Source of the DNA: an uncultured Eubacteriales bacterium
GTDB lineage: Bacteria; Bacillota; Clostridia; Oscillospirales; Acutalibacteraceae
Reading direction: 5' to 3'
Assembly (NCBI GenBank): GCA_964564305.1
Contig: CAZMAM010000003.1
Coordinates: 7,983 to 71,982, forward strand
DNA: 64,000 nt
A program made the translations under genes and the position numbers. Numbering within the stretch: position 1 is the stretch's first letter; each line of letters begins with the position of its first letter. Below are positions 1 through 64,000 of the stretch, piece by piece. The notes beneath the pieces are model-generated. The model did not search any database. It saw only the letters and a program-made list of their open reading frames with translations, and had not been told where the DNA came from.

Positions 1-1
1 G

Positions 2-472
2 ATTGTATTGGATGATGCGGGGTGTTTTATGCGTGACGGCAAATTTCTCGCGAAAAACAGTGAGGGCGTTTACGGCTTGTACGATGAGAAATTCCGGGTA
101 CAGGCGACATTCGATTGCGAAAATATCGGCATTCTTTCCGAAAGCGGAATCATTGCCTTTGAAAAAGGCGGCCTTTGGGGGTTTGCGAATGAGGAAGGCA
201 ATGTGGTGATAGAACCGCAATATGCCGGCGCGAAGAGTTTTTCCCACGGCCTCGCGGGCGTTTCGGACGGAGAAAAATGGGGCATGATTACCGCGGATAA
301 TCAATTGGTGATTCCGTATCAATTCGAAGAGGTGGGGTATATGGACAGCAGTGCCTGCTGCCCGGTGCTGACCGATACCGCCGAGGAGGAAGATGGAGAT
401 CCGGATGAAAACGGTACCATTCGGAATTGGCGCTTTTTGGAATTGTCCATGGGGCTGCCGGGCGGAGAATAA
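2..472 (+). CDS. WG-repeat (KWG-type) protein, C-terminal fragment; the 5' end lies upstream of the window
   Basis: The frame is open from the window edge. It has repeated units with the G-x-WG motif followed by hydrophobic/Y residues (GGLWGFANEEGNVVIEPQY, GEKWGMITADNQLVIPYQF). Stop TAA 470-472 directly abuts the next ORF. Confidence 0.6.
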   Translation: MVLDDAGCFMRDGKFLAKNSEGVYGLYDEKFRVQATFDCENIGILSESGIIAFEKGGLWGFANEEGNVVIEPQYAGAKSFSHGLAGVSDGEKWGMITADNQLVIPYQFEEVGYMDSSACCPVLTDTAEEEDGDPDENGTIRNWRFLELSMGLPGGE

Positions 473-505
473 ATGCAATCCGGAAGAAAAAAGGGGAGGA
501 TTCGG

Positions 506-1165
506 GTGAAGCGAATTGATGAACGCGGCGCCGGGGATGAGCGCGGCGAAATCATGCTGGAAGCGGTAATTATCATTGTTCCCGTGCTGATTTTGCTGTT
601 TGTTTTGCTTTCGCTCTCTTTTTTCTTTTATCAGGAAACGATGATTCATACCATGGCGACCGAAATTGCGGAAAATATCGCCAAAAATTATAAATTTACG
701 GATTTGCCCATGGAATCGCAGTCGCTTCGGCTGGATGATGTGAATAGTACCAAAATGTTTCGCATGACTTTCGGACAAAAGAACGTGAATGACGCGCACC
801 AAGGCCGTGCGAACGGTTATGTTCAGGATCGCGCCAGTTTTACCGGCATGGGGCTTCATCCGCAAAGCGCCAATGTGTCGTGTGAAATTCATTCCACCGG
901 AATCGGGCGCGCTTATGTGAAGGTTACCGTTTCGCAAAAAACCGATTTCTTTCTAAGCGGTATCTTGGAAATGACCGGGGTGGCGGATGAAGAAACGCTT
1001 TTTTCCTCCACGGTTTACGCGGAATGTACGGATTTTACCGCGTATACATCTTTGATGAATTTCGATGTCTATTGCAGCTCGCAGCTGAGTAATATGCAGC
1101 TGTTTGACAGCATCGGATCACTGTGGGCCAATGTTAAAAATTTTGCGCTCAAGCTGATCCATTAA
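506..1165 (+). CDS. TadE-like pseudopilin-type membrane protein
   Basis: GTG 506 sits 5 nt after GGGGAGGA (493-500); the ORF-track start at 473 is an alternative. The N-terminus ERGEIMLEAVIIIVPVLILLFVLL is the charged-Glu-hydrophobic helix pattern typical of TadE/TadF N-terminal domains. Confidence 0.55.
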   Translation: MKRIDERGAGDERGEIMLEAVIIIVPVLILLFVLLSLSFFFYQETMIHTMATEIAENIAKNYKFTDLPMESQSLRLDDVNSTKMFRMTFGQKNVNDAHQGRANGYVQDRASFTGMGLHPQSANVSCEIHSTGIGRAYVKVTVSQKTDFFLSGILEMTGVADEETLFSSTVYAECTDFTAYTSLMNFDVYCSSQLSNMQLFDSIGSLWANVKNFALKLIH

Positions 1166-1200
1166 TCGGAAAATAACGGGTGAAAAGAGGGAAAAATGGC

Positions 1201-3891
1201 ATGGATACACGCCGCCGAAAGAAAAAAGGCATTACCAAAGCAAAACTGCTTCGGGGCTTACGCGGATCAATTTCTATTTTGCTCTGTCTGATTTTGGCTC
1301 CGTTTCTTTCGGTTGCGCTGGGATTGGTGGAATATGCGCGTCTGCAGCAGGTGATTGAACTGACCGAGGAAATTTACGAACTCACGGGCATGTCCGTTCT
1401 GGCCGATTATGACCCCTACATTCATAACCGATTTGGATTGCTGTGTGTTTCTCAGGAAGATTCGTTCGGCACCGGATTTTCTGCGCAGCTTACCGAAAAC
1501 GCAAAAATGATGGGCAATCAGATTTCCCTGAACAATATTTCCCTCACCGGAAAGATGTCGCTTCAAGATGCCGATACGCTGAAGAAGCAATTGATGGATG
1601 TCAGCGAACTGACCGTCACTTCGGCGGTGCTCGGAAAGGATTTTCATTTAGAAGAACTGCTGGAAAAATTAAACGAATTTTCCGGATTCCAGAATTTTAC
1701 GAATGTTATCGACGGTTTGTCCACGGTGGCGGAAAAATTAAGTGATGTAGTGGACAAGCTGAATAAGTTAAAGGATATGTTCGGAGATTTAAGGATTGCT
1801 ATATACGATGCAACAAATTCCGCTAATAAACTGGTGGAGAAAACGGCCGATTTTTATAAGCGGCTTGGGGATAACGGCGTAATGCTGAACGGCTCCGGGG
1901 AAACGGAGGAAACGGAAAACAGAGTATTGCAAGCTTTTGTGGGAAATTATTCGTTGGATTTACAATCTCTCTCTTCCGCCGGGAAAAGCTTGGTGGATGA
2001 CTTTGGCAATGTCAAGGCAAATCTGGACGAGGTAAAATTGGCTATAGACGGATTAAAATCAGCGCTGCAAGCGGCGAAGGATGCTTTGGCGTCGATTAAT
2101 TCCTCTTCCGCCGATAATACAGTCGATCCGAACGGAAAAATTACCCAAAGTGCGGTAGAACCAATGAATGCTGTTATCACTCAAATTGACACACTTGTGA
2201 CCGATACGCTGAATTCGTTTAAAGAGGAAACGGTATCCGCACTGAAAGAAGTGATGCGCAAAATTGTAGAGGAAGCTTTTCAGCAATGCGGTCTTTCCCA
2301 AATGGTCCGGTACAGCGATATTATTGCCGGACGGTATTTTACGTTTCCGCTCAGCAGTCAGGCAAAAACGGATCTTCTGGATTTGCTGGAGACGGTAAAA
2401 GAAATTTATGACAGCCAAGGAAGCGGGGATTTCACTTTGCTGCAATCATTTTTTAAGGAAAAGTTTATTCCGGATTTGCATAATATTGATATTGGTAATT
2501 TTATTGGTAATTTATTGGACAAGATTGAACAAGCTTTGCAGGAGGCGGGAGAGAACATTGTCCAAAATGGAGAAGAAAAAGTCCAAAATATTCTGACGAA
2601 ACTGGTCGAGATTGTCCGCTCCCTGTTCGATCTGGATATCTGTTATGAACCGGATTTTAACGCGCAGGTACAGACCATCAGCGCATCCACCAGTTCTTAT
2701 CAGGATTTTATCAATAATGTCAACAACTTAAATACAGCGGCGAGCGAATTTGGGGAATCATTAGTTCCCCTAAATGTGGTGCAAATGTTTAAGTCCCTCG
2801 CAGGAATTTTTAAAAACATCTATAAAGTGATTCAATCCGTGTTTTCCATTATCGGGAATATTCTGAGTAACATCGGATCGCTGGCGGGCGATATGTTCAC
2901 CGGAAATTGGAAACAGCTTTACGAAAGGCTGCTGATCAGCGGATATATGCGGCATAATCTTCCCTGCCGAATTGACGACGCCGCCTTGGCTGCCGTGCCG
3001 GGCGGAGTGAGGGCACAACTGGCAGGGGAGGGACTGACCGGATTTCCATATGACGACATTGCGCGGCCGCCGGCTTATCCTTCCGCGCAAAGTACCGCAG
3101 AATCCTCGCTCTCGAGTATGAGCGGTCAGCTCTCGAATCTGCAAAACGGCAGGGGTGCAGACCGAGCATTTAAGGGCGCGGAAATGGAATTTATTTTGGC
3201 GGGGACCAATTCCGAGATCGCCAATCAGACCGTGGCGTTTCTCAACATTTATTTTCTGCGGCTGCTGCTGGATATTCCCTCTGTTTTTCAGGACGGGGCA
3301 GTGGCGGCAACCGCGGCAGCGGCCAGTGTGGCCTCTTGGCTTATCTATATTCTCTATATTCTGATAGAACCATTTTGCGACACGATTCTCTTGGTCAACG
3401 GAGGAACCGTCGATTTGATTCGCAGCCAGTGTTATCTGACCCCGGTTAAAATACCAGACTTTCTTGAAACACTGACCGATGTCATCGTCTCCAATGCACA
3501 GTTAAGTGCGGCCGTGAAAAACGAAATCGACGGGAACCTGAAGGTAAAGATGAAGGAATATATCGACGAAAATAATTACGAACCATCATCGGATGTAGAC
3601 TCGTTGATGGACGGCGACGGGACACAAATCGATTACCGCACCACCATGCTGTTGCTGCTGTTTTTAGCCGTTGATCCGGCAGATCAAATCAGACGTCTTC
3701 AGGATATCATTCGTATGGAGACCGAGCAGTATTATATCGATCAGGGAAAGACTTTTCGTTTCGGCGCAACATATACGGCTTTGGAAATCGCGGCGAATGT
3801 GACATTTTACCCGTTTTTCGATCTCGGCGTCGCGTCGGGAGGGTCGCCTACGCTACCCGCCGGGCGAATCAGCCAATTTGTGGGGTATTGA
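1201..3891 (+). CDS. Large TadG-like membrane protein with a long helical/coiled-coil middle and a hydrophobic C-terminal region
   Basis: ATG 1201 lies 8 nt after AAAAGAGGGA; GTG 1180 is an alternative start. A basic tail is followed by LRGSISILLCLILAPFLSVALGLVEYARL (TadE/G-like helix). A stretch of about 450 aa is rich in heptad-like L/E/K. The C-terminus has hydrophobic segments (FLNIYFLRLLLDIP, WLIYILYILIEPF, TTMLLLLFLAV). Confidence 0.5.
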   Translation: MDTRRRKKKGITKAKLLRGLRGSISILLCLILAPFLSVALGLVEYARLQQVIELTEEIYELTGMSVLADYDPYIHNRFGLLCVSQEDSFGTGFSAQLTENAKMMGNQISLNNISLTGKMSLQDADTLKKQLMDVSELTVTSAVLGKDFHLEELLEKLNEFSGFQNFTNVIDGLSTVAEKLSDVVDKLNKLKDMFGDLRIAIYDATNSANKLVEKTADFYKRLGDNGVMLNGSGETEETENRVLQAFVGNYSLDLQSLSSAGKSLVDDFGNVKANLDEVKLAIDGLKSALQAAKDALASINSSSADNTVDPNGKITQSAVEPMNAVITQIDTLVTDTLNSFKEETVSALKEVMRKIVEEAFQQCGLSQMVRYSDIIAGRYFTFPLSSQAKTDLLDLLETVKEIYDSQGSGDFTLLQSFFKEKFIPDLHNIDIGNFIGNLLDKIEQALQEAGENIVQNGEEKVQNILTKLVEIVRSLFDLDICYEPDFNAQVQTISASTSSYQDFINNVNNLNTAASEFGESLVPLNVVQMFKSLAGIFKNIYKVIQSVFSIIGNILSNIGSLAGDMFTGNWKQLYERLLISGYMRHNLPCRIDDAALAAVPGGVRAQLAGEGLTGFPYDDIARPPAYPSAQSTAESSLSSMSGQLSNLQNGRGADRAFKGAEMEFILAGTNSEIANQTVAFLNIYFLRLLLDIPSVFQDGAVAATAAAASVASWLIYILYILIEPFCDTILLVNGGTVDLIRSQCYLTPVKIPDFLETLTDVIVSNAQLSAAVKNEIDGNLKVKMKEYIDENNYEPSSDVDSLMDGDGTQIDYRTTMLLLLFLAVDPADQIRRLQDIIRMETEQYYIDQGKTFRFGATYTALEIAANVTFYPFFDLGVASGGSPTLPAGRISQFVGY

Positions 3892-3901
3892 GGAAGCGCA
3901 C

Positions 3902-4459
3902 ATGATGAAAGAAAACCGTACACAGGGCTCTTTGACTTTGGAAGCCTGTATTGTGGTGCCGATTTTTGTTGCGGTGATGCTGGTGGCCAACGGATTATTT
4001 ATTCTTTTTATGGGCCAGCAGGTGATGTCGCATACGTTGCTGACGGCCGCGAAAAGTTTGGCGTTGGATCCGTATTCTTCCGAAAGGGTGACGCAGAGCG
4101 GTGCGAGCGATTTGGCCGGGATGATCTTGGATATTACCGATGTGGTTCATGGAAATTATACATCCGCAGACAAATGGTACGAAACGCATCCCGACGATTT
4201 ACAGTTTCTCGCCAAAGAGCGGTTTTCCGCTTATCTGCGTTCTTCCCATAGCGATGCCGATGAATTACTTCAAATGGTGGGGATCGAAAACGGCGTAGAC
4301 GGGCTGGATTTTTCTCAAAGCCGCTATGCCGACGGTGTTTTGACCCTTACGTTGACGTACACGCAAAATTACCCCTTTAATGCGGCCGGGCTCGCTTCTT
4401 TTTCCCGCACCATGAGCGTACAGGTGAAAACCTTTGAATATAAAGCGTTAGGAGAATGA
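3902..4459 (+). CDS. TadE-like pseudopilin-type protein
   Basis: ATG 3902 lies 5 nt after GAGGAAG (3890-3896). The N-terminus is MMKENRTQGSLTLEACIVVPIFVAVMLVANGLFILF (G-x-x-x-x-E plus hydrophobic helix). It overlaps the end of the preceding gene. Confidence 0.55.
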   Translation: MMKENRTQGSLTLEACIVVPIFVAVMLVANGLFILFMGQQVMSHTLLTAAKSLALDPYSSERVTQSGASDLAGMILDITDVVHGNYTSADKWYETHPDDLQFLAKERFSAYLRSSHSDADELLQMVGIENGVDGLDFSQSRYADGVLTLTLTYTQNYPFNAAGLASFSRTMSVQVKTFEYKALGE

Positions 4460-4465
4460 GCGGAG

Positions 4466-6133
4466 ATGGATTTTACCTTTGAAAATCAAGGAACCACCAC
4501 ATATCTTGTGTATACCGTTAAAGATGGCGATGAAGTGGATTCCATGAGTCTGGGAATGATTATCAACAACAAAATTCCCGGTGTGGCGCCGGCGGTGGTT
4601 ACTCAGATGAATACGCGCCAATATATTAAATTTAACGTATCCGCCAGAGCATCCGTTAAGCAGTTTTTTTCCGGACCCGTCAACAAAAAGCGATTGCTGG
4701 GCATTTTTGCCGGGATTGCCGATGCAATGCTTTCCGCCGAAGATTACATGATCGATCCCGCCATGTTTATTCTCGATTTGGAACATATTTTCGCCGATGT
4801 TTCCACTTGCGACACCGTGCTCATCTGCCTGCCGATTGTCTCGAAAGAAAAGAAAACCGGCGATTCTCTGGAAATGTTTTTCAAGAAAATTCTGTTTACC
4901 ACACAGTTTGATCAAACCGAAAACTGCGATCATGTGGCGCGGATAATGAATTATCTCAACAGCGCTCCCGCGTTTTCGCTGGTGGAATTTCGCAAGCTGA
5001 TAACCGCACTTTCGCAGGAGAGGGCGCCCGCCGCAGGCGCCGTGGAACAGACAAGACGGCCGGCTGCTCCTGCCGGCGCGTGGGAACGTCTGCCTCAAGC
5101 GGTTAATCCCGTTGTTCCGCAGCAGCAACCGGTGGCTGCGCAGCAGCCGCCTGTGCCGCAAAATTTTCGGCAACCGGATGGGCATATTCCTTCGGCGACG
5201 CCGCCCGTGCCAAAACCTAAAAAGACCGCCAAACACGAAAAGAGCATGCCGGTGCCGCCGGGTCCCGGTATTCCAGCTGTTTCTCAAGGCCTCGGGAATT
5301 CCGCATCATCGCACAGTACTTCCGGGAGTGAAAAACCAATCAGTTGGTTTTATTTGATGCAGCATTACAACAAAGAAAATGCCGCCGCCTATAAAGCGCA
5401 AAAAGAAAAAAAGAAAGCGCAAAAAGCAGCAGCTGCTCCCGCTACTTCCGGGTATTCGGTTCCCGGCGCGCCACAGAACGGTACGCCTGGTGCCCCCGGG
5501 TTTCCCGGAGCGGCGCCGAACGCGGCGCCCGTTACTCCCGTTTCCACCGGTGCGGCATCCAATGCGGGGGCTTTTCCCCCCGCGCCCACCGGTGTGGCGT
5601 ACAATCGAATACCGTATGCTCCGCCTCCCAATCGACCGGTTGCACCGGCTGCCGTTTCTTCCCCTGCTATGCGCCCCGCTTCGCCCTCGGAAATCTCCGC
5701 GGCGCCGTTTGGCACTTCTGCGGGGAATCCCGTTCCGGGAAATATGGCCAATTTTGGGGACACCACCGTGCTGAATCCCGGCCGGGGCGGTGATACCACC
5801 GATCTGGCTACTTTGAATATGACGTCGTTTTCGGTGGCTTCTCCGTTTTTGATTCGCCGAAAAAACAATGAACGCATTCGCATTGACAGGGCGGTTTTCC
5901 GTATCGGAAAAGAAAAAAGCAATGTCGATTATTTCGTCAGCGATAACGCTGCGGTCAGCCGAAGCCACGCGAATATTCTTACCCGGGAGGGCAAATATTT
6001 TATTGTGGATACCGATTCCACCAATCATACCTTTGTCAATGGCGTGATGATACAAAGCCGGTCGGAAGTGCCGCTGAACAGCGGAGATACCGTGCGTTTT
6101 GCCAATGAAGAATTTGAATTTAAGGTGATGTGA
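4466..6133 (+). CDS. FHA domain protein: N-terminal globular domain, long Pro/Ala-rich linker, C-terminal FHA
   Basis: The C-terminus FRIGKEKSNVDYFVSDNAAVSRSHANILTREGKYFIVDTDSTNHTFVNG...LNSGDTVRF carries the FHA signature (G-R...S-x-x-H...N-G). An RBS AGGAGA lies upstream of ATG 4466. Confidence 0.85.
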   Translation: MDFTFENQGTTTYLVYTVKDGDEVDSMSLGMIINNKIPGVAPAVVTQMNTRQYIKFNVSARASVKQFFSGPVNKKRLLGIFAGIADAMLSAEDYMIDPAMFILDLEHIFADVSTCDTVLICLPIVSKEKKTGDSLEMFFKKILFTTQFDQTENCDHVARIMNYLNSAPAFSLVEFRKLITALSQERAPAAGAVEQTRRPAAPAGAWERLPQAVNPVVPQQQPVAAQQPPVPQNFRQPDGHIPSATPPVPKPKKTAKHEKSMPVPPGPGIPAVSQGLGNSASSHSTSGSEKPISWFYLMQHYNKENAAAYKAQKEKKKAQKAAAAPATSGYSVPGAPQNGTPGAPGFPGAAPNAAPVTPVSTGAASNAGAFPPAPTGVAYNRIPYAPPPNRPVAPAAVSSPAMRPASPSEISAAPFGTSAGNPVPGNMANFGDTTVLNPGRGGDTTDLATLNMTSFSVASPFLIRRKNNERIRIDRAVFRIGKEKSNVDYFVSDNAAVSRSHANILTREGKYFIVDTDSTNHTFVNGVMIQSRSEVPLNSGDTVRFANEEFEFKVM

Positions 6134-6155
6134 ACGGGACGGAGGCGAATATTCC

Positions 6156-6923
6156 GTGAATTTTTTGGCCGCGGCGGATACGGATATCGGCCTTACCAAA
6201 GCCACTAATCAGGACAGTCTGCTGGTAAAAGGGCTGAGCACGCGTTTGGGGCACATGGCTTTCGCCGTTTTGTGCGACGGCATGGGTGGATTGGAAAAAG
6301 GAGAATTGGCCAGCGCCGGCGTGGTGCGTGCGTTTGACCGATGGACAAATACCGCGCTGCCCGAACTTTGCCGCTCTTCTATGGACGATTCCGTTATGCG
6401 CGAACAGTGGACGGCGTTGATTGCCGAACAGAATCGAATTATCAAAGCATATGCGGCCGCGCGGGGAATTCGGATGGGTACCACGGTAGTGGCGATGCTG
6501 CTGACCGAAACCCGGTATGTTATTTTGAATGTCGGTGATTCCCGCGCGTACGAACTGGGTGCAAATATCCGGCAAATCACCGAAGATCACAGTTTTGTGG
6601 CACGTGAAGTGGCCTTGGGCAATATGACGGAAATGCAAGCCAACCGGGACGAGCGCCGGAATGTTTTGCTGCAATGTGTGGGTGCGTCCGACGAGGTGTA
6701 CCCGGATATGTTTTTTGGAGATACCCGGCCCAATACGTCGTATTTGCTTTGTTCCGACGGCTTTCGGCACGAAATTACTTCCGGGGAAATCTATGAGCAT
6801 CTCAGCCCGAAAGCGGCGCCCAATCAGGACGCCATGAGTCGCGCGCTACGTCTTTTAATCGATTGGAATAAGCAGCGCAGGGAACCGGACAACATTTCTG
6901 CCGCATTGATTCGAACCTGTTGA
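6156..6923 (+). CDS. PP2C-family Ser/Thr protein phosphatase
   Basis: Motifs TDIGLTKATNQDS, LCDGMGG, NVGDSRAY and LCSDG are present. GTG start follows GGAGG. Confidence 0.9.
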   Translation: MNFLAAADTDIGLTKATNQDSLLVKGLSTRLGHMAFAVLCDGMGGLEKGELASAGVVRAFDRWTNTALPELCRSSMDDSVMREQWTALIAEQNRIIKAYAAARGIRMGTTVVAMLLTETRYVILNVGDSRAYELGANIRQITEDHSFVAREVALGNMTEMQANRDERRNVLLQCVGASDEVYPDMFFGDTRPNTSYLLCSDGFRHEITSGEIYEHLSPKAAPNQDAMSRALRLLIDWNKQRREPDNISAALIRTC

Positions 6924-6935
6924 GGAGGTGCGCAC

Positions 6936-8621
6936 ATGCTGGAAATCGGTTCCGTCTTGGACGGAAAGTACAAGATTTTAAATAAAGTCGGGCAGGGCGG
7001 CATGAGCGTCGTCTATCTTGCGATGAACGAAAAAGCCAACAAGCAATGGGCGGTAAAAGAAGTTCGCAAAGACGGGGTGATGAATTTCGAGGAAGTCCGT
7101 CAGGGACTGGTTGCGGAAACAGATATTCTCAAGCGATTGAGTCACCCCAATCTGCCCAGCATTATTGACGTTATCGATACCGACGAATCGTTTATCATCG
7201 TGATGGATTATATTCAGGGGAACTCTCTGAGCAAAGCGCTGGAGGAATACGGGGCGCAGCCGCAGGAAAATGTAATTGAGTGGGCAAAACAGCTCACCGA
7301 TGTGCTTGGTTATTTGCACAGCCGCACTCCGCCGATTATCTACCGAGATATGAAGCCTGCAAATATTATGCTGAAACCGGACGGCAATGTTATGCTGATT
7401 GATTTCGGTACCGCAAGGGAGTTTAAAGAAAAAAATCTTGCGGACACCACTTGTTTGGGCACTGTCGGTTATGCCGCGCCGGAGCAGTTCGGCGGTATGG
7501 GACAGACGGATGCCCGAACGGACATTTATTGTTTGGGGGCAACGCTTTATCATTTGGTGACCGGAATGAATCCGTGCGAGCCCCCTTACGAGATCCGCCC
7601 GATCAGGGATATCAATCCCACGCTCTCCGGCGGGCTTGAGCGCATTATCCTTAAATGCACTCAGCGCAACCCGAACGACCGGTATCAGTCCGCGGCAGAG
7701 CTGATGTATGCGCTGGAACACGTCAACGAGATTGACGATAAATATCTGAAGCGGCAAAAACGCAAGCTGTTCGGGTTTTTGGTTCCCGCCGCGTTGTGCT
7801 TGGTTTTTGCCGGGTCGTCCGTTTGGGGATATGTTTCGGCGGAAACCAAAAAAGGGGAAAATTACGATTATCTCCTCAAGAGTGCTGCTGTTCCCCAAGA
7901 TTATCTTGACGCGATGGTGACCGATCCCACCCGATGGGAAGCGTATTTGGGCACAGACGAATACAGCGGCCTTATCGATACACTGATTGCGGACGGAGAG
8001 TTAAGCGCTCAGGACAGCGCGGTGCTGATGAAATTGCGCAGCGGGTTGGATTCCGTCGATTTGCAGGGATATGCTACGGTCACCGACGCTTTGGGTACAT
8101 TGGAGCGGGAAGATCCGGATAAATACCGGGATGTTTGCTTTTCGATCGGAGAGGCTTATCTGTTTTACTATACCGTAGATGTGGAAAAAGATCGGTATCA
8201 GGCGGCGGCCTCTTGGTTTCAGGCGGCGGTGGATAAATATCCGGTGGCGCAGATATATTGCGATATTTCCGAATGTTTGCAAAATATCGATAAATACACC
8301 AAAGCGGATCAGTATGCCAGCCTGTATGAGGAATATCAAACGCTGTGGGCGCAGATTCGCCAGCTTGCCGATGATTCCGATCGGTTTGACGATGATTTGC
8401 GCTTGCGGGTTTGGAAGGAAACCGTCAATATGATTCGCAATAACGCTGCCCGGTTTTGCGAAGTAGCATCGCAGGATGAAATCACCGGTGTGCTGGACAA
8501 CATAACTCAGAAAAGCGACGGAATTACCAATGCCTTTCTTCAGGACAGCATCGGCGATTTGCGGGAAATCATTGCGACAACCAAAACAAAGGTGCTTTCC
8601 GTAAAGGACACCGACACCTGA
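6936..8621 (+). CDS. Hanks-type Ser/Thr protein kinase with one TM segment and a roughly 255-aa non-PASTA extracellular domain
   Basis: GQGGMSVVY glycine loop, AVKEV lysine, YRDMKPANIM catalytic loop, DFG, and APE in GYAAPEQ. The TM segment is LFGFLVPAALCLVFAGSSVWGYV. An RBS GAGGAGG is present. Confidence 0.9.
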   Translation: MLEIGSVLDGKYKILNKVGQGGMSVVYLAMNEKANKQWAVKEVRKDGVMNFEEVRQGLVAETDILKRLSHPNLPSIIDVIDTDESFIIVMDYIQGNSLSKALEEYGAQPQENVIEWAKQLTDVLGYLHSRTPPIIYRDMKPANIMLKPDGNVMLIDFGTAREFKEKNLADTTCLGTVGYAAPEQFGGMGQTDARTDIYCLGATLYHLVTGMNPCEPPYEIRPIRDINPTLSGGLERIILKCTQRNPNDRYQSAAELMYALEHVNEIDDKYLKRQKRKLFGFLVPAALCLVFAGSSVWGYVSAETKKGENYDYLLKSAAVPQDYLDAMVTDPTRWEAYLGTDEYSGLIDTLIADGELSAQDSAVLMKLRSGLDSVDLQGYATVTDALGTLEREDPDKYRDVCFSIGEAYLFYYTVDVEKDRYQAAASWFQAAVDKYPVAQIYCDISECLQNIDKYTKADQYASLYEEYQTLWAQIRQLADDSDRFDDDLRLRVWKETVNMIRNNAARFCEVASQDEITGVLDNITQKSDGITNAFLQDSIGDLREIIATTKTKVLSVKDTDT

Positions 8622-8637
8622 TAAAGGAGAACATCGC

Positions 8638-9126
8638 GTGACTTACGAAACGTATCGATATATTTTTATCGTCGGCGCCATTTTGTCCGGAATAATGCTG
8701 GCGGTGGCCGTGCTCCTGTTCTTTCTGCTGCACATTCCCACCGTTATCGGGGATATCACCGGGCGTAATGCGCGCAGAGGAATCGAGGAGATTCGCGGCC
8801 GAAATTTCGGAGCCGGGAACAAATCCGCAAAACTTTCATCATCGGCGGGAACCGGTGCGAAGCAGGCGGGCAAAAGTTCCGCCGTCGTGCGCCCGGTTGC
8901 CCGGTCCTTTACCGCAACGGGCAGGATGGGAACCGCCAAGCTGAGTACCGTTGAATTGCTCCACAGCGCACAGGAAACCACTTTGCTGAAAAACGCTGAA
9001 CATGACGACAAGGGGCCGGCAGCGCCCGTTTACGCAGAAACAGCTTTGTTGGCCGCATCCGATGCATCCGCTTTTTTTGTGGAATACGAAATATGTTTTA
9101 TTCACACCGAAGAAATCATTGCGTGA
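8638..9126 (+). CDS. Hypothetical single-pass membrane protein
   Basis: GTG follows AAAGGAGA. It has an N-terminal TM helix (YIFIVGAILSGIMLAVAVLLFFLL). No motif was recognised. The coding call rests on operon packing. Confidence 0.45.
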   Translation: MTYETYRYIFIVGAILSGIMLAVAVLLFFLLHIPTVIGDITGRNARRGIEEIRGRNFGAGNKSAKLSSSAGTGAKQAGKSSAVVRPVARSFTATGRMGTAKLSTVELLHSAQETTLLKNAEHDDKGPAAPVYAETALLAASDASAFFVEYEICFIHTEEIIA

Positions 9127-9160
9127 AGATTTTAAGATTGCTTAAAGAAGGTGCATAACC

Positions 9161-9643
9161 GTGCGCAAAAACCCCATTTATCCGATGAGGGCGTCCGTTT
9201 TGTGTTTTGCCGTTTCCTTTTTTTCGCTCAGTGCGATACCTCTGGCACAGCTTTGCCCGGAAACTGTGAACAAAATTTTGGGATATGTGATTGCGGCGGT
9301 GTTTTGGCTGTTTTTATTTTCCGGGACGGTCTTGTTTTGGTTGGCGAAAAAACGGATCAGGCCGTACCGGCGAAAATTGAAATCCGTGGGTGAACTTTCC
9401 GCTTCCCGTCTCCCGGGCGTTTTTCGTTTTTCCCGTCGGCCGCTTTCTCTGATTATGTATGGGATTATTTTGGTGGGAGCGGTGTTGATTATTACCGACA
9501 TCATTTTTTCTTATGTGCCTTCGGCGGTGATGTTTCCGATTCTTTCGGTTACTTTGTTTGCGTTTGCGCTCCACTGTATTGTGGACAGCGAAACATATCA
9601 GGTCTTTCTGAAATACAGGAAAGGGATGGGTGCAGAGTTATGA
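9161..9643 (+). CDS. Hypothetical polytopic (about 4 TM) membrane protein
   Basis: Four hydrophobic helices. Its stop overlaps the start of the giant gene (ATGA at 9640-9643). Confidence 0.45.
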   Translation: MRKNPIYPMRASVLCFAVSFFSLSAIPLAQLCPETVNKILGYVIAAVFWLFLFSGTVLFWLAKKRIRPYRRKLKSVGELSASRLPGVFRFSRRPLSLIMYGIILVGAVLIITDIIFSYVPSAVMFPILSVTLFAFALHCIVDSETYQVFLKYRKGMGAEL

Positions 9644-12600
9644 ATAAGGCGGCAAACGGGTTTTTCCGTGTAGCGGCGGTAATGCTGGCATTGGCGGTGA
9701 TGCTCTCCGCTTTCCCGTTCAGCGTGATTGGAGCGGCGGCGGCGCAAAAGGTCTTTACGTTTACCGTCACCGATATCGCGCAATCTCCCCTTAAGGGCGC
9801 ACAAGTGTCGGTTTTTCCTCCGCAGGAGGGCGAACCTATCGTGATGACAACCGGCGCACAAGGTACCGCATCCTTTGATTTGGATGAGGGAACGGCGTAC
9901 CGGTACGAGGTGTCTCTGTATGGATATCAAACGGTCGCGGGTGAAGTCGATTGGGAGGCCGGAAAAGCGGACGTCACATTAATGCCGGCGAGTAAAGCCG
10001 AGTTAAAGGGCAAAGTGACCGATTCCGAAGACACGCCGCTGCCAAATGTCGCAGTGCGTCTGGAATGCCAAGAGGATAAACGCGATACGCAAACGGGCCC
10101 CGACGGATCGTTTACTTTTGCGGATGTATACGAAGGAGAAACCTATACGCTTACCGCTACTCTGGCCGAATATAAAACACATACGGTTACGGTAAGCGAT
10201 TTTTCTCGGGAAACTGCCGTAAAACTGACGCGGAAAGAATCTGATCCGCTGAAGTTTTCTCAATCGTCCGTTGAGATAACATACGGAGAAACGGTTCCGC
10301 AAAATATCGCCACAGGTGAAAAAAGCCAAGAAAATGCGGATAAGTACGAGTCGTCCGTTATATCGGTGGCTACGGTGGACAATTCCGGAAAGGTAACGGT
10401 TATCGGCGTAGGAACCACAAAGATTACCGCGACCAAATCAGAAAATGAGGACTACCTTAATTCTTCGGCGTCATATATCCTTACCGTAAATGCGGGGAAA
10501 CAGTCTGCGCTTAAATGGAAAAACCCTGTTCCTCAATCCCTCAGTTGGAAAGAGACCTTTACGTTTTCCGTGAGCGGCGGTAGCGGAAACGGGGCTGTCA
10601 CCTACAGCGTAGATAAAGCGGAAGTGGCCGAGATTGATCCTTCTTCGGGAGTACTCACGCCGAAAAAGCCGGGGCAGATTACGGTTACCGCGACAAAAGC
10701 GGGAGAAGTCAAAGACGGGCAGCAACTGTATGAAGATGCATCCATTACTGCTTCTCTTACTCTGACAAAAGCGAAACAGGCGACTTTGACATTTACACAA
10801 CCGGATGAGGAATATTCCGTTGTCTTTGGAGAAACTTTTGCCAATCCCGCGACCGGCGGATCGGTTTCGGGCAAGATTACCTATGCGGTGGAAGATTCCG
10901 ACATAGCGAGTGTAGACGAGAACGGAACCGTCACTCCTCTTCAATCCGGGAGAGTGAAAGTAACCGCCACCTTGAAGGGTGACGAGTTTTATGATGATGT
11001 TTCCGCTTCTTATATCTTGAATATTCAAGCGGCGGAGCAAAAGAATTTTCACTTTTTGATTCTCGGAGAATCGTTTACCGTTACATTTGGGGATAAATTT
11101 TTTAATCCCGCTCTCTTCGGGGAAAATAAGCCGATTAAATACGATTCTTCCGATCAAACGGTCGCTACTGTAGATGAACACGGCAATGTCACCACACTGA
11201 AGCAGGGAAAAACGGTCATTACCGCAACCAGCCCGCAGGACGGCCGCTTTGATTCGAAGACCATCCAATACACATTAATTGTTCAACGGGCAGAGCAGAC
11301 GGTTGTATTTGAAACGGAAAATATTCCTCAGGTCACTTACGGGGACGACGGCTTTCAAAATACAGCGAGTGCCAAAACAACCATCACTTATACTTCATCG
11401 AAGCCGGAAACGGTTGCCGTAGATGAAGCAACGGGAAAACTGACCTACCTCCAGTCGGGTATCGCCATCATCAAGGCTACCGCCGCGGAAACGGATCAAT
11501 ATAAATCCGCTTATGCGGAATATACCATTTCCGTTGGTCTTGCAGAACAGACCGTTACGTTTCAAAAAGGATCCGAAGTTACCGTCACTTTCAACGACAA
11601 CGAAAACTTGTTTGTCAATCCAGCGATCAGCGACAAACAGGGCGCAGTGAACAATGTTACATACAGCACTGATAGCAATCTTGTGGAACATTTGGACGTC
11701 AAATCGGGCCAATTTACGATTAAAGGCGCCGGTACAATCATCGTTCGGGCAACAATTGACGAAGATAAGTGCTACCAAGGAGCTTCGGGGACATACATTT
11801 TAACCGTAGAAAAAGACGATCAAACAATTGCGTTTGATCGGGAAAACTATACCCTGACTTCCGGTCATGATTTTCCGGAAGGAGAAAGCCCAAAAGCTAC
11901 CGAGCAGGGAAAGTTTTACGGAACCGGTGCGATTACTTATGCCTATCAGGACGACAGCAACGGAATTGTCAAAACCTTTTCACCGACAGACGGTGCGCTA
12001 GATTTGACTTACCGACTTGGAACGGTTACGGTGACCGCCACTAAAAAGGGAGATATCAATTATAAAGATGCGAGCGCATCTTATCAGCTCACTGTTTCCC
12101 CTTGGGTTCCGGAAAAAGAGGAAAATTATTATCATCTGGATGGCAATGCGCTTCCCGGCAACGAATGGTTCCGATCGGCTGTTTCCCTGTTTGCCGACAA
12201 CGGATGTCAGGTTGGAATAACAAACGAAAAGGGTACCGAATGGTTTAACAGCATCCCGGATATGGTGACGGAGGACGGAGAAAATCATTCCATTACCTTT
12301 TATTTGAAAAACGCTCAAGGAGATATTTCCGATAAAATTACGCTGTCCGTCAAAAAGGACGGCACTCCGCCATCGGTGTCTTTGAGCAAAGAGGCGCCGT
12401 CGTTTGCCTTTCGGTTCTTGGAAATTATATTATTCGGAACATGGCATAAGGATACGGTTGAATACACGGCTGAGGCAAGCGATGAACTTTCGGGTAATAC
12501 CAAAATCGAGTATTATCTTGATACAACCGGGATCGATGTGAAAGATCGCGAGGCATTGGACAAAATATCTGATTGGCAGCCCTATGATCAATCGATTTCG

Positions 12601-15600
12601 GTTTCGAAGGATCAGGCGTTTGTGGTTTACGTCAAAGCTACGGATGCGGCGGGCAACGTGGAATATACCGATTCCCACGGTGTTATCTTTGACGCTACAC
12701 CGCCGAGTATTTCATTGACACCTTCGGACACCGGAAACGATTATGAAAACGGATTTTATACCGGGGATGCGCTGTTTGATCTTGCGGTTACCGATAAACA
12801 GCCGTCCAGCGGTATCCAATCGGTGGATTATACCGTTACCGTTAACGGAAGTGAGAAAATTTCCCAAAATCTGTTTACCTGTGATCCGTCTGCGGAGGAG
12901 GAACAACAAAGGGTGTTCCGTTTTCCGGAGAGCGGTAATTTTCTCATTACGGTTCCGAGCACGGGATTGTCGGAAACGGATCGGGTAACTCTTACCGTCA
13001 CCGTAAAGGACCTTGCGGGTAATCTGCAAACGGAAACGTTGGAGAATTTGCGCATCATTTCTTCACCCGCCGTTGTTCTCCTTTCTCCCATAGCAGAGGG
13101 TTATTACCGCAATCCGCAAACGGTCACCGTTACGGTGTGCGGCAAACCGGATTCGTTCGACGAAAATAAGGTTCATCTCACGGTTACCGCCACCGATGCC
13201 GCCGGAAAACCGGTCGCAGACGATCTTTCTCCGTATTATACGCTCGGCGCGTGGAGCCGGACTCAGAGCGGGGATCATGTTGCCGAATGTACTTTTCGCG
13301 GCAATGCCAACTATCGTGTCGGTGTGACATACGAAGAGCCGAAGGGCATGATCGGAGAAGCCGAAAAAGAGCTCAGTTTCACGGTAGATGCCGAAAAACC
13401 CACAGGCAAAGTGAGCATCGGGAGTCTGGGCGCATGGGAGACATTGCTGGAGAAACTGACCTTCGGGTTGTGGAGCCGGGATATTCTTCATGTTACCGCA
13501 ATTGCAGAGGATGCGATCAGCGCTCCGGATGTTCGGATAGATATGATTCGTTTGCCCGACAAAACCGCGAAGACGCAGGCCGAACTGGAAGCACTTGCCC
13601 CGGAGACATGGAAGACATATGAGCCGTTTGATGTCAAAACAGATGAAGTCTTCACCGTATACCTGAAATTGACGGACGCGGCGGGGAATGTGGCGTATAT
13701 TTCGTCTGACGGAATTATTTTGGATACCGAGAAATCCCGTATTACCATACGGCCCAAAGAAGCGGCGAACGAAAACGGATACTATAATCGGGATGTGCCT
13801 ATTGTCATAGAAGTTACGGAAGAAAACAAGGATGTGCATTCCGGCTTAAAGAGCATAATCTATCGGGTAGAGAATAACGGGGAGAAGACTCAGGAAGGGA
13901 CGCTGTTTACCTTTGAACGGGCGAATCCCGCGTATGAAGAATTGGTGGACACATGGAACAGCGATGAAGCCGGAAAAGAAGTGGTGGTAGACGCTCAGAA
14001 GAACAATTCGGATGCGGTCAGCGTCGTTGTCACGGTAACGGATAATGCGGGTAACGTACAGGAAGACGAAATAGCGCTGAAAATTGATGTGACCAAACCG
14101 AAGATACGGCTGACGTATGACCGGCAAACGGAGCGCGTGTATTCCGGACGGGGATATTTTATGACGGAGCGCACCGCGACGGTGGTAATCACCGAGAGGA
14201 CGTCCACATTTGACCCGGAGCAGGCAACGGCGGGATTGGTATTTTCGGGAACAGACGCGAGCGGGGCAGCGGTGGAACTCAATCGCGAGGCGATGATTGT
14301 CGATTGGGAAGAGCCGCACGAAGGAGCAACGCCGGACGAAGCCACACATACGGCGCACATTCATTTTACGGAAGACGCCAATTACACCTTCAGCGTGAGT
14401 TATACCGATAAGGCCGGGAACGCCAACGAGCCGGTCGATACCGGAGATTCGGTGACACCGTATACCTTCACGGTGGATAAAGAGGCACCAAGCGGCGTGA
14501 TTACGGCGGGAAACAATAGTTGGGATGTTTTGCTGTATACCTTAACCTTCGGGCTTTGGAGCAGAGAATCCGTAACCGTGAGTGCTTCGGTACAGGATGC
14601 CACCAGCCCGGTGACGGTAGAATATTTCAAAACCGATGCAACCGATTTGCTGAGCTTTGGAGATTTGGAAAAAATAGACGGCTGGGCGCTGTTTTCCGGC
14701 TTGACGGTATCTGCTGCTGAGCGGGACGAACGGTTTACGGTATATCTGCGTATTACGGATTATGCGGGGAATAGGATATATCTGCAAACAGACGGTCATG
14801 TAGTAGAGAAAACCGCGCCGAAATTAACGCTTACACCGCAGGAGACTTCAATTGAGCACAACGGTATCGGTGTATACAACGGCGATGTTACCGTATTGAT
14901 TCGGGCACAGGAGTCGGATCCGTATTCCGGTATTCAAAAAGTGGAATACTGGGTAGAATGCGCCGGCAGAGAGACCCAGCGGGAAACCCTTTTCACGTAC
15001 GAATATATCCGCGATACCGGCATCGGTAACAACGGCGGCGATCTGACCATTACGGAGGGCGGACAGGAAACCTCTCAGTACGGATTTGTTCCCACCTTTG
15101 AAGATTTGCAATCTTCGTTTGAACAGGTTATTACGGTGGATGCGGAAAAAAACAACAGCTGTGATGTTTCCGTTACCGTTGGCGTAACCGATAATGCGGG
15201 CAATTACGCACAGGAAAGCGTTTCGCTGGATATTGATATTACGGCGCCGGTCATCTCCGTTTCCTTCAACAATAACGCGGTGCATAAGACAGTTGGTGAG
15301 CGCGGATATTATCCTTCCGCACGAACGGCAACCGTAACCGTAACCGAGAGAACCGGGCACTTCAACGCGCAGCAAGCCACAGACAGCTTGAAGATTCAGG
15401 CGGTGAATGCCAAGGGAGAACCTGTGCGCAGCGAAGCGGCAGGACGGATTAGCGGCTGGACAACAACGGAACATTCGAATGAAAACACGGCAACTCATAC
15501 CGCTACCGTCGAATTTTCCGCCGATGCTAATTATGATTTTTCCCTGAGTTATACTGATTTGGACGGTTGGGAGAACGGGGAGATTGATACCGAGGGGTGC

Positions 15601-18276
15601 ATAACGCCTTATCATTTTACCGTAGACAAAACGGCGCCGACCGGTACCGTGACTGTCGAGAGCTTGGGTACGTGGGACAAGCTAATTGAGGTGCTGACAT
15701 TCGGATTATGGAGCAAAGACACGGTCTCGGTTACGGGAACCAGCGATGATTTGACCAGTCCGATTGATTCGGTAGATTATTACAAAACGCCGGATATTGT
15801 GGCCAAAACCGTTGAGGAATTGGAAAATATTTTCGAATGGGCTCCTTTCACCTCGTTGTCCGTTTCTCCGAACGAGCGGTTCGCCATTTACTTGCGAATT
15901 ACCGATAATGCGGGCAATGTCACCTATATCAGCACGGACGGCATTATCGTGGATGATCGCATTCCGGTATTTGAACAGGTACAGCCGGAAATCACATTGA
16001 CTCCGCTTTATCCGGAAGACGGGGTATTTTATCCGGAAGACGGGGTATATCAGTCAAACGTCACGGTGTCGGTCAGGGTGATTGATCCGAATGTGGGCGC
16101 GCAGGCTGTTTATTCCGGATTAAGAGAAATTCGATATGAGGTTACCAATTTGGGTAATATTACCCAAAGCGGAGTTCTGTTTAATTTCGTGTTGCAGAAT
16201 CCCACACAGCCGCAGCTGCTGCAGCTGTGGAAAAAACAGGACGCCATTGTGGTAGACAGCGCGCTGAATAACAGCAATCAGGTTTTGGTTCGGGTATTTG
16301 CCACAGATAACGCTGGAAACGAAAATGAGGAAGAAATCAGTCTGCAGATAGACGTCACACCTCCGGAAATTTCGGTTCGGTACGATAATAACGACGGAGA
16401 TACCTCTTTTGCGGAGGGCACCTATTTCAATGCGGATCGTCGTGCCACGATTACGGTGACGGAGCGCAATTTTGATCCGCAGAATGTAACGCTCAGCGTT
16501 ACCAATACCGATGGCCCCGTTCCGGTACTTTCGGAATGGTCAACGGCGTTGGGATCTTCGGAAAACGGAGATGATATTCGCCATATTGCGACATTGCTGT
16601 ACCATGCCGATGGAGATTACCGCTTCGATATTTCGCTCACCGACAGGGCGGGAAACGCCAATACGCCTGTGGATTACGGAACATCGCTTGCGCCCGTATC
16701 TTTTACCGTGGATCAAACATTACCGGTAATACAGGTGACATACGACAATAATGCTGCGGCAAATGGAAATTACTACAATGCTCCGAGAATCGGAACCGTT
16801 ACCGTGACGGAACACAATTTTGAAACGTCCCGTGCGTTGTTTACTTTAAATGCTACCGATAACGGCGTACAGGCTTCGCTTCCCACAGTCAGCGGATGGT
16901 CCTCAAGCGGTGATGTGCATACCGCAACGGTGCGTTATGCTCAAGATTCGCTGTATTCCTTTGATTTTGCGTATACCGATATGGCGGGCAATGCCGCCCC
17001 AGATATACCCGAACAGCAATTTTATGTCGATCAGACACAGCCGGAAGTGACCATTCAAAAAGTATCTGCGAATGGGGTCAACCGGAAATTAGATGAGTCC
17101 GCAAACACCGGAGAAGGAAATATCGGTTTTGTCATCACGGCAACCGATACCAACTTTGATATTTTTACGCCGGAACTGACGGCTGTGGTTCGTTCTTCTG
17201 ACACCTTTGAAGTCAGACAACTGGAAGTCGGATCATTCTCAGAAACGGCAAACGGCAGAAGGTATACTGTCTCCAATCTGGATACGGACGGAATTTATAC
17301 CGTTCGGTGTACGGTAATCGATAAAGCGGGCAATGCGTTTACACAAATTCATTTGGAAGACAGTCAGGGAAATGATTATGTCGAGAACCGTTCGGGAGAG
17401 GATGATTTGGTGACCTTTTCCGTGAACCGCTTCGGTTCCACATTTATGCTCGGTCAATCCACGGCAGATATGGTTGACCAATATTATGTGCAGCGCGTGA
17501 CGGAAGATTTGACTGTCATTGAAATCAACGCAGACCCGATTCAAGAACGTTATATTACTTCGGGCGGTGAGGACATTCACGAGAATGAGGGATATACTGT
17601 CACAGAAGAAGGCGGAAACGGCGATTGGTTTCGGTACACTTACCGCGTGAGCCGTTCACTGTTTGATGAAGAGGGCGAGTATCGCGTGGTGGTATCCTCC
17701 AAGGATAAGGCTGAGAACGATGCCTTCAGCGATGTCAAGGACGCTGCCATTGAATTTGTGGTTGACCGCACGGCGCCGGTGGTGACGGTAACCGGCTTGG
17801 CTCAGGGCGGAAGGTACCAAACGGAAAGACAAACGGTAACCGTTACTCCCATCGATGACGGAGGAGCGCTGCGTTCACTGACCGTTCGTATGGTGGAAGC
17901 AGACAGAGACGGCAACGTTACCGAAATATTATCGGAGCCGATCCGTCTTTCGGGAGAAGAACTGGCGACGGTTCTTGAGGAAAATGACGGTCATATCACC
18001 TTTGAAGTGGCGGAGGGGCTGTACCAAAATGTGCAAATCCTTTGCGACGATCAGGCGGTGGACGAAAACGGCGATTTTAATACTTTTGATACCGTTATCA
18101 CCAATGTTTCCGTATCGTCCAATGCTTTTATGATTTTCTGGGCAAACCGTCCGCTCCGTTACGGTATTATCGGTGGTGTGGCTTTGGTCGCGCTTGCGGT
18201 GTTTCTCCTGATTATCTTATTAAAGCGCAAAAAAGAAAAGGAGCAGGAAGAAGAGGTTTCTTCGGCGCAATCCTAA
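9640..18276 (+). CDS. Giant (2878 aa) cell-surface Ig-like repeat protein with a signal peptide and a C-terminal TM anchor
   Basis: The N-terminal signal-like helix is AAVMLALAVMLSAFPFSVIGAAAAQ. It has 2 carboxypeptidase-regulatory-like beta-sandwich units and about 7 Big_2-like units (e.g. GTTKITATK, GQITVTATKAG, GRVKVTATLKG). Four modules of roughly 350-385 aa are marked by TFGLWS(R/K) and TD(N/A)AGN motifs. The C-terminal TM GIIGGVALVALAVFLLIILL is followed by KRKKEKE. No LPXTG motif is present. Confidence 0.85.
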   Translation: MNKAANGFFRVAAVMLALAVMLSAFPFSVIGAAAAQKVFTFTVTDIAQSPLKGAQVSVFPPQEGEPIVMTTGAQGTASFDLDEGTAYRYEVSLYGYQTVAGEVDWEAGKADVTLMPASKAELKGKVTDSEDTPLPNVAVRLECQEDKRDTQTGPDGSFTFADVYEGETYTLTATLAEYKTHTVTVSDFSRETAVKLTRKESDPLKFSQSSVEITYGETVPQNIATGEKSQENADKYESSVISVATVDNSGKVTVIGVGTTKITATKSENEDYLNSSASYILTVNAGKQSALKWKNPVPQSLSWKETFTFSVSGGSGNGAVTYSVDKAEVAEIDPSSGVLTPKKPGQITVTATKAGEVKDGQQLYEDASITASLTLTKAKQATLTFTQPDEEYSVVFGETFANPATGGSVSGKITYAVEDSDIASVDENGTVTPLQSGRVKVTATLKGDEFYDDVSASYILNIQAAEQKNFHFLILGESFTVTFGDKFFNPALFGENKPIKYDSSDQTVATVDEHGNVTTLKQGKTVITATSPQDGRFDSKTIQYTLIVQRAEQTVVFETENIPQVTYGDDGFQNTASAKTTITYTSSKPETVAVDEATGKLTYLQSGIAIIKATAAETDQYKSAYAEYTISVGLAEQTVTFQKGSEVTVTFNDNENLFVNPAISDKQGAVNNVTYSTDSNLVEHLDVKSGQFTIKGAGTIIVRATIDEDKCYQGASGTYILTVEKDDQTIAFDRENYTLTSGHDFPEGESPKATEQGKFYGTGAITYAYQDDSNGIVKTFSPTDGALDLTYRLGTVTVTATKKGDINYKDASASYQLTVSPWVPEKEENYYHLDGNALPGNEWFRSAVSLFADNGCQVGITNEKGTEWFNSIPDMVTEDGENHSITFYLKNAQGDISDKITLSVKKDGTPPSVSLSKEAPSFAFRFLEIILFGTWHKDTVEYTAEASDELSGNTKIEYYLDTTGIDVKDREALDKISDWQPYDQSISVSKDQAFVVYVKATDAAGNVEYTDSHGVIFDATPPSISLTPSDTGNDYENGFYTGDALFDLAVTDKQPSSGIQSVDYTVTVNGSEKISQNLFTCDPSAEEEQQRVFRFPESGNFLITVPSTGLSETDRVTLTVTVKDLAGNLQTETLENLRIISSPAVVLLSPIAEGYYRNPQTVTVTVCGKPDSFDENKVHLTVTATDAAGKPVADDLSPYYTLGAWSRTQSGDHVAECTFRGNANYRVGVTYEEPKGMIGEAEKELSFTVDAEKPTGKVSIGSLGAWETLLEKLTFGLWSRDILHVTAIAEDAISAPDVRIDMIRLPDKTAKTQAELEALAPETWKTYEPFDVKTDEVFTVYLKLTDAAGNVAYISSDGIILDTEKSRITIRPKEAANENGYYNRDVPIVIEVTEENKDVHSGLKSIIYRVENNGEKTQEGTLFTFERANPAYEELVDTWNSDEAGKEVVVDAQKNNSDAVSVVVTVTDNAGNVQEDEIALKIDVTKPKIRLTYDRQTERVYSGRGYFMTERTATVVITERTSTFDPEQATAGLVFSGTDASGAAVELNREAMIVDWEEPHEGATPDEATHTAHIHFTEDANYTFSVSYTDKAGNANEPVDTGDSVTPYTFTVDKEAPSGVITAGNNSWDVLLYTLTFGLWSRESVTVSASVQDATSPVTVEYFKTDATDLLSFGDLEKIDGWALFSGLTVSAAERDERFTVYLRITDYAGNRIYLQTDGHVVEKTAPKLTLTPQETSIEHNGIGVYNGDVTVLIRAQESDPYSGIQKVEYWVECAGRETQRETLFTYEYIRDTGIGNNGGDLTITEGGQETSQYGFVPTFEDLQSSFEQVITVDAEKNNSCDVSVTVGVTDNAGNYAQESVSLDIDITAPVISVSFNNNAVHKTVGERGYYPSARTATVTVTERTGHFNAQQATDSLKIQAVNAKGEPVRSEAAGRISGWTTTEHSNENTATHTATVEFSADANYDFSLSYTDLDGWENGEIDTEGCITPYHFTVDKTAPTGTVTVESLGTWDKLIEVLTFGLWSKDTVSVTGTSDDLTSPIDSVDYYKTPDIVAKTVEELENIFEWAPFTSLSVSPNERFAIYLRITDNAGNVTYISTDGIIVDDRIPVFEQVQPEITLTPLYPEDGVFYPEDGVYQSNVTVSVRVIDPNVGAQAVYSGLREIRYEVTNLGNITQSGVLFNFVLQNPTQPQLLQLWKKQDAIVVDSALNNSNQVLVRVFATDNAGNENEEEISLQIDVTPPEISVRYDNNDGDTSFAEGTYFNADRRATITVTERNFDPQNVTLSVTNTDGPVPVLSEWSTALGSSENGDDIRHIATLLYHADGDYRFDISLTDRAGNANTPVDYGTSLAPVSFTVDQTLPVIQVTYDNNAAANGNYYNAPRIGTVTVTEHNFETSRALFTLNATDNGVQASLPTVSGWSSSGDVHTATVRYAQDSLYSFDFAYTDMAGNAAPDIPEQQFYVDQTQPEVTIQKVSANGVNRKLDESANTGEGNIGFVITATDTNFDIFTPELTAVVRSSDTFEVRQLEVGSFSETANGRRYTVSNLDTDGIYTVRCTVIDKAGNAFTQIHLEDSQGNDYVENRSGEDDLVTFSVNRFGSTFMLGQSTADMVDQYYVQRVTEDLTVIEINADPIQERYITSGGEDIHENEGYTVTEEGGNGDWFRYTYRVSRSLFDEEGEYRVVVSSKDKAENDAFSDVKDAAIEFVVDRTAPVVTVTGLAQGGRYQTERQTVTVTPIDDGGALRSLTVRMVEADRDGNVTEILSEPIRLSGEELATVLEENDGHITFEVAEGLYQNVQILCDDQAVDENGDFNTFDTVITNVSVSSNAFMIFWANRPLRYGIIGGVALVALAVFLLIILLKRKKEKEQEEEVSSAQS

Positions 18277-18453
18277 GGCAACACCGCACAAAGACCGGCT
18301 ACCGCCTTTGTCGCCCATCTGCGGACGTCTTTTCCGTCATATATTACAAAAATCCTCGGAAGTACACAAAGTATTCCCTGCGGTTTTTGTTTCATCTGAC
18401 GAAAAATTCGCTCCTGCTTCACGCACGACAATCTTTATGCGGTATTACCCTAA
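18274..18453 (-). repeat. Intergenic repeat family, copy A (inverted relative to copies B and C)
   Basis: The reverse complement aligns over about 175 nt with 36729-36910 and 54641-54825. Shared blocks are GCATAAAGATT, GGATTTTTGTAATA, AAAAGACG and CCGGTCTTTGTGCGGTGTTGCCTTA. Its terminal TTA supplies the TAA stop of the giant gene. Confidence 0.75.
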
Positions 18454-18723
18454 TCTTTTGACACGCATAGGCATCAATCGCCCTCCCCGGGTTTGGGGAG
18501 GGCGATTTGCGTAGCGCCATATTATTCGCCGCTTCCTGAATCGATGCCGCAGGCAATTTGTTCCGGATGACATGATGAATGCCCTTAGGAAAATTTTTGC
18601 GGTCTTAGAAAGCTTTTGGGCGTTTTATGAAGCGGTGTCAAGAGATGTTGCAAAGAAATAAAGACTAGAACCTTTGTGGCGTACTGTGAGGGCCGTTGCA
18701 TAAAGCTTACAGACCGATTCGCG

Positions 18724-19980
18724 TCAATCGGTGTGCTCGGGTGCCTCGGGTGCCTTTTTGGTTACGGAGATTTCCAGCAGGCGTTTTCCGTCGGTTTTGG
18801 TCACGGTAACGGTGTGTTCACCGCAGGTGAATGTATCGCCGACATCGGGAACCCGGCCTAACTGTTCCATGACCCATCCGCTGACGGTAGCGCTCTCGCT
18901 TTCGCCCTTCCAATCGAAAAAAGAAAAACAGTCCTGCAGATCTGTGCTTCCCCGTACCAAATAGGTCCGGTCATCCGCTTTATGAATATCTTCCACTATT
19001 TTATCATGTTCGTCCCAAATTTCTCCGACTAATTCTTCCAGAATATCTTCCATGGTCACGATGCCCACCGTTCCGCCGTATTCATCCGCAATGACCGCCA
19101 TATGCGATTGCTCTTTTTGAAGCAGGCGGAGAAGGTCATCCACTTTCATGGTCGGGGCAATAAACGGAAGAGGTTTGATAACGGACGCGCAGTTTCCGTC
19201 GGGATAAACGCCGGTGTAAAAATCCTTCAGATGAATCACGCCAATGATATTGTCGATGGTGCCGTCATAGACCGGAAGGCGGGAATATCCCGTTTCGGCA
19301 AATGCGTTCGCCACCGTCTGATTGGTGGCGTTCTTTTCGATGGCCGTCACATCCACACGCGGAGTGACAATATCCTGTGCGCACAAGTCGCCAAAGGTGA
19401 TGGCGCTGCGAATCAGCTCACTCTCTTCCGCATCGATACCGCCGTCCTGCTGTGCCTCTTTGACGATGGTCAGCAATTCCCGTTCCGTAATGGAAGGCGA
19501 TTCCTTTACGTGAACAATTTTACGAAGCATTTTTTTCCATAACCCGAACAGAAAATTAATCGGGGTAAGCAAAACGGTCAGTACCCGCATAATGGGAGCC
19601 GCAAACATGGCAAAATGCTCCGGCGATTCCTTGGCAAGGCTCTTTGGCGTGATTTCGCCGAAAATCAGCACAACAACGGTGGTAACCAAGGTGGATACGG
19701 TTGCGCCGATATCGCCCAGAAGCTGCAGGAACATCGCGGTTGCCATGGCCGTAAGGGTGATATTGACAATGTTGTTGCCCACCAATATGGTGGAGAGCAG
19801 ACGGTCAAAATCTTCCGATAGGCGCAAAACCAGCGCGGCGCGTTTGTTACCGCCCTCCGCCAGATTTTTCATGCGGATACGGTTTAGAGAAGAAAAGGCA
19901 ATTTCCGTTGCGGAAAAAAAGCCGGACATGACAACCAGCGCGATCATCACGATTATCGCGCCGATTCTGTTGCTGTCCAT
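18724..19980 (-). CDS. CNNM/CorC-type hemolysin-family protein (DUF21 TM domain + CBS pair + CorC_HlyC)
   Basis: The N-terminal 4-TM region carries FFSATEIAFSSLN. The protein also has a CBS region and a C-terminal transporter-associated domain. Confidence 0.85.
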   Translation of the reverse strand: MDSNRIGAIIVMIALVVMSGFFSATEIAFSSLNRIRMKNLAEGGNKRAALVLRLSEDFDRLLSTILVGNNIVNITLTAMATAMFLQLLGDIGATVSTLVTTVVVLIFGEITPKSLAKESPEHFAMFAAPIMRVLTVLLTPINFLFGLWKKMLRKIVHVKESPSITERELLTIVKEAQQDGGIDAEESELIRSAITFGDLCAQDIVTPRVDVTAIEKNATNQTVANAFAETGYSRLPVYDGTIDNIIGVIHLKDFYTGVYPDGNCASVIKPLPFIAPTMKVDDLLRLLQKEQSHMAVIADEYGGTVGIVTMEDILEELVGEIWDEHDKIVEDIHKADDRTYLVRGSTDLQDCFSFFDWKGESESATVSGWVMEQLGRVPDVGDTFTCGEHTVTVTKTDGKRLLEISVTKKAPEAPEHTD

Positions 19981-20098
19981 GAAAACAGTTCCTTTCCGAT
20001 TTGGTTCACTTTCAGTGCTTGTTCATATTCTGTCAAGAAAAGAAAAAGACGCCCGCAGACGGTACATTGCCTATTCGTTGCTGCCTCGGGCGCCGGTC

Positions 20099-20761
20099 TC
20101 AGTACCCCGTTTCCTCCCCGACAAAAATTACTTTAATGCGCCCCGCCTGGCGCTGACGGGCAGAAATCAGATAATTTACGCATATGCGATCGTCCTGTGC
20201 GCATCCTAAGGTCATACCGCCGTCCAATCCCGCGCATTTTCCCGTTTGGGCACAATAGGTGTCGCAGTGCAGCCGCCGGGCATTTTGGGGCGCGGCGACC
20301 GTTTTTACGCGGTCAATGGCGCTGTTGAGATCCAAAACCAGTTTTTGAATCCCGACTACCATGATTACCGATTTCGGTCCGTAGGCGATGGCGGCAATAC
20401 GGTTGCTGTTGCCGTCTACATTGTACAGTTCTCCCCGCATGGTGACCGCGTTGCAGGAGCACAGATAGGCGTCAGCCCAAAAGCTGTCGCGATAAATTTT
20501 TTCGATTTGGTCGCGAGTGAGGCCCGCTTTTCCGCGGTCGAGAAAGCGGTATTTTCCGCTGCGCAACAAATCCATGACACCGCATTCCTCCAAGGTTACG
20601 GATCCGCCTGCAGCAACCGTATCTCCTTCGTGCAGAAGGGACGCGACTGCGGCGGGAACCTCTGCTTTGGTGGGTACAAACCGGCTGCTGATGCGGTTGC
20701 GCTCCAATGCGTTCATGGTTGTTTCTACTTTTCGGGGAATCCTTTCCTCCGATTCGTTCAT
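20099..20761 (-). CDS. LUD-domain (lactate-utilisation LutC/YkgG-like) protein
   Basis: Length and sequence pattern match the LUD/DUF162 family (GGSVTLEECG..., NAVTMRGELYNVDGNSNR, CxxC-rich C-terminus). Confidence 0.65.
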   Translation of the reverse strand: MNESEERIPRKVETTMNALERNRISSRFVPTKAEVPAAVASLLHEGDTVAAGGSVTLEECGVMDLLRSGKYRFLDRGKAGLTRDQIEKIYRDSFWADAYLCSCNAVTMRGELYNVDGNSNRIAAIAYGPKSVIMVVGIQKLVLDLNSAIDRVKTVAAPQNARRLHCDTYCAQTGKCAGLDGGMTLGCAQDDRICVNYLISARQRQAGRIKVIFVGEETGY

Positions 20762-21204
20762 TTTCCCTTTCCTTCTTCCATTTCGGTAATGATATTCAGT
20801 CGTCTCTGATGCCGTCCGCCGTCGAAGGGGGTGGTCAGAAAAACCGTGACAATTTTATTGGCCATTTCCGTTCCGATGGTTCTTGCGCCGAGCGCCAGCA
20901 TATTGGCATTGTTATGCCGGCGGGAAAGCTCCGCGCTGAACGGTTCACTGCACAGGGCGCAGCGAATGCCCTTGACTTTATTGGCGGTAATCGACATGCC
21001 GATTCCGGTACCGCAAATCACAATTCCGCGATCGCATTCTCCGCTTGCTACTGCTGTTGCCGCCCGTTGGGCAAATACCGGATAATCGCAGCTTTGATCG
21101 GAGTCCGTTCCGAAATCGCGATAGGGTAAGCCCATCTCGTTCAGCAGGGATTCCACCGCCTGCTTCATCGGCAGCGCGGTGTGATCGCAGGCCACAGCGA
21201 TCAT
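20758..21204 (-). CDS. rpiB: Ribose-5-phosphate isomerase B
   Basis: MIAVACDH...GIVICGTGIGMSITANK...GGRHQRR is the RpiB/LacAB signature. Confidence 0.9.
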   Translation of the reverse strand: MIAVACDHTALPMKQAVESLLNEMGLPYRDFGTDSDQSCDYPVFAQRAATAVASGECDRGIVICGTGIGMSITANKVKGIRCALCSEPFSAELSRRHNNANMLALGARTIGTEMANKIVTVFLTTPFDGGRHQRRLNIITEMEEGKGK

Positions 21205-21270
21205 AATCAGACCGACTTCCTTTCCGACAGTTTTTTACCGCATGCTTCGGGTATACGGAAGTATGATGTA

Positions 21271-22155
21271 TCAATGAATTGTATGTTTCGGTGTCTCCGG
21301 GCTTTGGAAAAGTGCCTTCTCAATTAATTGATTTTGTTCGGTCTCGGAAAGCGCTCCAAAGCGGTTAAACAGGGCAAGATATTCTTCATCGCCGTTGGAG
21401 CCGTAAATTGGGGAAACGGTGAGATCCTGCAGGTACAGGCCATGCCCCGCCGCGTTATTTGCAATGTTTTGGATGATTCCGGGTAGCAGCGCTTTATCCC
21501 GCAATATGCCGTTTTTTCCCAAATTTTTTCGCGGTGCCTCAAACTGAGGTTTAATCAAGGTGACCAGTTCGCCCTCTTCGCTTAAAATTTGATCGATGGC
21601 GCCAAACAATTTGCAGAGGGAAATAAACGATACATCCGCGGTGACCATATCGCACGCTTCGCCCAAATTCTCCCGAGTGAGATAGCGGGCGTTGGTGCGT
21701 TCTATCGGTGTTACCCGGCTGTCGCAGCGAAGTTTCCAATCCAATATGCCGTAGGCAACATCCACCGCCCAAACACGGGCGGCGCTGTGTTGCAACAGGC
21801 AATCGGTAAATCCGCCGTTTGAAGCGCCGATATCGCAAATTTTTTTGCCCGCCACATTCAGCGAAAAGGTTTTCAGGGCTTTTTCCAGCTTGTATCCGGA
21901 ACGGGAAGCGTATTGTTTTTGACGGGAGCGCAAACTCAGCGCGGATTGCTCATTGACCGGCGTTCCGGGCTTATCGGTAAGTACGCCGTCGACCAAAACG
22001 CGGCCCTCCATAATCAGCGCCGCAGCGCGGGATTCGGGTATATCCCACCGAAGGGACGCCAATTTATCCAACCGAACGGACACCGTTTCACCCCGCTTGC
22101 GCTCGTTTCGTTTCCGTTTTGCCCCTTTTTCAGTTTTTGACGGGGCCATCGGCAA
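21271..22155 (-). CDS. tlyA: TlyA-family rRNA 2'-O-methyltransferase (S4 + FtsJ-like)
   Basis: S4-like VRLDKL...GRVLVDG is followed by the SAM motif DIGASNGGFTDCLL. TTG 22155 lies 9 nt after GGAGGG; GTG 22083 is an alternative start. Confidence 0.8.
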   Translation of the reverse strand: MPMAPSKTEKGAKRKRNERKRGETVSVRLDKLASLRWDIPESRAAALIMEGRVLVDGVLTDKPGTPVNEQSALSLRSRQKQYASRSGYKLEKALKTFSLNVAGKKICDIGASNGGFTDCLLQHSAARVWAVDVAYGILDWKLRCDSRVTPIERTNARYLTRENLGEACDMVTADVSFISLCKLFGAIDQILSEEGELVTLIKPQFEAPRKNLGKNGILRDKALLPGIIQNIANNAAGHGLYLQDLTVSPIYGSNGDEEYLALFNRFGALSETEQNQLIEKALFQSPETPKHTIH

Positions 22156-22249
22156 AAAACAAAGCCCTCCTTCGCAAGCATCCGCAAATCAACGGCAAAA
22201 TACATTATGCGAAATCGGGCATTGCCTTATTGCCTTCCTTACTTTTGAC

Positions 22250-23563
22250 TTACTCTTGGGTGTCGACTTTTTCGAAATTTTTCGGATCACACATGGAAAT
22301 TGCGCGATCGTTAAAAGTGACGGTCAGCGCGTCTGCCGTTTCCTGAACTTCTTTATCGAATTCCTCGAATTTTAAGCCGTAAATACAGTGTTCATGCTCG
22401 TCCTCATAATATCCTTCTCCGCCCTGTTCTTCCACATTCAGGCGCAAAACCAGCGCAGCTGTGGGTGAACCGTTGGTGGGCGTATATTCAATAACTTGGG
22501 CGGTGTTCTCCGGAATTTTTTGCACCGCTTCCACTACGGCTTTGTCTCCTTCCACCGAATTGACCATCTGTAAATCCGGATCTTTTTCTTCTTCCTCTTC
22601 TTCTTCTTCATCGTTTTCGTCTGAGGACCCGGTGGTTGTCGTGGATGCGCTGCTGTCTTGGTTTGCGGTGGCGGTGGTTTCATCGGTTGCCGAGGCGGAG
22701 GCGGACGCGGCGGTCGTATTTGTGGCAGACGCCGAGGCGGTTGTCGTGCTTGTAGACGATGTGGCCGTGGTACTCGTGGAAGACGTTGTACCGGCGCCTG
22801 CGGAATCCGGATCCTCCGCTTCCTCTTCTGCTTCTTTGTCGGCGTTATACTGTGCGATAACGGCGGAGAAATCGCCGGATTTCTTATATTGCTCCAAATA
22901 AGTGTTCAGTTTGTCCTTTTGCGCTTTTTTATCCGCATCGGACATTTCATTTCCCTCGGAATCGGTCAGGGTAATGGAAATGGCCTTGAAAGCAACATAA
23001 TTGTCATCGAAGAATTTACGAATATCTTCTTTGGGTATTTCACGTTCTCCGCCCTCATCGTAAAGCCCGTAAAATAAGCTTTGCTCTTCGATGTTTGCCG
23101 CAATATACATATTTTTGTAATGCTCTTTATTGAATCCGTAGCGGAGCATGTCGCTTTCGCGGTAATCACTCATGCTCTCATTAAATGTCTTCAGCGCTTC
23201 TTCGTCGATCGGAACGTTGTATTTTGCCATTAAATTTTTCACGGCTTTTTGGCGAACGATGCCGTCTTTGGTGATTTGCACCAGATAATCGGCCAGTTTC
23301 ATGGAAATTGCGGTGTCCCCTTCGCCGTAATTCATGGTCTGTTCCCAAGGATCCATACCGTACTGAGCGTATTGATACAGCCCGCTGTTGTAGTAGATAT
23401 TATAATAGTTGTTATATAAATTGGCCAGATATTCGCCGGTGGAATAATCCGTTCCGTCTACCGTCATTGCGTTTTCGGGGGTAGAACAGCCGGCACACAG
23501 CAGCATGGCACAGGCAAACACCGCCGCCAATAGCCGGTTTCCGATTTTTTGAATGCTTTTCAT
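22250..23563 (-). CDS. Lipoprotein with a SurA-N-like chaperone region and an extreme Ser/Thr/Ala and poly-Glu low-complexity tract
   Basis: The lipobox is LLCAGC. About 70 aa are S/T/A-rich, followed by DENDEEEEEEEEKD. Confidence 0.6.
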   Translation of the reverse strand: MKSIQKIGNRLLAAVFACAMLLCAGCSTPENAMTVDGTDYSTGEYLANLYNNYYNIYYNSGLYQYAQYGMDPWEQTMNYGEGDTAISMKLADYLVQITKDGIVRQKAVKNLMAKYNVPIDEEALKTFNESMSDYRESDMLRYGFNKEHYKNMYIAANIEEQSLFYGLYDEGGEREIPKEDIRKFFDDNYVAFKAISITLTDSEGNEMSDADKKAQKDKLNTYLEQYKKSGDFSAVIAQYNADKEAEEEAEDPDSAGAGTTSSTSTTATSSTSTTTASASATNTTAASASASATDETTATANQDSSASTTTTGSSDENDEEEEEEEEKDPDLQMVNSVEGDKAVVEAVQKIPENTAQVIEYTPTNGSPTAALVLRLNVEEQGGEGYYEDEHEHCIYGLKFEEFDKEVQETADALTVTFNDRAISMCDPKNFEKVDTQE

Positions 23564-23669
23564 GTGTGGTTTCCTCCCTGAAAGCGGCCGTAAACGCCGC
23601 TGTCAACTGTACATACCCGCTTATTATACATGAATTCACATGATTTGTAAACCCACCTTCAACGAATTT

Positions 23670-25295
23670 TCAAGGTAACCGGGCAATGCCGCTTTCACCG
23701 AGTTCCAGTACCGTTTCCGCACAGCGGATTCCGTCTGCGGCGGCGGACATAATTCCTCCCGCATATCCGGAGCCTTCCCCGCAGGGAAAGAGACCTTTTA
23801 CAGAAGAACAGCCGTATTCGTCGCGCGGAAAGCGCACCGGGGAGGAACTTCGGGATTCCACACCTGTGAGTACGGCGTCATACCTGTCGAAGCCTTTCAT
23901 TTTCCGGCCGAATATCGTCAGCGCCGCCGCAAGTGAAGCAGATACCGATTCGGGCAGACAAAGCCGCAAATCGGAAGGGGTTACGCTCGGACGGTAGGAA
24001 GGGACGATATCACCCATATGTGTGCTCGGTTTACCCAAAAGAAAATCTCCCACCAATTGCACCGGTGTGCGAAAGCCCCCTCCGCCTAAAGAAAATGCCG
24101 CTGCCTCCATTTTTTCCTGAAACTCGATCCCCGCTAAAGGGTGATCGCTTTCCAAATCGTCCGGTCCGATTCCGCAAAGAAGCGCACTGTTGGAATTTTC
24201 TCCGCCTCGGGCAAAGGTGCTCATCCCGTTGGTGACAACGGTTTTGTCTTGGGATGCGGCGGGAATTACCGTGCCGCCCGGGCACATGCAAAAGGTAAAT
24301 ACGCCGCGGTCGTTCGGCAGATGACAGGACAGTTTGTAATCGGCTGCCGAAAGCGCTGAATTTCCCGCAAATTTTCCGTACCGAATTCGATCGATCATCT
24401 TCCTGGGGTGCTCGATGCGAACGCCTACCGCAAAGGGCTTTTGCCGGATCTTTATACCGGAATCCGCCAGCATCCGAACGGTATCCCGGGCGCTGTGACC
24501 GATGGCCAAAATGCAAACGGAGCAGGGAATTTCCCGCTCTTCCTCTCCGGAACCGGTTTTTGAAACAACCCGAACGGCTGTGAGGGCTCTGCCGTTTCGG
24601 ACAATTCCGGTCAGTTTGGAATAAAAACGTATTTCTCCGCCGAGAGAAAGAATCTCCGCTTTCAAATTCAGAAGGATTCGGCACAGCCTGTCGGTTCCAA
24701 GATGCGGTCTTGCCTGCCAGAGGATATCCGGGGCGTCTCCCGCTGAAGCGAAGATTTCCAAAACGGCACGGCAACGTGGATCGTTAATGCCGGTGTACAG
24801 TTTTCCATCCGAAAAAGTACCGGCTCCCCCTTCGCCAAACTGGATATTGGCGTCACCGTTCAGTACTCCCGTCTGCATCATTTGCCGTACTGCCTGTATG
24901 CGTTCATGAACCGGCGCCCCGCGTTCGATTACAAGGGGTTTGGCCCCTGCCCGTGCCAAAGTAAGTGCGGCGAACAGCCCGGCGGGGCCGGATCCGACGA
25001 TTACCGGCCGCGCGGTCAGGCGGTTCTTTTGGGGAAACACAAAGGGATGCGGCGTATATATGGCGGCGGTGCCGGGATGGGCCCGTTTGACTGCCGCCGC
25101 TTCATTTCCTTTCATCGTCACATCCAGTGTTGCCGTAAAATGAACATCGTTTCGGTTTCGTGCGTCCACCGCCCGCTTGACCAGTACGCAGGATTGAATT
25201 TGCTCGGCGGTTGTCTTCAACGCTTTGGCGGCGAAAACGGTCAGCGGTGTATCTTCGTAATGTAACGGAAGGCGGATGTCTTTCAGCCGGATCAT
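23670..25295 (-). CDS. FAD-dependent oxidoreductase (COG2509-like)
   Basis: The dinucleotide fold is VIVGSGPAGLFAAL. ATG 25295 overlaps the stop of the upstream gene (ATGA). The longer track ORF is rejected as an N-terminal over-extension. Confidence 0.8.
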   Translation of the reverse strand: MIRLKDIRLPLHYEDTPLTVFAAKALKTTAEQIQSCVLVKRAVDARNRNDVHFTATLDVTMKGNEAAAVKRAHPGTAAIYTPHPFVFPQKNRLTARPVIVGSGPAGLFAALTLARAGAKPLVIERGAPVHERIQAVRQMMQTGVLNGDANIQFGEGGAGTFSDGKLYTGINDPRCRAVLEIFASAGDAPDILWQARPHLGTDRLCRILLNLKAEILSLGGEIRFYSKLTGIVRNGRALTAVRVVSKTGSGEEEREIPCSVCILAIGHSARDTVRMLADSGIKIRQKPFAVGVRIEHPRKMIDRIRYGKFAGNSALSAADYKLSCHLPNDRGVFTFCMCPGGTVIPAASQDKTVVTNGMSTFARGGENSNSALLCGIGPDDLESDHPLAGIEFQEKMEAAAFSLGGGGFRTPVQLVGDFLLGKPSTHMGDIVPSYRPSVTPSDLRLCLPESVSASLAAALTIFGRKMKGFDRYDAVLTGVESRSSSPVRFPRDEYGCSSVKGLFPCGEGSGYAGGIMSAAADGIRCAETVLELGESGIARLP

Positions 25296-26539
25296 TTGGA
25301 TACCTCCCGTATCATCGCTTGAGCAGCCGTATACGCACTTGCCCATGCCCAATGCAGATTATATCCTCCGCAGTCCCCGTCCACATTCAGAATTTCCCCT
25401 GCGGCGTACACATGCCGGCAGAGCTTGGAACGCATGGTCAAAGGATCAAACTGGGAAGTTTCTATTCCGCCTGCTGTTGCCTGAGCGGTTGCCCATCCTA
25501 AGGTTCCGGAAATCGGTATGTTGAATTTTTTCAGTGCGTTTGCGATGATGCGGCATTCGGCAGCCGATAAATTCTTCGCCGGGGTATTCAAAGAAATTCC
25601 GGAGGCCTTTACCAGCATTTGTCCTAATCGGGTTTGGACGAGTCCTGTGAGCAGATGTTCTCCCGTTCGCCCGGGTAAAGCGCACCGCCGCTTTATTTCT
25701 TCATGAGTTTCCCGAAAGGAAAGTTGGGGCAGAAAATCAATCGAAAGGCTCACATTTCCCTGTTTTTTCCTTTCCCAATCGGCAACATCCCGCCCTAATT
25801 CCATGGCCGCAGGTCCGGAAAGTCCGTCGTCGGTAAACAGCACTTCGCCTTTGGCGGTGCGTATGAGTTTTTCGTTCAGCGTTAAGCAAAGCGATGCCTG
25901 TACCCGTACCCCTTTGACTGCACGCAGCGGGTGCTCGAACTTCAGAGGTACTAAAGCGGGAAATAGGGGGCTTTTTGTGTGACCCAATGCCGTCAGTAAA
26001 GAAAATCCGTCCGTTCCCCCGCCGAGTTTCGGGGAAGCCGCCCCGCCGCAGGCAACAAGCGCCGCCTTGGCTGTCAGGGTTTCTTCTCCCGCTTGCAGGA
26101 TGACTCCGGACGAGGAGGGAATGATGGCGGTAACCGGTGTTTTGCACCGTACGGGCACTTCCCGTGCCGACAGCGCCAGGCGAAGCCCGTCCAGTACGGC
26201 CGAGCTTTGAGCACAAATCGGATAAATCCGGCCGTCTTCCCGAGGCGCACAAAGAATACCCAGCGAAGAAAAAAAGGAGATAGCGTCATCGGGAGAAAAT
26301 TTTTCCAGCACCGGAGCCACAAAAGACGGCGGTGCGCCGTGGTAACGGGCGGCGGACATGCGGATGTTGGAAAGATTGCAGGTTCCGCTTCCGCTGGCCA
26401 GCAATTTTCTTCCGACCCTGTCGCCTTTTTCAAAAACGATTACACGGCGGCCGCCCAAAGCCTCGGCGCACCGAACCGCTGCCGCAAGACCCGCCGCTCC
26501 GCCGCCGATAACCGCCACATCTGCCGCCATACCGAACAT
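25292..26539 (-). CDS. HI0933/BaiN-like (aminoacetone-oxidase family) flavoprotein
   Basis: VAVIGGGAAGLAAA, the SGSGTCNLSN motif, and C-terminal GGYNLHWAWASA. Confidence 0.8.
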   Translation of the reverse strand: MFGMAADVAVIGGGAAGLAAAVRCAEALGGRRVIVFEKGDRVGRKLLASGSGTCNLSNIRMSAARYHGAPPSFVAPVLEKFSPDDAISFFSSLGILCAPREDGRIYPICAQSSAVLDGLRLALSAREVPVRCKTPVTAIIPSSSGVILQAGEETLTAKAALVACGGAASPKLGGGTDGFSLLTALGHTKSPLFPALVPLKFEHPLRAVKGVRVQASLCLTLNEKLIRTAKGEVLFTDDGLSGPAAMELGRDVADWERKKQGNVSLSIDFLPQLSFRETHEEIKRRCALPGRTGEHLLTGLVQTRLGQMLVKASGISLNTPAKNLSAAECRIIANALKKFNIPISGTLGWATAQATAGGIETSQFDPLTMRSKLCRHVYAAGEILNVDGDCGGYNLHWAWASAYTAAQAMIREVSK

Positions 26540-26614
26540 TCCCCCTTTTCGCGCAGTACTTTATCATACCGTCCCAAAAAAGTCAAATCCGACTCTTCCC
26601 TTTGTCCGATTTAT

Positions 26615-26623
26615 ATGGTATAC
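26615..26623 (+). promoter_or_regulatory. Extended -10 element TGGTATACT upstream of the ATPase-like gene
   Basis: TGnTATACT lies about 35 nt upstream of ATG 26659. Confidence 0.35.
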
Positions 26624-26658
26624 TGGATACGGCTATAGGTAAAGGGGCTGGAAATTCG

Positions 26659-29280
26659 ATGATTTGGCATCATGAAACATCCGAGGCGGTTATTCGCGAA
26701 CTGGGTACCGATGATGAAAACGGGCTCACCGCCGAAGAGGCTGCCGCGCGTTTGGCGGAGGACGGGCATAACCGCTATTACGAAAAGAAAACCAAACCTG
26801 TTTTTCGGCAAATCGGAGAACAGCTAAAAAAGCCATCTATGTGGATTTTGGCACTGTCCGGCCTGCTTTTGCTCATATCTGCGGTGGTTGCGCTGATGAA
26901 CGATCAACCCGCCAATTTTCTTTCCGCCGCAGTGGTATTGCTGCTCCCTTTTTTCGGCGCGCTGGTATGCGTATTGATGGAGCGGCGCGCCACTTCTCAT
27001 CTTCACCGTGTGTCCAATACGCAAAATAACACCGTAACCGTTTTACGGGACGGGGAATGGATATCTCTTTCGGCGGCGGATGTAGTTCGCGGAGATGTCT
27101 TGCGACTGCTGGAGGGCATGATTATTCCGGCCGATGCCCGCCTGATCGAGGCGCAGGATCTTCGCTGCGATCAATGTGTGCTTACAGGAGAGGAAACCGA
27201 AGTTGCAAAATCCGCCGATGCCCTGTTAGAGGTTCACGTTTCTCTGTCCGAGCGGGCAAATATGGTTTACGCCGGCTGTGGGGTCAGTCACGGCTCCGGT
27301 ATCGCGGTGGTCGTGGCGACCGCTCAGGCTACCGAATACGCTCTGATGCTGAACGATCAAAGCCGAGAAAATTCACCTTTGCCGGTTATCGGAAGAGATA
27401 TCGCTTCTCTGGAAAAAATCATTCAGTTGCCAATAACGGTGATTGCGGCTGTTCTGGCCCTGCTTGCCGTTTTTCGTCATACAGGCAGCCTGCTTGCTTC
27501 TTTTTCCGGTATATGCGCGGTGATTGCCGCCGCCATTCCCACCGGGTTGTTAGCGGTTGCCACCATTGCCATGGCGACGGGGCTTCGGGAAATCAACGAC
27601 CGCCATGCCGATGTGCGTGAGCTTTCGGTAATGGGCGCTTTGGCGAGGGTGACCGTTATCTGTGCCAATAAAACCGGAATGCTGACCAGCGACGAGAAGC
27701 GTCCGGTTTGCGTATTTACGGGCGATCAAACCGAACTGCTTTCCCGCATTCCTTCCGATCGGGCACAGCTTCTGATTCGCCTTGCCGCTTTGTGTACCGA
27801 AAGTGATACCCGTATGGCCGGTCGGGATAACGATCTGATCGGAAATCCCACCGAGAGCGCCGTCATCGAATATGCGCGAGATATCGGCTTGGAACGCCGT
27901 CAGTTAATGGAAGACGCTCCCCGCCTGGCGGTGCTTCCCTTCGACCGCGTACGCCGCCGCACATCGGTGGTACATTTGGTTTCCGGGCGAAAACTGATGA
28001 TTACGATGGGTGCACCGGATGCGATATACGATATTTGCGACGGCGAATGCAACGGGGCGAAACAGGCTCAGCGCGGAATGGAAGAAGAGGCGCTGCGCGT
28101 TTTGGCGGTCGCGTACAAATATGTGGATGATCTGGCGGCGGAGCATTTTTCCGCCTCGGAAGAGCATGCCATGACATTAGCCGGCTTAATTGCGCTTGGG
28201 GATCGCCCAAGAGAAGATTCGGCGCAGGCCATTGCCGCGTGTTCGGTCGGTGGCATCACTACCGTGATGACCACGGGGGATTCTCCTGTCACTGCCAAAG
28301 CGGTGGGGGAGCAGCTGGGCATTTTGTGGGACGATTCCGAGATGATTACCGGCGAACAGCTGGCTTTGCTGACGGATGACCAGTTAGAAAAAGAAATTCA
28401 CCATTACCGTGTGTATGCGCAAATCGGTCAGGAAGATCGCCTTCGGGTGATTCGCGCGTGGCAAAAAACGGGAGAAACGGTTGCGGTTACCGGAAGCGGG
28501 CTGAGTGATGTTCCCGCTTTGCAGGCAGCGGACGTCGGTTGTGCCGCCGGCGCGGCCGATTGCGATATGACACGGGACGCCTCCGATGTTGCCTTGCACG
28601 ATAACCGTTTTGCTTCATTGGTCGATGTGATTCGCCAAGCGCGCGGCGTTTACGCCAACATACGCAAAGCGACACAGTATGCCGTAACTTGCGGTATCGC
28701 CTGTGTATTTTCCGCCCTGCTCGGGATAATCGTCCATAAAACTCTTCCGGTTTCCGCTCCGGGTATGGCGCTGTTTTGGATGGCCGAGCTTGTGCTTACG
28801 CTCGCCATCGGATTTTCTTCCCCCGACCGTCACGCTTTGGTGGAAAAGCCGCGCAAGGGACTTTCCCGCCTGATGCCTCCGGGCGCCTGGGGAGCCGCCG
28901 TATGGCAGGGATTGCTTACGGGAATTTGCGTATTTATCGCCTTTGACATCGGACGTATGGGCGCTGGGAAAAACGGAAGTGAACTGGAACTGTTCGGTGT
29001 GACTACGGCGTTTATCACTCTGATTCTTTCCCGCCTGTGGCTGGCTTTGTTATGCGGACATAACCGGCATGGCGTCCGTATGGTTCCGTTGATGGCGGTT
29101 GTTGTTTTTATCGTTTCCGCTCTTTGCGTGGTGATTCCGCCCGTTTCCGGCGTGATGGGGCTGACTCAGGTGCTTCCTTCCAATTGGCTGATTGCTGTTT
29201 TGCTCTCTTTGATTCCCGCTGTCGCCGCCTTTATCGCCAAGACCTTTTCCGGATTGACCCGATCGGTAAAAGAACCGTAA
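26659..29280 (+). CDS. P-type ATPase (P2/Ca-ATPase-like) homologue with degenerate catalytic motifs
   Basis: The overall layout is Cation_ATPase_N (LTAEEAAARLAEDGHN), A domain, P/N domains and 10 TM. However DKTGT reads NKTGM, TGES reads TGEE, PEGLP reads PTGLL, KGAPE reads MGAPD and GDGVND reads GSGLSD. TTG 26602 is an alternative start. Confidence 0.85.
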   Translation: MIWHHETSEAVIRELGTDDENGLTAEEAAARLAEDGHNRYYEKKTKPVFRQIGEQLKKPSMWILALSGLLLLISAVVALMNDQPANFLSAAVVLLLPFFGALVCVLMERRATSHLHRVSNTQNNTVTVLRDGEWISLSAADVVRGDVLRLLEGMIIPADARLIEAQDLRCDQCVLTGEETEVAKSADALLEVHVSLSERANMVYAGCGVSHGSGIAVVVATAQATEYALMLNDQSRENSPLPVIGRDIASLEKIIQLPITVIAAVLALLAVFRHTGSLLASFSGICAVIAAAIPTGLLAVATIAMATGLREINDRHADVRELSVMGALARVTVICANKTGMLTSDEKRPVCVFTGDQTELLSRIPSDRAQLLIRLAALCTESDTRMAGRDNDLIGNPTESAVIEYARDIGLERRQLMEDAPRLAVLPFDRVRRRTSVVHLVSGRKLMITMGAPDAIYDICDGECNGAKQAQRGMEEEALRVLAVAYKYVDDLAAEHFSASEEHAMTLAGLIALGDRPREDSAQAIAACSVGGITTVMTTGDSPVTAKAVGEQLGILWDDSEMITGEQLALLTDDQLEKEIHHYRVYAQIGQEDRLRVIRAWQKTGETVAVTGSGLSDVPALQAADVGCAAGAADCDMTRDASDVALHDNRFASLVDVIRQARGVYANIRKATQYAVTCGIACVFSALLGIIVHKTLPVSAPGMALFWMAELVLTLAIGFSSPDRHALVEKPRKGLSRLMPPGAWGAAVWQGLLTGICVFIAFDIGRMGAGKNGSELELFGVTTAFITLILSRLWLALLCGHNRHGVRMVPLMAVVVFIVSALCVVIPPVSGVMGLTQVLPSNWLIAVLLSLIPAVAAFIAKTFSGLTRSVKEP

Positions 29281-29299
29281 GCAGGAGGGGAGTACCGCT

Positions 29300-30829
29300 G
29301 TGTTTGCCTGTATGAACAGTATGGGGATTCTTGGGGTCGACGGCTTTGTGGTCACGGTAGAAGCCGATCTTTCCGGCGGACTCCCCGGCTTTGATGTGGT
29401 CGGTCTTCCCGGATCTGCCGTGCGCGAATCCCGTGACCGCGTGCGAGCGGCATTGAAAAATTGCGGATTCGAGTATCCCGTTTCCCGCATTACCGTAAAC
29501 TTAGCGCCAGCGGATATCCGCAAGGAAGGATCGGTTTACGATCTTCCGCTGTTGCTCGCCATTTTGCAGGCGAGTAATCAGCTGAATGTTCCCTTAGAGG
29601 ATGCCGCGTTTTTGGGAGAACTTTCTCTGGGCGGAGAAGTGCGCGCCGTGCGGGGCGTGTTGCCCATGGTGATTGCCGCCAGAGATGCCGGTCTGTCCCG
29701 CGTTTTTCTGCCGAAAGATAACGCGGCGGAGGGCGCGGTGGTTAGCGGTATAGATGTGTACGCCATCGGCAGTGTGGGCGAGTTGCTTGCCTATTTACAG
29801 GGTAATTTGGCGCTTACCCCTTGTTCTTATTCCGAATTTTCCCCGCATCAGGAGGATCCGCCGCCGGATTTTGCGGATGTGATGGGGCAATTTACCGCGC
29901 GCCGAGCCATGGAGGTAGCCGCTGCGGGAGGGCATAATCTGTTGCTGATTGGCCCGCCCGGATCCGGGAAAAGTATGCTGGCCAAGCGCCTTCCCTCTAT
30001 TTTGCCGGATCTTTCTCCTCAGGAAGCATTGGAGGCCACAAAAATTCATTCCATTGCCGGCACCCTTCCCGGGGGAGTCGGGCTGTTGCGCCATCGTCCG
30101 TTTCGCGCTCCGCATCATAACATTTCCTCCGCGGGGCTCACCGGCGGAGGGTCTATTCCGCATCCGGGTGAAGTGTCGCTTGCGCATCACGGGGTTTTAT
30201 TTTTGGATGAACTTCCGGAATTTTCCCGCATGGCAATGGAAAGTCTTCGGCAGCCTTTGGAAGACGGGAAAGTGACCATATCCCGGGTTCAGGCATCGCT
30301 GACTTATCCCTGCTCGTTTATGCTGGTGGCCGCCATGAATCCGTGCCCCTGCGGCTATTTTGGGCATCCGACACGCCGATGCACCTGCACCCCCGCCGCG
30401 CAGCAAAATTACCTTTCCCGTATTTCCGGGCCATTGCTGGATCGTATCGATATTCATATGGAAGTGCCTCCCGTCGGGTATGACAAGCTCAGTGCGCCGC
30501 AAAAAGGCGAATCGTCGGCCGCCATACGCGAGCGGGTCAACCGTGCGCGAACCGTTCAGCAGAAGCGGTATGCCGGAAGCGGTATTCTCTCCAATGCCCG
30601 CATTCCTTCCGGACAACTGAAGGAGATTTGCCCCATGACAGCCGCTGCCTCCGATATGATGCGCAAGGCATTTGAGGCCATGGGTCTCTCCGCCCGCGCG
30701 TATGACCGCTTGCTCAAGGTTTCCCGAACCATAGCGGATCTGGAGGACAGCGCGGTAATTGATGCTCCGCATATGGCGGAAGCGCTGCAATACCGCAGTT
30801 TAGACCGAAAGTATTGGCAGGGCCGGTAA
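29300..30829 (+). CDS. YifB/ComM-family Mg-chelatase-like AAA+ ATPase
   Basis: The Lon-like N-domain has GLPGFDVVGLPG, Walker A is GPPGSGKS, and LFLDELPEF is present. Confidence 0.9.
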   Translation: MFACMNSMGILGVDGFVVTVEADLSGGLPGFDVVGLPGSAVRESRDRVRAALKNCGFEYPVSRITVNLAPADIRKEGSVYDLPLLLAILQASNQLNVPLEDAAFLGELSLGGEVRAVRGVLPMVIAARDAGLSRVFLPKDNAAEGAVVSGIDVYAIGSVGELLAYLQGNLALTPCSYSEFSPHQEDPPPDFADVMGQFTARRAMEVAAAGGHNLLLIGPPGSGKSMLAKRLPSILPDLSPQEALEATKIHSIAGTLPGGVGLLRHRPFRAPHHNISSAGLTGGGSIPHPGEVSLAHHGVLFLDELPEFSRMAMESLRQPLEDGKVTISRVQASLTYPCSFMLVAAMNPCPCGYFGHPTRRCTCTPAAQQNYLSRISGPLLDRIDIHMEVPPVGYDKLSAPQKGESSAAIRERVNRARTVQQKRYAGSGILSNARIPSGQLKEICPMTAAASDMMRKAFEAMGLSARAYDRLLKVSRTIADLEDSAVIDAPHMAEALQYRSLDRKYWQGR

Positions 30830-31055
30830 CCCATATGGCCCAAATTGTTGTTAAACGCTCGCTTCAATGATAAATAAGCTCTGAAAATGAGCACTGAATT
30901 TAAATATCTTTAAGGGTGCCGTTTATTATCGGTTCGGATGTTCCGAAAGCGTCTGTGATGCGGCCTTGTGATGTTGCTTATCATGTTTTTGTTGATGCGA
31001 AAGAGAATGATTTCCATATATTGCTTTTCGGGTTGAACCTATCAGAACAGGAGGA

Positions 31056-33038
31056 ATGGCAATGAAGCGGAAATGGTCACAAAAACTGTTGGCGGTAACG
31101 GCGGCTTTGGTTTTTTGCGTTTCCGGTGCCCTATTGGTGCTTGCGGACAGCGACATTTTGCAGAGCCCCGGCAATGTTTCGGAACGTCAGCTCGCGCCGG
31201 GCGTGAGCTACACGGAGAAAATCGGCGCTGCGTCGTCGGCGGGAAAACAAAATATCTACACCGTCACATACGATTACACCGATCCGAATTATGATTTGGT
31301 GGTCAGCGGCCAAATCGGTTCGCGCGCCACGGTCAGCGAGATGGCGAAATCTTTAGCGGAAAATCCTCATTATCAGGTGTTGGCGGGTGTAAACGGAGAT
31401 CACTTCTCTTATGGTACGGGTATTCCGCTCGGCTTTTGCATGGACGATGGGGAAATTTTGGAAAGCCCGGTCACCGATAAAGAGGCGGACGGATATTTTT
31501 TCCATTCCTTTGGTGTCAAGAGGGACGGAACTTCCCTTTCCGGATATAACCCGACTTTAATTGCCACGCATAAGAAAGCGGGTATGCCGGACAGCCGGCG
31601 CTGTACGATATCCCGCATCAATCGCACGCGGGAATCTTTCGCTCCGTCGGTGCTCTTTACCCCCGCTTACGGCAGTTCCACCAAAACGACCGATGGCAAG
31701 GAATTGATCATTAAGATTGTGAGCGGAAATGTCGGGCCGCAGTCCAATCCGCTTATCGGCGAAATTACCGATATTCGCACCGAGGGCAACAGTCCCTTAG
31801 AGGCAGGAACGGTGGTGCTTTCCTGTCAGGGTTCCGCGGAACGGGATTTGGATATGTATGCGGTCGGCGACCGCATCGAGATGACGTTTACCTTTTTAGA
31901 AGAAGAATGGAATGATGTCGATTTCGCGATCGGCGGAAATTATGCGATTGTGCAAAACGGTAAAGCGGTGGAAGTCGATTATGCCCATCCGGACAATCCC
32001 GATTCGGACGGATCGCCCTTTATAGGCAGTCAGCCCCGCACCGCTATCGGCATAACTCAAGCGGGCAAAGTGGTGATTGTTGCGGTTGATGGGCGCAGAT
32101 CCGATGCCATTGGGCTTTCCGCCAATGAAATGGCGCATTATATGGCGGAGGATATGCAATGCGAGAACGCCGTACTGATGGATGGCGGCGGATCTACCGC
32201 AATCGGTGTCCTTTTCGACGGTGCATTTCAGGTGCGCAATCACCCGTCCGATAAAGAAGAACGGGCGGTCGGCAACGGCGTGTTTTTGGTCAAACGGGAT
32301 ACGCCCCGCCCCTCTACCGCTCCTACCGCGCCCACGAAGCCTCAGGCTCAGCAACCGCTGAATCTTTTACCGGGCAATTCGGAACAGTTTGAACAGACCA
32401 AACTGAGCGCAACTTTGCAAGCCGGTTCGATCACGTTGCATTCTACCGGCGCGGGAGCGGTTTTGAAATATCCTGTCAACTCTTTATACAGCATCAAAAA
32501 ACTGCCGAATCTGTACTTTTCCCTTCAATCGGATGTCGGCGTGAATATTCGGATAAATTATGTCGGCGTGAATCGGGGGAAAGCGGGGATCACCGATGAT
32601 TGGGGCCCGGATTTTCATGTCTCAGCGGGAGGATATTTAAAGCCCGGGGTATACGATGACCGAGGTGAAAACGGCGCCGATTATACCGGTATGGTAGCTT
32701 TTACCGGAAGCGTGAGTTATAACCAGAATATTCCGCCAAGCAACCTCATTCGGGTGGAAAGCGTGGAAATTCTGTGCAGCGGCGCGGGAACCGTAACCGT
32801 CGGTGCGCTGTATATGGGTGACCTTGCGACCGATGACGTTCCGGGACCGGGGGTCACCGATATCCCGGGGGATGTCGTTGCCGATGGGGACATCACGATG
32901 GCGGACGCTCAGAATCTTTTCCTTTCCATCACCGAGGGAAAAGCTGCTGATGCCGATTTTAATGAAGATGGGCAAACCGATATCGAGGATATTCTTTGGA
33001 TTTATCTGCTGGCCAGCCGTGAGCGGGCACTGGGTTAA
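31056..33038 (+). CDS. Secreted phosphodiester-glycosidase (NAGPA/DUF2233-like) protein with a C-terminal dockerin
   Basis: A signal peptide is present. The NAGPA-like core has PRTAIGITQAGKVVIVAVDGR...MDGGGST. The C-terminus has two Ca-loop repeats, GDVVADGDITMADAQNLFL and DFNEDGQTDIEDILWIYLL. Confidence 0.75.
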   Translation: MAMKRKWSQKLLAVTAALVFCVSGALLVLADSDILQSPGNVSERQLAPGVSYTEKIGAASSAGKQNIYTVTYDYTDPNYDLVVSGQIGSRATVSEMAKSLAENPHYQVLAGVNGDHFSYGTGIPLGFCMDDGEILESPVTDKEADGYFFHSFGVKRDGTSLSGYNPTLIATHKKAGMPDSRRCTISRINRTRESFAPSVLFTPAYGSSTKTTDGKELIIKIVSGNVGPQSNPLIGEITDIRTEGNSPLEAGTVVLSCQGSAERDLDMYAVGDRIEMTFTFLEEEWNDVDFAIGGNYAIVQNGKAVEVDYAHPDNPDSDGSPFIGSQPRTAIGITQAGKVVIVAVDGRRSDAIGLSANEMAHYMAEDMQCENAVLMDGGGSTAIGVLFDGAFQVRNHPSDKEERAVGNGVFLVKRDTPRPSTAPTAPTKPQAQQPLNLLPGNSEQFEQTKLSATLQAGSITLHSTGAGAVLKYPVNSLYSIKKLPNLYFSLQSDVGVNIRINYVGVNRGKAGITDDWGPDFHVSAGGYLKPGVYDDRGENGADYTGMVAFTGSVSYNQNIPPSNLIRVESVEILCSGAGTVTVGALYMGDLATDDVPGPGVTDIPGDVVADGDITMADAQNLFLSITEGKAADADFNEDGQTDIEDILWIYLLASRERALG

Positions 33039-33065
33039 ATCACGCACCTCCTTCGTGTGCATACA

Positions 33066-33100
33066 GCAAAAACCGGGCAAGGAAAACCCTTGCCCGGTTT
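33066..33100. terminator. Bidirectional hairpin terminator (12-bp stem) between the glycosidase gene and tRNA-Leu
   Basis: AACCGGGCAAGG-aaaac-CCTTGCCCGGTT. The T5 run is on the minus-strand side, with TTT on the plus side. Confidence 0.75.
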
Positions 33101-33103
33101 GGT

Positions 33104-33190
33104 TGGTGCCGCTGACCGGACTTGAACCGGTACGATGTTGCCATCGAGGGATTTTAAGTCCCTTGTGTCTGCCTATTCCACCACAGCGGC
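33104..33190 (-). tRNA. tRNA-Leu (anticodon UAA), class II with long variable arm, CCA encoded
   Basis: The reverse complement is GCCGCTG...CAGCGGCACCA with a 7-bp acceptor stem. The anticodon stem-loop is AGGGA-CTTAAAA-TCCCT and the T-arm is GGTTCAAGTCC. Confidence 0.9.
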
Positions 33191-33206
33191 CGATTTCACA
33201 GTCATT

Positions 33207-33235
33207 ATCATACCTTTTTTTCCCTCGGTTGTCAA
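33207..33235 (-). promoter_or_regulatory. Sigma-70-type promoter for tRNA-Leu (TTGACA-17-TATGAT)
   Basis: On the minus strand, TTGACA (33235-33230), a 17-nt spacer and TATGAT (33212-33207) lie about 17 nt upstream of the tRNA 5' end. Confidence 0.65.
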
Positions 33236-33280
33236 GGGCGAAACGCCCGTTAACCGAAGAAAACTCCCCGCTTTTTGCGG

Positions 33281-33309
33281 TTGACGAACTGCGGGGAATG
33301 GAGTATAAT
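33281..33309 (+). promoter_or_regulatory. Near-consensus sigma-70 promoter for ilvBNC (TTGACG-17-TATAAT)
   Basis: TTGACG 33281-33286, an exact 17-nt spacer, and TATAAT 33304-33309. The -10 box is duplicated by a 16-bp tandem repeat. Confidence 0.7.
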
Positions 33310-33444
33310 CTTAATGGAGTATAATCTTAAGGAAATACCGTATAATGATTGTGCGTCAGATGTGTCGGTAAATTTTTCGTCAAAAATCATAATTACGTTC
33401 AGCCGGCATTTTTGGCGGCTGTTTTGCGAAAAGAGGAACATACG

Positions 33445-35064
33445 GTGACAGGTGCTCAGGTCATGGTGCGTTGCTTGGAACGGGAACACATCCGGACGGT
33501 TTTCGGGTATCCGGGTGCGGCCATTTGCCCGTTCTACGATGCGCTGTTGGGCAGCGAGGTGCATCATGTCTTGGTGCGCACGGAACAAAACGCAGCGCAT
33601 GCGGCAAGCGGTTATGCCCGTGTTACCGGTCAGGCGGGAGTTTGCGTTGCCACATCCGGACCCGGCGCGACCAACTTATTAACGGGTATCGCCTCCGCCT
33701 ATATGGATTCCATTCCGCTGGTGGTGATTACCGGTCAAGTCAGATCCGATTTAATCGGTCGCGATGTTTTTCAGGAAGCGGATATTACCGGCGCCGCCGA
33801 ACCTTTTACCAAGCACAGCTACTTGGTGACCGATGCCGAAAGCCTTGCGCGTGTTTTCAAAGAGGCTTTTTTTATTGCCTGTGCCGGAAGACCCGGCCCG
33901 GTGCTGATTGATGTACCCATGGATATTCAGCAGCGGGAGGTTACCCGGTTTGATTACGATACACCGCCGGATATTATCGGCTACAAGCCCAGTACGCAGG
34001 GGCATCCGTTACAAATTCGCAAGGCCGTGGAAGCGTTACGGGAATCCAAACGTCCGGTTTTATGTGCCGGGGGAGGAGTTTTCTCATCTCGGGCGCAGGC
34101 GGAGCTGAAACAACTGGTAGAAACCCTTCATCTTCCCACCATTTGCACCATGATGGGAGTTGGCGCATTGCCGACCGAACACCCTCTGAATTTAGGCATG
34201 TTGGGTTCTCACGGCTGTGTTCCGGCCAATAAGGCCATTCGGGATGCGGATTTGGTGATGCTGGCTGGCGCGAGAGTAGGGGATCGCGCCGTTGCCGCGC
34301 CCGATCAGGTGGCCAATCGCGCAAAAATTATTCATATCGACATCGACCCCGCAGAAATCGGTAAAAATATGCCGGCGCACATACCGATTGTCGGAGATTT
34401 GCGCAATGTACTTTCCGCCATCTGTGAGAAAGTGAATTTTACTGTACCGCCTCAGTGGGTGCAGGAAGTGACCGATCGCAAAAAAAGATATGCTTCCATG
34501 CCTATTGAACCGCTGAATGGATTTGTGGAGCCGAAAACTTTTTTGCGGGATTTTTCCGTGAAACTTAACGATAATGCGGTGGTATGCGCGGACGTCGGTC
34601 AAAATCAAATTTGGTGTGCCAATTATATCCGCATTCAAAACGGAAGATTGCTGACTTCCGGCGGAATGGGCACAATGGGTTATTCCGTTCCCTGTGCGCT
34701 CGGGGTCAAATGTGCGCAGCCGGATCGCCAGGTCATCGCCATTTGCGGGGACGGGTCTTTTCAGATGAGTATGATGGAACTGGCCACGATTTGTCAGGAA
34801 AAAAAGAACGTCAAGATTATCGTTATGTGCAACGGCGGGCTCGGTATGGTCAGAGAACTGCAAACCAGTCTTTACCGCGGCCGGTACAGCGGTGTGCGGT
34901 TAGAAGGCAGCCCGGATTTTACGGTGATTGCGTCGGCATACGGAATTCCTTCGCGGTTGGTACACAGTAACGCGCAGGCACTCGAAGCGGCGGATGCCAT
35001 GCTTGCCGCAGACGGGCCTTATTTGCTGGAATGTGTGGTTCCGTGGGATTATCCTTCACGGTAA
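33445..35064 (+). CDS. ilvB: Acetolactate synthase, large subunit
   Basis: GTG 33445 lies 7 nt after AAGAGGA. TGAQVMVRCLEREHIRTVFGYPG is followed by the TPP-binding GGMGTMGYSVPCALG...GDGSFQM. The track start at 33349 is judged an over-extension. Confidence 0.9.
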   Translation: MTGAQVMVRCLEREHIRTVFGYPGAAICPFYDALLGSEVHHVLVRTEQNAAHAASGYARVTGQAGVCVATSGPGATNLLTGIASAYMDSIPLVVITGQVRSDLIGRDVFQEADITGAAEPFTKHSYLVTDAESLARVFKEAFFIACAGRPGPVLIDVPMDIQQREVTRFDYDTPPDIIGYKPSTQGHPLQIRKAVEALRESKRPVLCAGGGVFSSRAQAELKQLVETLHLPTICTMMGVGALPTEHPLNLGMLGSHGCVPANKAIRDADLVMLAGARVGDRAVAAPDQVANRAKIIHIDIDPAEIGKNMPAHIPIVGDLRNVLSAICEKVNFTVPPQWVQEVTDRKKRYASMPIEPLNGFVEPKTFLRDFSVKLNDNAVVCADVGQNQIWCANYIRIQNGRLLTSGGMGTMGYSVPCALGVKCAQPDRQVIAICGDGSFQMSMMELATICQEKKNVKIIVMCNGGLGMVRELQTSLYRGRYSGVRLEGSPDFTVIASAYGIPSRLVHSNAQALEAADAMLAADGPYLLECVVPWDYPSR

Positions 35065-35080
35065 AGGAGGTATCCGGGAA

Positions 35081-35578
35081 ATGAAGTACACGATGTCGGT
35101 GCTGGTTGAAAATCATCCCGGGGTTCTATCCAAAGTTTCCGGTTTGTTTTCCCGAAGGGGTTTTAATATTGATTCTCTTGCGGTCGGCACCACGGAGGAT
35201 CCTTCCGTTTCCCGTATGACCATTGTGGTGGACGGGGACGAATATGTGGTGGAACAGGTAGAAAAGCAGCTGAATAAACTGATTCCGGTCATTAAAGTCA
35301 AAACACTCAGGGCGGGAGAAATAATTTCGCGCACGCTTTCGCTGATGAAAGTTTCGGTGACTTCCGGGCAAAGAGCGGAAATTATGCGGGTTTCGGAATT
35401 GATGGGAGCCAAAATTGTCGATGCGACCCGTTCTACGCTGACCGTTGAATTTTCGGATACCGCCGAACGAACCGAAACACTGGAAACGCTTTTGCGCCCG
35501 TATGGGATAAGAGAAATTGTGCGCACCGGAATTATCGCCATAGAAAAGGGCGCCGATTCCACGCGAAAAAAAGCGTAG
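35081..35578 (+). CDS. ilvN: Acetolactate synthase, small (regulatory ACT) subunit
   Basis: MKYTMSVLVENHPGVLSKVSGLFSRRGFNIDSLAVG. AAAGGAGG lies 10 nt upstream of ATG 35081. Confidence 0.9.
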   Translation: MKYTMSVLVENHPGVLSKVSGLFSRRGFNIDSLAVGTTEDPSVSRMTIVVDGDEYVVEQVEKQLNKLIPVIKVKTLRAGEIISRTLSLMKVSVTSGQRAEIMRVSELMGAKIVDATRSTLTVEFSDTAERTETLETLLRPYGIREIVRTGIIAIEKGADSTRKKA

Positions 35579-35672
35579 GACAAAGCTGTGCATCGGTTGT
35601 TTGCTTGCGGTGTTGTCCAAATAAAAATATCGTCTGTATTATGTACCGCCGGGCGGTACATATGCATCATAA

Positions 35673-36704
<1,032 letters not shown>

Positions 36705-36728
36705 TCTCGTTCCAAACCTTTTTCCGTT

Positions 36729-36910
36729 CTAAACCAATGCCGCATAAGGATTTTTGTGCGTAAAGCGGTAGAGGGATTTTTTGTCAGATGAGTCCAAAAC
36801 CTCAGCGAAACCCTTGTGTATTTGCGGGGATTTTTGGCCAAATTTCAGAAAAAACGCCCGCATATGGGTAGGTATTGCGCGGCGGCCGGTCTTTGTGCGG
36901 TGTCACCTTA
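36729..36910 (+). repeat. Intergenic repeat family, copy B
   Basis: It aligns with copy C and with the reverse complement of copy A. It ends with CCGGTCTTTGTGCGGTGTCACCTTA. Confidence 0.7.
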
Positions 36911-36911
36911 A

Positions 36912-36954
36912 AACAAAAGCTCGCCAAAAGCTTTGCTTTCGGCGAGCTTTTAAT
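36912..36954. terminator. Bidirectional hairpin terminator between ilvC and the convergent CHAP gene
   Basis: AAAGCTCGCC-a-AAAGC-ttt-GCTTT-c-GGCGAGCTTT is flanked by T-rich sequence on both strands. Confidence 0.7.
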
Positions 36955-37702
36955 ATTCAGTATGCGCTTTCCTGAGGGCATCCGTAACCCTTGATAAACG
37001 GCCAATCCTGCGGAATCGTGCGCGTAACCAGTTTTCCGTTGATAATGGGGCCGCCATAGGCGTCGCGCAAAGTTCCGTTTCCTTCAAAGTTCCGTTTCCT
37101 TCAATGACGGTGACCATTTTGGCATGTGTATCCACCGATACGACAATTCCGACGTGTTCGCCGCTTTGCGCGGCATCCGGTGCATCGCTGTACTGCCGTT
37201 GATTTTTGAAATCATAAATAATAATATCGCCGACATGCGGCGTATACCGGTTAGCGGAATGATACGGAATATGAAAATCATCTGCGTCGGCATATATGGA
37301 AGGAGTCATGCCGGAGTGTTCCGGAAGGCCGCACCGGTCGGCGCAATAAGAAATGGAAATTGCGCACCAAGATACTTCTTCGTCAAAATCCGCCCACTGC
37401 CAATATTTTTCTCCTTCTCCGTTTGGATTGGAATCATATTCGTCCAAAGACTGCAAAGCCAGTGCTCCGTCAAGGGTGGACGGATCGGGGCGGGAAAGCG
37501 TGACGGCGGAAGTCTGGGGTGTTGAAGTTTGCGGTGAATCGGTTTCGGTGGTTTTTGTGAATTCGGGTTTATTCTCGGTTACCGGACGGCTGAGGATATA
37601 CGTCGCTACAAACAGACAGGCGGAAATAATCATCAGAAGCAGGGAAGCGGAAAACAACAATTTGTTCCGGTTCTGGGAAGATTGAAGCGACACAGGAATC
37701 AC
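36950..37702 (-). CDS. Membrane-anchored CHAP-domain peptidoglycan hydrolase; the C-terminus is altered by a 17-bp tandem duplication (possible pseudogene or recent variant)
   Basis: An N-terminal TM is present. Candidate CHAP Cys (VSWCAISISYC) and His (GEHVGIVVSV) motifs and the TVIEGN motif are present. The frame shifts right after EGNGTL. Confidence 0.7.
   Translation of the reverse strand: MIPVSLQSSQNRNKLLFSASLLLMIISACLFVATYILSRPVTENKPEFTKTTETDSPQTSTPQTSAVTLSRPDPSTLDGALALQSLDEYDSNPNGEGEKYWQWADFDEEVSWCAISISYCADRCGLPEHSGMTPSIYADADDFHIPYHSANRYTPHVGDIIIYDFKNQRQYSDAPDAAQSGEHVGIVVSVDTHAKMVTVIEGNGTLKETELCATPMAAPLSTENWLRARFRRIGRLSRVTDALRKAHTEY
37071..37104. repeat. Perfect 2 x 17-bp tandem duplication inside the CHAP gene
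   Basis: AGTTCCGTTTCCTTCAA occurs at 37071-37087 and again at 37088-37104. Confidence 0.95.
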
Positions 37703-37936
37703 CTCTTCAAGAATAATAAAACAGAGATGAGCAAAACTCCAATTTGCTCACGGTGAAATACAATATATTGAGCAATCACTCGATACAATTACCTATATAA
37801 TGTAAATTACTTTTGCAAAACTTGTGTTTTGCTCATCTCTCATAATAAAAGGCAAAAAAACGAGAGAACCCGTTCATAGAACCAATATTCTATTCCTTGC
37901 AGATGACACAGGGGTGACGGATCGGTTACAAAATCG

Positions 37937-38900
37937 TCACTCTGTCGGCGTCTGCTGTTCGGCCTGCACCGATCGGTACAATTTTAAGGAATCTTCAAAA
38001 CGGCCGGTGTCAGTGCTGTTGAGCACCACGCAAAGATAGGTGCGATTATCGATAACGGCAGCGGAAACAAGGCATTTCCCGGCTTGTTCCGTTGATCCGG
38101 TTTTCAATCCGATGGCTTGCGGCAGGTAATATGGGCTGTCCGGGTGTACCAAATAGTTGCTGTTTTGAATCGTAAACGTTTCGCCGTCTGTGTAACGCAC
38201 CGTCATCGAAGCCTTCGGGGTGATGGCCCGGATAACGGGATTTTCCAAACAGGCGGATGCGATAATCGCAAGGTCGTGCGCTGTTGTATACTGATTTTCG
38301 GCATCGTACCCGTCCGGGGAAACAAAATTTGAGGATACCGCTCCTAAGGTGTGAGCCTTTTCATTCATGCGGTGCACAAAGCCTTCCACCGGTTCTTCCT
38401 CTCTGCATTTTTCACCGGCACATTGAGCCAGCGCATAAGCGGCGTCGTTTCCGGACGGCAAGAGCATACAGGCCATCAAATCCCGCAGCGACATTTGTCT
38501 TCCGATTTGCAGCCCGACACGGGATGCGTCGTCGGCGATGAGCAAGACCGCGTCGGAAATCGTTACCGTTTCGTCAGGGTTGCAAAAATCCAAGGCAGTC
38601 AGAGCGGTGAGCAATTTTGTGGTGCTGGCGGGCGCAAGCGGGGTATCCGGATCTTTTTCATAGAGCGATTGTCCGGTGGACACATTCCAAAAACAGGCCG
38701 ACGCTGCTTCCATCTCCGGAGGATCAATTTTTTCGGGAACAGAAGTTGTTGTCGGCGGATCGGTTTCTGCCGGCGGAATGACGGGAGATGCATTGTTCTG
38801 CGGGGTAAAAACCGGCAAATTGCGGATGCCGGCAATCATCAGGAAACCGATGCCGATAAGCAAAACGGCGGTTATGAGTAAATTTTTTCGCTTACGCACT
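37937..38900 (-). CDS. D-alanyl-D-alanine carboxypeptidase (PBP5/6-type serine peptidase S11)
   Basis: SxxK is ASTTKLLT, SxN is LPSGND, and KTG is KTGST. GTG 38900 follows GAAGGAG. The longer track ORF would run into rpmB and is rejected. Confidence 0.85.
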
Positions 38901-38994
38901 TTTTTGCTCCTTCTTAAAAAATCCGACCACACGCTAAAGCATGGTCGGATCTCATGGGTTTTGACAGCATTTCTCCTGAAAACGGGGAAATATT

Positions 38995-39183
38995 TTACAC
39001 GGCACGGGTAACTTTGCCGGAACGCAGGCAACGGGTGCACGCGTAAACTCTTTTTGGAGAGCCGTTTACAACAGCCTTTACCCGCTTAACGTTCGGTTTC
39101 CACGCGCGATTGGCTCTTCTGTGCGAATGTGACACGCGAATGCCAAACGTCACGCTTTTTCCGCAGAAATCGCATTTTGCCAT
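38995..39183 (-). CDS. rpmB: 50S ribosomal protein L28
   Basis: MAKCDFCGKSVTFGIRVSHSHRRANRAWKPNVKRV, 62 aa. Confidence 0.95.
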   Translation of the reverse strand: MAKCDFCGKSVTFGIRVSHSHRRANRAWKPNVKRVKAVVNGSPKRVYACTRCLRSGKVTRAV

Positions 39184-39425
39184 TTGGTCTTACCTCCTAA
39201 CTCCTGTACGAGAGCTTATTCTACCAGAATTAACCGAAAAATGCAAGGGTCACACGGTAGAATGTTCTTTGTATTCTCGCGCATCGGCTTTTTTCATCGA
39301 ATAAGACAAAATTCACCGCAGCAATCGGCCTTCTTATTATCTAATGATTACAAAACGCAACGGATAAATTCCCGAATGGTGGAAAAATAACCGTGAAATC
39401 GAGAGTAGACGGGATCGAGTTACGC

Positions 39426-40034
39426 TTATTTTATATTTTCCGCCGGGTAATCGATGACGACATGGTCATACGCGTTCACCACAATAGTGTCGCCCTGTAC
39501 GGATTCCTGCGGCGTGGTGAAAGAATAATTCAAGTGCGTGTGACCGTGTACGAAATATTTGGGATGATAGGTTTCCATTAAATTCAAGAAGCATTCAAAT
39601 CCCCTGTGGGAAAGCGTATCTTCATCGTTGATATGGCGGGCGGGTGCATGAGTGACCAGAATATCGAATCCGCCAGTCTTTTTTAACCGATGCTTCAGCT
39701 TGCGAATGCGTCGGCACATTTGCTGTTCCGTATACATGTATTTTCCGTCCCGATAGCGGTAAGATCCGCCTAAACCGAGAATGCGTATGCCTTTGCATTC
39801 CACGATTTCATCGTCGATGCACACACAGCCTTCCGGAGGATTTTTATCGTATCCCTCATCGTGATTGCCGTGGACATAAAAAAGCGGACAGTTTGCCATG
39901 GTGACCAAAAATTCCAAAAATTCCCGATGTAAGTCGCCGCAAGCTAAGATAAAATCAAAGCCTTTCAGTTTTCCCGGAAGATAATAATCGTAATAATACG
40001 GTGCATCCACATCGGCAACGGTTAAAATTCTCAT
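39426..40034 (-). CDS. Metallophosphoesterase family protein
   Basis: GDLH, GNHD and GHTH motifs. It overlaps the upstream gene by 4 nt. Confidence 0.75.
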   Translation of the reverse strand: MRILTVADVDAPYYYDYYLPGKLKGFDFILACGDLHREFLEFLVTMANCPLFYVHGNHDEGYDKNPPEGCVCIDDEIVECKGIRILGLGGSYRYRDGKYMYTEQQMCRRIRKLKHRLKKTGGFDILVTHAPARHINDEDTLSHRGFECFLNLMETYHPKYFVHGHTHLNYSFTTPQESVQGDTIVVNAYDHVVIDYPAENIK

Positions 40035-41965
40035 ACCGTGCCTCCGCTTGCCGATTTTTCGGGATTTTTCACGGCGGGTTCCACTCCGACCATATCAACG
40101 GTCGCTTTGCCCACCTCATCCAATTGCTCGTAAGCGGGAATTGATCCTTCGACATTCTCCGCCAGCCAGTCCATGGTGATGATTTCCTCCGCCGAAAGTT
40201 CGCCTTCCGTTTTTTTGCCGCTTTGAGCGTATATTTCTCCGGAAAAAGGCCGGCAGATATCCGCACGAATGCTTTCCTGAAGCAGCTTGGACATTTTTCG
40301 CGTGGAGGGCGGAACTTTATCGGTGCAATGGACTTTGACCACGCCGGCGGACATACCCCAGAAGTAGTTAATTGCTTTTTCGCTTTCCTCATATTCCGCT
40401 TTCAGGCTCTTGTCCTGAATTTGCCGGAGCAAAGCTTCATAATAGGTTCCCCACTGCCACACGGGTGTGGCCAGGTGAACCAGATTGCCCTCCGTTAACA
40501 GCGACAGGCCAAAGCTGATATCTTCCTCATCGCCCGAACGGGTGAGATCCCGCGAGGAGATCAGCCGAATGCCGCGGTCAGTCAGGCGGGTGAGCGCCTC
40601 GTCCGCGCTTCCGACAGAGGACCATTCCAGATATACCTTGGCGCGGGGATTGACCATTTGTACCCCGAGCGCAAACGCGTTGATGCCGGCAACCTGCCCG
40701 AAGATCGGGTAATCGCACAGGTACCCCACATCGTCCTCACCCGCGAGCGCTCCCGCCACGGCGCCGATAACGAATTTAGCCTCATACATGCGGGCGTAGT
40801 AGGTGCGGATATATCGGTGGGGCTTGTTGAGCGAACAGTTGAGAATGGTAACTTGCGGATGTTCTACCGCCGCGCGCAGAGAAGCGGGAAGCAGGCGAGG
40901 AGAGGTGGTAAACAGCACGGAACTTCCGTCCGCAATCGCCTGTTCGATAACCGCGTTTGGGTCGTTGTCCATCGCGTGAAAGTAAGCGGCGGTTTGGATT
41001 TTATCCCGAAATACTTTCTGTACATGGCTGCGCCCTTCTTCGTGTCCTTTTGTCCAACCGGAAGTAGACGGGTCTTTGTCGTGAATAAAAGCGACCCGCA
41101 TCTCTTTTTTTTCGGAGGAAGAAAACATTTTGGAGAGCAGCCCTGGTTTTTTCTCCGAGGGATCCAGCTTGACCTCTATCGGTTCTTCCTGCTGCTGCAG
41201 GGCAATTTCCTCCCACATTTTGGCGATTTTATCTTTGGTTGCTTCCCGGTTTTGCAAGGCGGAATATCCGTAAATTTGAATAAAAGTCAGCAGAGCGTCC
41301 CCTACGGTGGTGCTCAGTTTTTCTCCGCCGACGCTCTCGTAATCCTGTCGAAAATAGCTGTATGCGCTGGAAAAATCGCGGCGTTCTTCTTCCGACCAGA
41401 TTTCATCCGGCGCCTTCCCCAGCAATTCCTGTAGGCGCACGTAACTGCCCGGTTTGGTAAATTCAATGTTGTTGATGCCGCTGCACCGGTTGAACGCGAG
41501 AAACTCGTTGTACATCTCCACTTCCCTAGAGCCGTTTTGCTCCGGGAGTATGCGAACAACATGCGCGTCAATGTTATACGCGCCGAAAAATTTCAGTACG
41601 CTTACCCGCTTATTTCCTTCCTGAACATAATAGCGATTCATGTATTCGTACGCTTTAATTGGATCGCGGATGCCTTCGGCCAAATGCGAATCGCAAAGAG
41701 CTTTCCACTTCACCGCAAATTCTGTGTCTTCTTCCAAAAGCGGCATAAAATTGCGGGCAAAGGCAGTGGATCGGGCACCGGTACAGGTTCCGACGATAAA
41801 GTCCATGGGAATTTGAATCAGGCCCAGGTCGTTTCCATGATGGAGCTGCTCATCGGGAATAAAATCGCCAAGCGCGGGAAGATACGGGTATTCTCCGCGA
41901 AAGGTACAGGCACGAAATTCTTTTTGCCCCAATTTTTGCGCATCCTTGTAGTACAGTTCGGGCAT
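40031..41965 (-). CDS. Cytoplasmic protein with a C-terminal BMP/PnrA-like (periplasmic-binding-fold) domain and an uncharacterised roughly 280-aa N-terminal domain
   Basis: No signal peptide is present. The C-half (RVAFIHDKD...GYLCDYPIFGQVAGINAFALGVQMVNPRAKVYLEW) resembles the BMP family. The N-half was not recognised. Confidence 0.5.
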   Translation of the reverse strand: MPELYYKDAQKLGQKEFRACTFRGEYPYLPALGDFIPDEQLHHGNDLGLIQIPMDFIVGTCTGARSTAFARNFMPLLEEDTEFAVKWKALCDSHLAEGIRDPIKAYEYMNRYYVQEGNKRVSVLKFFGAYNIDAHVVRILPEQNGSREVEMYNEFLAFNRCSGINNIEFTKPGSYVRLQELLGKAPDEIWSEEERRDFSSAYSYFRQDYESVGGEKLSTTVGDALLTFIQIYGYSALQNREATKDKIAKMWEEIALQQQEEPIEVKLDPSEKKPGLLSKMFSSSEKKEMRVAFIHDKDPSTSGWTKGHEEGRSHVQKVFRDKIQTAAYFHAMDNDPNAVIEQAIADGSSVLFTTSPRLLPASLRAAVEHPQVTILNCSLNKPHRYIRTYYARMYEAKFVIGAVAGALAGEDDVGYLCDYPIFGQVAGINAFALGVQMVNPRAKVYLEWSSVGSADEALTRLTDRGIRLISSRDLTRSGDEEDISFGLSLLTEGNLVHLATPVWQWGTYYEALLRQIQDKSLKAEYEESEKAINYFWGMSAGVVKVHCTDKVPPSTRKMSKLLQESIRADICRPFSGEIYAQSGKKTEGELSAEEIITMDWLAENVEGSIPAYEQLDEVGKATVDMVGVEPAVKNPEKSASGGTV

Positions 41966-42125
41966 GTTTTTTCCCCCTTGATGATGGTCCGCTCGCTTAT
42001 GCCGCCAAAGCGGCAGAATCGGGTTTTATCAAAAACCGTGAACGAAATATCCACATTTACGCGGTGTGCGCCTTTCGCATCCCTATCCTAGACTGATGAT
42101 TTGCCGTGATTTGCGAAGAAGCCTA

Positions 42126-42593
42126 TCACGGTAGATGAAGAATATAGGGCGTAACGGTATTTTTCTCAATTTCCAAAATTCCGTAACTTCCGTCATATCC
42201 GCCCACGCTTCCCGGGTTAAACAGAAGCATCCCATTGCAGTACTGAATAAGCGGGGAATGTGTGTGCCCGAAAAGCGCCGCCACAGCGCGGTGCTGTGCG
42301 GCTGCGGCATAAAGAGACAGGTAAGAGGATTTTACATGTTCCGCCCAGCCGTGAGTCAGGTACAGGGGTCCGGCGGTGGTGGGCAGCAGGGAAAACAGCG
42401 GATAATCCTCCTGAAAATCGCAGTTTCCGCGTACCGTGTAAAAGAGTAGCTGTGGGAACATCCGTTGCGCGCTCTCCGCGTCCCGAACGCCGTCGCCCAA
42501 ATGGATGATTGCTTGCGCCTTCGGTTGCCGTAAAATCGCCTGACGAATCGCTTCGGTATGGCCGTGACTGTCGGATAACACCAAAATGGTCAT
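42126..42593 (-). CDS. YfcE/MJ0936-type metallophosphoesterase
   Basis: MTILVLSDSHGH, HLGDG and GHTH motifs; 155 aa. Confidence 0.8.
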   Translation of the reverse strand: MTILVLSDSHGHTEAIRQAILRQPKAQAIIHLGDGVRDAESAQRMFPQLLFYTVRGNCDFQEDYPLFSLLPTTAGPLYLTHGWAEHVKSSYLSLYAAAAQHRAVAALFGHTHSPLIQYCNGMLLFNPGSVGGYDGSYGILEIEKNTVTPYILHLP

Positions 42594-43429
42594 GGCTTTT
42601 CTCCTTCTATCAGTAAGCGGTAAATTTCGCTTTTTTTAACGCCGGTTTCGGCGGCGGCCAGTCGGGCGGCCTCACTTTTGGAAAATCCTTTCGAGAGATA
42701 TATTTTGGCCGATTCCGCCGCTTTTAGCGGGGTTACCGACTTAGGCGAAAATTGCGTTCCGCCGATGATTAGAACAAATTCTCCGCGCGGCGGCTCGCAC
42801 GCATAGTGTGTGCAAGCCTGGGCAAGGTCGGTGAGCAGCACCTCTTCGTGCCGTTTGGTCAGTTCCCGGCAAAGCGCCGCAGGCCGGTCTCCCAAATAAT
42901 TCGTTAATTCCCGCAACGTGGTTTGCAGGCGGTGCGGCGCTTCGTACAGCACGATGGTTCTTTCTTCCGTTTGCAAGGCTTTCAGGCGATTTATCCGTTC
43001 TTTTCCGGTCGGTAAAAATCCTTCAAACACAAATCGCCTGCAGGGCATTCCGGAAATTGCCAAGGCCGTGGTCAGCGCGGTCGGCCCCGGTGCGCATACC
43101 ACCGGAATGTCTTTTTCGCGGCACATTCGCACCAAATCCGCCCCCGGATCGGATATCGCGGGCATACCGGCGTCGGTGACTAAGGCGCAGGTTTCTCCCG
43201 CCAAAATACGCTCGCAGATACGCATTCCCTGTTCCCGTTTGTTGTGCTCATGATAACTGATCAGGGGCCTTTTAATTTTCAGATAATTGAGCAATTTTAA
43301 GCTTACCCGGGTGTCCTCCGCCGCAACAAAATCACTGTTTTTCAGCGCCTCTCCGGCACGGGGAGTCAAATCGGCGAGATTTCCTATCGGTGTGCCGACC
43401 ACCGTCAGTTTTCCGCTCAAAAGCAACAC
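42590..43429 (-). CDS. rsmI: 16S rRNA (cytidine1402-2'-O)-methyltransferase
   Basis: LTVVGTPIGNLADLTPRA...AEDTR...SDAGMPAISDPG. Confidence 0.9.
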   Translation of the reverse strand: MLLLSGKLTVVGTPIGNLADLTPRAGEALKNSDFVAAEDTRVSLKLLNYLKIKRPLISYHEHNKREQGMRICERILAGETCALVTDAGMPAISDPGADLVRMCREKDIPVVCAPGPTALTTALAISGMPCRRFVFEGFLPTGKERINRLKALQTEERTIVLYEAPHRLQTTLRELTNYLGDRPAALCRELTKRHEEVLLTDLAQACTHYACEPPRGEFVLIIGGTQFSPKSVTPLKAAESAKIYLSKGFSKSEAARLAAAETGVKKSEIYRLLIEGEKP

Positions 43430-43448
43430 CTTTTACCGAGTTTTGTAT

Positions 43449-44372
43449 TTAACGGGTCATGGCGAGACAGACCCATTCGCGCAGTTCCCTTCGGTGCTCC
43501 GTATGAAAACCGAGGTGACCGACCGCCTGCCGGACATCGTTTTCTCGCGCTTGAATGATTCCGGAAACAATGAAAAGTCCGTTTGGCTTGAGCAGCGGAA
43601 ACACATCGGGTGCGAGGGCGATAATGGCGTCCGCCACAATATTTGCCGCAATCACATCAAAAGAGCCGGTTACTCCGCTTGCGAGATTGCTCTGCACAAC
43701 GGTGTATTTCGGCGGTGCAAATCCGCACCGTTTTCCGTTTTCCCGCGCGGTTTTTACACTGAGCGGGTCAATATCCGTCGCATATGCGGAATTGGCGCCC
43801 AGCAGCAGCGATGCAATAGAGAGAATGCCGCTTCCGCACCCGATATCCAGCATATCGCTGCGCGGGGTGATACGATTCTCCAATTCTTCCAAAACCATAC
43901 GTGTGGTTTCGTGCGTGCCCGTTCCAAACGCCATCCCGGGATCGATAGTCAGCAGTATCCGCCCTTCGGGAGGCGGGACGGTTTCCCATGTGGGGCAAAT
44001 CCAAAGTTTTTTGCCTATCGGAATCGGCTTAAAATATTGCTTCCAGCTGTTTGCCCAGTCTTCTTCCCGAACGGGCGCAGTATACGATTCAACGGGGATT
44101 CCCGCGGCAAGAAAATGATCTTGCAGAAAAGCTGCTGCCTTGGCGAGGTTATCCTCAGGGGAAAAATACAAATGAATCACGCTGTGCCGGCGATCTTTTT
44201 GGGTAAGGGACGGATCAAGGAGATCGCTGTGCGCTATCGCGAGTGCGTCTTTTTCCAAGTCGCGGTAATCCTCAATGTACAGCCCGAGCGATGTCGTCAT
44301 ACCGGCTATGGCTGTCGCTTTCTCGGTATCTTCCGCGCGCACCGTCAGGGAAAGTTCTGTCCATTCGTTCAT
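43449..44372 (-). CDS. prmA: Ribosomal protein L11 methyltransferase
   Basis: MNEWTELSL...DPGMAFGTGTHETT...LDIGCGSGILSIA. Confidence 0.9.
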   Translation of the reverse strand: MNEWTELSLTVRAEDTEKATAIAGMTTSLGLYIEDYRDLEKDALAIAHSDLLDPSLTQKDRRHSVIHLYFSPEDNLAKAAAFLQDHFLAAGIPVESYTAPVREEDWANSWKQYFKPIPIGKKLWICPTWETVPPPEGRILLTIDPGMAFGTGTHETTRMVLEELENRITPRSDMLDIGCGSGILSIASLLLGANSAYATDIDPLSVKTARENGKRCGFAPPKYTVVQSNLASGVTGSFDVIAANIVADAIIALAPDVFPLLKPNGLFIVSGIIQARENDVRQAVGHLGFHTEHRRELREWVCLAMTR

Positions 44373-45895
44373 TTGTGTTCACCCAAAAAAGCTTCCAATT
44401 CGCGCACATTTAGCGAATCGCATCGGTTCATGAACGGCGCAAACGCCTGCGCTATGTGTCTGCAACCGTTTTTTTGATTGCTTTCGATATTCATCGGCAT
44501 TACGGGATCGTGCACGGACAGCCGAAGCAGCGCCCAGCCGTCGCCGTTTTGTTCGTCAAACGAAATGCGAACCCCTTCACAGCTGTCGTCCGCCACATGC
44601 CAGCCCTGTTGCTTGGCGTAGAATTCCAGTTCCCGCAGAACCCGGTTGCCGTAATCGGCAAAATCCGGAGCGGTGATGGGAAAGCGCAATTCTTTTTCTT
44701 CCGCCGGTTCGGCAAGCGAAGCAATCAGATCCTCCGGGGATTTTCCCTCTTTGCGCAAGTTGGCGGTCAGAATAATCAATCGGGTGATTAGATACGCTCC
44801 ATCGTCCAGAAAATAATTTTCTTTCAGCGCGGCATGGCCGGAAGTTTCAATCGCCAAAGGCGTATACTGTCCTTCCCGGTTCAAACGGATGGCTTCGTTA
44901 ATCACGTTTTTATAACCCCGTTTAAAGCGGCGATGAGTTCCGCCCAAGGTCTGTTCGATAAAAATTTTTAATCCGTCGGAAGTGACGGAATCGGTGACGA
45001 TTACGCCGGGAACCGGGTGATCGGGATATCCCATGGCCATGGCGGCGGCAAGGGCAATCAGCCGGTTGCGGTTAATTTCCTTTCCGTCTTTGCCTACACA
45101 TCCCGCGCGATCCACATCGGTATCGAAAATAACCCCCAAATCTGCATGAGCGGTTACGGTCGCTTCGCAGACAGAAGCCATGGCTTGTTCATTTTCGGGA
45201 TTGGGAATATGATTCGGAAAGTTTCCGTCCGGGTTTAAGAATCGGCTTCCCGAAATATCCGCACCCAGCGGGGCAAGCACATCGGTGGCGTAAAAACCGC
45301 CCACTCCGTTCCCAGCGTCCACCACAATGTGAAATCCGGCAAGCGGATAATTCGTTTGGGCGCCGGCGATACCGTTGAGAATCATTTTCCTTAAGCGGGC
45401 GGCATAGCGAGATAGCAGTTCTGTCCTTTGAACCGATCCTTTTTTCGGCGTTAATGCGGCGCCTTGAGCACAGACCCGGAGGATTTCGCAGATATCCTGT
45501 TTTTCAAGGCCTCCCGACGGAGTGAAAAACTTCAGTCCGTTTCGCTGACGGGGGTGATGGCTTGCGGTAATCATTATTGCGCCGTCGGTGGGGATTTCAA
45601 GTGTGGAAAAAAACATGGCCGGCGTGGTGCAAAGTTCACCGTAATACACGGTCACGCCCATCCCTGTCAGCGCGCGCATGACCGCATCGGCGAGCCGGGG
45701 CCCGGACAGACGGCAGTCTCTGCCCAGCGAAATTTTCAGCTCGGAAACCGGTTTGCCTGTTTTCTCGTTAAGCCATAGCGCAAAAGCCCTCGCCATGGTT
45801 TCCACTGCGTCATCGGTCAGATCAAGCGGCTCGCCCGTTCCGTCAGTTGCCACGCCGCGAATATCGCTGCCGCTTTGAAAATGCATCCAGTCCAT
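44369..45895 (-). CDS. Phosphomannomutase/phosphoglucomutase (alpha-D-phosphohexomutase family)
   Basis: The active-site loop is ITASHHP and the metal loop is FDTDVDR. Confidence 0.85.
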   Translation of the reverse strand: MDWMHFQSGSDIRGVATDGTGEPLDLTDDAVETMARAFALWLNEKTGKPVSELKISLGRDCRLSGPRLADAVMRALTGMGVTVYYGELCTTPAMFFSTLEIPTDGAIMITASHHPRQRNGLKFFTPSGGLEKQDICEILRVCAQGAALTPKKGSVQRTELLSRYAARLRKMILNGIAGAQTNYPLAGFHIVVDAGNGVGGFYATDVLAPLGADISGSRFLNPDGNFPNHIPNPENEQAMASVCEATVTAHADLGVIFDTDVDRAGCVGKDGKEINRNRLIALAAAMAMGYPDHPVPGVIVTDSVTSDGLKIFIEQTLGGTHRRFKRGYKNVINEAIRLNREGQYTPLAIETSGHAALKENYFLDDGAYLITRLIILTANLRKEGKSPEDLIASLAEPAEEKELRFPITAPDFADYGNRVLRELEFYAKQQGWHVADDSCEGVRISFDEQNGDGWALLRLSVHDPVMPMNIESNQKNGCRHIAQAFAPFMNRCDSLNVRELEAFLGEHK

Positions 45896-45909
45896 ATGTT
45901 TCCCTCCCG

Positions 45910-46479
45910 TTACCGCTCAAACAGATGATCGCAAACGGTTTTGATTCCGATCAATATTAAAATGACCCCTCCGGCTATGGACGCGCCTTTTTCAAAGCGC
46001 CTGCCCAAGGTGCTGCCCAGCATGACTCCAATAGAGGAAAGCGCAAAAGTAATCAGCCCGATCAGAGCAATGCTCAGGGGAACATTGGTGTTTGGCACCA
46101 AAGCAAAAGTAATTCCCGCCGCCAGCGCGTCGATAGATGTGGCCACCGAGAGCATCAATAATTCCCGCAAGTGCAATTTGTCCCCGGCCTCGCCCTTGAT
46201 GTTTTCGGGGTGAAACGCTTCCCAGATCATTTTTCCGCCGATGAGGGTGAGAAGAATGAAGACCACCCAGTGGTCAAAAGCGGAAATGGCCGCTTCGAAC
46301 TGACGCCCCAGAAGCCAGCCCAGAAAAGGCATCAGCGCCTGAAATCCACCGAAAAACAGCCCGACGGTCAGTGCCTGCGGTACGGTGGGGCGGCGCAGGG
46401 TCAAGCCTTTGCAAATGGCCGCTGCAAAAGCATCCATGGCCAGCCCAACCGCCAGCAACAGCATTTCCCAGATATTCAT
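45910..46479 (-). CDS. mntP: Manganese efflux pump MntP
   Basis: MNIWEMLLLAVGLAMDAFAAAI and a second SIDALAAG half. ATG 46479 overlaps the upstream stop (ATGA). Confidence 0.85.
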   Translation of the reverse strand: MNIWEMLLLAVGLAMDAFAAAICKGLTLRRPTVPQALTVGLFFGGFQALMPFLGWLLGRQFEAAISAFDHWVVFILLTLIGGKMIWEAFHPENIKGEAGDKLHLRELLMLSVATSIDALAAGITFALVPNTNVPLSIALIGLITFALSSIGVMLGSTLGRRFEKGASIAGGVILILIGIKTVCDHLFER

Positions 46480-47408
46480 ACCGATGGCCACAGAGGGGCG
46501 GGATATCGTCCCTCGTTTGTCATGCGCGCGATTGCACGGGTTACTTCGGCAAGATCTTCCCGATAGGTCATGCCGTACCATTTGTCTTGCGTGTGCAGAA
46601 CTTTGACGTCTGCCTTTCCGGCTTGCATCAGCGAATCCACCGCAAAGGGCAGGTAAAATTCGGCTTTCACCGCTTGCTCGCCCGAAAGATTTTCCAAAAA
46701 GCGCACAAACAACTCCTCAAACTGCGGGAGAACCGACGCTGGAAATCCCCAGCAGTTCATGGAAACCTGTGCATCTTTTGGCAGTGTATTCCAAGTTTTT
46801 CCTTCATTTTCGGTGTAAACAACATTGCCGTTATTTTTTTGGATATGCGTTCGTTCGGTAATGGCGGTGAGCATGCCGTTGGCGTCGGTCTCGCACACAC
46901 CGCGGGAAACATAGCCGTTATCGGTCAGCGTGTTTTCCAAAACATAGCCCACCATTGCCAAATGCTCCGTTTGGCATTTTTGCGTATCTGCGTTTTTGAG
47001 AAAATCCGCGAGCAGAGAAAAGCACTGCGCGCCGTAATAATCGTCGGCGTTGATGACAGCGAACGGCTCGTGAACAACACCCGTGCAGCAGCTGACGGCA
47101 TGGCCGGTACCCCATGGCTTCACCCGGTTTTGGGGAACCGGAAAACCGCCGGGTAAACGGTTTAATTCCTGGAAGACATATTCAACCGGCAGGATTTTTT
47201 CCAATTTCTGGCCGATTTGTTCTCTGAAATCCTCTTCTATGGCGTGTTTAATAATAAATACGACTTTGCCGAACCCCGCCTGTATCGCGTCGTACACGGA
47301 ATATTCAATGAGCTTTTCCCCGTTCGGACCGATGGGTGAAATTTGTTTTAATCCGCCGAAGCGGCTGCCCATACCGGCAGCCATCACGACCAATATCGGT
47401 TTTTGCAT
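46476..47408 (-). CDS. Sugar-1-phosphate nucleotidyltransferase family protein
   Basis: The N-terminal motif is LVVMAAGMGSRFGGLKQ (G-x-G-t-R). Substrate cannot be assigned. Confidence 0.65.
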   Translation of the reverse strand: MQKPILVVMAAGMGSRFGGLKQISPIGPNGEKLIEYSVYDAIQAGFGKVVFIIKHAIEEDFREQIGQKLEKILPVEYVFQELNRLPGGFPVPQNRVKPWGTGHAVSCCTGVVHEPFAVINADDYYGAQCFSLLADFLKNADTQKCQTEHLAMVGYVLENTLTDNGYVSRGVCETDANGMLTAITERTHIQKNNGNVVYTENEGKTWNTLPKDAQVSMNCWGFPASVLPQFEELFVRFLENLSGEQAVKAEFYLPFAVDSLMQAGKADVKVLHTQDKWYGMTYREDLAEVTRAIARMTNEGRYPAPLWPSV

Positions 47409-47430
47409 ACGGTCACATCCTTAAAAACGG

Positions 47431-47459
47431 TTGCACACTGCGAACAATAAGCGTATAAT
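47431..47459 (+). promoter_or_regulatory. Sigma-70-type promoter for galE (TTGCAC-17-TATAAT)
   Basis: TTGCAC 47431-47436, a 17-nt spacer, and TATAAT 47454-47459. Confidence 0.6.
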
Positions 47460-47495
47460 AAAATTGCAAATCTATTATACACGGGGGAATGCAAA

Positions 47496-48515
47496 ATGGC
47501 AATACTTATTACGGGAGGCGCGGGTTATATCGGTTCGCATACTTGCGTGGAAATGCTTGCCGCCGGTTACGACATTGTGGTGGCGGATAATTTTTACAAC
47601 AGCAAACCGCAGGCGCTGCAAAGAGTAAAGGAACTTTCCGGTAAGGATTTTCCGTCATACACCTGCGATATCCGCGATACGGCTGCCATGCAAACCGTGT
47701 TTCAGCGTCATGAAATCGAGGCGGTGATTCATTTCGCGGGTTTGAAGGCGGTGGGAGAATCGGTACAAAAGCCACTGGAATATTACGAAAACAATGTTTA
47801 TGGCACCTTGGCTTTATTGCGCGTGATGCGGCAAGCGGGGTGTAATAAAATCATTTTCAGTTCTTCCGCCACCGTTTACGGGCTAAATAATCCCTCCCCG
47901 CTTCGGGAAGATATGCCCACGGGAGGGGTGACCAATCCTTACGGACGAACCAAATATATTATTGAAGAAATTCTCAAAGATATCTGTGTTTCTCAAAAAG
48001 AGTTCGGAGCGGTACTTCTCAGATATTTTAATCCGATCGGCGCGCATGCCAGCGGAAAAATCGGGGAAGACCCCAACGGAATTCCCAATAACCTGATGCC
48101 GTATGTTGCTCAGGTCGCTATCGGCAAGCTTCCGCAGCTTTCTGTCTTTGGCAACGATTACGATACGCCGGACGGCACAGGCGTTCGGGATTATATTCAT
48201 GTGGTGGATCTTGCCCGTGGGCATGTGGCGGCGGTATCGTACGCGCTGTTTCATACCGGCGCCATACCGATTAATCTGGGAACCGGTACCGGTTACAGTG
48301 TCATGGATATCGTTCATACTTTTCAGCGGGTAAACAGTGTCTCTGTACCTTACCGTGTGGTTGACCGCCGACCCGGGGATATCGCCACCTGCTATTCCGA
48401 TCCGTCCCGGGCAAGAGAATTGCTGGGCTGGCAGGCTCAGCTGAATTTGGAAGATATGTGCCGCGATTCCTGGCGCTGGCAGCAACAAAATCCAAACGGA
48501 TTTGATGAAGCGTAA
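47496..48515 (+). CDS. galE: UDP-glucose 4-epimerase
   Basis: ILITGGAGYIGSH, SSSATVYG and YGRTK (the YxxxK motif). Confidence 0.92.
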   Translation: MAILITGGAGYIGSHTCVEMLAAGYDIVVADNFYNSKPQALQRVKELSGKDFPSYTCDIRDTAAMQTVFQRHEIEAVIHFAGLKAVGESVQKPLEYYENNVYGTLALLRVMRQAGCNKIIFSSSATVYGLNNPSPLREDMPTGGVTNPYGRTKYIIEEILKDICVSQKEFGAVLLRYFNPIGAHASGKIGEDPNGIPNNLMPYVAQVAIGKLPQLSVFGNDYDTPDGTGVRDYIHVVDLARGHVAAVSYALFHTGAIPINLGTGTGYSVMDIVHTFQRVNSVSVPYRVVDRRPGDIATCYSDPSRARELLGWQAQLNLEDMCRDSWRWQQQNPNGFDEA

Positions 48516-48581
48516 TGCGCAAAAATGATTGCGGTTGCCGCCCCGATCGTGGGCCGAGAAAAGAGAAAATAAAACAGGCAG

Positions 48582-48630
48582 CAAGCGGCACGGAAAATTC
48601 ATTCGCACCGCTTGTTTCGCTTTATTTTGG
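48582..48630 (+). terminator. Putative intrinsic terminator after galE
   Basis: CAAGCGG...CCGCTTG forms a 7-bp stem with a long loop, followed by TTTCGCTTTATTTT. Confidence 0.45.
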
Positions 48631-48646
48631 TCTTTTCGTGTTCGGC

Positions 48647-49846
48647 TTAGTGCCCGGTTAAACGCCGCATGAGCAATTTGCCCTGCGGGAGAAAAATTCC
48701 GGTTGACGCGGCAGCGGATTCGGTGAACAACGGCACACCGTTTGTTTTCCGGTCGCTATGGTAAATCAGAAAAGGAATCGGATCTCGCGTGTGGGTGCGA
48801 AGCGTCAGGGGTGTGGGATGATCCGGACAAATGAGAATTGCATATGGCCCTAATGCCTCTAATTTGGGCAGAAGAGGGGTGAGAATCAAACGGTCGATGT
48901 GCTCAATCGCTTTGACTTTGTTTTCCGCCTCACCCCGGTGTCCGCATTCGTCCGGAGCTTCCAAGTGAATATAGGCCAGGTCGTGCCCGTTGGTCAAGGC
49001 ATCGGCAGCCGCCAGCATTTTGCCTTTGAAGTTGGTATCGATATACCCGGTGGCGCCTTCTACCTCGCATACCGTCATGCCGTTTAACCGGGCGATGCCT
49101 TTCAAGAGATCCACTGCGGAAATCATCGCGCCTTTCAGGCCGAATCGGGCGGTGAAATTCTCCAATTTCGGCCGTGTTCCCTGACCCCACAGCCAAATGG
49201 AATTTGCCGGATGCAGCCCCGCTTTTCTCCGTTCTTCGTTGACGGGATGATGTTGCAAAATTTCAAAACTTTTTGTCATCATTGTGTTCAGCGTTTCGCA
49301 CACGGGCAGATATTTCCCGATTTCTTTTCCGCTGATATCGTGTGGGGGCGTAAGCGGCCCGACAGATTCCGGCTTGCTATGCCAGACAGCGCAGTGACGG
49401 TAGGCGGTACCCGTGTAAAAATCAAAGTCTCCTCCGCCAAAATCGCTTTGCAATGTTTGTATGAGAACACTGGCTTCCTCGGTATGAATATCTCCGGCGC
49501 AATAGTCGACCATCTTTTTTTGCTTAAAAGGTTCGTCATCGGTTAAGGTGACAAAATTGCACCGTAGAGCCAGATCGTTCTCTTTAAGATCGATGCCGAT
49601 ATTTGCCGCTTCCAAAGGGGAGCGCCCGGTGTAACAGTCGGCGGGATCGTATCCCAGCACGGAGAGATTGGCAACGTCGCTGCCCGGCGGCAGTTCATCG
49701 GGTATTGTTTTGGCCATGCCGACTTCCGATTGAGCGGCAAGCGCGTCCATGGTCGGTTTGTGCGCCGCTTCCATCGGCGTTTTTCCGTTTAGCGCGTCAC
49801 AGGGTAAATCCGCCATTCCGTCACAAAGTAAAACGACATACTTCAT
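48647..49846 (-). CDS. apgM: Cofactor-independent phosphoglycerate mutase, ApgM (archaeal) type
   Basis: MKYVVLLCDGMADLP...GSDVANLSVLGYDP...EAPDECGH. Confidence 0.85.
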   Translation of the reverse strand: MKYVVLLCDGMADLPCDALNGKTPMEAAHKPTMDALAAQSEVGMAKTIPDELPPGSDVANLSVLGYDPADCYTGRSPLEAANIGIDLKENDLALRCNFVTLTDDEPFKQKKMVDYCAGDIHTEEASVLIQTLQSDFGGGDFDFYTGTAYRHCAVWHSKPESVGPLTPPHDISGKEIGKYLPVCETLNTMMTKSFEILQHHPVNEERRKAGLHPANSIWLWGQGTRPKLENFTARFGLKGAMISAVDLLKGIARLNGMTVCEVEGATGYIDTNFKGKMLAAADALTNGHDLAYIHLEAPDECGHRGEAENKVKAIEHIDRLILTPLLPKLEALGPYAILICPDHPTPLTLRTHTRDPIPFLIYHSDRKTNGVPLFTESAAASTGIFLPQGKLLMRRLTGH

Positions 49847-49975
49847 TATTTTTATCCTCCTGTCGGAATCCGTCGCTCAGTATACCACATTTCCACACAA
49901 AAAGAAAGACAGGCGCTTCCTGAAATTTCCGATTTCCTTTAAAGATTTGGAGTAGAACCCGAGCACTGTATACCC

Positions 49976-50004
49976 TTGACAGATGCTCGCCTTTTGGGTA
50001 AAAT
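49976..50004 (+). promoter_or_regulatory. Sigma-70-type promoter of the B12-regulated operon (TTGACA-17-TAAAAT)
   Basis: TTGACA 49976-49981, a 17-nt spacer, and TAAAAT 49999-50004. Confidence 0.65.
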
Positions 50005-50039
50005 ATTCCCGTAAAAACCGCATAGAAAAAGCCGTCGGT

Positions 50040-50245
50040 TTTCCGCCATTGTGCGCGGAAATGAAAAGGGAACCCGGTGTGAATCCGGAACAACCGCCAT
50101 TACTGTGTTAGGAGTCAAGCGGCGGGCGCGCGGGCAAAAGCTCGCAGCCATTGGGTGTAACGCCTGAGAAGGTGCCCGTCCGAAGTCGCGGGGTGTTTTG
50201 CTGTGACTGCTCCTTTAGCCAGGAGACCTGCCGATGTCTGAGAAC
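50040..50245 (+). promoter_or_regulatory. Cobalamin (AdoCbl-type) riboswitch aptamer
   Basis: Conserved blocks are AAAAGGGAACCCGGTGTGAATCCGG, CCGCCATTACTGT, the B12-box-like AGCCATTGGG...CCTGAGAAGG, and the 3' AGCCAGGAGACCTGCC. Confidence 0.85.
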
Positions 50246-50326
50246 GGCCGTTACGAACGGGCGAGGAACGTACAGCCGGGTGAAAACATCGGCATCGGGT
50301 TGACCTTATGCCCTTTTTCTCCGACT

Positions 50327-50373
50327 GCCCTTTTGCGTTCCGCCGTTATCCGGCGTTCGCAGAAGGGCTTTTT
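50327..50373 (+). terminator. Riboswitch expression-platform terminator
   Basis: GCCCTTTTGCG pairs with CGCAGAAGGGC (11 bp including one G-U), with an inner GCCG/CGGC helix. It is followed by TTTTT, immediately upstream of the RBS and start of the first gene. Confidence 0.7.
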
Positions 50374-50396
50374 GCGGAGTAAAGGGGAAGTGCGCT

Positions 50397-53006
50397 GTGA
50401 AAACAGGGGCTCGGCTGTTTTGTGTGCTGCTTTGTATTTCGGTTATTCTGAGTGCGGTACCGTTTGCCGCTCGGGGCGAAGAAAATTTTACGGCGGTGAT
50501 TTCGCTCGAAGGGCTCACATTGGGTCAGGGGTTTTATGTTGAACCCACCGCTTACACATTGGACGAAATCAACGATCTTCTTTCTGCTGTGGGAGACGGG
50601 CCGTACACCGCCGAAACGGTGACGGTTGCCGCACTGACACACGCTATGCTGACGGATTACGGCCTTAAGGCCAAAATCACCGGTAGCTGGCAAAAAAGCG
50701 GGTATCTCAGCGCCGTACAGGGGATAGACACCGATGAAGTGCGCCTTCCCGAAGTTCTTCTTCAAGCGGGAATGCGGGAGGATTTTCCGAAAAATACCGA
50801 TGACTGGCTCGGAGAATTTGATTATACCGCGCAAAGCGGTTGGATGGTGAGTGTCGATCACCGCTTTATTTCGGAAAGCATGAGCGCACAAAGTTTGAAA
50901 AACCGTGCTGTGGTGCGCTGGCAGTTTACCCTTGCCGGGTACGGGGCGGATCTCGGCTGCGAGGACGGATTCGGTGCCGCGGCCTATTTTTCGGCGGCCG
51001 ACCGGTCTGAAGTGTACCGTCTCATAGCCGAAAGCGGCGATACGGCGGCAAAACGGGAAGCCCTCGGTATCCTCGCTCGGTTAGATGCGGGAGGGGATGA
51101 AGTGGCGCGTGCCGCTGCGCTCTTTACGCAGCCCGCGCAGCCGAACCGGCAGGCGTCCGCCGCATTGCACACCGCTATGGCCGCATTGGCCGGAAAAGTT
51201 CCCGCGCCGGTAATGAGTTCCACCGGTGGGGAATGGACGGTGATTGCTCTTTCCCGCGGAGGATATTATCCGGCGGGGCATGCATATTTTGAGGGGTACT
51301 TACGTTCCCTCGGTGCCGCTGTTCGCGAAAATGTTTCGGAAGACGGGCGGCTGCACCCGGTCAAGTCTACCGAAAATTCCCGGGTCATCCTAGCGCTGAC
51401 AGCTATCGGAGAGGATCCCTCCGATTTTAACGGCGTCAATTTGCTGTCTCCGTTACGCGATTCGGAATTTGTGAACGCACAGGGCATTAACGGCCCTATT
51501 TTTGCGCTGATTGCCCTGAATTCAGGGCAGGTTGAAGGATATGATGAAGCTAAGGAGGCCTGTTTGCGCACGATTCTCTCCGCGCAATCGGAGGATGGCG
51601 GATGGTCGCTTTCCGGTTTCGGGGCCGACCCGGATATGACGGCAATGGCGCTTCAGGCGCTGAGTTCGTATGCCGCGCGCAATGAGGTTCAGGTGGCGGC
51701 GGAAAAGGGCTTTGCCTGCCTTTCCGAACTGCAGCGGGAATCGGGCGGGTATTCTTCTTGGGGTACGGTGAACGCCGAAAGTATTGCGCAGGTGATTATT
51801 GCCGCCACAGCGTGGGGAATCGATCCGCAAAATGATTCGCGGCTGGTGAAATCCGGAGGCAGCGCGGTTTCGGCATTACTCACGTTTTTTGATGAGAACG
51901 AGGGAATGTTTTCCCATACCGCCGGTACCGGCGCCAACCTGATGGCGAGTGAGCAGGGGTGTCTGGCACTGGTTGCGTATGACCGTTGGGTAAATGCGCG
52001 CCCGGCTCTGTACGACATGTCCGGCGCGGACACTCCGCCTTCCGATGAATTCCGTCTTACCGCTTTTTTGTCTATGCCGGTGCAAGCGGAGAACCGGGTG
52101 GGGGCAGTTTTTTCCGCCACAGTGTTCCTTTCCGGATTTATGTCGGGCGTAAAACTGATTGACGGCGTCATTCGTCTGCCGGCCGGGGTGAATGTGACCG
52201 GCATGAAGTCCGGCGACCGTTTGGGCGGCGGACAGCTTTCGTATGCGGTGGAGCCGCAGACGCATCAATTGCGGTTTGTTTATTTTGATCCGAGCGGAGA
52301 AAGTGAAATTTCCATTTTCGGGGAGGATAAGCCGATTCCGCTTTTTCAAATTACTTTTTCACCGGAACAAGCATTCTCGGACGGGCAGCGCCTGCGCTTT
52401 GAACTTTCCGGCCTTACTTTAAAGCGATCCGCTCATCAGGGTGAGGACGGCGCTATGGAAACGGCGGATATTTCCGAGGCGTATGCCGAGGTTAGCTTAA
52501 TACAGGGATTCTCTTTTACCGCCAAACGGCTGTACGCGGGGGACGGGGTTGATTTGATTCCGGAGGATTGGCAGGCGGTAGCCGTGGCGGTAACCGGCGC
52601 AAGTGAGGGAGATGCATTGAATTTTTACGGCGGAGCGCTGCTGGCCGATTTTTCCTGTAACGCGCTGCTCAGCGAGCAAAACGGGGTGATTACTTTTGTG
52701 TGCATGGCTCCTGTATCCGCTGAACTTTCCGCCTTCACAGATCCTTCGCATTACACGGTTTCCGGGGGCGGCAACGCATTTGCTTTCGGGGACGCAAACA
52801 GCGACGGGCGCATCAATGCACAGGATGTGCTGATCGCTGTAAACGCTTGGTTACGCGTGGGGGATGCTCCGTCTCCTCAGGAAGTGCTGCGCCTGAATGT
52901 GAACGGCGATGCGCGAATCAACACCTTCGATGCGCTGGGCATTGCCGCCTATATGGTGGACGGCGAGCCGTTCGATATTCTGCAAACGGCAGGTGAGGGA
53001 CGGTGA
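50397..53006 (+). CDS. Secreted multidomain protein: DUF4430-like module + prenyltransferase/terpene-cyclase-like alpha/alpha toroid + cohesin-like module + dockerin; putative cobalamin-binding surface protein
   Basis: A signal peptide is present. The N-module ends in GEFDYTAQSGWMVSVDH. The toroid repeats include GEWTVIALSRGG, EDGGWSLSGFGADPDMTAMALQAL and ESGGYSSWG. The C-terminal dockerin has GDANSDGRINAQDVLIAVNAWL and NVNGDARINTFDALGIAAYMV. Confidence 0.7.
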   Translation: MKTGARLFCVLLCISVILSAVPFAARGEENFTAVISLEGLTLGQGFYVEPTAYTLDEINDLLSAVGDGPYTAETVTVAALTHAMLTDYGLKAKITGSWQKSGYLSAVQGIDTDEVRLPEVLLQAGMREDFPKNTDDWLGEFDYTAQSGWMVSVDHRFISESMSAQSLKNRAVVRWQFTLAGYGADLGCEDGFGAAAYFSAADRSEVYRLIAESGDTAAKREALGILARLDAGGDEVARAAALFTQPAQPNRQASAALHTAMAALAGKVPAPVMSSTGGEWTVIALSRGGYYPAGHAYFEGYLRSLGAAVRENVSEDGRLHPVKSTENSRVILALTAIGEDPSDFNGVNLLSPLRDSEFVNAQGINGPIFALIALNSGQVEGYDEAKEACLRTILSAQSEDGGWSLSGFGADPDMTAMALQALSSYAARNEVQVAAEKGFACLSELQRESGGYSSWGTVNAESIAQVIIAATAWGIDPQNDSRLVKSGGSAVSALLTFFDENEGMFSHTAGTGANLMASEQGCLALVAYDRWVNARPALYDMSGADTPPSDEFRLTAFLSMPVQAENRVGAVFSATVFLSGFMSGVKLIDGVIRLPAGVNVTGMKSGDRLGGGQLSYAVEPQTHQLRFVYFDPSGESEISIFGEDKPIPLFQITFSPEQAFSDGQRLRFELSGLTLKRSAHQGEDGAMETADISEAYAEVSLIQGFSFTAKRLYAGDGVDLIPEDWQAVAVAVTGASEGDALNFYGGALLADFSCNALLSEQNGVITFVCMAPVSAELSAFTDPSHYTVSGGGNAFAFGDANSDGRINAQDVLIAVNAWLRVGDAPSPQEVLRLNVNGDARINTFDALGIAAYMVDGEPFDILQTAGEGR

Positions 53007-53578
53007 GCCGGAAAAAACGTACCGCGCTGATTATCGGCGCGACGCTTCTTTTGCTCTTGATCTTGGCGGCTTGGATTCTTTGGATATTTTTTCGTCCGAA
53101 TACGCCGACTTTGAGCATTGCGGATGTCCGGGGAGAAGGAGAAATAGCGGTTCCGGTGACACTCTCTTCTTTGGGCGATGCGGTATATCCTGCGGCGAGC
53201 GCGGAAATTCTTTTTGATAACACCCGGCTTCGTTTTCTCGGAGTAGATTCGGGGGAAGTGACGGTGGCTTCTGCGCAGGGCAGGCAGATTCCCACATGGC
53301 AGGTCAATCCGGACCGTTGTAATCAAACCGGAAAAATCACGCTGCTGTATTTGGATACCGCTTTATCTTATTCGTTCAATTCCGCTTCGCTCCCCGCTCG
53401 GGATGCGGTGCTCTTTACGCTTCGTTTTGCTTCTGTTCCGGGACAAACGGGAGGCAGTGCGCTCACTTTTTCGGATGCGGTGTTCGCGGCTTCCGATGAA
53501 AAGGAGAGTCTTTCCATGGCCAACGGAAGCTTGAGAACCAAGGATGGTACGGTGACGGTTGGGGAGGCGGCAAAATGA
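53003..53578 (+). CDS. Membrane-anchored cohesin-like protein
   Basis: The GTGA start overlaps the preceding stop. The N-terminal TM is ALIIGATLLLLLILAAWILWIFF. The beta-rich domain LSIADVRGEGEIAVPVTLSSLGDAVYPAASAEILFDNTRLRFLGVDSGEV resembles cohesin N-terminal strands. Confidence 0.5.
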   Translation: MSRKKRTALIIGATLLLLLILAAWILWIFFRPNTPTLSIADVRGEGEIAVPVTLSSLGDAVYPAASAEILFDNTRLRFLGVDSGEVTVASAQGRQIPTWQVNPDRCNQTGKITLLYLDTALSYSFNSASLPARDAVLFTLRFASVPGQTGGSALTFSDAVFAASDEKESLSMANGSLRTKDGTVTVGEAAK

Positions 53579-54645
53579 AACGCAAGCTGCTTTGTCTTTT
53601 GCTGATTTTGTCGCTGCTTACCGCTTGCGCCGCGCCCGTAACATTTGGCGGGCGCAGGCCGCTTGCGGATGATGGCATTGTTTCGGTCGAAACGGTAGCC
53701 GCCTTGCGGGAGCAAAACGGTGTGGCGGTGATGACGGGGAATTCGAACGGAGTTTCTTTTGAGTGGACGCTGTTTGGTGCGGATATTCCGAATGACGCTT
53801 CCTTATCGCTTGGCGTGACGGTGGAGGGAGTTGGCGAAAGCAGCTTGACCGTACGCTTTTCGGATACTTCTCCGCTGCCTTTTTCTCCGCTGTTGTCCTT
53901 GACCCTTCCGGTGCGGTGGAATGTCCAGAGCGCTTCTGTCGGGATAGCCCGGGCAAACGGCATAGCGGCGCTCTCAACGGCATCGGTGACTCAATCCGGT
54001 CAGGGAAGTACCGTGCATCTTTCGGTGACCGATCGAGACGGCGCTCTGAGAGTGGTGCCGCAAATGGGCTTTACTGCGGCACCGAATATTACGCGCCCCA
54101 CGGCGCTGCCGACGGCGTCTGCGGAAACCGTGACGCCCGATGCGTATCAAAATCCGCCTTCCGGCTCCGATATACAGTTGGCGACCGTTCCGTCCCAAGG
54201 GACCGATGCTGTCGCCGATCCGACAGAGACCGGAATGCTCACTTGTATGCTCAGTATTGAGTGCGCGAGCATTTTTTCCCATTTAGCGGATTTGAATGAG
54301 GCCAAGCTCGCCGTTTTACCGGAAAACGGGGTGATTTTGTCCCGCTTGGAGTGTCGCTTTCAGCAGGGAGAGAGCGTCTGGTCCGTGTTGCAGCGGGTCT
54401 GCCGGGAACAGGGTATACCGCTTGAAGCTTCATTTACTCCGGTGTACGGCTCGACTTATGTGGAAGGAATCGGCAATCTCTATGAATTCGATTGCGGAGA
54501 ATTGTCCGGCTGGATGTATGAGGTCAACGGCTGGTTTCCCAATTACGGCTGCAGCCTGTATGAGCTGAAAGACGGAGATGAGATTCAGTTCCGCTATACC
54601 TGCGAACTCGGCAGCGATATCGGCGGAGCGTCGGCTTTAAATTAA
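53575..54645 (+). CDS. Lipoprotein with a C-terminal DUF4430-like (transcobalamin beta-domain-like) module
   Basis: The lipobox is LSLLTAC. The C-terminus is GESVWSVLQRVCREQGIPLE...GELSGWMYEVNGWFPNYGCSLYELKDGDEIQFRYT. An ATGA overlaps the preceding gene. Confidence 0.7.
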   Translation: MKRKLLCLLLILSLLTACAAPVTFGGRRPLADDGIVSVETVAALREQNGVAVMTGNSNGVSFEWTLFGADIPNDASLSLGVTVEGVGESSLTVRFSDTSPLPFSPLLSLTLPVRWNVQSASVGIARANGIAALSTASVTQSGQGSTVHLSVTDRDGALRVVPQMGFTAAPNITRPTALPTASAETVTPDAYQNPPSGSDIQLATVPSQGTDAVADPTETGMLTCMLSIECASIFSHLADLNEAKLAVLPENGVILSRLECRFQQGESVWSVLQRVCREQGIPLEASFTPVYGSTYVEGIGNLYEFDCGELSGWMYEVNGWFPNYGCSLYELKDGDEIQFRYTCELGSDIGGASALN

Positions 54646-54825
54646 GGCGATATGGCATAAAGATTTTTGTGCGTAAAACGGGAGCGGATTTCTCGCCGGA
54701 GAAAACAAAATCCGCTGGGAAACCTTTGGGTATTTGCACAGATTTTTGTAATAGATTACGCAAAAGACGCCCGGCCGTTGGGCAGCCATTGCATGCAGAC
54801 CCGGTCTTTGTGCGGCGTTGCCTTA
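54641..54825 (+). repeat. Intergenic repeat family, copy C (inside the B12 operon)
   Basis: It has TTAAGGC...GCCTTAA termini and an internal perfect 9-bp hairpin AGCGGATTT/AAATCCGCT. It aligns with copy B and with the reverse complement of copy A. Confidence 0.75.
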
Positions 54826-54870
54826 ATTACTTTGCGTTGCCATAAATTGTCATAAAGCGAAAAGAAGGGA

Positions 54871-55755
54871 GTGAGGCCGTTGGGAGCGTTTTACGGGTGG
54901 CATCCGCTGCCCACAGCGGTGTATTTTGCGCTGGTTCTGGGCTTTTCCATGACGTTATCCCATCCGGTAAGCGAAGCGGTCTCTCTGCTTGGCGCCATTT
55001 TGCTTCTTATTTGCCTAAACGGGAGAAAAGGAGCGCGCTTTGCGCTGAGTGTGGCTCTGCCAGCGCTGTTGCTGACGGCAGCGGTCAATCCGCTTTTCAG
55101 TCATCAAGGCGTTACGGTACTCGCCTTTTTTCCAACCGGAAATCCGTTAACGCTGGAGAGCATTTTGTATGGGCTTTCGGCGGGTTGTACGCTGGCGTCG
55201 GTACTGATGTGGTTTGCGTGTCTTACGGCGGTGATGACCACCGATAAAATCGTGTATCTGTTCGGCAGAATTGCCCCTGCTCTTTCGCTGCTGCTGAGTA
55301 TGGCTTTGCGTTTTGTGCCGCGTTTTGTCAATCGATTTCGGGAAGTGCGTTCGGCGCAGGAAGGACTTGGCCGTTCTCTTGTGAAAAAAGGGCCGGTACG
55401 GCGGATAAAATGGCTTGTCGCCTGCTTCTCTGGCGTTGTGACATGGTCGTTGGAAAATGCGGTGGAAACGGCGAACAGTATGAAGGCGCGCGGGTACGGG
55501 CTTCCGGGGAGAACCGCTTTTTCTCCGTTTCGATTTTCCGAATCGGATGGGGTGCGTCTCGCTTTTCTTGGTCTTTGCGCCTTGATTTTGCTGGGCGGTT
55601 CGGTCGCCGGGGGCATGACTTTCCACTGTTACCCGGAGGTATCCGGGGTGTTTACGCCGTACACCGCGCTGCTCTGTTCTGTTTATTTGCTCATGTGCCT
55701 GTGTCCGATGGCGGGAAGGGGAGGAATGCGGATTGCAAACCGTGCGCGTGGATAA
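54871..55755 (+). CDS. ecfT: ECF transporter transmembrane (T) component, EcfT/CbiQ family
   Basis: It is polytopic, with the conserved cytoplasmic-loop region ARGY...R (SMKARGYGLPGR). TTG 54880 is a possible alternative start. Confidence 0.8.
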   Translation: MRPLGAFYGWHPLPTAVYFALVLGFSMTLSHPVSEAVSLLGAILLLICLNGRKGARFALSVALPALLLTAAVNPLFSHQGVTVLAFFPTGNPLTLESILYGLSAGCTLASVLMWFACLTAVMTTDKIVYLFGRIAPALSLLLSMALRFVPRFVNRFREVRSAQEGLGRSLVKKGPVRRIKWLVACFSGVVTWSLENAVETANSMKARGYGLPGRTAFSPFRFSESDGVRLAFLGLCALILLGGSVAGGMTFHCYPEVSGVFTPYTALLCSVYLLMCLCPMAGRGGMRIANRARG

Positions 55756-58357
55756 TTTGACTTTTCGCTATTCGGGCGGGGTTAAGAATGCGCTTGTGAA
55801 TGTCTCCTTCGAATTAAAAGAGGGGGATTTCGCGGTACTCTTCGGTCCGTCCGGCGGGGGAAAATCCACTTTGCTGGCTCATCTCAAGCCTTCGTTAACT
55901 CCTTTTGGCGAGCGTTCAGGTGAGGTGCTGTTTGACGGTCAGCCTCTGTCTTCCCTTTCACCGCGGGAGGCAGCGGCAAAAATCGGATATGTCGGTCAGT
56001 CGCCCGACAATTGGTTGGTAACCGACAAAGTTTGGCACGAACTCGCGTTCGGGCCGGAATCACTGGGAGAAGAAACCGGATTCATTCGCCGAAAGGTATA
56101 TGAAATGGCCGCGTTTTTCGGAATGGACCGTTGGCTGAACCGTCCCGTTTCGGAACTTTCCGGCGGGCAGAAACAAATGGTGAATCTTGCCTCCGCTTTG
56201 GTGATGCAGCCGGAATTGCTGCTGCTTGACGAGCCTTCCGCGGGGCTGGATCCGGTGGCGGCGGGAGAATTTTTCCATTTGCTGCAAACGGTGCATCGCG
56301 AACTTGGCGTGACGGTGCTGCTTTGTGAACACCGCCTGGAAGAGGTACTACCGCTGGCTACGTCCGCTTATTATTTGGAAAAAGGCGAATTAGCGGTGAG
56401 CGGAACTCCCAGAGAGGTGGCAGAGTTCCTTGTGCGCACCCGTTCGCGTTATCTATCGGCGATGCCCGCGGCGGTTCAGCTCTGGGAAGCGGCGGGGGAG
56501 GCCGAAGAATTACGGGATGATCCGATCCCGCTGACGGTGGGGGAAGGACGCGCGTTACTCAAAAACATATCCGATCGTCGGCCGCTTCAGCCCATTCGAA
56601 AGTCGGCGCCGGTACGAGCCGGGGATGTTCTGGTCAGCGTGAACGGCGTGTGGTTTTCTTATCCGCAGGCCGAAGATGTGCTGAAAAATTTCACGTTTTC
56701 GGCACGGGGCGGGGAACTTTTTTGTATTATGGGAGCAAACGGGGCGGGAAAATCCACCGCGCTGAAGCTGATTGCGGGGCTGCTGACTCCGCGTTGCGGA
56801 GACATTATCACCGAAGGGTCTGTCGGTCTGCTTCCTCAGGACGTACGCACTCTGTTTATCCGCCGAACCGTTAAAGAGGAATTGGAGGACGGCCTAGGTG
56901 AGGATTCGCCTTCCGGTGACGAATTGAAGCGCAAGATAGAGCAGACAGCTTTGACGTTTGATTTGGTTTCGCTCTACGACCGTCACCCGTACGATCTTTC
57001 CGGCGGAGAACGGCAGCGCCTGGCGATTGCCAAGCTGATGCTGCGCGATCCGAAGATTTTGCTGCTGGATGAGCCCACAGTATCGCTGGACGAGGCGGGC
57101 CGAGCGGCATTGGCCGGGGTGTTGTGTTTGCTCAAACATCGGGGCATCGCGATAGTGGCGGTCAGCCACGATGTGACCTTTTGCAGCGAAAACGCCGATT
57201 ACTGCGCTTTGCTGTGTGACGGATCGCTCACCGGCGAAGGGGATCCGGCGGAATTTTTTGCCGAAAACACCTTTTATACCACGGAGGTCAGCCGTATGTG
57301 TCGGGGACTTTGCCGAGCCGTCACCGTGGATGACCTGCGCGCCGAACTGTCATTACCTCCCCGTGAGACCTCTTCCCCGCCTGCTACACGGGTACAAGAT
57401 CAAAGCGACGGGGCGCCTCATGCCGCGCCACCGCCGAAATTATCCAGGGCGCGCAAAATCGGAGCCGTGCTATCGGGAGCCGCTGCGCTTGCGCTGATGC
57501 TGGTTGCTGCCGCGAAATCCGATCTTTCCGCTTTGTTGACATCGGGCGGTATCACTGCGGAGGGCGGACTTGAACTCGGCATCATCGCGCTTTTTCTGCT
57601 TTCCCTTGTCTGTCTTGCTGTGTGCTTGGGGCGCGGGAAACAGGCGGAGCGTTTGTCGTGCGCCGATTTACCCAAGCGGACAAAGCGGCTTTCGCTTTTG
57701 CCGCTGCTTTTGGTACCGCCTACGCTGGCGATAGGGTTTGTCATTCCGGGCAGTAAACCGTATTATTTGGTTTCACTCGCAGTGCTTGTGGAATGTATGC
57801 TGCCGTTTTTCATTCGTTTTGAGAAACGGCGTCCGCCTGCCCGGGAACTGACGCTGTTGGCTACGTTATGCGCCATCGGAGTTGCGGGAAGAATTGCCTT
57901 TTTCATGCTGCCGGAGTGTAAGCCGGTACTCGCGCTCACGATAGTTGCGGGCGCCGCGCTCGGAGGCGGAAGCGGTTTTCTGGTGGGTGCGGTGACCATG
58001 CTTGTCTCGAATCTCTTCTTTTCGCAAGGGCCGTGGACTCCGTGGCAGATGGCGGCCATGGGACTTTGCGGACTTCTTGCGGGGTTATTGTTTGAGAGCG
58101 GCATGCTCAAGCGAACGCGAGCCTCTCTTTGTGTATTCGGCGCGATTGCCGCTTTGCTGTACGGCGGGATTATGAACCCGGTTTCCGCACTCATCTGGGG
58201 CGGAGAATCGCTGAATGCATCTATCTTGCTTGCATCCGTTCTCACCGGATTTCCCATGGATTTGGTGCATGCGATCGCCACCGCTTTGTTTCTTTGGTTT
58301 GCCGCCGAACCGTTTATCGAAAAAATCACTCGTTTGCGGGTTAAATACGGAATATGA
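55733..58357 (+). CDS. Fused tandem ECF/ABC ATPase (EcfA-EcfA') with a C-terminal polytopic membrane domain (putative S component)
   Basis: Two Walker A motifs (GPSGGGKST, GANGAGKST), two LSGG signatures and two Walker B motifs (LLLDEPSAGLD, LLLDEPTVSLD) are present. A Pro/Ser linker is followed by about 7 TM helices (e.g. GPWTPWQMAAMGLCGLLAGLLF). Confidence 0.8.
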   Translation: MQTVRVDNLTFRYSGGVKNALVNVSFELKEGDFAVLFGPSGGGKSTLLAHLKPSLTPFGERSGEVLFDGQPLSSLSPREAAAKIGYVGQSPDNWLVTDKVWHELAFGPESLGEETGFIRRKVYEMAAFFGMDRWLNRPVSELSGGQKQMVNLASALVMQPELLLLDEPSAGLDPVAAGEFFHLLQTVHRELGVTVLLCEHRLEEVLPLATSAYYLEKGELAVSGTPREVAEFLVRTRSRYLSAMPAAVQLWEAAGEAEELRDDPIPLTVGEGRALLKNISDRRPLQPIRKSAPVRAGDVLVSVNGVWFSYPQAEDVLKNFTFSARGGELFCIMGANGAGKSTALKLIAGLLTPRCGDIITEGSVGLLPQDVRTLFIRRTVKEELEDGLGEDSPSGDELKRKIEQTALTFDLVSLYDRHPYDLSGGERQRLAIAKLMLRDPKILLLDEPTVSLDEAGRAALAGVLCLLKHRGIAIVAVSHDVTFCSENADYCALLCDGSLTGEGDPAEFFAENTFYTTEVSRMCRGLCRAVTVDDLRAELSLPPRETSSPPATRVQDQSDGAPHAAPPPKLSRARKIGAVLSGAAALALMLVAAAKSDLSALLTSGGITAEGGLELGIIALFLLSLVCLAVCLGRGKQAERLSCADLPKRTKRLSLLPLLLVPPTLAIGFVIPGSKPYYLVSLAVLVECMLPFFIRFEKRRPPARELTLLATLCAIGVAGRIAFFMLPECKPVLALTIVAGAALGGGSGFLVGAVTMLVSNLFFSQGPWTPWQMAAMGLCGLLAGLLFESGMLKRTRASLCVFGAIAALLYGGIMNPVSALIWGGESLNASILLASVLTGFPMDLVHAIATALFLWFAAEPFIEKITRLRVKYGI

Positions 58358-58361
58358 AGAC

Positions 58362-58404
58362 ACCCTCCGGTACGGCTTTACGCCATTGCCGGAGGGCAAT
58401 TTTT
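58362..58404 (+). terminator. Intrinsic terminator at the end of the ECF operon
   Basis: CCCTCCGG...CCGGAGGG is followed by CAATTTTTT. Confidence 0.7.
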
Positions 58405-58468
58405 TGCCGCTAACTCTACACAATTTCTAAACGAAGCCTTGAGAAACCCTGTATTTATGCGGCTCTTT

Positions 58469-58822
58469 TGGTGGAGGCGACGGGAATTGAACCCGTGTCC
58501 GAAAATCGTTTCGACGCAGCTTCTCCGGGCGCAGTTTGTCTTTTGAGATTCCCCTCGGCGGTCGCCGGCAAACAGGCTGCCGCCTACGGTAGCCGCTGAG
58601 TCATGACGAAAAACGCGGCGCCTTTTCGTTCACGTTCACCGCTAAATCGACGCTCCGACTCCGAGCCGCGGTACGCTCAGACGGAACGCGCAGCTAAAGT
58701 TTAAGCCGCGAGAGCAACAGAATTGTTGTCGTTTGTTTTGAAAAGTGTCAGGTTTTTAAGCGAACCTGCCCCGCTGCCCGCTGCTTCGCCGTTGCCATCC
58801 CCGTCGAAACCGTTACGCCCCC
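58469..58822 (-). ncRNA. ssrA: tmRNA (SsrA), 354 nt
   Basis: The reverse complement starts GGGGGCGTAACGGTTTCGACGGGG and ends GGTTCAATTCCCGTCGCCTCCACCA. The acceptor stem has the G3-U pair. The tag frame is ...KTNDNNSVALAA-TAA. Confidence 0.92.
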
Positions 58823-59137
58823 ATTTTGATCGAAGAATTTCAATGAAATGAATCAACAAAATTTTCACATAGCTCAAACTCATATCAGTTCATGTGTGAT
58901 ATAGACGATATCAGCCCTTCAGGTGTGTTGCCCTTTGACAATATTTGCGAATGGAGCATTTCAAAGAAATACCCATCGTTCGTTTCATTTGCGGCAGACC
59001 GAAAATAGCCAAATCGGCCTTTGGGTGAATTTGCTCTTTTTCTCACGTGATGGTTCACTTTACAGCTCCAGTATAGGTTTTCGATGCTGTTTTGTCAAGG
59101 GATAGATAGGTTTTCTTTCCTGTTATTCTGTTGTTTT

Positions 59138-59827
59138 TTACTCAATCAAAAGCGGAGAAAATCCCAAGCTGTCACCGGAAATCAGTTTCAGTGAAATTCC
59201 TTCGTAATTTCCGCAAAAAGCCTTGGAAATGGCCTTGCCATGAATGTGGCCGTAATAGCAACGGGTAATATCCAACCGATGCATCTCATCGATCATTTCC
59301 CGGCAAATTTCCCCGGCAAAAAGCGGAGGATAGTGCAAAAAAACAATCGGCGTAAGCCCTCTTGATCTGGCTGCCAAAACAGAGGTTTCCAATCTTCCGA
59401 TTTCCCTGAGCAAAACTTTTTTGTCCTGATCATTTTCCGCATCGTAAAACCAGCCCCGTGTCCCGCATACTGCCGTTTTGTTTCCCAAATCAAAGCAGTC
59501 GTTATGCACGATGGCTAATGACGTCAGGCCGTTTTCTGCAAAGAACCGATCCATTTTCCGTCTGGTTTCCCACCAGTAATCGTGGTTTCCTTTCAGCAAA
59601 ATTTTTCGTCCGGGAAGAGCGTGCAGAAACCGAAAATCCTCCAGCGCCTGCGGCAGCGTCATTCCCCAAGAAATATCCCCTGCGATGACCACCGTATCGT
59701 CGGGTGAGATCCGCGACAGCCAGTTGTCGCGCAGCCGGGGGACATAATCCTTCCAGCCGGGGAAACCGTCCATCGGCTTATCGGAGCCCAGCGAAAGGTG
59801 CAAATCGGCGATTGCGAACAGCGCCAT
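59138..59827 (-). CDS. Metallophosphoesterase family protein
   Basis: FAIADLHL, AGDISW, GNHDYWW and GHIH motifs. Confidence 0.75.
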   Translation of the reverse strand: MALFAIADLHLSLGSDKPMDGFPGWKDYVPRLRDNWLSRISPDDTVVIAGDISWGMTLPQALEDFRFLHALPGRKILLKGNHDYWWETRRKMDRFFAENGLTSLAIVHNDCFDLGNKTAVCGTRGWFYDAENDQDKKVLLREIGRLETSVLAARSRGLTPIVFLHYPPLFAGEICREMIDEMHRLDITRCYYGHIHGKAISKAFCGNYEGISLKLISGDSLGFSPLLIE

Positions 59828-59836
59828 AAATCCTCC

Positions 59837-61336
59837 TCAGCGGCCAATACCCAGCGTGCTCAGTACGGTTGAACGCATGGATCCGATATCGCATACTTGG
59901 GTAAAACGCGGACTTTTGGAGCGCAATCCGGCAAGCGGGGCGGGAATTGTTTCCCCGGTGACTGCCTCAAGCCGCTCTGTTTTCTCAAATTCGTCCAAGC
60001 CCGCATCGTCCACGCGCAGTGCCCTGAGTACACCGGAGGCAAATTTATACGGATTAGCGGTGGATGCGATTACGGTCGGAGTAGCATCGCCCGTTTGTGC
60101 ACGATAATCCCGGTAAACACTTACGGCGACTGCCGTATGCGTGTCACAGAGAATTTTCTGGGTATCATAAACTTCGCGAATGGTTGCCATGGTTTGTTTC
60201 TCATCGCAGGTTCCGCCAACGAAATATTCGTCTAAGCTCTCTTTTATCGCCGGAGAAACTGTGTATTTTCCGGTTGAGGCCAGGCTGTGCATTAACTTAC
60301 CGATGCCCCAATCGTCTCTTCCGGAGAGTTCATACAGCAGGCGTTCCAAATTGGATGAAATGAGAATATCCATGGAGGGAGAAGAAGTAGTGTAAAATTC
60401 ACGGTTGCAATCGTAAGTTCCGGTTTGAAAAAAATCGGTCAATACACAGTTTCGATTGGAAGCGCAGATCAGGGTTTTAATGGGCAATCCCATTTTCAAA
60501 GCGTAAAAAGCTGCCAGAATATTGCCGAAATTTCCGGTGGGAACCGCTACGTTAATGGGATCTCCTGCGCGGATGACTCCGTTGCTTAATAAATCGCAGT
60601 AAGCGGAGACATAGTAAACGATTTGCGGAACCAATCGTCCCCAGTTAATCGAATTGGCGCTGGAGAACATCATATTGTGGGCGGCCAGCTCATCCTGAAT
60701 TTCACGGTCGGCAAAAATCTTTTTCACACCGGTTTGCGCGTCATCAAAATTGCCCCGTATGGCACAGACGCCGACATTTCTGCCTTCTTGGGTGACCATT
60801 TGCCGCTTTTGCATAGGACTGACCCCATTCTCGGGATAAAAGACCAGAATTCGCGTGTGCGGAGCGTCTTTAAATCCTTCTAAGGCGGCTTTTCCGGTAT
60901 CGCCGGATGTGGCCACCAAAATGACAATTTCTTTTCCGTTAGCTGTTTTGGCGGCAGACAGGCGCATCAGATGCGGTAAAATTTGAAGCGCCATATCCTT
61001 AAAGGCACATGTTGGACCGTGCCACAGTTCCAACAGAAAAGCATTGGCATCCAAACGGCGCAGAGGAGCGGGTTGTCGGGCGCGAAAGTGCTGCCTGGAA
61101 TAGGCCGCTTCGGCACAGGAGGAGATCTCCTCAGTTGTGAAATCAGTCAGATATTTTGCGAGAACAGCTGTTGCCCGTTCGGCATAAGATGCTTTTTGTA
61201 ACGCAACGATTTCATCTAAGGAAAGTTTGGGAAAATATTCCGGGACAAACAGTCCTCCTTCAGAGGAGATGCCCATTGTGATGGCACGGGCTGCTGTTAC
61301 CGTGACCCTGCTGTCGCGTGTGCTGTGATATTGCAT
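59837..61336 (-). CDS. thrC: Threonine synthase
   Basis: MQYHSTRD is at the N-terminus. The PLP lysine context is GPTCAFKDMALQ, followed by TSGDTG. Confidence 0.92.
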   Translation of the reverse strand: MQYHSTRDSRVTVTAARAITMGISSEGGLFVPEYFPKLSLDEIVALQKASYAERATAVLAKYLTDFTTEEISSCAEAAYSRQHFRARQPAPLRRLDANAFLLELWHGPTCAFKDMALQILPHLMRLSAAKTANGKEIVILVATSGDTGKAALEGFKDAPHTRILVFYPENGVSPMQKRQMVTQEGRNVGVCAIRGNFDDAQTGVKKIFADREIQDELAAHNMMFSSANSINWGRLVPQIVYYVSAYCDLLSNGVIRAGDPINVAVPTGNFGNILAAFYALKMGLPIKTLICASNRNCVLTDFFQTGTYDCNREFYTTSSPSMDILISSNLERLLYELSGRDDWGIGKLMHSLASTGKYTVSPAIKESLDEYFVGGTCDEKQTMATIREVYDTQKILCDTHTAVAVSVYRDYRAQTGDATPTVIASTANPYKFASGVLRALRVDDAGLDEFEKTERLEAVTGETIPAPLAGLRSKSPRFTQVCDIGSMRSTVLSTLGIGR

Positions 61337-61399
61337 AATCCCGTCTCCTAAAGTTTTATATTCTTCAAGATAGCTTATCGTAACTAAACGGAAAATACT

Positions 61400-61792
61400 T
61401 TAAAAGGCATGCCGCAAATCTCCGGATTCGTATGCGCCGATCAAATGATCGATCTGTTTGGGTCGTAACGGATATCGAGGATCCGTCCACACTTCCACCA
61501 CATCGAAGCGCGGCTGTAATCGGCAGGGATTGCTTTTCAAATAAAGCGCTGCCGTTTGCAACAGACGGCGCTGCTTTTGAACGGTTACTGCCTCTCGAGG
61601 CAGGGCATACGTGTTTTCACTCCGTGTTTTCACTTCTACAAAAACGATATACGATCGATCCCGGGCGATAATATCGATTTCTCCGAAGCGGGAGCGGTAT
61701 CCGCTCGCCAAAATGGTATATCCTTTCTCCCGAAGGAACCGCGCCGCCATAATTTCACCCGCAGCGCCTTTTGAAATTTGCGCCATAATCAA
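61400..61792 (-). CDS. YraN-family (UPF0102) endonuclease-like protein
   Basis: GEIMAARFLREKGYTILASGYRSRFGEIDIIARD...VFVEVKTR. Confidence 0.85.
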   Translation of the reverse strand: MIMAQISKGAAGEIMAARFLREKGYTILASGYRSRFGEIDIIARDRSYIVFVEVKTRSENTYALPREAVTVQKQRRLLQTAALYLKSNPCRLQPRFDVVEVWTDPRYPLRPKQIDHLIGAYESGDLRHAF

Positions 61793-61799
61793 ACCGCCT

Positions 61800-62405
61800 C
61801 TATTGGGCTTTTTCCATACTCTTTTTAATAAAGCTTTTTCGGTGACAGGGCAACAGACCGTATCGGTGAATGGCTTCCATATGCGCCTTTGTGCCGTATC
61901 CTTTATGAGCCGAAAATCCGTACCCGGGATATTGCCGATCTAGTTCCCTCATCAGGCGATCCCGGCTCACTTTTGCCAAAACAGAAGCCGCGGCAATAGA
62001 GGCAGATTGGGCGTCTCCTTTCACAATGGCCTTTGACGGAGCGGGAAGATCGGGCGGCAATCGATTTCCGTCCACCAAAATCAGTTGCGGTATACAGTCC
62101 AGCCCGTCTACCGCCCGCTTCATGGCCAGCATAGTGGCGTTCAAAATATTTAACCGCTCAATCTCTTCCACTTCGGCGTAGGCGACCGCCCACCCAAGTG
62201 CGTGTTCGCAAATTATGGGGAAGAGGGCTTCCCGTTTTTTTTCGCTCAATTTTTTGGAATCATCCAGACCGTCCGGACAAAAATTTTCGGGCAAAATCAC
62301 CGCAGCGGCGCACACCGGGCCGGCAAGCGGGCCTCTGCCCGCCTCGTCCACGCCGCATAAGCGGCATATACCCTTCCGAAACCGGTTGTCGAAAGCCGTA
62401 TCCAT
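61800..62405 (-). CDS. rnhB: Ribonuclease HII
   Basis: [14 protein letters not shown] and DDSKKL motifs. ATG 62405 lies about 10 nt after AGAGGAG. The longer track ORF overlaps rbgA and is rejected. Confidence 0.9.
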
Positions 62406-62406
62406 C

Positions 62407-63282
62407 TCAGGCATTCTCCTCTTTGGGGGGATATTCCAGTGTGATTTTCCCGCATTTTCCGTTGCGGTATTCTTCCAATACCATTTTGGCGGCCCGGACG
62501 GTATCTGTTTCGCCGCCGGACATGCGCATGCCACGTTTTTCGCCGATCATGCGTAAAAGTTCATATCCGTCTGTCGGCAAGGGCTCTGCCAGCTTATAGC
62601 GTTTGATAACCGATTCCCGGTAACGCGAAGCGAGTAGAGCCAGCAATTCACCGGCAAGCTGCTCGCAGTCCAAAATCTGATCGTTGATGGCTCCGGTAAA
62701 CGCCAGATGTAGCGCTGTTTGGCGATTTTCGAATTTCGGCCACAATACACCGGGAGTGTCCAGCAACCGGATTCCTCCGGGCGCGGTAAACCACTGATTG
62801 CCTTTGGTTACCCCGGGTCTGTTTTCTGTTTTGGCATGCCCAAAACCCGTTGTTAGGCGATTGATAAAAGAAGATTTTCCGACATTTGGGATGCCCACAA
62901 CCATAGCGTGAATTGCCCTTCCTGTCATGCCTTTTGCCGCCCATTTTGCATTCTGTTTTTCCATGAGAGATTTTATCATCGGCTCAACGCGGTGAAAGCC
63001 CTGACCGCTTTTGCAATCCAGCGCTATTGTCGGAAAACCCATATGTTGAAAATACGCCACCCATAGACGGGTGGCGGCGTCATCAGCCATATCTGCCTTA
63101 CTCAGAGCGAGCAGACGCATTTTCCCCGAGGTGAGCGCGTCCAAATCCGGGTTGCGGCTGCTTAGCGGAATACGGGCGTCAACGATTTCAATGACCATGT
63201 CCACCAGTTTCAAGTCTTCCGAAAGGCGGCGGCGCGCTTTTGCCATATGGCCGGGAAACCATTGAATCGGTTGCTGTTCCAT
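62407..63282 (-). CDS. rbgA: Ribosome biogenesis GTPase A (YlqF/RbgA), circularly permuted GTPase
   Basis: [16 protein letters not shown] (NKxD-like) and [12 protein letters not shown] (G1) are present in permuted order. Confidence 0.9.
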
Positions 63283-63292
63283 GGTATCGGTC

Positions 63293-63856
63293 CTATGTCA
63301 TGTTGTCGTATAAGCCGCCGAATGTGGAAAACGGTGTGAGTCTCCAAACTGCTTTCCCCAAGATCCGATCGGCAGAAACCAATCCGATATCGTTTTTCCG
63401 GCTGTCGTGTGAGTTATCGCGGTGATCTCCCATAATAAAAACATACCCGTCCGGAACCGTTACCGGCCCTGTCATATCAAACAGAAGCGTCGGATAATGC
63501 ACATATGGCTCATTCAGTTTTTTCCCGTTCAGAATAACCGTAAAATCGTTCGGATCGATCTCAATGGTGTCTCCGCCAACGGCAATAACCCGCTTGATTA
63601 ACGGCGTATCGTTTTCGCGACGCACGACCACAATATCCCCGCGCTGCGGTGAATAAAACGCCTTTGTGAGTATTAACCGATCGCCGTGTGCCAGCGTATC
63701 GTTCATCGATCCTCCGTCTACCCCGACAATGCGAATGAAAAAAGCAAACAATAATCCGACCAGAACCAGTGCCAAAACGGTGATTTCCACCCAATCGTAT
63801 ACATTTTCCAGTACACCGGTATGTTTTGTCTGTTCTTGAGGCGATTTTTGAGACAT
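63293..63856 (-). CDS. lepB: Signal peptidase I
   Basis: The TM is followed by GGSMNDTL (the catalytic Ser box), GDIVVV, KRVIAVGGD and GDHRDNSHDSR. Confidence 0.9.
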   Translation of the reverse strand: MSQKSPQEQTKHTGVLENVYDWVEITVLALVLVGLLFAFFIRIVGVDGGSMNDTLAHGDRLILTKAFYSPQRGDIVVVRRENDTPLIKRVIAVGGDTIEIDPNDFTVILNGKKLNEPYVHYPTLLFDMTGPVTVPDGYVFIMGDHRDNSHDSRKNDIGLVSADRILGKAVWRLTPFSTFGGLYDNMT

Positions 63857-64000
63857 TGTGTTTTCTGCCTTCTTCCGAGTTTTTCGGCGTTTGTGCCTGA
63901 AACAGAACGGGAGGACGGTTGTCGTCCTCCTTTTTTCTGAGCAAACTCCCGTTTTGAATTAGATGCGGATATGCCGTGTCAAAATGGTTGACCGTGAAGC

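Follow-up and report, generated by a model that had tools for sequence, protein, structure and literature searches.

The locus analysed here raises the question of what a membrane Ser/Thr kinase, a PP2C phosphatase and an FHA protein control when their genes lie between pilus genes and the gene for a giant surface protein. It is part of a 64,000-nucleotide stretch of DNA (the window), and the host of the Tad operon described below is an uncultured gut member of the Clostridia.

Layout of the Tad pilus operon

Nine plus strand ORFs span positions 473–18276 of the window, each at the coordinates given in an earlier note on this DNA, and their tight packing is real. Taking the earliest possible start codon of each ORF gives gaps of 0, 14, −14, 6, 22, 12, 16, 34 and −4 nt. 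A WG-repeat gene precedes the first ORF, as had been proposed. The features are:

2–472, + strand: 3' end of the WG-repeat gene (WG_beta_rep, E 1.4e-18)
473–1165 (public start 506), + strand: TadE-like minor pilin 1, 230 aa, N-terminus ...ERG↓EIMLEAVIII with Glu at +5
1180–3891 (public start 1201), + strand: DUF5702 protein, 903 aa, TadG-like hydrophobic N-terminus
3878–4459 (public start 3905), + strand: TadE-like minor pilin 2, 193 aa, N-terminus ...TQG↓SLTLEACIVV with Glu at +5
4466–6133, + strand: DUF6382-FHA adaptor, 555 aa (Pfam DUF6382 64 bits, FHA 55 bits)
5753–5806, + strand: twin motif FGDTTVL ... GGDTTDL of the adaptor (residues 430–436 and 441–447)
6156–6923, + strand: PP2C/PPM Ser/Thr phosphatase, 255 aa (PP2C_2, 36 bits, 8.1e-9)
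6936–8621, + strand: Hanks-type Ser/Thr kinase, single-pass membrane protein, 561 aa (Pkinase, 164 bits, 6e-48)
8638–9126, + strand: small single-pass membrane protein, 162 aa, with an N-terminal TM helix and a conserved juxtamembrane segment
9161–9643, + strand: small polytopic membrane protein, 160 aa
9640–18276, + strand: giant surface protein, 2878 aa (Pfam CarboxypepD_reg, Big_2, Big_3 and Big_13 Ig-like repeats)

Public gene calls start the first ORF at GTG 506 rather than ATG 473, the second at ATG 1201 and the third at ATG 3905. Of the tight junctions that had been pointed out, the ATGA at 9640–9643, in which the stop of the polytopic protein gene overlaps the start of the giant gene, stands. 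The 472/473 abutment and the 3878–3891 overlap depend on start-codon choice and vanish with the public starts, while the gaps still do not exceed 35 nt.

The DNA upstream of the window is visible on a public contig (L001) that shares 16,133 nt with the window at 100% identity. Immediately upstream of position 1 it encodes a TadZ-like ARD protein, a T2SSE ATPase (CpaF/TadA) without an FHA domain, two T2SSF proteins (TadB and TadC), a 73-aa Flp1-like pilin and a Peptidase_A24 prepilin peptidase, so that every motor, platform, pilin and prepilin peptidase gene predicted in the earlier note was recovered. The Flp1_like assignment was supported at the family level by HMM, the pilin carries the motif ExG↓DTNFISI and the prepilin motifs are conserved. 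The prepilin peptidase gene is followed by the complete WG-repeat gene (contig positions 4637–6007), whose 456-aa product is a membrane-anchored TPR and WG-repeat protein; 61 of 62 related loci encode a homologue of it upstream of the FHA gene.

Positions 1–18276 of the window are the distal two-thirds or so of one Tad (type IVc) pilus operon of about 24 kb. As read from the DNA, a single predicted operon comprises, in order, tadZ, cpaF, tadB, tadC and the genes for the flp-like pilin, prepilin peptidase, WG-repeat protein, TadE-like protein 1, DUF5702/TadG-like protein, TadE-like protein 2, DUF6382-FHA adaptor, PP2C phosphatase, membrane Ser/Thr kinase, ETTVL-repeat single-pass protein, polytopic membrane protein and giant Ig-repeat surface protein. 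A search of the accessible literature found no description of this combination of Tad genes, a kinase/phosphatase/FHA cassette and a giant.

Three N-termini had been read as TadE/TadG-type. Within the window their scores fall just below the Pfam cut-offs, at 17.5 and 14.5 bits for TadE-like proteins 1 and 2 (PF07811 TadE, cut-off 22.9) and at 25.3 bits for the DUF5702 protein (cut-off 26). TadE matched 8 of the 24 orthologues of TadE-like protein 1 (best 2.3e-7) and, for TadE-like protein 2, 10 of the 26 (best 1.9e-5), and DUF5702 was matched in 23 of 27 orthologues of the third protein (best 2.3e-25) and PF13400 Tad in 2 of 27. A conserved cleavage motif, Gly and then Glu at +5, reads G↓E(V/I)MLE in TadE-like protein 1 and G↓S(I/V)(T/S)LE in TadE-like protein 2. 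The reading accordingly holds at the family level for two TadE-type proteins, and the third is a TadG-like DUF5702 protein with a long helical middle region whose N-terminus, RG↓SISILLCLILAPF, is without Glu at +5.

The kinase, phosphatase and adaptor cassette

Conservation was evaluated across 80 related Lachnospirales and Oscillospirales loci, a set that over-represents the Tad-linked branch of the family because these are the closest relatives of the query. Tad core genes were found upstream of the FHA gene in all 62 of 62 loci, PP2C and kinase genes downstream of it in 62 of 68, and the small single-pass protein in 54 of 68. The Tad-FHA-PP2C-kinase order recurs in dozens of species from two orders of Clostridia, which speaks against a chance arrangement, and the synteny of FHA, PP2C, kinase and giant genes with Tad genes that the earlier note had called for was found in relatives. 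A profile built from orthologues placed the polytopic protein in 42 loci including L001, in all of which its gene lies between the small single-pass gene and the giant gene.

Both enzymes of the cassette retain intact catalytic motifs, which in the kinase are GQGGMS, AVK, YRDMKPAN and DFG. The activation loop of the kinase, LADTTCLGT, includes DTTCL. Its outer domain (nt 7836–8618) was modelled as a helical repeat with a pLDDT of 91; Foldseek returned weak TPR-like matches to it, none with E <=0.001 and none above TM 0.42 among the 50 listed.

The N-domain of the adaptor matches DUF6382, as had been suspected, and more than 1540 homologues of the protein were found. Residues 1–185 were modelled by AlphaFold2 with a pLDDT of about 85, and the Foldseek matches of the model were to protein kinases, the YukC/EssB pseudokinase and FHA domains. 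The matches of DUF6382 to kinases have modest TM scores of 0.3–0.5, and the sequence profile found nothing in the PDB. The model points to a kinase-like fold, and the domain is probably a pseudokinase. For the FHA domain, alignments to OdhI and GarA were obtained (E 1.5e-4 to 7e-4; NCBIfam OdhI 3.6e-7), and among its PDB matches are structures of FHA domains together with the phosphorylated tail of the same protein, namely DgcB (6hc1) and GarA pThr22 (2kfu). The pThr-binding Ser (SRSH) and Asn are retained. Alignment to EmbR revealed that the canonical FHA Arg is an invariant Lys throughout the adaptor family, and pThr binding could be weakened as a result.

The giant has a signal peptide and a conserved C-terminus composed of FWANRPLRYG, a TM helix and a Lys-rich tail. 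No LPXTG motif was found in it, and the anchor is the C-terminal transmembrane segment; of 62 loci, 46 encode homologues with the same anchor. In most loci the cassette is followed by some type of large surface protein, which may be a TM-anchored Ig giant, a He_PIG protein with choline-binding or LysM domains, or a DUF285/LRR protein with LysM. Because this type varies in some loci, the link of the giant to any switch is looser.

A shared (E/D)TTVL motif and a proposed switch

The twin motif sits 20–35 residues N-terminal to the FHA domain of the adaptor, and the pattern FG(E/D)TTVL...G(E/D)TTVL was invariant or nearly so across 22 aligned homologues. It is predicted to serve as a phospho-acceptor and self-binding site; in the AlphaFold2 model it was not docked on the FHA domain, and pLDDT at the motif was below 50. 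The motif recurs in the small single-pass protein, which matches no Pfam family and is unnamed in the source annotation. Orthologues of this protein in related loci numbered 61 by tblastn and 62 by HMM iteration, each bearing 1–9 ETTVL repeats, and a profile search gave 2911 representative clusters. When ETT[VIL]L was counted in all six-frame ORFs of the related loci (1.1 million residues), 225 of 228 occurrences fell in two families, the FHA adaptor (115) and the small single-pass protein (110). The latter also has a conserved C-terminal tail, FFVEYEICFIHTEEII, and is predicted to be a multivalent phospho-docking scaffold. The copy in the window carries degenerate motifs only, TVELL (8947–8961), ETTLL (8974–8988) and ETALL (9037–9051), and this counts against the switch considered next.

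The earlier note had proposed that a phospho-threonine switch gates the fibre, the adhesin or both, and the motif evidence renders this proposal more specific and more plausible. At a probability of roughly 0.6, the best explanation is a Tad pilus operon in which a kinase-FHA-PP2C switch licenses assembly and the giant adhesin is co-expressed. The helical-repeat outer domain of the kinase would sense an extracellular or envelope cue, upon which the kinase would autophosphorylate on its DTTCL activation loop and would also phosphorylate, at their first Thr, the (E/D)TTVL motifs that the small membrane protein and the adaptor linker carry. If the FHA domain binds pT-x-x-L, the phosphorylated repeats would therefore recruit the adaptor and concentrate it at the membrane, where the kinase-like DUF6382 domain may engage the Tad platform and license pilus assembly. 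The twin motifs of the adaptor could provide a competing self-interaction of the GarA/OdhI kind, the PP2C phosphatase would reset the switch, and the giant adhesin would be co-expressed in the same adhesion programme.

Alternative readings and known systems

Flanked by the pilus genes on one side and the giant gene on the other, the cassette could also control the giant (its display, localisation or signalling) rather than the pilus, the Tad genes being co-regulated neighbours in an adhesion island. The translational coupling of the giant to the preceding membrane protein through ATGA and the surface protein that follows the cassette in most loci agree with this. We nevertheless regard it as unlikely, as the type of surface protein varies while Tad genes are always there, and the 17-residue cytoplasmic tail of the giant is without an ETTVL motif. 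Furthermore, the FHA gene is found beside Tad genes even in loci without the kinase, such as L047, L069 and L079, which lack both kinase and giant; its place in L047 is between cpaF and tadB. Slightly less probable is a contact-dependent antagonism apparatus like Myxococcus Kil, in which the cassette couples contact to firing and which would cooperate with a T7SS in some relatives. FHA proteins are over-represented in the Tad-like Kil system, where a contact-signalling cascade was proposed, and in PMC11217815 the same cassette is described as a T7SSe/T7SSj component and T7SSg and T7SSh always adjoin Tad genes. A single array in L079 has Tad genes on one side of the FHA gene and EssC, YukD and a pair of WXG100 genes on the other. 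Such a T7SS junction is however seen in two loci only, the most distant of the 80, and the window contains no EssC gene, none of its other ORFs exceeding 900 aa; a Pfam scan of the 20 larger downstream ORFs found no WXG100 or toxin domain.

Two further readings concern the cassette proteins themselves. It is improbable that DUF6382 is an active atypical kinase through which the adaptor itself phosphorylates Tad components or ETTVL motifs. The fold is predicted to be kinase-like, and a stretch IDP..ILD..FAD after a long helix, with invariant D97, D104 and D111, may by eye resemble a catalytic-loop/DFG region, but no Pkinase HMM match was obtained, the profile finds no PDB sequence, no glycine-rich loop or beta3 lysine could be recognised in register and a canonical kinase is already encoded in the locus. 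We give very little credence to a general envelope signalling module (PrkC/PrpC or PknB/PstP/FhaA-like) that simply adjoins the pilus operon. The kinase and phosphatase do align best with the Stk1/PknB and Stp1 models (the latter, Stp1/IreP, at 7e-48), yet their scores lie far below the equivalog cut-offs, at 207 against 450 and 163 against 230 bits. The kinase is also without PASTA domains, 62 of 68 loci from two Clostridia orders preserve the order of Tad, FHA, PP2C and kinase genes, and the intergenic gaps are 6–34 nt.

The switch reading can be set against several known systems. In the type VI secretion threonine phosphorylation pathway (PpkA/PppA/Fha1), as here, the gene cluster of an envelope machine includes genes for a Hanks kinase in the membrane, a PP2C phosphatase and an FHA protein. 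The machine is unrelated, the FHA protein here differs in architecture, with an N-domain predicted to be kinase-like, and a dedicated repeat-bearing membrane protein with a putative docking role is present as well. The T6SS analogy drawn earlier is fair. The TseJ/TseF/TseD/TseK and TsjJ/F/D/K cassette of T7SSe/T7SSj (Garrett and Palmer 2024, PMC11217815) is a closer precedent. The four components described there correspond to those of this locus: DUF6382 and FHA are joined in a cytoplasmic protein, the phosphatase is of the PPM type, the kinase crosses the membrane once and has a helical outer domain, and the small protein is likewise single-pass, with a cytoplasmic stretch that is unstructured. 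In L079 a DUF6382-FHA orthologue stands immediately before EssC, YukD and two WXG100 genes. The cassette of the window, like that of 78 of the 80 relatives, belongs instead to a Tad operon without EssC, YukD or WXG100. Neither ETTVL repeats nor a kinase-like DUF6382 fold came up in the passages that a term search of that paper returned.

With Tad/Flp (type IVc) systems, including those of Gram-positive Bifidobacterium and Bulleidia, the locus shares TadZ, CpaF/TadA, TadB, TadC, the A24 peptidase, a short Flp-type pilin, TadE-type minor pilins (Gly, Glu at +5) and a large TadG-like protein, here in one operon. It adds the conserved WG-repeat protein, the DUF6382-FHA adaptor, PP2C phosphatase, membrane kinase, two small membrane proteins and giant Ig protein, and its pilin motif differs from the G↓xxxxEY found there. 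None of the extra genes is mentioned in the description of the Bulleidia tad operon. FHA is genetically coupled to Tad assembly in diderms as well (Myxococcus Kil, class III CpaF with FHA at its N-terminus, the Bdellovibrio Tad neighbourhood), but it is fused there to the ATPase, unlike in the CpaF of this locus, or carried on unrelated proteins, and neither DUF6382, an ETTVL scaffold nor a dedicated kinase and PP2C pair is reported. GarA and OdhI likewise have a Thr-Thr motif after Glu (ETTS in GarA) a few tens of residues N-terminal to the FHA domain, and the self-bound phospho-form of GarA has been solved. GarA, a small soluble protein, regulates enzymes of the TCA cycle, whereas here the motif is doubled and recurs on a separate membrane protein, and the FHA domain is fused to a domain of predicted kinase-like fold.

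What is new here is the kinase-like fold predicted for DUF6382, the (E/D)TTVL motif apparent in two protein sequences and the match of the cassette to the component descriptions published for T7SSe/T7SSj. The arrangement of Tad genes, phospho-cassette and giant is conserved in dozens of species, in which pilus assembly may be under phosphorylation-dependent control.

The Tad operon and its continuation upstream of the window

An exact-sequence look-up of the FHA protein, the 555-aa DUF6382-FHA product encoded at 4466-6133 (+), retrieved a public 26-kb contig (L001) that matched the window at 100% identity across 16,133 nt and reached 5.5 kb farther upstream. The earlier note had predicted that genes for a pilus motor, a pilin and a prepilin peptidase would lie ahead of the window. 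These were found on L001, tightly packed, on the same strand as the operon and adjoining the window, in the following order (L001 coordinates).

Start of contig: TadZ/CpaE-like product of 356 aa with an atypical receiver domain (precomputed PF21194, TadZ-like_ARD)
619-1857: CpaF/TadA secretion ATPase (T2SSE, 4.8e-61)
1897-2739 and 2736-3599: TadB and TadC platform proteins (T2SSF, 1.7e-11 and 6.4e-7)
3662-3883: Flp-like pilin of 73 aa (Flp1_like, 17.8 bits, below the cut-off of 33.5)
3893-4612: A24 prepilin peptidase (Peptidase_A24, 3.8e-13)
4637-6007, with its 3' end at window 2-472: TPR and WG-repeat protein, 456 aa in full (WG_beta_rep, Pfam, from the truncated window ORF)

As the Tad motor genes are located upstream on L001, the central prediction was correct. 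No Pfam match was obtained for the C-terminal 203 aa of the TadZ-like product when scanned alone. The Flp1_like family was matched by 11 of 19 pilin orthologues (best 6.1e-15, Pfam), which share the conserved motif ExG|DTNFISI and a hydrophobic helix. No outer-membrane secretin (RcpA/CpaC), a component not expected in a monoderm, turned up in the gene annotation of L001 or the window.

Within the window the packed array of nine + strand ORFs from 473 to 18276 was recovered from the ORF list and translations, preceded by a tenth ORF of which only the 3' end is present (2-472). Counted from the earliest possible start codons, the spacings were 0, 14, -14, 6, 22, 12, 16, 34 and -4 nt, the last being the ATGA stop/start overlap at 9640-9643 that had been described for this DNA. 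The abutment at 472/473 and the overlap at 3878-3891, likewise described, hinge on the choice of start, but the tight packing is independent of it; public gene calls on the same DNA place the starts of the first three ORFs later, at 506 (GTG), 1201 and 3905. The array was taken to end at 18276 because the next gene, encoding a CNNM/CBS/CorC transporter (18724-19980), runs convergently and housekeeping genes come after it. Scans for promoter consensus and terminators gave counts near or modestly above shuffled expectation and were uninformative on operon structure, and no clear internal terminator was found in the terminator scan.

The first three products of the array had been read as pseudopilins of the TadE/TadG type. 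For the ORFs at 473 and 3878 the TadE family scored just below threshold (17.5 and 14.5 bits, Pfam), and PF07811 matched 8 of 24 and 10 of 26 orthologues of these two proteins, which upholds the assignment of TadE-type N-termini. The conserved motifs there are G|E(V/I)MLE and G|S(I/V)(T/S)LE, with Glu at +5 in both. For the 903-aa protein DUF5702 scored 25.3 bits against a cut-off of 26 (Pfam) and was matched by 23 of 27 orthologues, with PF13400 (Tad) matched by 2 of 27; the N-terminus reads KG|AISLFL, and the Glu at +5 is absent, as it is in TadG. In a few DUF5702 orthologues the long helical middle gave weak matches to WXG100 (2 members, 1.4e-3) and YwqH-like (2 members, 2.1e-5), helical-hairpin families typical of type VII secretion system (T7SS) substrates. 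Neither the pseudopilins nor the small proteins received a family-level name from NCBIfam, and no paper on DUF5702, DUF4320 or Flp1-like proteins was found in the literature searched. Judged by gene content, the window holds the distal two-thirds of a predicted Tad operon, and the probability that the identity of the locus is as described is put at about 0.9.

Other features observed along the window were as follows.

22250-23563 (-): 436-aa ORF among housekeeping genes, no Pfam match at E<=0.001
31056-33038 (+): 660-aa protein with an NAGPA phosphodiester glycosidase domain (1.9e-32), unrelated to the operon
33104-33190 (-): tRNA-Leu(taa) gene
50019-50249 (+): cobalamin riboswitch (78.8 bits), heading a + strand array (50019-58357)
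58469-58822 (-): tmRNA gene, tag peptide DNNSVALAA

The array after the riboswitch encodes an 869-aa protein carrying a type I dockerin, a 191-aa ORF, a DUF4430 protein, a CbiQ-like ECF T-component and an 874-aa double ABC ATPase. It resembles an uptake system under B12 control whose surface component bears a dockerin.

Conservation of the locus and its relation to type VII secretion

An alignment of 22 FHA-protein homologues was used to collect 80 loci from species-representative genomes, in which the FHA protein was 34-49% identical to the query. The loci span Lachnospiraceae (Roseburia, Agathobacter, Lachnospira, Acetatifactor, Tyzzerella and Mediterraneibacter) as well as Oscillospiraceae, Acutalibacteraceae, Ruminococcus, Faecousia and others, and three come from cultured isolates (Ruminococcoides intestinale CLA-JM-H38, Ruminococcus sp. 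JE7B6 and Candidatus Soleaferrea massiliensis AP7).

Genes neighbouring the FHA gene, counted by tblastn with the window and L001 proteins; denominators are the loci with enough flank
Tad core genes, upstream: 62/62 loci with at least 9 kb upstream
WG-repeat gene, upstream: 61/62 loci with at least 9 kb upstream
PP2C and kinase genes, downstream: 62/68 loci with at least 4.5 kb downstream
Small TM protein gene, downstream: 54/68 loci with at least 4.5 kb downstream
Giant homologue, downstream: 46/62 loci with at least 9.5 kb downstream

All matches were on the same strand. The synteny of the FHA, PP2C, kinase and giant genes with the Tad genes, on which the earlier note had staked its reading, was observed in relatives. 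Iterated HMM searches of the locus ORFs detected the small TM protein (162 aa in the window, 8638-9126 (+)) in 62 loci, the polytopic protein (160 aa, 9161-9643 (+)) in 42, a Flp-like pilin in 59 and TadE-like proteins in 77-79. Two layouts were found: in one, shared by the window, the pseudopilin genes follow those for the peptidase and the WG protein, and in the other they precede them. The membrane-anchored TPR and WG-repeat protein encoded after the prepilin peptidase was conserved like the core Tad genes, and to our knowledge it has no assigned role in any Tad system.

Of all the members, the FHA gene showed the most constant linkage to the Tad genes and was kept where the kinase was absent. 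At locus L047 (8092-20182) the DUF6382-FHA gene is located between cpaF and tadB; the 10 kb downstream of it contain a gene for a 1234-aa DUF5702 protein but none for a PP2C or a kinase. In L003, L005, L007, L009, L012 and L015 a gap of 500-1000 nt separates the FHA and PP2C genes.

The last ORF of the array, at 9640-18276 (+), encodes the giant protein of 2878 aa, which carries CarboxypepD_reg, Big_2, Big_3 and Big_13 domains (Pfam), a signal peptide and a C-terminus composed of ANRPLRYG, a TM helix and KRKKEKEQ... A sortase substrate was considered and rejected, as no LP.TG motif occurs anywhere in the protein. Homologues of 1800-2900 aa share a C-terminal FY(A/T)NKPLFYG, a TM helix and a Lys-rich tail. 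Other loci have a different cell-wall-bound protein in this position; among the replacements downstream of the kinase (L051, L058, L039 and L077) are combinations of He_PIG Ig and choline-binding repeats, He_PIG and CarboxypepD_reg, He_PIG and LysM, and DUF285/LRR and LysM. By these domain assignments the big adhesin is a regular yet exchangeable predicted passenger of the operon.

A kinase, a PP2C phosphatase and an FHA protein are also found together in the threonine phosphorylation pathway of type VI secretion, the parallel drawn earlier for this locus. The machine here is Tad and no type VI genes are present, which makes that pathway a functional analogue only. A closer likeness is with T7SS. 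In PMC11217815, the subtypes T7SSe and T7SSj are described with a set named TseJ/F/D/K: a protein with DUF6382 and FHA domains, a phosphatase of the PPM type, a kinase that spans the membrane once and has a helical outer domain, and a small protein, likewise single-pass, whose cytoplasmic part has an unstructured stretch. Tad genes are said there to adjoin the subtypes T7SSg and T7SSh. Compared by description, the DUF6382-FHA protein, phosphatase and kinase of the window fit this published set, and the small TM protein, a candidate counterpart of TseK, agrees in topology and position. The difference is that EssC/TsxC, WXG100 and YukD-like genes are not encoded with the cassette of the window. 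A T7SS inside the window was rejected: the giant is the only ORF above 900 aa, so there is no EssC-sized ORF. No FtsK_SpoIIIE or WXG100 match was found among the 20 larger downstream ORFs of the window (Pfam).

In the two most distant of the 80 loci (L079 and L080) the FHA gene is followed by one for an EssC-like ATPase of 1535 aa with FHA and FtsK_SpoIIIE domains. In L079 (1-21722; L080 is similar) the DUF6382-FHA gene directly follows genes for TadC, the peptidase, the WG protein and a TadE-like protein that contains InlB B-repeats. Beyond the ATPase gene come genes for YukD, two WXG100 proteins, an unknown product of 773 aa and a second FHA protein, of DUF6382-zinc-ribbon-FHA architecture. 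By gene order, then, a Tad locus and a predicted T7SS are joined in L079 at the FHA gene, and the cassette is, as far as predicted gene content goes, common to the two machines. The window is the predicted Tad-only form, which is dominant among the relatives sampled.

Links between FHA domains and Tad are known from the Myxococcus Kil system, class III CpaF and the surroundings of the Bdellovibrio tad genes, in architectures that differ from the one here. No paper describing the clostridial arrangement, the ETTVL repeats or the DUF6382 fold was found in a literature search of incomplete coverage, which is absence of evidence only. The combination of a Tad pilus with predicted Hanks-kinase/PP2C/FHA control of an envelope machine appears to be new, both kinds of system being known separately.

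The FHA adaptor and a candidate phosphothreonine switch

The 555-aa adaptor contains DUF6382 (1.4e-17) and FHA (8.7e-15) domains (Pfam). In an AlphaFold2 model built from the 22-sequence alignment the DUF6382 domain (residues 1-185) reached a pLDDT of about 85 and was followed by a conserved helix (294-322) and by a long linker, disordered and rich in Pro and Ala, that leads to the FHA domain. No TM helix was present in the model, and the protein is predicted to be soluble. Comparison of the model with the PDB by Foldseek retrieved protein-kinase catalytic domains (BTK, E 2e-5; TM 0.3-0.5 when normalised by target length), YukC/EssB (6z0f, E 3.5e-4), which is a pseudokinase of the B. subtilis T7SS, and the TraF N-domain from pIP501. 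The C-terminal part matched FHA domains. No Pkinase match to DUF6382 was obtained in Pfam. Its sequence profile found nothing in the PDB even at an E of 10, and the kinase-like assignment therefore derives from the fold only. A pseudokinase fold is probable for DUF6382, with moderate support from the model; EssB/YukC is membrane-anchored and has an extracellular domain, and in this the predicted adaptor differs from it.

In an alignment with EmbR, the phosphate-binding residues Ser498 (SRSH) and Asn520 of the FHA domain were conserved, and the position of the canonical FHA Arg was occupied by Lys482, invariant across the family. Of the Arg, Ser and Asn used by GarA/OdhI, Ser and Asn are thus kept and Arg is replaced. 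All 22 aligned homologues carry a twin motif, FG(E/D)TTVL ... G(E/D)TTVL, 20-35 residues before the FHA domain. This resembles the Thr-Thr motif N-terminal to the FHA domain of GarA/OdhI and is here a putative phospho-acceptor. A search of all six-frame ORFs of 60 aa or more from the 80 loci (1.1 million residues) counted ETT[VIL]L 228 times; the FHA protein accounts for 115 of these occurrences, the small TM protein for 110, and the other 3 lie elsewhere. One of these three is in a 245-aa reading frame in the gap between the FHA and PP2C genes of L005 (around 12166).

Neither the 162-aa nor the 160-aa membrane protein matched a Pfam family. The small TM family, which has neither a Pfam family nor a name in the sources, begins with a TM helix and a juxtamembrane segment, IGDLTGxxARKAIExIRxQNE...RGKxTDKI, continues with 1-9 tandem (N/G/D)ETTVL repeats and closes with a conserved F.(V/I)EYEITFIHTxE(I/V)I. 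The member in the window has the degenerate motifs ETTLL and ETALL. In a profile search the family comprised 2911 representative clusters at E<=1e-3 and 1548 at <=1e-10, most clusters carrying several motifs.

The phosphatase and kinase matched PP2C_2 and Pkinase, respectively (Pfam). The catalytic motifs of the kinase are intact (GQGGMS, AVK, YRDMKPAN and DFG) and its activation loop reads LADTTCLGT; the DTTCL in this loop resembles the ETTVL motif, which fits a kinase that writes the motif. PASTA domains were not found. The outer domain was modelled as a helical repeat with a small hairpin (pLDDT 91) that had no structural neighbour in Foldseek at an E of 0.001, its weak matches being TPR and other helical repeats with a TM of at most 0.42 among the 50 matches listed. 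In L061 the kinase is 991 aa long.

FHA domains read phosphothreonine with selectivity at +3, and in GarA/OdhI a phosphorylated ETTS motif binds the protein's own FHA domain and thereby acts as a switch. Complexes of GarA pThr22 and of the DgcB phospho-tail were among the structural and sequence matches to the adaptor. By analogy, the kinase would phosphorylate the first Thr of (E/D)TTVL to give pT-x-x-L, and the repeat-bearing membrane protein would serve as a multivalent dock that recruits the adaptor to the membrane beside the Tad platform. The twin motif of the adaptor may compete for the FHA domain, giving rise to self-inhibition or head-to-tail oligomerisation, and the PP2C phosphatase would reset the system. 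We consider the odds of such a mechanism, in what it proposes beyond domain content, motif distribution and synteny, to be roughly even.

The earlier note, whose reading is supported within the limits of sequence analysis, had allowed for control of the Tad fibre, of the giant protein or of both. As the FHA gene stays with the Tad genes in loci that lack the kinase, and in L047 has cpaF and tadB on either side, gene order points to the pilus machine as the probable target of the switch. No ETTVL motif was found in the short tail of the giant, and for this reason we regard the giant as co-expressed cargo and not as the target. The first FHA protein of L079, the locus in which Tad and T7SS genes are joined, has kept the twin ETTVL motif. 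A wider proposal, which we offer tentatively and hold to be rather less probable than the mechanism itself, is that these genes constitute a portable phosphothreonine docking switch of Clostridia. It would have four parts: a membrane kinase whose sensor is helical, a phosphatase of the PP2C family, a single-pass scaffold bearing 1-9 tandem ETTVL repeats as phospho-acceptors, and a pseudokinase-FHA adaptor with a twin ETTVL decoy. The switch would be plugged into both Tad and T7SSe/T7SSj. Some species might then bridge the two machines physically and coordinate adhesion with effector delivery, and repeat number might set the valency or assembly threshold.

Implications for Tad pili of gut anaerobes

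Tad pili are major colonisation factors, and we know of no account of how Gram-positive gut anaerobes time their building. The locus is conserved in Lachnospiraceae, Oscillospiraceae, Ruminococcaceae and Acutalibacteraceae, and its carriers include the abundant gut genera Roseburia, Agathobacter, Lachnospira, Ruminococcus and Faecousia. For these it offers a testable mechanism, namely a motif that would be written by a kinase and read by an FHA domain on a dedicated scaffold, and the cultured carriers make the locus open to experiment. A likely role is thereby provided for three families: DUF6382, DUF5702 and an unnamed small-protein family of about 2900 representative clusters. The analysis also ties the regulation of Tad pili to accessory genes of T7SSe/T7SSj, which suggests a control module common to two nanomachines.

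Follow-up and report, generated by a model that had tools for sequence, protein, structure and literature searches.

A cobalamin riboswitch operon of a gut Clostridium with a probable cohesin–dockerin tether for corrinoid capture and an ECF transporter for import

What is imported by a gene set in which dockerin and cohesin modules stand beside an ECF transporter, and how is its secreted protein held at the cell? This question is raised by five genes (g1–g5) in the window, by which we mean the whole 64-kb stretch of DNA analysed here (Table 1). The reading we consider probable is a cobalamin-repressed operon for corrinoid scavenging and import in a gut Clostridium, with the g1 protein docked on g2; corrinoid uptake as the function of the operon is well supported.

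Table 1. Coordinates of the operon and its features in the window
Feature	Position	Strand	Basis
Sigma-70-like promoter candidate, TTGACA-17 nt-TAAAAT	49976..50004	+	consensus 11/12; inferred from position alone
Cobalamin riboswitch aptamer, RF00174, B12 box AGCCAGGAGACCUGCC	50019..50249	+	Rfam model search
Expression platform: intrinsic terminator, 11-bp stem + U5	50327..50373	+	sequence read and MFE fold
g1, secreted corrinoid-binder candidate, 869 aa, signal peptide aa 1-27	50397..53006	+	
g1 N-terminal SLBB/DUF4430 beta-grasp module, aa ~30-195	50484..50981	+	PF14478; model secondary structure
g1 alpha/alpha toroid, aa ~204-545	51006..52031	+	SQHop_cyclase_C, Prenyltrans; Foldseek
g1 internal cohesin-like beta-sandwich, aa ~555-702	52059..52502	+	Foldseek; family-level Pfam Cohesin
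g1 small beta module before dockerin, "X-like", aa ~706-790	52512..52766	+	AF2 secondary structure
Dockerin at the g1 C-terminus, aa ~795-866, with Ca-binding loops (two) DANSDGRINAQD and NVNGDARINTFD	52779..52994	+	PF00404
g2, type-II membrane protein of 191 aa with TM near the N-terminus (aa 8-26) and cohesin	53003..53578	+	
g3, 356-aa lipoprotein: lipobox LLTAC, N-domain, low-complexity linker, C-terminal SLBB/DUF4430	53575..54645	+	
MITE-like dispersed repeat between g3 and g4	54650..54830	+	repeat copies and terminal inverted repeat
g4, EcfT (T component), 291 aa from TTG at 54880	54880..55755	+	PF02361
g5 N-terminal part, fused EcfA-EcfA' ATPases, aa 1-540	55733..57352	+	two ABC_tran domains
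g5 C-terminal part: CbrT-like S component (aa ~700-874) behind four linker TM helices (aa 576-696)	57458..58357	+	family profile, TM scan
Terminator-like hairpin and T-run, 3' of g5	58385..58406	+	

The leader is a cobalamin riboswitch, as the sequence-only reading had proposed: the Rfam Cobalamin model RF00174 matches over positions 1–189 of 189 with 78.8 bits (E = 9.5e-18), the gathering score being 31.5. A promoter-like site lies 15 nt 5' of the aptamer, and promoter, aptamer and the terminator of 11 bp plus T5, placed 8 nt before the ribosome-binding site, are all found where they had first been read. In the terminator stem, 50327–50337 is paired with 50358–50368, the T5 occupies 50369–50373, and 8 nt separate its end from the g1 Shine–Dalgarno sequence AAAGGGGAA. 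The MFE fold of 50250–50400 recovers this terminator (z = -2.73) and covers the Shine–Dalgarno sequence (50381–50389) with an outer helix as well. At high intracellular cobalamin, the bound riboswitch would favour both the terminator and the sequestering helix, so that the operon would be switched off, and low cobalamin would lead to the expression of all five genes.

The genes are co-directional, as had been stated, but their boundaries are not all overlapping or adjacent, since g3 and g4 are separated by 234 nt (54646–54879) containing a dispersed repeat. Two further copies of this repeat occur in the window, at 18274–18440 (-) and 36742–36911 (+), with 72–77% identity; its ends form a terminal inverted repeat of ~20 bp, and it is missing from the related locus L002. 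The MITE-like repeat is an insertion outside the ancestral operon, and it could affect g4–g5 expression in this genome.

The assignment of g4 to EcfT holds, with 32.7 bits to CbiQ/EcfT (PF02361) and the Lactobacillus delbrueckii EcfT as the best PDB match (5d3m_D, E = 5.9e-9); its better start is the TTG at 54880, which is also used in the gene call of L082. The g5 protein (55733–58357 as a whole) combines two ABC domains with a membrane domain. Its ATPases score 286 bits with ECF_ATPase_1 and 278 bits with ECF_ATPase_2, slightly under the equivalog cut-offs, and match CbiO (3gfo) and EcfA2 (4mki) in the PDB at E ~1e-36. The fusion of EcfA–EcfA' to a membrane domain, noticed from the start, can now be specified: the membrane domain is of the CbrT type and is preceded by four extra TM helices. 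When the family profile of the S domain (A3) was run against the PDB, it matched 6fnp_A with E = 1e-16, and CbrT was the sole solved S component matched, the next match (4hzu_S) having E = 0.27. The 182-aa chain of 6FNP is found in no other entry, whereas its EcfT chain is common to 10 entries. PF12822 and PF07155 are present in 21/21 members, and nine relatives encode the S component as a separate gene. Judged by its sequence, the g5 membrane domain is thus a CbrT homolog and an S component of this type. In ECF-CbrT (6FNP) the S component is experimentally proven for cobalamin and cobinamide, and hemin is no inhibitor (PMC5997447). Because of this homology, the link to B12 is stronger than the sequence-only reading knew.

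We attach almost no probability to a cobalt transporter of the CbiMNQO type, to which the Pfam and NCBIfam names of g4 and g5 (CbiQ, CbiO) would point: these model names apply to EcfT and EcfA generally, CbiM and CbiN are absent, and the S domain matches CbrT rather than CbiM or NikM. Heme or another tetrapyrrole is a very improbable substrate, even though heme uptake was proposed for a homologous ECF-like operon of L. sakei with transcobalamin-like alpha and beta proteins (lsa1836–1840), a similar gene set for which heme was docked into the modelled binders (bioRxiv 10.1101/864751). Against heme stand the cobalamin riboswitch in the window and in 20/22 relatives, the CbrT-like S domain, and cobalamin uptake by ECF-CbrT that is not competed by hemin.

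The candidate binders are g1 and g3. In the window's own g1, DUF4430 (PF14478) scores 19.8 bits, below the Pfam cut-off of 23.8; within the g1 family it is detected in 26/26 members, together with the toroid families SQHop_cyclase_C (24/26) and Prenyltrans (19/26) and a dockerin (25/26). The Dockerin_1 match (PF00404) of g1 itself reaches 30.1 bits against a cut-off of 22.9, and dockerins were also matched in the PDB. Foldseek matches of the g1 AF2 model (pLDDT 81.9) comprise cohesins, transcobalamin and terpene cyclases. The internal module has target TM-scores of 0.76 (2vo8) and 0.71 (2vn5_A) with cohesins and is recognised by Pfam Cohesin in 10/18 family members; the toroid has 0.47–0.50 with transcobalamin, and terpene cyclases are matched equally well. 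All the domains predicted for the operon were recovered at family and fold level, including the DUF4430, toroid, cohesin-like and dockerin modules of g1, in which one additional beta module (aa 706–790), kept in all loci and assigned to no family, had been overlooked. The eukaryotic Pfam family Cobalamin_bind gave no match to the toroid, and an HMM search of the PDB with the SLBB family profile did not reach transcobalamin. The lipoprotein nature of g3 and its DUF4430-like C-terminus agree with the lipobox LLTAC and a PF14478 score of 59.8 bits; nothing else in the cassette is conserved as strongly as its SLBB (mean distance 0.25), and for its N-domain a match was sought and none was found. 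We suppose that g1 is a secreted binder in which a transcobalamin-like pair of SLBB and toroid would accommodate the corrinoid.

The toroid might otherwise have no binding role and be an enzyme instead, terpene-cyclase/prenyltransferase-like or a hydrolase, with a substrate outside the cell. Its sequence matches SQHop_cyclase_C and Prenyltrans, Foldseek pairs it with drimenyl-PP synthase at 18% identity, and it carries an invariant DPD[I/M]T motif, which we take to be similar to the DxDD of class II cyclases. This is nevertheless highly improbable, since isoprenoid genes are absent nearby, and secretion, SLBB fusion, control by the riboswitch and a linked B12 S component all agree with the transcobalamin-like architecture predicted previously (PMC1796856).

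Species genomes that encode a g1 relative number at least 568, and most of them are from gut Clostridia. All in-silico checks suggested with the sequence-only reading had a positive outcome, among them the survey of gut Clostridia, in which this gene set was met again: 46/46 loci have the complete cassette, its co-occurrence spans 31–72% g1 identity and many genera, and of the 22 related loci tested, 20 have an RF00174 element upstream in the same orientation. One locus, L078, has a tandem pair of dockerin proteins ahead of one g2.

The g1 stop is overlapped by the g2 start (GTGA), by which the two genes are translationally coupled. That g2 is a TM-anchored cohesin protein was borne out by Pfam Cohesin (25.0 bits against a cut-off of 24.1; 28/28 family members), by its AF2 model (pLDDT 85.6), whose best 47 Foldseek matches are all cohesins, and by a TM segment in 66/69 family members. 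In 63/63 loci, the gene after that of the dockerin encodes the g2 cohesin. The conservation of the dockerin equals that of the ligand-binding domains; it is near-invariant across genera, its helices being almost unchanged, and its divergence is best tracked by g2 (partial r = 0.42, versus 0.00 for the S domain). Tethering of the dockerin to g2 is therefore a strong inference, unproven because the internal cohesin of g1 offers an alternative partner.

With two cohesins and one dockerin per cassette, the g2 cohesin is the probable but not the sole candidate partner. If B12 uptake is kept but the dockerin binds the internal cohesin of g1, pairing in trans would give daisy-chained g1 oligomers and pairing in cis a clasp, while the g2 cohesin would bind something else or merely nucleate the chain. 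This module has a genuine cohesin fold (the Foldseek and Pfam results above), it tracks dockerin divergence nearly as well as g2 (0.39 and 0.42, two values that are not separated), L078 has two dockerin proteins for its single g2, and by analogy the ScaH dockerin of R. flavefaciens binds its own cohesin (PMC5301203). We still regard such pairing as unlikely: among the modules, conservation is lowest in the internal cohesin (mean distance 0.56, with just 10 invariant columns), unlike in the dockerin helices, a correlation between adjacent domains of one chain is expected anyway, and g2, never parted from the dockerin gene, has no evident role besides anchoring.

Improbable, too, is a dockerin that would attach g1 to a general scaffoldin specific to the species (cellulosome or amylosome), g2 being an unrelated small cohesin protein. 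Ruminococcus is indeed among the carriers, one of them an R. flavefaciens MAG (L019), and a possible analogy is provided by the "Coh-Doc" proteins ScaO and ScaM of R. flavefaciens FD-1, which bind ScaA and ScaB cohesins. However, one dockerin signature is common to Ruminococcus, Faecousia, Lawsonibacter, Lachnospiraceae, Christensenellaceae and Clostridium, most of which, to our knowledge, are not known to make cellulosomes. Since this signature is the same from Ruminococcus to Clostridium, the dockerin is part of the cassette rather than of a species' cellulosome. Moreover, g2 accompanies it in every one of the 63 loci, and in the rest of the 64-kb window no further cohesin or dockerin genes and no glycoside hydrolase genes were found.

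Returning to docking on g2, the secreted g1 would bind corrinoid by its SLBB beta-grasp and toroid, with the cohesin-like and X modules serving as a stalk, and its dockerin would plug into the g2 cohesin in a Ca-dependent manner. As g2 would be held in the membrane by its single N-terminal helix, the binder would be kept on the outside of the membrane. The g2 cohesin begins only ~5 residues beyond this helix, so the tether would lie close to the membrane rather than at the outer cell surface; the "surface" in the proposed surface-tethered capture is doubtful, the cohesin sitting right on the membrane, under the cell wall. On its flexible linker, g3 may join the g1 toroid in trans to complete the sandwich around the corrinoid, or it may pass the corrinoid on, and the CbrT-type S domain, fused to EcfA–EcfA' in g5, would with EcfT (g4) carry out ATP-driven import. 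The targeting signals (g1 signal peptide, g2 TM helix, g3 lipobox) agree with such a relay.

A literature search for cohesin–dockerin modules tied to B12 found no such paper, in line with the initial remark that no description of such tethering for vitamin scavenging was known to the reader; both the cohesin–dockerin anchor and the A–A'–S fusion appear undescribed. The five genes seem to encode a B12 capture protein that is fixed to a membrane anchor by a cellulosome-type connector, beside a dedicated B12 importer. In 2007, it was predicted that secreted Gram-positive proteins with SLBB and toroid domains, encoded together with CbiO/CbiQ, scavenge B12 (PMC1796856). The operon described here shares this idea of B12 scavenging, and only its mode of anchoring and its transporter fusion appear to be new.

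The five plus-strand genes discussed here (g1 to g5) are preceded by a Cobalamin riboswitch with its own expression platform. The sequence-only reading had described a promoter, an aptamer and a terminator in this leader; all three are accurate and their coordinates were reproduced. In cmsearch, the aptamer exceeds the gathering score of its Rfam model and covers model positions 1-189 of 189, while the B12 box AGCCAGGAGACCUGCC matches the RF00174 consensus in the alignment. The terminator ends 8 nt before the Shine-Dalgarno sequence AAAGGGGAA, and the MFE fold recovers both the terminator and an outer helix which buries the Shine-Dalgarno sequence too. Of the 22 relatives tested by Rfam searches, 20 carry the riboswitch upstream and on the same strand, and both relatives without a match have too little upstream sequence. 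These batch searches replaced an exact B12-box pattern, which gave two matches over the related loci and was too strict.

Positions of the operon leader, selected protein segments and neighbouring elements in the window
Feature	Position	Strand	Details
FHA-domain protein (with DUF6382) and Ser/Thr protein kinase	4460-8618	+	one cluster, upstream of the operon and unrelated to it
2878-aa ORF	9640-18276	+	Big_2, Big_13, Big_3 and CarboxypepD_reg repeats
MITE-like repeat, copy	18274-18440	-	intergenic
MITE-like repeat, copy	36742-36911	+	intergenic
Promoter, near-consensus TTGACA-17-TAAAAT	49976-50004	+	15 nt 5' of the aptamer
Cobalamin aptamer, Rfam RF00174	50019-50249	+	78.8 bits (gathering score 31.5), E = 9.5e-18
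Terminator, 11-bp stem	50327-50337 pairing with 50358-50368, then U5	+	sequence and MFE fold
DPD[I/M]T[AS]M motif in g1 toroid	51627-51647	+	aa 411-417
N-domain of g3	53635-54100	+	aa ~21-175
MITE-like repeat, copy	54650-54830	+	intergenic
tmRNA gene, RF00023	58469-58822	-	164 bits; directly 3' of the operon, converging

The first gene, g1, encodes an 869-aa protein with a signal peptide. The modules proposed for it earlier (DUF4430-like, toroid, cohesin-like and dockerin) were recovered by Pfam at the family level and by Foldseek. The DUF4430/SLBB domain scores 19.8 bits in the window copy, and all 26 family members compared match PF14478 (best E = 6.5e-10). The alpha/alpha toroid is supported by Pfam (SQHop_cyclase_C in 24 of 26 members) and by its fold, and is followed by a beta-sandwich, a small beta module and the dockerin. 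The internal module resembles cohesins in fold (target TM-score 0.64-0.76); Pfam Cohesin (PF00963) is found in 10 of 18 family members, and the window copy gave no Pfam match at E <= 0.01. The dockerin belongs to type I (PF00404, 30.1 bits with a cut-off of 22.9; 25 of 26 members match). It is formed by two 12-residue Ca-binding loops, DANSDGRINAQD and NVNGDARINTFD, with a helix after each, and the loops read directly from the sequence have D/N at positions 1, 3 and 5 and D at position 12.

Foldseek analysis of the AF2 model of g1 (26 sequences, pLDDT 81.9) retrieved terpene cyclases as well as cohesins (2vo8, target TM-score 0.76) and transcobalamin (target TM-score 0.47-0.50, aligned over about 380-460 columns). 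The matches of the whole-g1 profile in PDB were all weak and confined to dockerins and squalene cyclases, without transcobalamin (TC), intrinsic factor (IF) or haptocorrin (HC); PF01122 (Cobalamin_bind) has no match at E <= 0.1 in the window proteins. The likeness of g1 to the eukaryotic TC, IF and HC is one of fold and architecture only. The toroid also carries an invariant DPD[I/M]T[AS]M motif, which resembles the class II terpene cyclase motif DxDDTA with the last Asp substituted.

A second SLBB domain is located in g3, for which the proposed lipoprotein with a DUF4430-like C-terminus is borne out by a lipobox LLTAC (signal peptide and lipobox MKRKLLCLLLILSLLTAC) and by PF14478 at 59.8 bits; an N-domain and a low-complexity linker lie between them. 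A Cys after the hydrophobic region occurs in all eight related loci inspected, and the strict lipobox pattern in just 24 of 60 family members. Within the cassette, conservation is highest in the SLBB domain of g3 (mean distance 0.25); its family profile run against PDB sequences returned no TC, IF or HC, but only noise at E > 0.4. The N-domain gave no match with Pfam, PDB or the cohesin profile, and is conserved, with invariant G, W, F and W positions in the family alignment. Of the marks of a transcobalamin-like binder, the SLBB is present in both g1 and g3, and the toroid together with a secretion signal in g1.

Between these two candidate binders lies g2, a protein of 191 aa with a Lys/Arg-rich N-terminus, a single TM helix and then a cohesin. 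Its earlier assignment as a TM-anchored cohesin-like protein is confirmed by Pfam (PF00963, 25.0 bits with a cut-off of 24.1; 28 of 28 family members) and by the model (pLDDT 85.6), the best 47 Foldseek hits of which are all cohesins (E = 1.6e-8, target TM-score up to 0.75). In all 63 loci with room downstream, the g2 cohesin follows within 700 nt after the dockerin. In conservation, the dockerin ranks second within the cassette (mean distance 0.35), and its loops and both helices (…INAQDAL…WLRK…NVNxDxRINTFDALGI…) hardly vary from Ruminococcus to Clostridium, which argues that it is specific to the cassette and not tied to the cellulosome of each species.

With overall divergence controlled, g2 gives the strongest correlation with the dockerin distances among the elements compared (partial r = 0.42), and the S domain of the transporter gives none (partial r = 0.00). 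The main competing explanation is self-association, in which the dockerin would bind the internal cohesin of g1 itself. In the same test this module co-varies with the dockerin at 0.39, so close to the value for g2 that mirror-tree co-variation separates neither candidate, while its conservation, the lowest of all modules (mean distance 0.56, 10 invariant columns), speaks against this explanation. The two cohesins are distant relatives (hhalign E = 0.0045). In g2, strands 3, 6, 7 and 8 are highly conserved and strand 5 is not, so that conservation is not mapped to the canonical 8-3-6-5 dockerin-binding face. From these sequence comparisons and the strict linkage of the two genes, which overlap in the window, we consider it likely that the g1 dockerin binds the g2 cohesin. 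Since this cohesin starts about five residues past the TM helix, the g1-g2 complex would reside in the wall zone and not at the outer surface.

The last two genes encode an ECF transporter, in agreement with the earlier assignment of EcfT and of an EcfA-EcfA' protein fused to a membrane domain: the T component, two ECF-type ATPase domains and an S component are all present. EcfT (g4) matches PF02361 (CbiQ; 32.7 bits, cut-off 25), its best PDB match is EcfT of L. delbrueckii (E = 5.9e-9), and an independent gene call places its start at a TTG at 54880. In g5, EcfA-EcfA' are followed by four TM helices and the S domain. The two ABC_tran domains match CbiO and EcfA2 from PDB at E ~1e-36; TIGR01166 (cbiO) scores 224.8 bits (cut-off 211.8), and TIGR04520/TIGR04521 reach 286/278 bits, just below their equivalog cut-offs of 315/330. 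The isolated S domain matches PF07155 (27.7 bits, cut-off 26.7) and PF12822 (29.7 bits, below the cut-off of 30.7), and both families are matched in 21 of 21 family members.

The profile of these 21 members aligns at E = 1e-16 with residues 6-177 of the 182-residue chain 6fnp_A; apart from this chain, 4hzu_S is the sole S component matched (E = 0.27). The entry 6FNP is ECF-CbrT of Lactobacillus delbrueckii (Santos et al. 2018, PMC5997447), and the 182-aa chain is CbrT since it is unique to 6FNP, whereas the 265-aa EcfT chain is common to 10 entries. These data clearly indicate that the membrane domain of g5 is a homologue of CbrT, and hence a putative S component for cobalamin and cobinamide, both of which are carried by ECF-CbrT, with hemin not inhibitory (PMC5997447). 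Two other substrates were considered and rejected: cobalt, since CbiM/CbiN are absent and the S domain matches CbrT, and heme, because of the cobalamin riboswitch and the CbrT homology.

The arrangement of the operon differs in one point from the sequence-only reading, which had five co-directional genes with overlapping or adjacent boundaries. The genes are co-directional, and the boundaries are such for g1/g2 and g2/g3 (overlaps of 4 nt each) and g4/g5 (23 nt), but not for g3 and g4, which are separated by 234 nt. This gap harbours one of three copies of a MITE-like repeat of ~175 nt, which are 72-77% identical and have ~20-bp terminal inverted repeats; the repeat corresponds to no Rfam family at gathering score, and the copy between g3 and g4 is missing from the closest relative (L002). 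Another copy follows the stop codon of the 2878-aa ORF, which is probably a surface adhesin. The remaining window genes are housekeeping, and the rest of the window has no other cohesin, dockerin, cellulosome cluster, glycoside hydrolase or B12 enzyme.

Relatives of the cassette were surveyed in other genomes. Homologues of g1 of about 900 aa number more than 960; one 90%-identity cluster comprises 1259 sequences, and the few source names indicate Oscillospiraceae or Firmicutes MAGs. The scan of species-representative genomes revealed g1 relatives in at least 568 loci from animal-gut Clostridia, 80 of which were retrieved, all their six-frame ORFs being compared with the domains of the window and then counted. 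Most of these loci belong to MAGs from the gut of humans, ruminants, horses and rabbits, assigned to Oscillospiraceae, Acutalibacteraceae, Faecousia, Lawsonibacter, Ruminococcus, Lachnospiraceae, Christensenellaceae and Clostridium. All 46 loci with enough contig contain the complete cassette, and the recurrence of the gene set in gut Clostridia, which the earlier reading had proposed to survey, is thereby established. It is also found in MAGs that bear the labels Alistipes, Actinomycetes, Propionibacteriaceae, Bifidobacteriaceae and Coriobacteriales (L023, L043, L056, L058 and L068), which could reflect binning error or horizontal transfer.

Variation within the cassette concerns several modules. 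EcfA-EcfA' and S form one protein in 44 loci, and 9 have separate genes for them; S is a separable module, as its gene precedes that of the ATPase in L042. The N-terminal SLBB of g1 is swapped in about half of the loci for another region of ~280 aa (L033:9143-10009 and 35 other loci), which has no significant Pfam match, with the SLBB of g3 retained in all. In 47 of 81 related loci, a small same-strand ORF (~70-140 aa) with PF18780 HNH_repeat separates the riboswitch from g1 (L033:8808-9143, 46 bits; L001:9719-9997, 37.5 bits); the one sequence read has a Lys/Arg-rich tail and no signal peptide, and the ORF is missing from the window and L002. In one locus the cassette is followed by another EcfT and EcfA-A' pair (L057:17556-19957); in a different one, two tandem dockerin proteins, only one of them with a toroid, precede just one g2, and the ECF genes lie upstream (L078:10208-15426).

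The interpretation of the operon as a system of B12 capture and ECF import is thus supported in silico. Starting from what the searches establish, namely the identity of the regulator, the folds, the CbrT homology and the conservation, we suppose that under low B12 the operon would be read through, and g1 would bind corrinoid between its SLBB and toroid. Docking of its dockerin on the g2 cohesin would keep g1 on the outer side of the membrane. The SLBB of g3 may pair with the toroid in trans or shuttle the ligand to the fused CbrT-like domain, and EcfT with EcfA-A' would power the import. Perhaps, as the tandem dockerin proteins of L078 suggest, the g2 cohesin nucleates a chain in which the internal cohesins of g1 recruit further dockerin binders; the resulting multivalent corrinoid antenna would feed the ECF transporter as the main B12 route of gut Oscillospirales and a Gram-positive counterpart of BtuJ/H/G, although we regard this extension as rather improbable.

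Most gut bacteria need corrinoids and cannot make them, and the cassette represents a concrete, testable candidate for corrinoid capture in Gram-positives. ECF transporters are a class defined by the absence of extracytoplasmic binding proteins. If the tether is true, it would give cohesin-dockerin pairs a defined physiological role beyond polysaccharide degradation, show an ECF transporter that works together with accessory binders outside the cytoplasm and has its S component covalently fused, and provide transcobalamin relatives from bacteria in which cobamide selectivity could be studied, as could the competition with Bacteroides and the host.

Among the known systems, the transporter is closest to ECF-CbrT, with a homologous S domain, a homologous EcfT and ECF-type ATPases, and by this analogy cobalamin and cobinamide are the expected substrates. 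CbrT of L. delbrueckii is a group II S component sharing its ECF module, whereas here A, A' and S form one polypeptide with four extra TM helices, a dedicated arrangement with no S exchange, and three extracytoplasmic proteins and riboswitch control are added. As for the candidate binders, TCN proteins end in a DUF4430 domain (PMC4350170), and B12 scavenging was predicted by Burroughs, Balaji, Iyer and Aravind (2007, PMC1796856) for Gram-positive secreted proteins with SLBB and toroid, which share with the window paralogous SLBB proteins per operon and linkage to CbiO/CbiQ-like genes. Their fusions include LPXTG, Ig, FIVAR, fasciclin and beta-propeller, with no occurrence of cohesin or dockerin; no S component was identified, and the riboswitch is unmentioned. 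Eukaryotic TC, IF and HC combine toroid and beta-grasp DUF4430, which sandwich B12; in g1 the order is permuted (SLBB is N-terminal), a match to this family is not detectable by sequence, and the candidate binder is predicted to be cell-tethered and not circulating. The operon lsa1836-1840 of L. sakei also joins an ECF module with separate toroid-like and SLBB-like extracytoplasmic proteins; heme uptake is proposed for it, and the passages of the preprint consulted describe no cohesin, dockerin or riboswitch (bioRxiv 10.1101/864751).

A functional analogue, by its organisation, appears to be the BtuJ/BtuH/BtuG-BtuB relay of the gut commensal B. thetaiotaomicron, where riboswitch-controlled extracytoplasmic capture also precedes the transporter (PMC13616437), although the folds are unrelated (beta-propeller, DUF4465), the lipid anchors are on the outer membrane, and import uses TonB and BtuFCD. 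For Gram-positive Firmicutes, the same 2026 review states that extracellular capture 'remains entirely uncharacterized' (PMC13616437). Our literature search found no paper joining cohesin-dockerin modules with B12. The divergent cohesins or 'Coh-Doc' proteins of R. flavefaciens FD-1 might include g1/g2 orthologues; the accessible portions of PMC5301203, PMC4081043 and PMC2930009 give no architectures for its scaffoldins ScaK to ScaP and ScaO/ScaM and do not mention squalene, prenyl, cobalamin or ABC. With known pairs (C. thermocellum type I; the C. perfringens GH84C/GH33 cohesins 2o4e and 2vo8) the window shares the jelly-roll and the duplicated Ca-binding dockerin, which is of type I by Pfam and directly preceded by a beta module as in X-Doc dyads. 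The cargo of those pairs is a carbohydrate-active enzyme or toxin, whereas here it is a candidate vitamin binder, and the anchor is a minimal TM-cohesin protein from the same operon, so that the pair moves with the cassette across genera. B12 uptake by ECF transporters with transcobalamin-like accessory binders is, therefore, known already, while the predicted cohesin-dockerin anchoring and the A-A'-S fusion appear to be new.

Follow-up and report, generated by a model that had tools for sequence, protein, structure and literature searches.

Introduction

What does a secreted bacterial protein do when it carries transcobalamin-like parts together with a cohesin-like module and a dockerin, and where on the cell does it act? 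This question was raised by an 869-aa protein encoded in a 64-kb window, which is the whole stretch of 64,000 nucleotides analyzed from an uncultured Eubacteriales bacterium. Most gut bacteria require cobamides without making them, and for this reason the gut community is shaped by competition for B12. In Bacteroides, the proteins that capture it (BtuG, BtuH, and BtuJ) are well studied. For Gram-positive Firmicutes, a 2026 review stated that extracellular capture "remains entirely uncharacterized" (PMC8941943, PMC13616437). Burroughs, Balaji, Iyer and Aravind described in 2007 bacterial proteins with a toroid on either side of a transcobalamin-like beta-grasp domain (PMC1796856). These proteins were often encoded in operons with a second paralogue, CbiO, and CbiQ. 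B12 scavenging was predicted for them, and the animal B12 carriers were proposed to be derived from bacterial relatives (PMC1796856). The results presented here made it fairly likely that the locus is a five-gene operon for cobamide capture and import, controlled by a riboswitch, in which the binder is docked to a neighboring cohesin.

Domain architecture of the 869-aa protein

The 869-aa ORF (Table 1) was a real gene, and a ribosome-binding site (AAAGGGGAA) was found 8 nt 5' of its GTG start. The protein was composed of a signal peptide, a beta-grasp module (aa 28-195), a toroid (aa ~200-545), a cohesin-like module (aa 552-700), a 90-aa beta module, and a dockerin (aa 795-858). The AlphaFold2 model had a mean pLDDT of 86.6 and a whole-model pTM of 0.45. 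In the N-terminal half, it predicted a helix at aa 2-20, an alpha/beta module at aa 32-178, and about 15 helices at aa 204-532. The C-terminal half contained beta modules at aa 555-702 and 707-790 and a helical dockerin at aa 808-866. The order of the modules was consistent with the model. The domain parse given by the first-pass annotation matched it as well, and every motif quoted there was present in the translation.

The whole architecture was conserved, since more than 100 of the 120 homologues listed aligned over at least 96% of the query. A Pfam survey of 42 sampled family members (E ≤ 0.01) matched 9 families in total. DUF4430 and Dockerin were each found in 41 members, SQHop_cyclase_C in 39, and Cohesin in 2. 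The family comprised at least 582 tblastn-confirmed loci in a collection in which each bacterial or archaeal species is represented by one genome, and 2,218 protein clusters were related to the 869-aa protein at E ≤ 1e-30. Cultured carriers of the operon were also observed (loci L039, L064, L065, and L048), which makes the model proposed below directly testable. Clostridium simiarum MSJ-4 and Alloiococcus sp. CFN-8 are two examples (L064 and L065).

Table 1. Features of the locus, with positions counted from the first nucleotide of the window
Feature	Coordinates	Strand	Remarks
Promoter-like site TTGACA-17 nt-TAAAAT	49976..50004	+	11/12 consensus matches, consensus only; 15 nt 5' of aptamer
Cobalamin riboswitch aptamer (RF00174)	50019..50249	+	78.8 bits vs gathering cut-off 31.5; E 9.5e-18; full-length model match
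Expression platform: long hairpin and U-run, intrinsic terminator	50327..50374	+	Between aptamer and start codon
869-aa secreted protein ORF	50397..53006	+	GTG start
Signal peptide, aa 1-27, predicted	50397..50477	+	Sequence MKTGARLFCVLLCISVILSAVPFAARG; AlphaFold2 helix aa 2-20, then disorder aa 21-29
N-terminal beta-grasp module (SLBB / DUF4430), aa 28-195, transcobalamin beta domain-like	50478..50981	+	Pfam, Foldseek, hhalign
Alpha/alpha toroid, aa ~200-545	50994..52031	+	DGGWS / SGGYS / DPDMTAMALQAL repeats; AlphaFold2, Foldseek, weak Pfam
Internal cohesin-like beta module, aa 552-700	52050..52496	+	Foldseek; Pfam in two orthologues
90-aa beta module, always before dockerin	52497..52766	+	Co-occurrence
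Type I dockerin, two Ca2+-binding loops	52779..52970	+	Pfam Dockerin_1
191-aa membrane-anchored cohesin, predicted dockerin partner	53003..53578	+	N-terminal transmembrane helix and cohesin
356-aa lipoprotein, C-terminal DUF4430/SLBB	53575..54645	+	DUF4430 E 3.6e-16; lipobox-like LLTAC aa 14-18
ECF transporter T component (CbiQ/EcfT family)	54871..55755	+	Pfam CbiQ 32.7 bits vs cut-off 25; TIGR02454 weak
874-aa fusion: two ECF ATPase domains and C-terminal CbrT-like S component	55733..58357	+	
Terminator-like hairpin and T-run, operon end	58385..58410	+	Consensus match only

Riboswitch and transporter genes

The cobalamin aptamer was followed by a hairpin with a folding energy of -32.2 kcal/mol (z = -5.5), and none of 200 shuffled sequences folded as well. 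The hairpin and its U-run corresponded to an intrinsic terminator, so that transcription is probably attenuated when B12 is bound. Of the 14 related loci tested, 13 also had a Cobalamin or AdoCbl riboswitch upstream of the orthologue.

Four genes followed the ORF on the same strand. They encoded a membrane cohesin, a lipoprotein with a DUF4430 domain, EcfT, and a protein in which EcfA, EcfA', and an S component are fused. This five-gene order was kept in unrelated genomic contexts. The lipoprotein gene overlapped the cohesin gene by 4 nt (ATGA) and held the same position across related loci. Its product was said to carry a DUF4430-type motif; the motif GELSGWMYEVNGW was present, in agreement with the Pfam match. 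The lipoprotein was predicted to be a second, membrane-proximal corrinoid binder. The fusion contained two ABC_tran domains together with ECF_ATPase_1 and ECF_ATPase_2, whose scores fell short of the equivalog cut-offs owing to the fusion. The sole PDB match of the S domain was 6fnp_A (E = 1.8e-9). The 6FNP structure is ECF-CbrT, a B12 transporter (PMC5997447), and the 182-aa chain 6fnp_A was judged to be CbrT by its length. The locus thus encoded an S component of the CbrT family, EcfT, and a pair of EcfA ATPase domains, as expected for an ECF-CbrT-type transporter, and a transport role was predicted from their sequences. The riboswitch and the CbrT-type transporter, neither of which appears in the first-pass annotation, were the strongest evidence for a role in B12.

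Transcobalamin-like modules

The N-terminal module carried the motif GEFDYTAQSGWMVSVDH at aa 139-155. The module had been thought to end at this GEFDY...VDH motif, which proved too short, and it extended to about aa 195. DUF4430 (PF14478) matched aa 140-178 with 19.8 bits (E = 1e-3), which was below the cut-off of 23.8. However, the orthologous region gave DUF4430 matches in the 41 members counted above, with a best E of 6.5e-10 and a best score of 39.8 bits. The module also aligned with the DUF4430 domain of the operon lipoprotein (hhalign probability 93%, E = 2.4e-7). Folded alone, it had a pLDDT of 79.6. When this isolated model was compared with the PDB using Foldseek, the top 17 matches were all transcobalamin, intrinsic factor, or haptocorrin. 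These were followed by the bacterial DUF4430 structure 3u7z and then by matches with probabilities below 0.2. The TM score to 5np4, the isolated transcobalamin beta domain, was 0.61. In the predicted structure, the module bore a specific resemblance to the beta domain of the B12 carriers of eukaryotes, and the transcobalamin-like assignment made earlier was upheld.

The toroid contained DGGWS at aa 400, SGGYS at aa 449, DPDMTAMALQAL at aa 411-422, and NLMASEQGCLALVAYDRW at aa 514-531. Foldseek gave E values of about 2e-5 to transcobalamin (8ixt, 2v3n, and 2bb6), drimenyl-diphosphate synthase, squalene-hopene cyclase, and prenyltransferase beta subunits, and transcobalamin was not ranked above the cyclases. 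Comparison by AlphaFold2 and Foldseek showed that both the N-terminal module and the toroid had structural similarity to transcobalamin. The sequence of the toroid was closer to the repeats of squalene-hopene cyclase and prenyltransferase than to transcobalamin, with weak Pfam matches to SQHop_cyclase_C and Prenyltrans. Cobalamin_bind (PF01122) gave no match in the 869-aa protein at E ≤ 0.1 and was not one of the 9 families in the 42-member survey. In addition, none of the chains retrieved by profile search of the PDB was a transcobalamin, an intrinsic factor, or a haptocorrin. The claim of a transcobalamin-like toroid was supported in its structural part and was not supported in sequence.

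Dockerin and cohesin modules

Of all modules of the protein, the dockerin was the most conserved. It matched Dockerin_1 (PF00404) with 30.1 bits against a gathering cut-off of 22.9, and its two canonical loops were DANSDGRINAQD (aa 799-810) and NVNGDARINTFD (aa 834-845). Dockerins in the PDB were matched by sequence search as well. The 90-aa beta module accompanied the dockerin in all architectures seen, including variants that lacked the cohesin-like module. No Pfam family matched it, and by analogy it was possibly an X-module-like element.

The next gene started within the preceding stop with a 4-nt overlap (GTGA). Its 191-aa product matched Pfam Cohesin (PF00963) with 25.0 bits (cut-off 24.1), over profile positions 15-135 of 139, and the orthologues L001 and L002 gave Cohesin matches too. 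A hydrophobic 19-mer at aa 8-26 was present in 58 of 60 orthologues. Among 82 related loci, 58 had a dockerin with an adjacent downstream cohesin, 16 had neither, and 3 were exceptions. Two of these exceptions had a dockerin and a cohesin at a distance of 1.5-2 kb, and one had a cohesin but no dockerin. The 64-kb window contained no dockerin or cohesin other than those of the 869-aa protein and its 191-aa neighbor. The mirror-tree correlation with the dockerin was 0.47 for the next-door cohesin and 0.38 for the internal module, values that did not discriminate between the two. The dockerin most likely plugs into the cohesin of the next gene, a partner that we inferred from gene adjacency alone.

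The internal module carried the motifs VFSATVFLSG... (aa 571-600), QLRFVYFD (aa 624-631), and LFQITF (aa 649-654). Its model matched the cohesin structures 5nrk_A, 2vn6_A, 2vo8, 2xdh, and 4ums with TM scores of 0.63-0.68, rather than an unrelated Ig-like fold. The same region of two orthologues (P0030 and P0050) scored above the Pfam Cohesin cut-off, with 28.3 and 26.1 bits compared to 24.1. However, a PDB profile search with the module found no cohesin. The cohesin-like reading held for the fold and for these two orthologues, and its sequence support was thin.

Alternative explanations

The internal module might bind the dockerin of another copy, so that the protein would chain itself head-to-tail into capture arrays, either free or attached to the membrane cohesin. 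The protein did combine a module of cohesin fold with a dockerin, and the internal module occurred only in proteins that also bore a dockerin. The cohesin of Amy4 from R. bromii binds its own dockerin (PMC4611034), and self-chaining would be compatible with the anchoring model. However, the internal module was conserved less than any other part of the protein. Its mean pairwise distance was 0.62, compared to 0.52 for the next-door cohesin and 0.39 for the dockerin. It was also distant from the next-door cohesin family (hhalign probability 46%, E = 2e-4, 121 columns), was not retrieved by jackhmmer started from that cohesin, and gave no Pfam Cohesin match in the 869-aa protein itself. In four dockerin-bearing variants, a low-complexity linker replaced the module. 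The neighboring cohesin gene was kept in the three of these with room on the contig, and the fourth (L077) ran to the contig end. The first-pass annotation had proposed self-chaining and overlooked the next gene, whose membrane cohesin co-occurred almost perfectly with the dockerin and was kept without the internal module. Self-chaining was left unsupported, and we considered it unlikely. A "cobalosome", in which the membrane cohesin would root one binder and the internal cohesin would recruit further binders into a multivalent array, was equally doubtful. In the preferred model of docking to the next-door cohesin, the internal module may be a spacer or a secondary docking site.

Haem or another tetrapyrrole was considered as the substrate, as has been proposed for the lsa1836-1840 operon of Lactobacillus sakei. 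That ECF operon was linked experimentally to haem uptake, and its preprint reports a deletion mutant that served to test this role (10.1101/864751). In addition, a pocket formed by toroid and beta-grasp could plausibly fit other macrocycles. This substrate was nevertheless improbable here. The present operon and 13/14 relatives tested had a cobalamin riboswitch, CbrT was the only solved relative of the S domain, and the L. sakei S component is described by its authors as having no cobalamin-binding residues (10.1101/864751). Another reading made the toroid an active enzyme, either a terpene cyclase or a prenyltransferase, displayed on a surface complex of the cellulosome or amylosome type. Sequence comparison with Pfam and the PDB pointed in this direction through weak matches to SQHop_cyclase_C, Prenyltrans, and squalene-hopene cyclase. 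In Foldseek, drimenyl-diphosphate synthase and squalene-hopene cyclase were matched as strongly as transcobalamin. An inventory of R. bromii dockerins labels one protein "putative terpene cyclase" and makes no B12 link (PMC4611034); that protein probably belongs to the family studied here. However, the family motif aDPDitamaLqaL aligned with the cyclase DXDD region (PDVDDTAVVVWAL), which reads DPDM in the 869-aa protein and DPD(I/M) in the family. The third Asp of DXDD has a role in class II terpene cyclase catalysis. Since the 869-aa protein reads DPDM, this Asp was lost, and the toroid had no intact DXDD general-acid motif. The protein was predicted to be secreted, and isoprenoid diphosphate substrates would be unexpected outside the cell. 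In addition, the toroid was fused to a transcobalamin-type beta domain, the gene belonged to an ECF-CbrT operon preceded by a B12 riboswitch, and the window held no carbohydrate-active genes or further dockerin or cohesin genes. A catalytic role was judged very improbable.

Discussion

The preferred explanation was a tethered cobamide binder that feeds an ECF transporter. At low B12, no terminator would form in the riboswitch and the operon would be transcribed. The 869-aa protein would be secreted as the outermost part of the uptake operon. Its beta-grasp module and toroid would hold the corrinoid jointly, as in transcobalamin and in reverse chain order. The C-terminal beta module and dockerin would bind, with Ca2+, to the cohesin encoded by the translationally coupled next gene, which would keep the binder on the cell surface and next to the transporter. 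The CbrT-like S component would then receive the corrinoid, probably by way of the DUF4430 lipoprotein, for import by the ECF module (EcfT and fused EcfA-EcfA'). We inferred both the binding of corrinoid and this order of hand-over.

The protein resembled those described in PMC1796856, which are secreted and combine a transcobalamin-type beta-grasp with a toroid that is C-terminal in some bacteria. The beta-first order, which had been presented as a distinctive feature, was indeed seen in the 869-aa protein and was already described in 2007. The operons were also alike in having a second SLBB paralogue, a CbiO-like ATPase, and CbiQ. The anchors listed in that work are Ig, FIVAR, fasciclin, beta-propeller, and LPXTG, and cohesin, dockerin, and riboswitch are unmentioned there. 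In contrast, the present locus had an X-like module and dockerin as an anchor, a dedicated membrane cohesin gene, and a CbrT-like S component fused to the ATPases. Transcobalamin, intrinsic factor, and haptocorrin likewise consist of a toroid and a beta-grasp, and the N-terminal module matched best there. In these carriers, a single corrinoid sits between the two domains with very high affinity. However, the toroid comes first in the eukaryotic carriers, and the 869-aa protein had no sequence match to PF01122 or, by HMM search, to any carrier chain. Its beta module was about 165 aa long with inserts, compared to about 100 aa in the carriers. It also had three extra C-terminal modules and was predicted to be cell-attached, whereas the carriers are soluble.

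ECF-CbrT of Lactobacillus delbrueckii (6FNP; PMC5997447) shared the CbrT-like S component, EcfT, and two ATPase domains. That system has no extracellular binding proteins, and its ECF module is common to several S components (PMC5997447). Here the module was dedicated, the ATPases and S component formed one polypeptide, and three extracytoplasmic proteins were added. The lsa1836-1840 operon of L. sakei was similar in its ECF transporter with fused A-A' ATPases and its secreted transcobalamin-domain-like proteins. In L. sakei, the alpha-like and beta-like domains are separate proteins and the claimed substrate is haem (10.1101/864751). The words cohesin and dockerin do not occur in the preprint, and its relevant passages have no riboswitch.

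As in cellulosomes and the R. bromii amylosome (PMC4611034), a Ca2+-type two-loop dockerin was on the secreted protein and the cohesin was cell-anchored. Amy4 also combines the two module types in a single polypeptide (PMC4611034). In contrast to those complexes, the cargo was a predicted vitamin binder and not an enzyme. The anchor was a minimal protein with a single cohesin and a membrane helix at its N terminus instead of a sortase- or SLH-linked scaffoldin, and the pair was encoded side by side under a riboswitch. No paper on a cohesin-dockerin tether for B12 uptake was found in the literature searched. BtuG, BtuH, BtuJ, and BtuK of Bacteroides are likewise surface B12 binders that feed a transporter under B12 riboswitch control. 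However, they are outer-membrane lipoproteins that act with the TonB-dependent BtuB, BtuJ is a DUF4465 protein, and no shared fold or family was noted (PMC8941943, PMC13616437).

The operon was a concrete and widespread candidate for B12 capture by Gram-positive gut bacteria, with recognizable parts, namely a riboswitch, a binder, a tether, a relay lipoprotein, and a CbrT-type importer. If the multivalent array were real, gut Clostridia would contend with Bacteroides BtuG and host intrinsic factor for cobamides. Cohesin-dockerin pairing, hitherto used for polysaccharide-degrading enzymes, would then build a B12-regulated capture machine. If the tethered binder is confirmed, cohesin-dockerin biology would reach from enzyme scaffolding to vitamin uptake, and bacterial relatives of the animal B12 carriers would become accessible to experiment. 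These results provide a testable model of B12 scavenging by Gram-positive gut bacteria.

Architecture of the predicted binder

The ORF at 50397-53006 (+) was intact, and AAAGGGGAA, a ribosome-binding site, was located 8 bases before its start. The product, a predicted corrinoid-binding protein, is referred to here as the binder. The first-pass annotation had assigned to this protein transcobalamin-like parts in permuted order, a cohesin-like module and a dockerin. The ORF, the domain division and all of the quoted motifs were confirmed, and the motifs were found at the expected places. In an AlphaFold2 model, for which 42 family members were used, the mean pLDDT was 86.6 and the chain divided into the modules listed in the table. 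Pfam Dockerin_1 was matched with 30.1 bits (cut-off 22.9). DUF4430, an SLBB beta-grasp family of the transcobalamin beta-domain type, remained below threshold at aa 140-178, and SQHop_cyclase_C and Prenyltrans matched weakly at aa 378-467. Among the matches listed, query coverage was at least 96% in more than 100 of 120 homologues, each of about 900 aa. In 42 sampled members, DUF4430 was matched in 41, Dockerin in 41, SQHop_cyclase_C in 39 and Cohesin in 2. By these counts, the architecture was not a one-off.

Features of the binder and its operon (nt, position in the window; aa, residue of the binder)
Feature	Position	Strand	Basis or remark
Promoter-like site	49976-50004 nt	+	11/12 consensus positions
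Cobalamin riboswitch aptamer, full-length	50019-50249 nt	+	78.8 bits
Hairpin, then U-run	50327-50374 nt	+	-32.2 kcal/mol, z -5.5
Binder gene	50397-53006 nt	+	869 aa, GTG start
Signal-peptide helix	aa 2-20		AlphaFold2 model
Alpha/beta (N-terminal) module	aa ~28-195		AlphaFold2 model
Helical region (toroid), ~15 helices	aa ~200-545		AlphaFold2 model
First beta module (internal module)	aa 552-700		AlphaFold2 model
Second beta module (90-aa module)	aa 701-790		AlphaFold2 model
Helical dockerin	aa 795-858		AlphaFold2 model
191-aa protein, N-terminal hydrophobic helix and Cohesin domain (next-door cohesin)	53003-53578 nt	+	Cohesin above Pfam cut-off
Lipoprotein with C-terminal DUF4430	53575-54645 nt	+	E 3.6e-16
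EcfT (CbiQ family)	54871-55755 nt	+	family match
874-aa fusion, two ECF ATPase domains and S component	55733-58357 nt	+	domain matches
Terminator-like hairpin	after last operon gene		consensus match

Transcobalamin-like modules

PDB sequence-profile searches were performed with the whole family and with the internal module alone. The former matched only squalene-hopene cyclase-type repeats and dockerins, without transcobalamin, and the latter did not find cohesin. Because neither was retrieved, sequence could not place the transcobalamin-like and cohesin-like modules, and structure prediction was needed.

The N-terminal module was folded alone as aa 28-200 (pLDDT 79.6) and used for a PDB structure search. 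The first 17 matches were transcobalamin, intrinsic factor or haptocorrin without exception. The following match was 3u7z, a Ruminococcus gnavus DUF4430 structure, beyond which the probabilities were below 0.2. The E-values were modest (~1e-3), yet the specificity was striking. The TM score to the isolated transcobalamin beta domain 5np4 was 0.61, and the rmsd to intrinsic factor 3kq4 was 3.3 A. The profile of the module also matched the DUF4430 domain of the operon lipoprotein (hhalign 93%, E 2.4e-7). The toroid matched transcobalamin structures with E ~2e-5. It was an equally good structural match to drimenyl-diphosphate synthase, squalene-hopene cyclase and prenyltransferase beta subunits, and its sequence resembled cyclase/prenyltransferase repeats, unlike Pfam Cobalamin_bind. 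The toroid DPDM aligned with the cyclase DXDD motif, with the third Asp lost. This loss, the predicted secretion of the protein to where isoprenoid diphosphates would not be expected, its fusion to a transcobalamin-type beta domain, its place behind a B12 riboswitch in an ECF-CbrT operon and the lack of carbohydrate-active genes and of further dockerin or cohesin genes in the window led us to reject a catalytic terpene cyclase. With these matches of the N-terminal module and toroid, the transcobalamin-like parts proved real.

The permuted order was not new. Bacterial fusions of a transcobalamin-type beta-grasp with an alpha/alpha toroid were described in both orders by Burroughs et al. 2007 (PMC1796856). 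Their account includes operons that also encode a further paralogue together with CbiO and CbiQ, and it predicts that the proteins scavenge B12. In the R. bromii L2-63 amylosome paper (PMC4611034), one of 26 dockerin proteins was listed "with a putative terpene cyclase" and no B12 link; it is probably a member of the binder family.

Cohesin-like module and dockerin

The internal module matched the cohesin structures 5nrk_A, 2vn6_A, 2vo8, 2xdh and 4ums with TM scores of 0.63-0.68. In Pfam, the module of the window binder itself gave no sequence-level Cohesin match; the equivalent region passed the Cohesin cut-off in two orthologues. The structural matches and these orthologues supported the cohesin fold proposed for the middle of the protein. 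The hhalign probability between the next-door cohesin and the internal module was 2% when the former was a single sequence against a profile, and 46% with profiles on both sides. These sequence comparisons fit a distant common fold and gave no indication of close paralogy.

The internal module was the least conserved, with a mean pairwise distance of 0.62 compared to 0.39 for the dockerin, and it was seen only alongside a dockerin in the family survey. The dockerin carried two canonical calcium loops. The 90-aa module before it had no Pfam match even at E <= 10, and its constant pairing with the dockerin in the loci surveyed suggested that it is possibly an X-module.

Operon organisation

The binder gene was the first of five genes, and the arrangement of aptamer, hairpin and U-run was likely a transcriptional OFF switch. 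The first three genes overlapped by 4 nt (GTGA, ATGA), which suggested translational coupling. The sole PDB match of the S domain was 6fnp_A (E 1.8e-9), which is the vitamin B12 transporter ECF-CbrT (PMC5997447), CbrT being its B12-specific S component. In the characterised ECF-CbrT, the ATPases and the S component are separate proteins, whereas here they were fused in one polypeptide. The fusion was kept in the related loci L001 (881 aa) and L002 (871 aa). A preprint on Lactobacillus sakei describes an ECF operon with separate alpha-like and beta-like proteins and argues for haem; in contrast to that account, the riboswitch and CbrT of the window operon pointed to cobamides. This riboswitch and transporter context had not been used in the first-pass annotation.

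A 225-nt non-coding spacer at 54646-54870 separated the lipoprotein gene from ecfT and contained the inverted repeat GCGGATTT...AAATCCGC; the same junction in L002 was 2 nt. On the other strand, the end of the operon was closely followed by a tmRNA gene (RF00023, 164 bits; 58469-58822, -).

Survey of related loci

An earlier scan of the genome collection, which holds one genome per species, found no relatives with the single binder protein as query. An alignment-based scan gave at least 582 tblastn-confirmed loci. The 79 kept loci were mostly from metagenome-assembled gut or rumen Clostridia, and the cultured carriers among them were Clostridium simiarum, Clostridium sp. MSJ-8, Alloiococcus sp. 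CFN-8 and Bacillus sp. REN16. The five-gene order was found again in unrelated genomic contexts. Of 14 loci tested for riboswitches, 13 had a Cobalamin or AdoCbl riboswitch ahead of the binder gene.

Domain HMMs built from the family were applied to all fetched loci. A toroid protein with a dockerin was followed immediately by a TM-anchored cohesin gene in 58 cases and by a cohesin gene 1.5-2 kb further on in two. A toroid protein without a dockerin had no adjacent cohesin gene in 16 cases and an adjacent one, in a fusion ORF, in one. In three cases the contig ended, and the cohesin status was indeterminable. An N-terminal hydrophobic segment was present in 58 of 60 neighbouring cohesins. Dockerin-less relatives carried Big_2, Big_6 or cadherin-like modules instead.

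At E <= 1e-30 the family was large, with 2,218 clusters that included many giant multi-toroid proteins. Among the homologous proteins P0121-P0269, many were giants, such as P0221 (5079 aa) and P0148 (3573 aa), and had two to five separate query matches, mostly to the toroid region. These matches suggest multivalent surface binders.

Several loci showed further arrangements. In L076 (Terrisporobacter muris, 4553-14963), three different toroid or DUF4430 proteins were encoded consecutively, followed by cohesin and lipoprotein genes. They were a 1496-aa SLBB and toroid protein, whose T. mayombei counterpart in L080 also had 1496 aa and Big domains, a 603-aa DUF4430 protein and a 583-aa toroid and dockerin protein. 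Judged from these predicted domains, the binder parts are distributed over several chains. Tandem cobalamin aptamers (661-855 and 1044-1224; 104.8 and 98.2 bits) preceded the orthologous binder gene in L048 (Bacillus sp. REN16). In L008, a group II intron (RF02004 and RF00029, 6994-8082) lay immediately upstream of the operon riboswitch, and a second cobalamin riboswitch (17487-17716) just downstream of the operon. Contigs of L043, L075 and L079 were binned as Alistipes, and those of L037, L038, L040 and L063 as Actinomycetes, Propionibacteriaceae, Bifidobacteriaceae and Coriobacteriales. The dockerin binder, next-door cohesin and lipoprotein genes were present on the Bacteroidota-assigned L043 and L079 and on the four Actinomycetota-assigned contigs; L075 had a dockerin-less binder only. 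These occurrences reflect either horizontal transfer or mis-binning.

Candidate dockerin partners and proposed mechanism

The first-pass annotation had proposed that binders chain to one another through the internal module and the dockerin. There is a precedent in R. bromii Amy4, whose cohesin recognises the dockerin of the same protein. The present data could be explained without self-chaining. In L043, L076, L077 and L079, the toroid was followed by a low-complexity linker, the 90-aa module and the dockerin, without the internal module. The next-door cohesin was retained even in such variants, in three of the four, those with room on the contig. The data gave no support to the self-chaining mechanism. 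A hidden divergent cohesin between the toroid and the beta module was rejected, as the linker was acidic, Thr-rich, of low complexity and without profile similarity. Coevolution was examined by mirror-tree using module distance matrices from 47 non-identical loci, with the toroid controlled for. The partial correlations with the dockerin were 0.47 for the next-door cohesin, 0.38 for the internal module and 0.57 for the 90-aa module, and no candidate partner was singled out among these loci. We consider self-chaining improbable.

A riboswitch-controlled system for cobamide capture and import was the best-supported reading, and we regard it as fairly likely. The secreted binder would hold a corrinoid between the beta-grasp and the toroid. 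Through its dockerin, it would attach to the product of the neighbouring gene, the membrane-anchored cohesin. The corrinoid would then reach the CbrT-like S component, probably by way of the DUF4430 lipoprotein, and the ECF module would import it. Within this scheme, the analysis showed the folds, the regulation, the CbrT homology and the co-occurrence of dockerin and cohesin; binding of the ligand, the partner of the dockerin and the relay order are inferred. In the R. bromii study (PMC4611034), three of 11 dockerins tested bound none of four cohesins tested, and the test set did not include any small membrane-anchored cohesin.

The core idea of the binder is nearly twenty years old. A previously undescribed element here is the cohesin-dockerin tether on a predicted bacterial transcobalamin-like B12 binder, in a system that also has a dedicated, fused ECF-CbrT importer. 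No publication linking cohesin-dockerin pairing to B12 uptake was found in a search that left out most subscription journals, so that absence is not proof. A 2026 review described extracellular cobamide capture in Gram-positive Firmicutes as entirely uncharacterized. The system occurs widely, its parts are consistent with one another and it can be tested directly; it also bears on this acknowledged gap.
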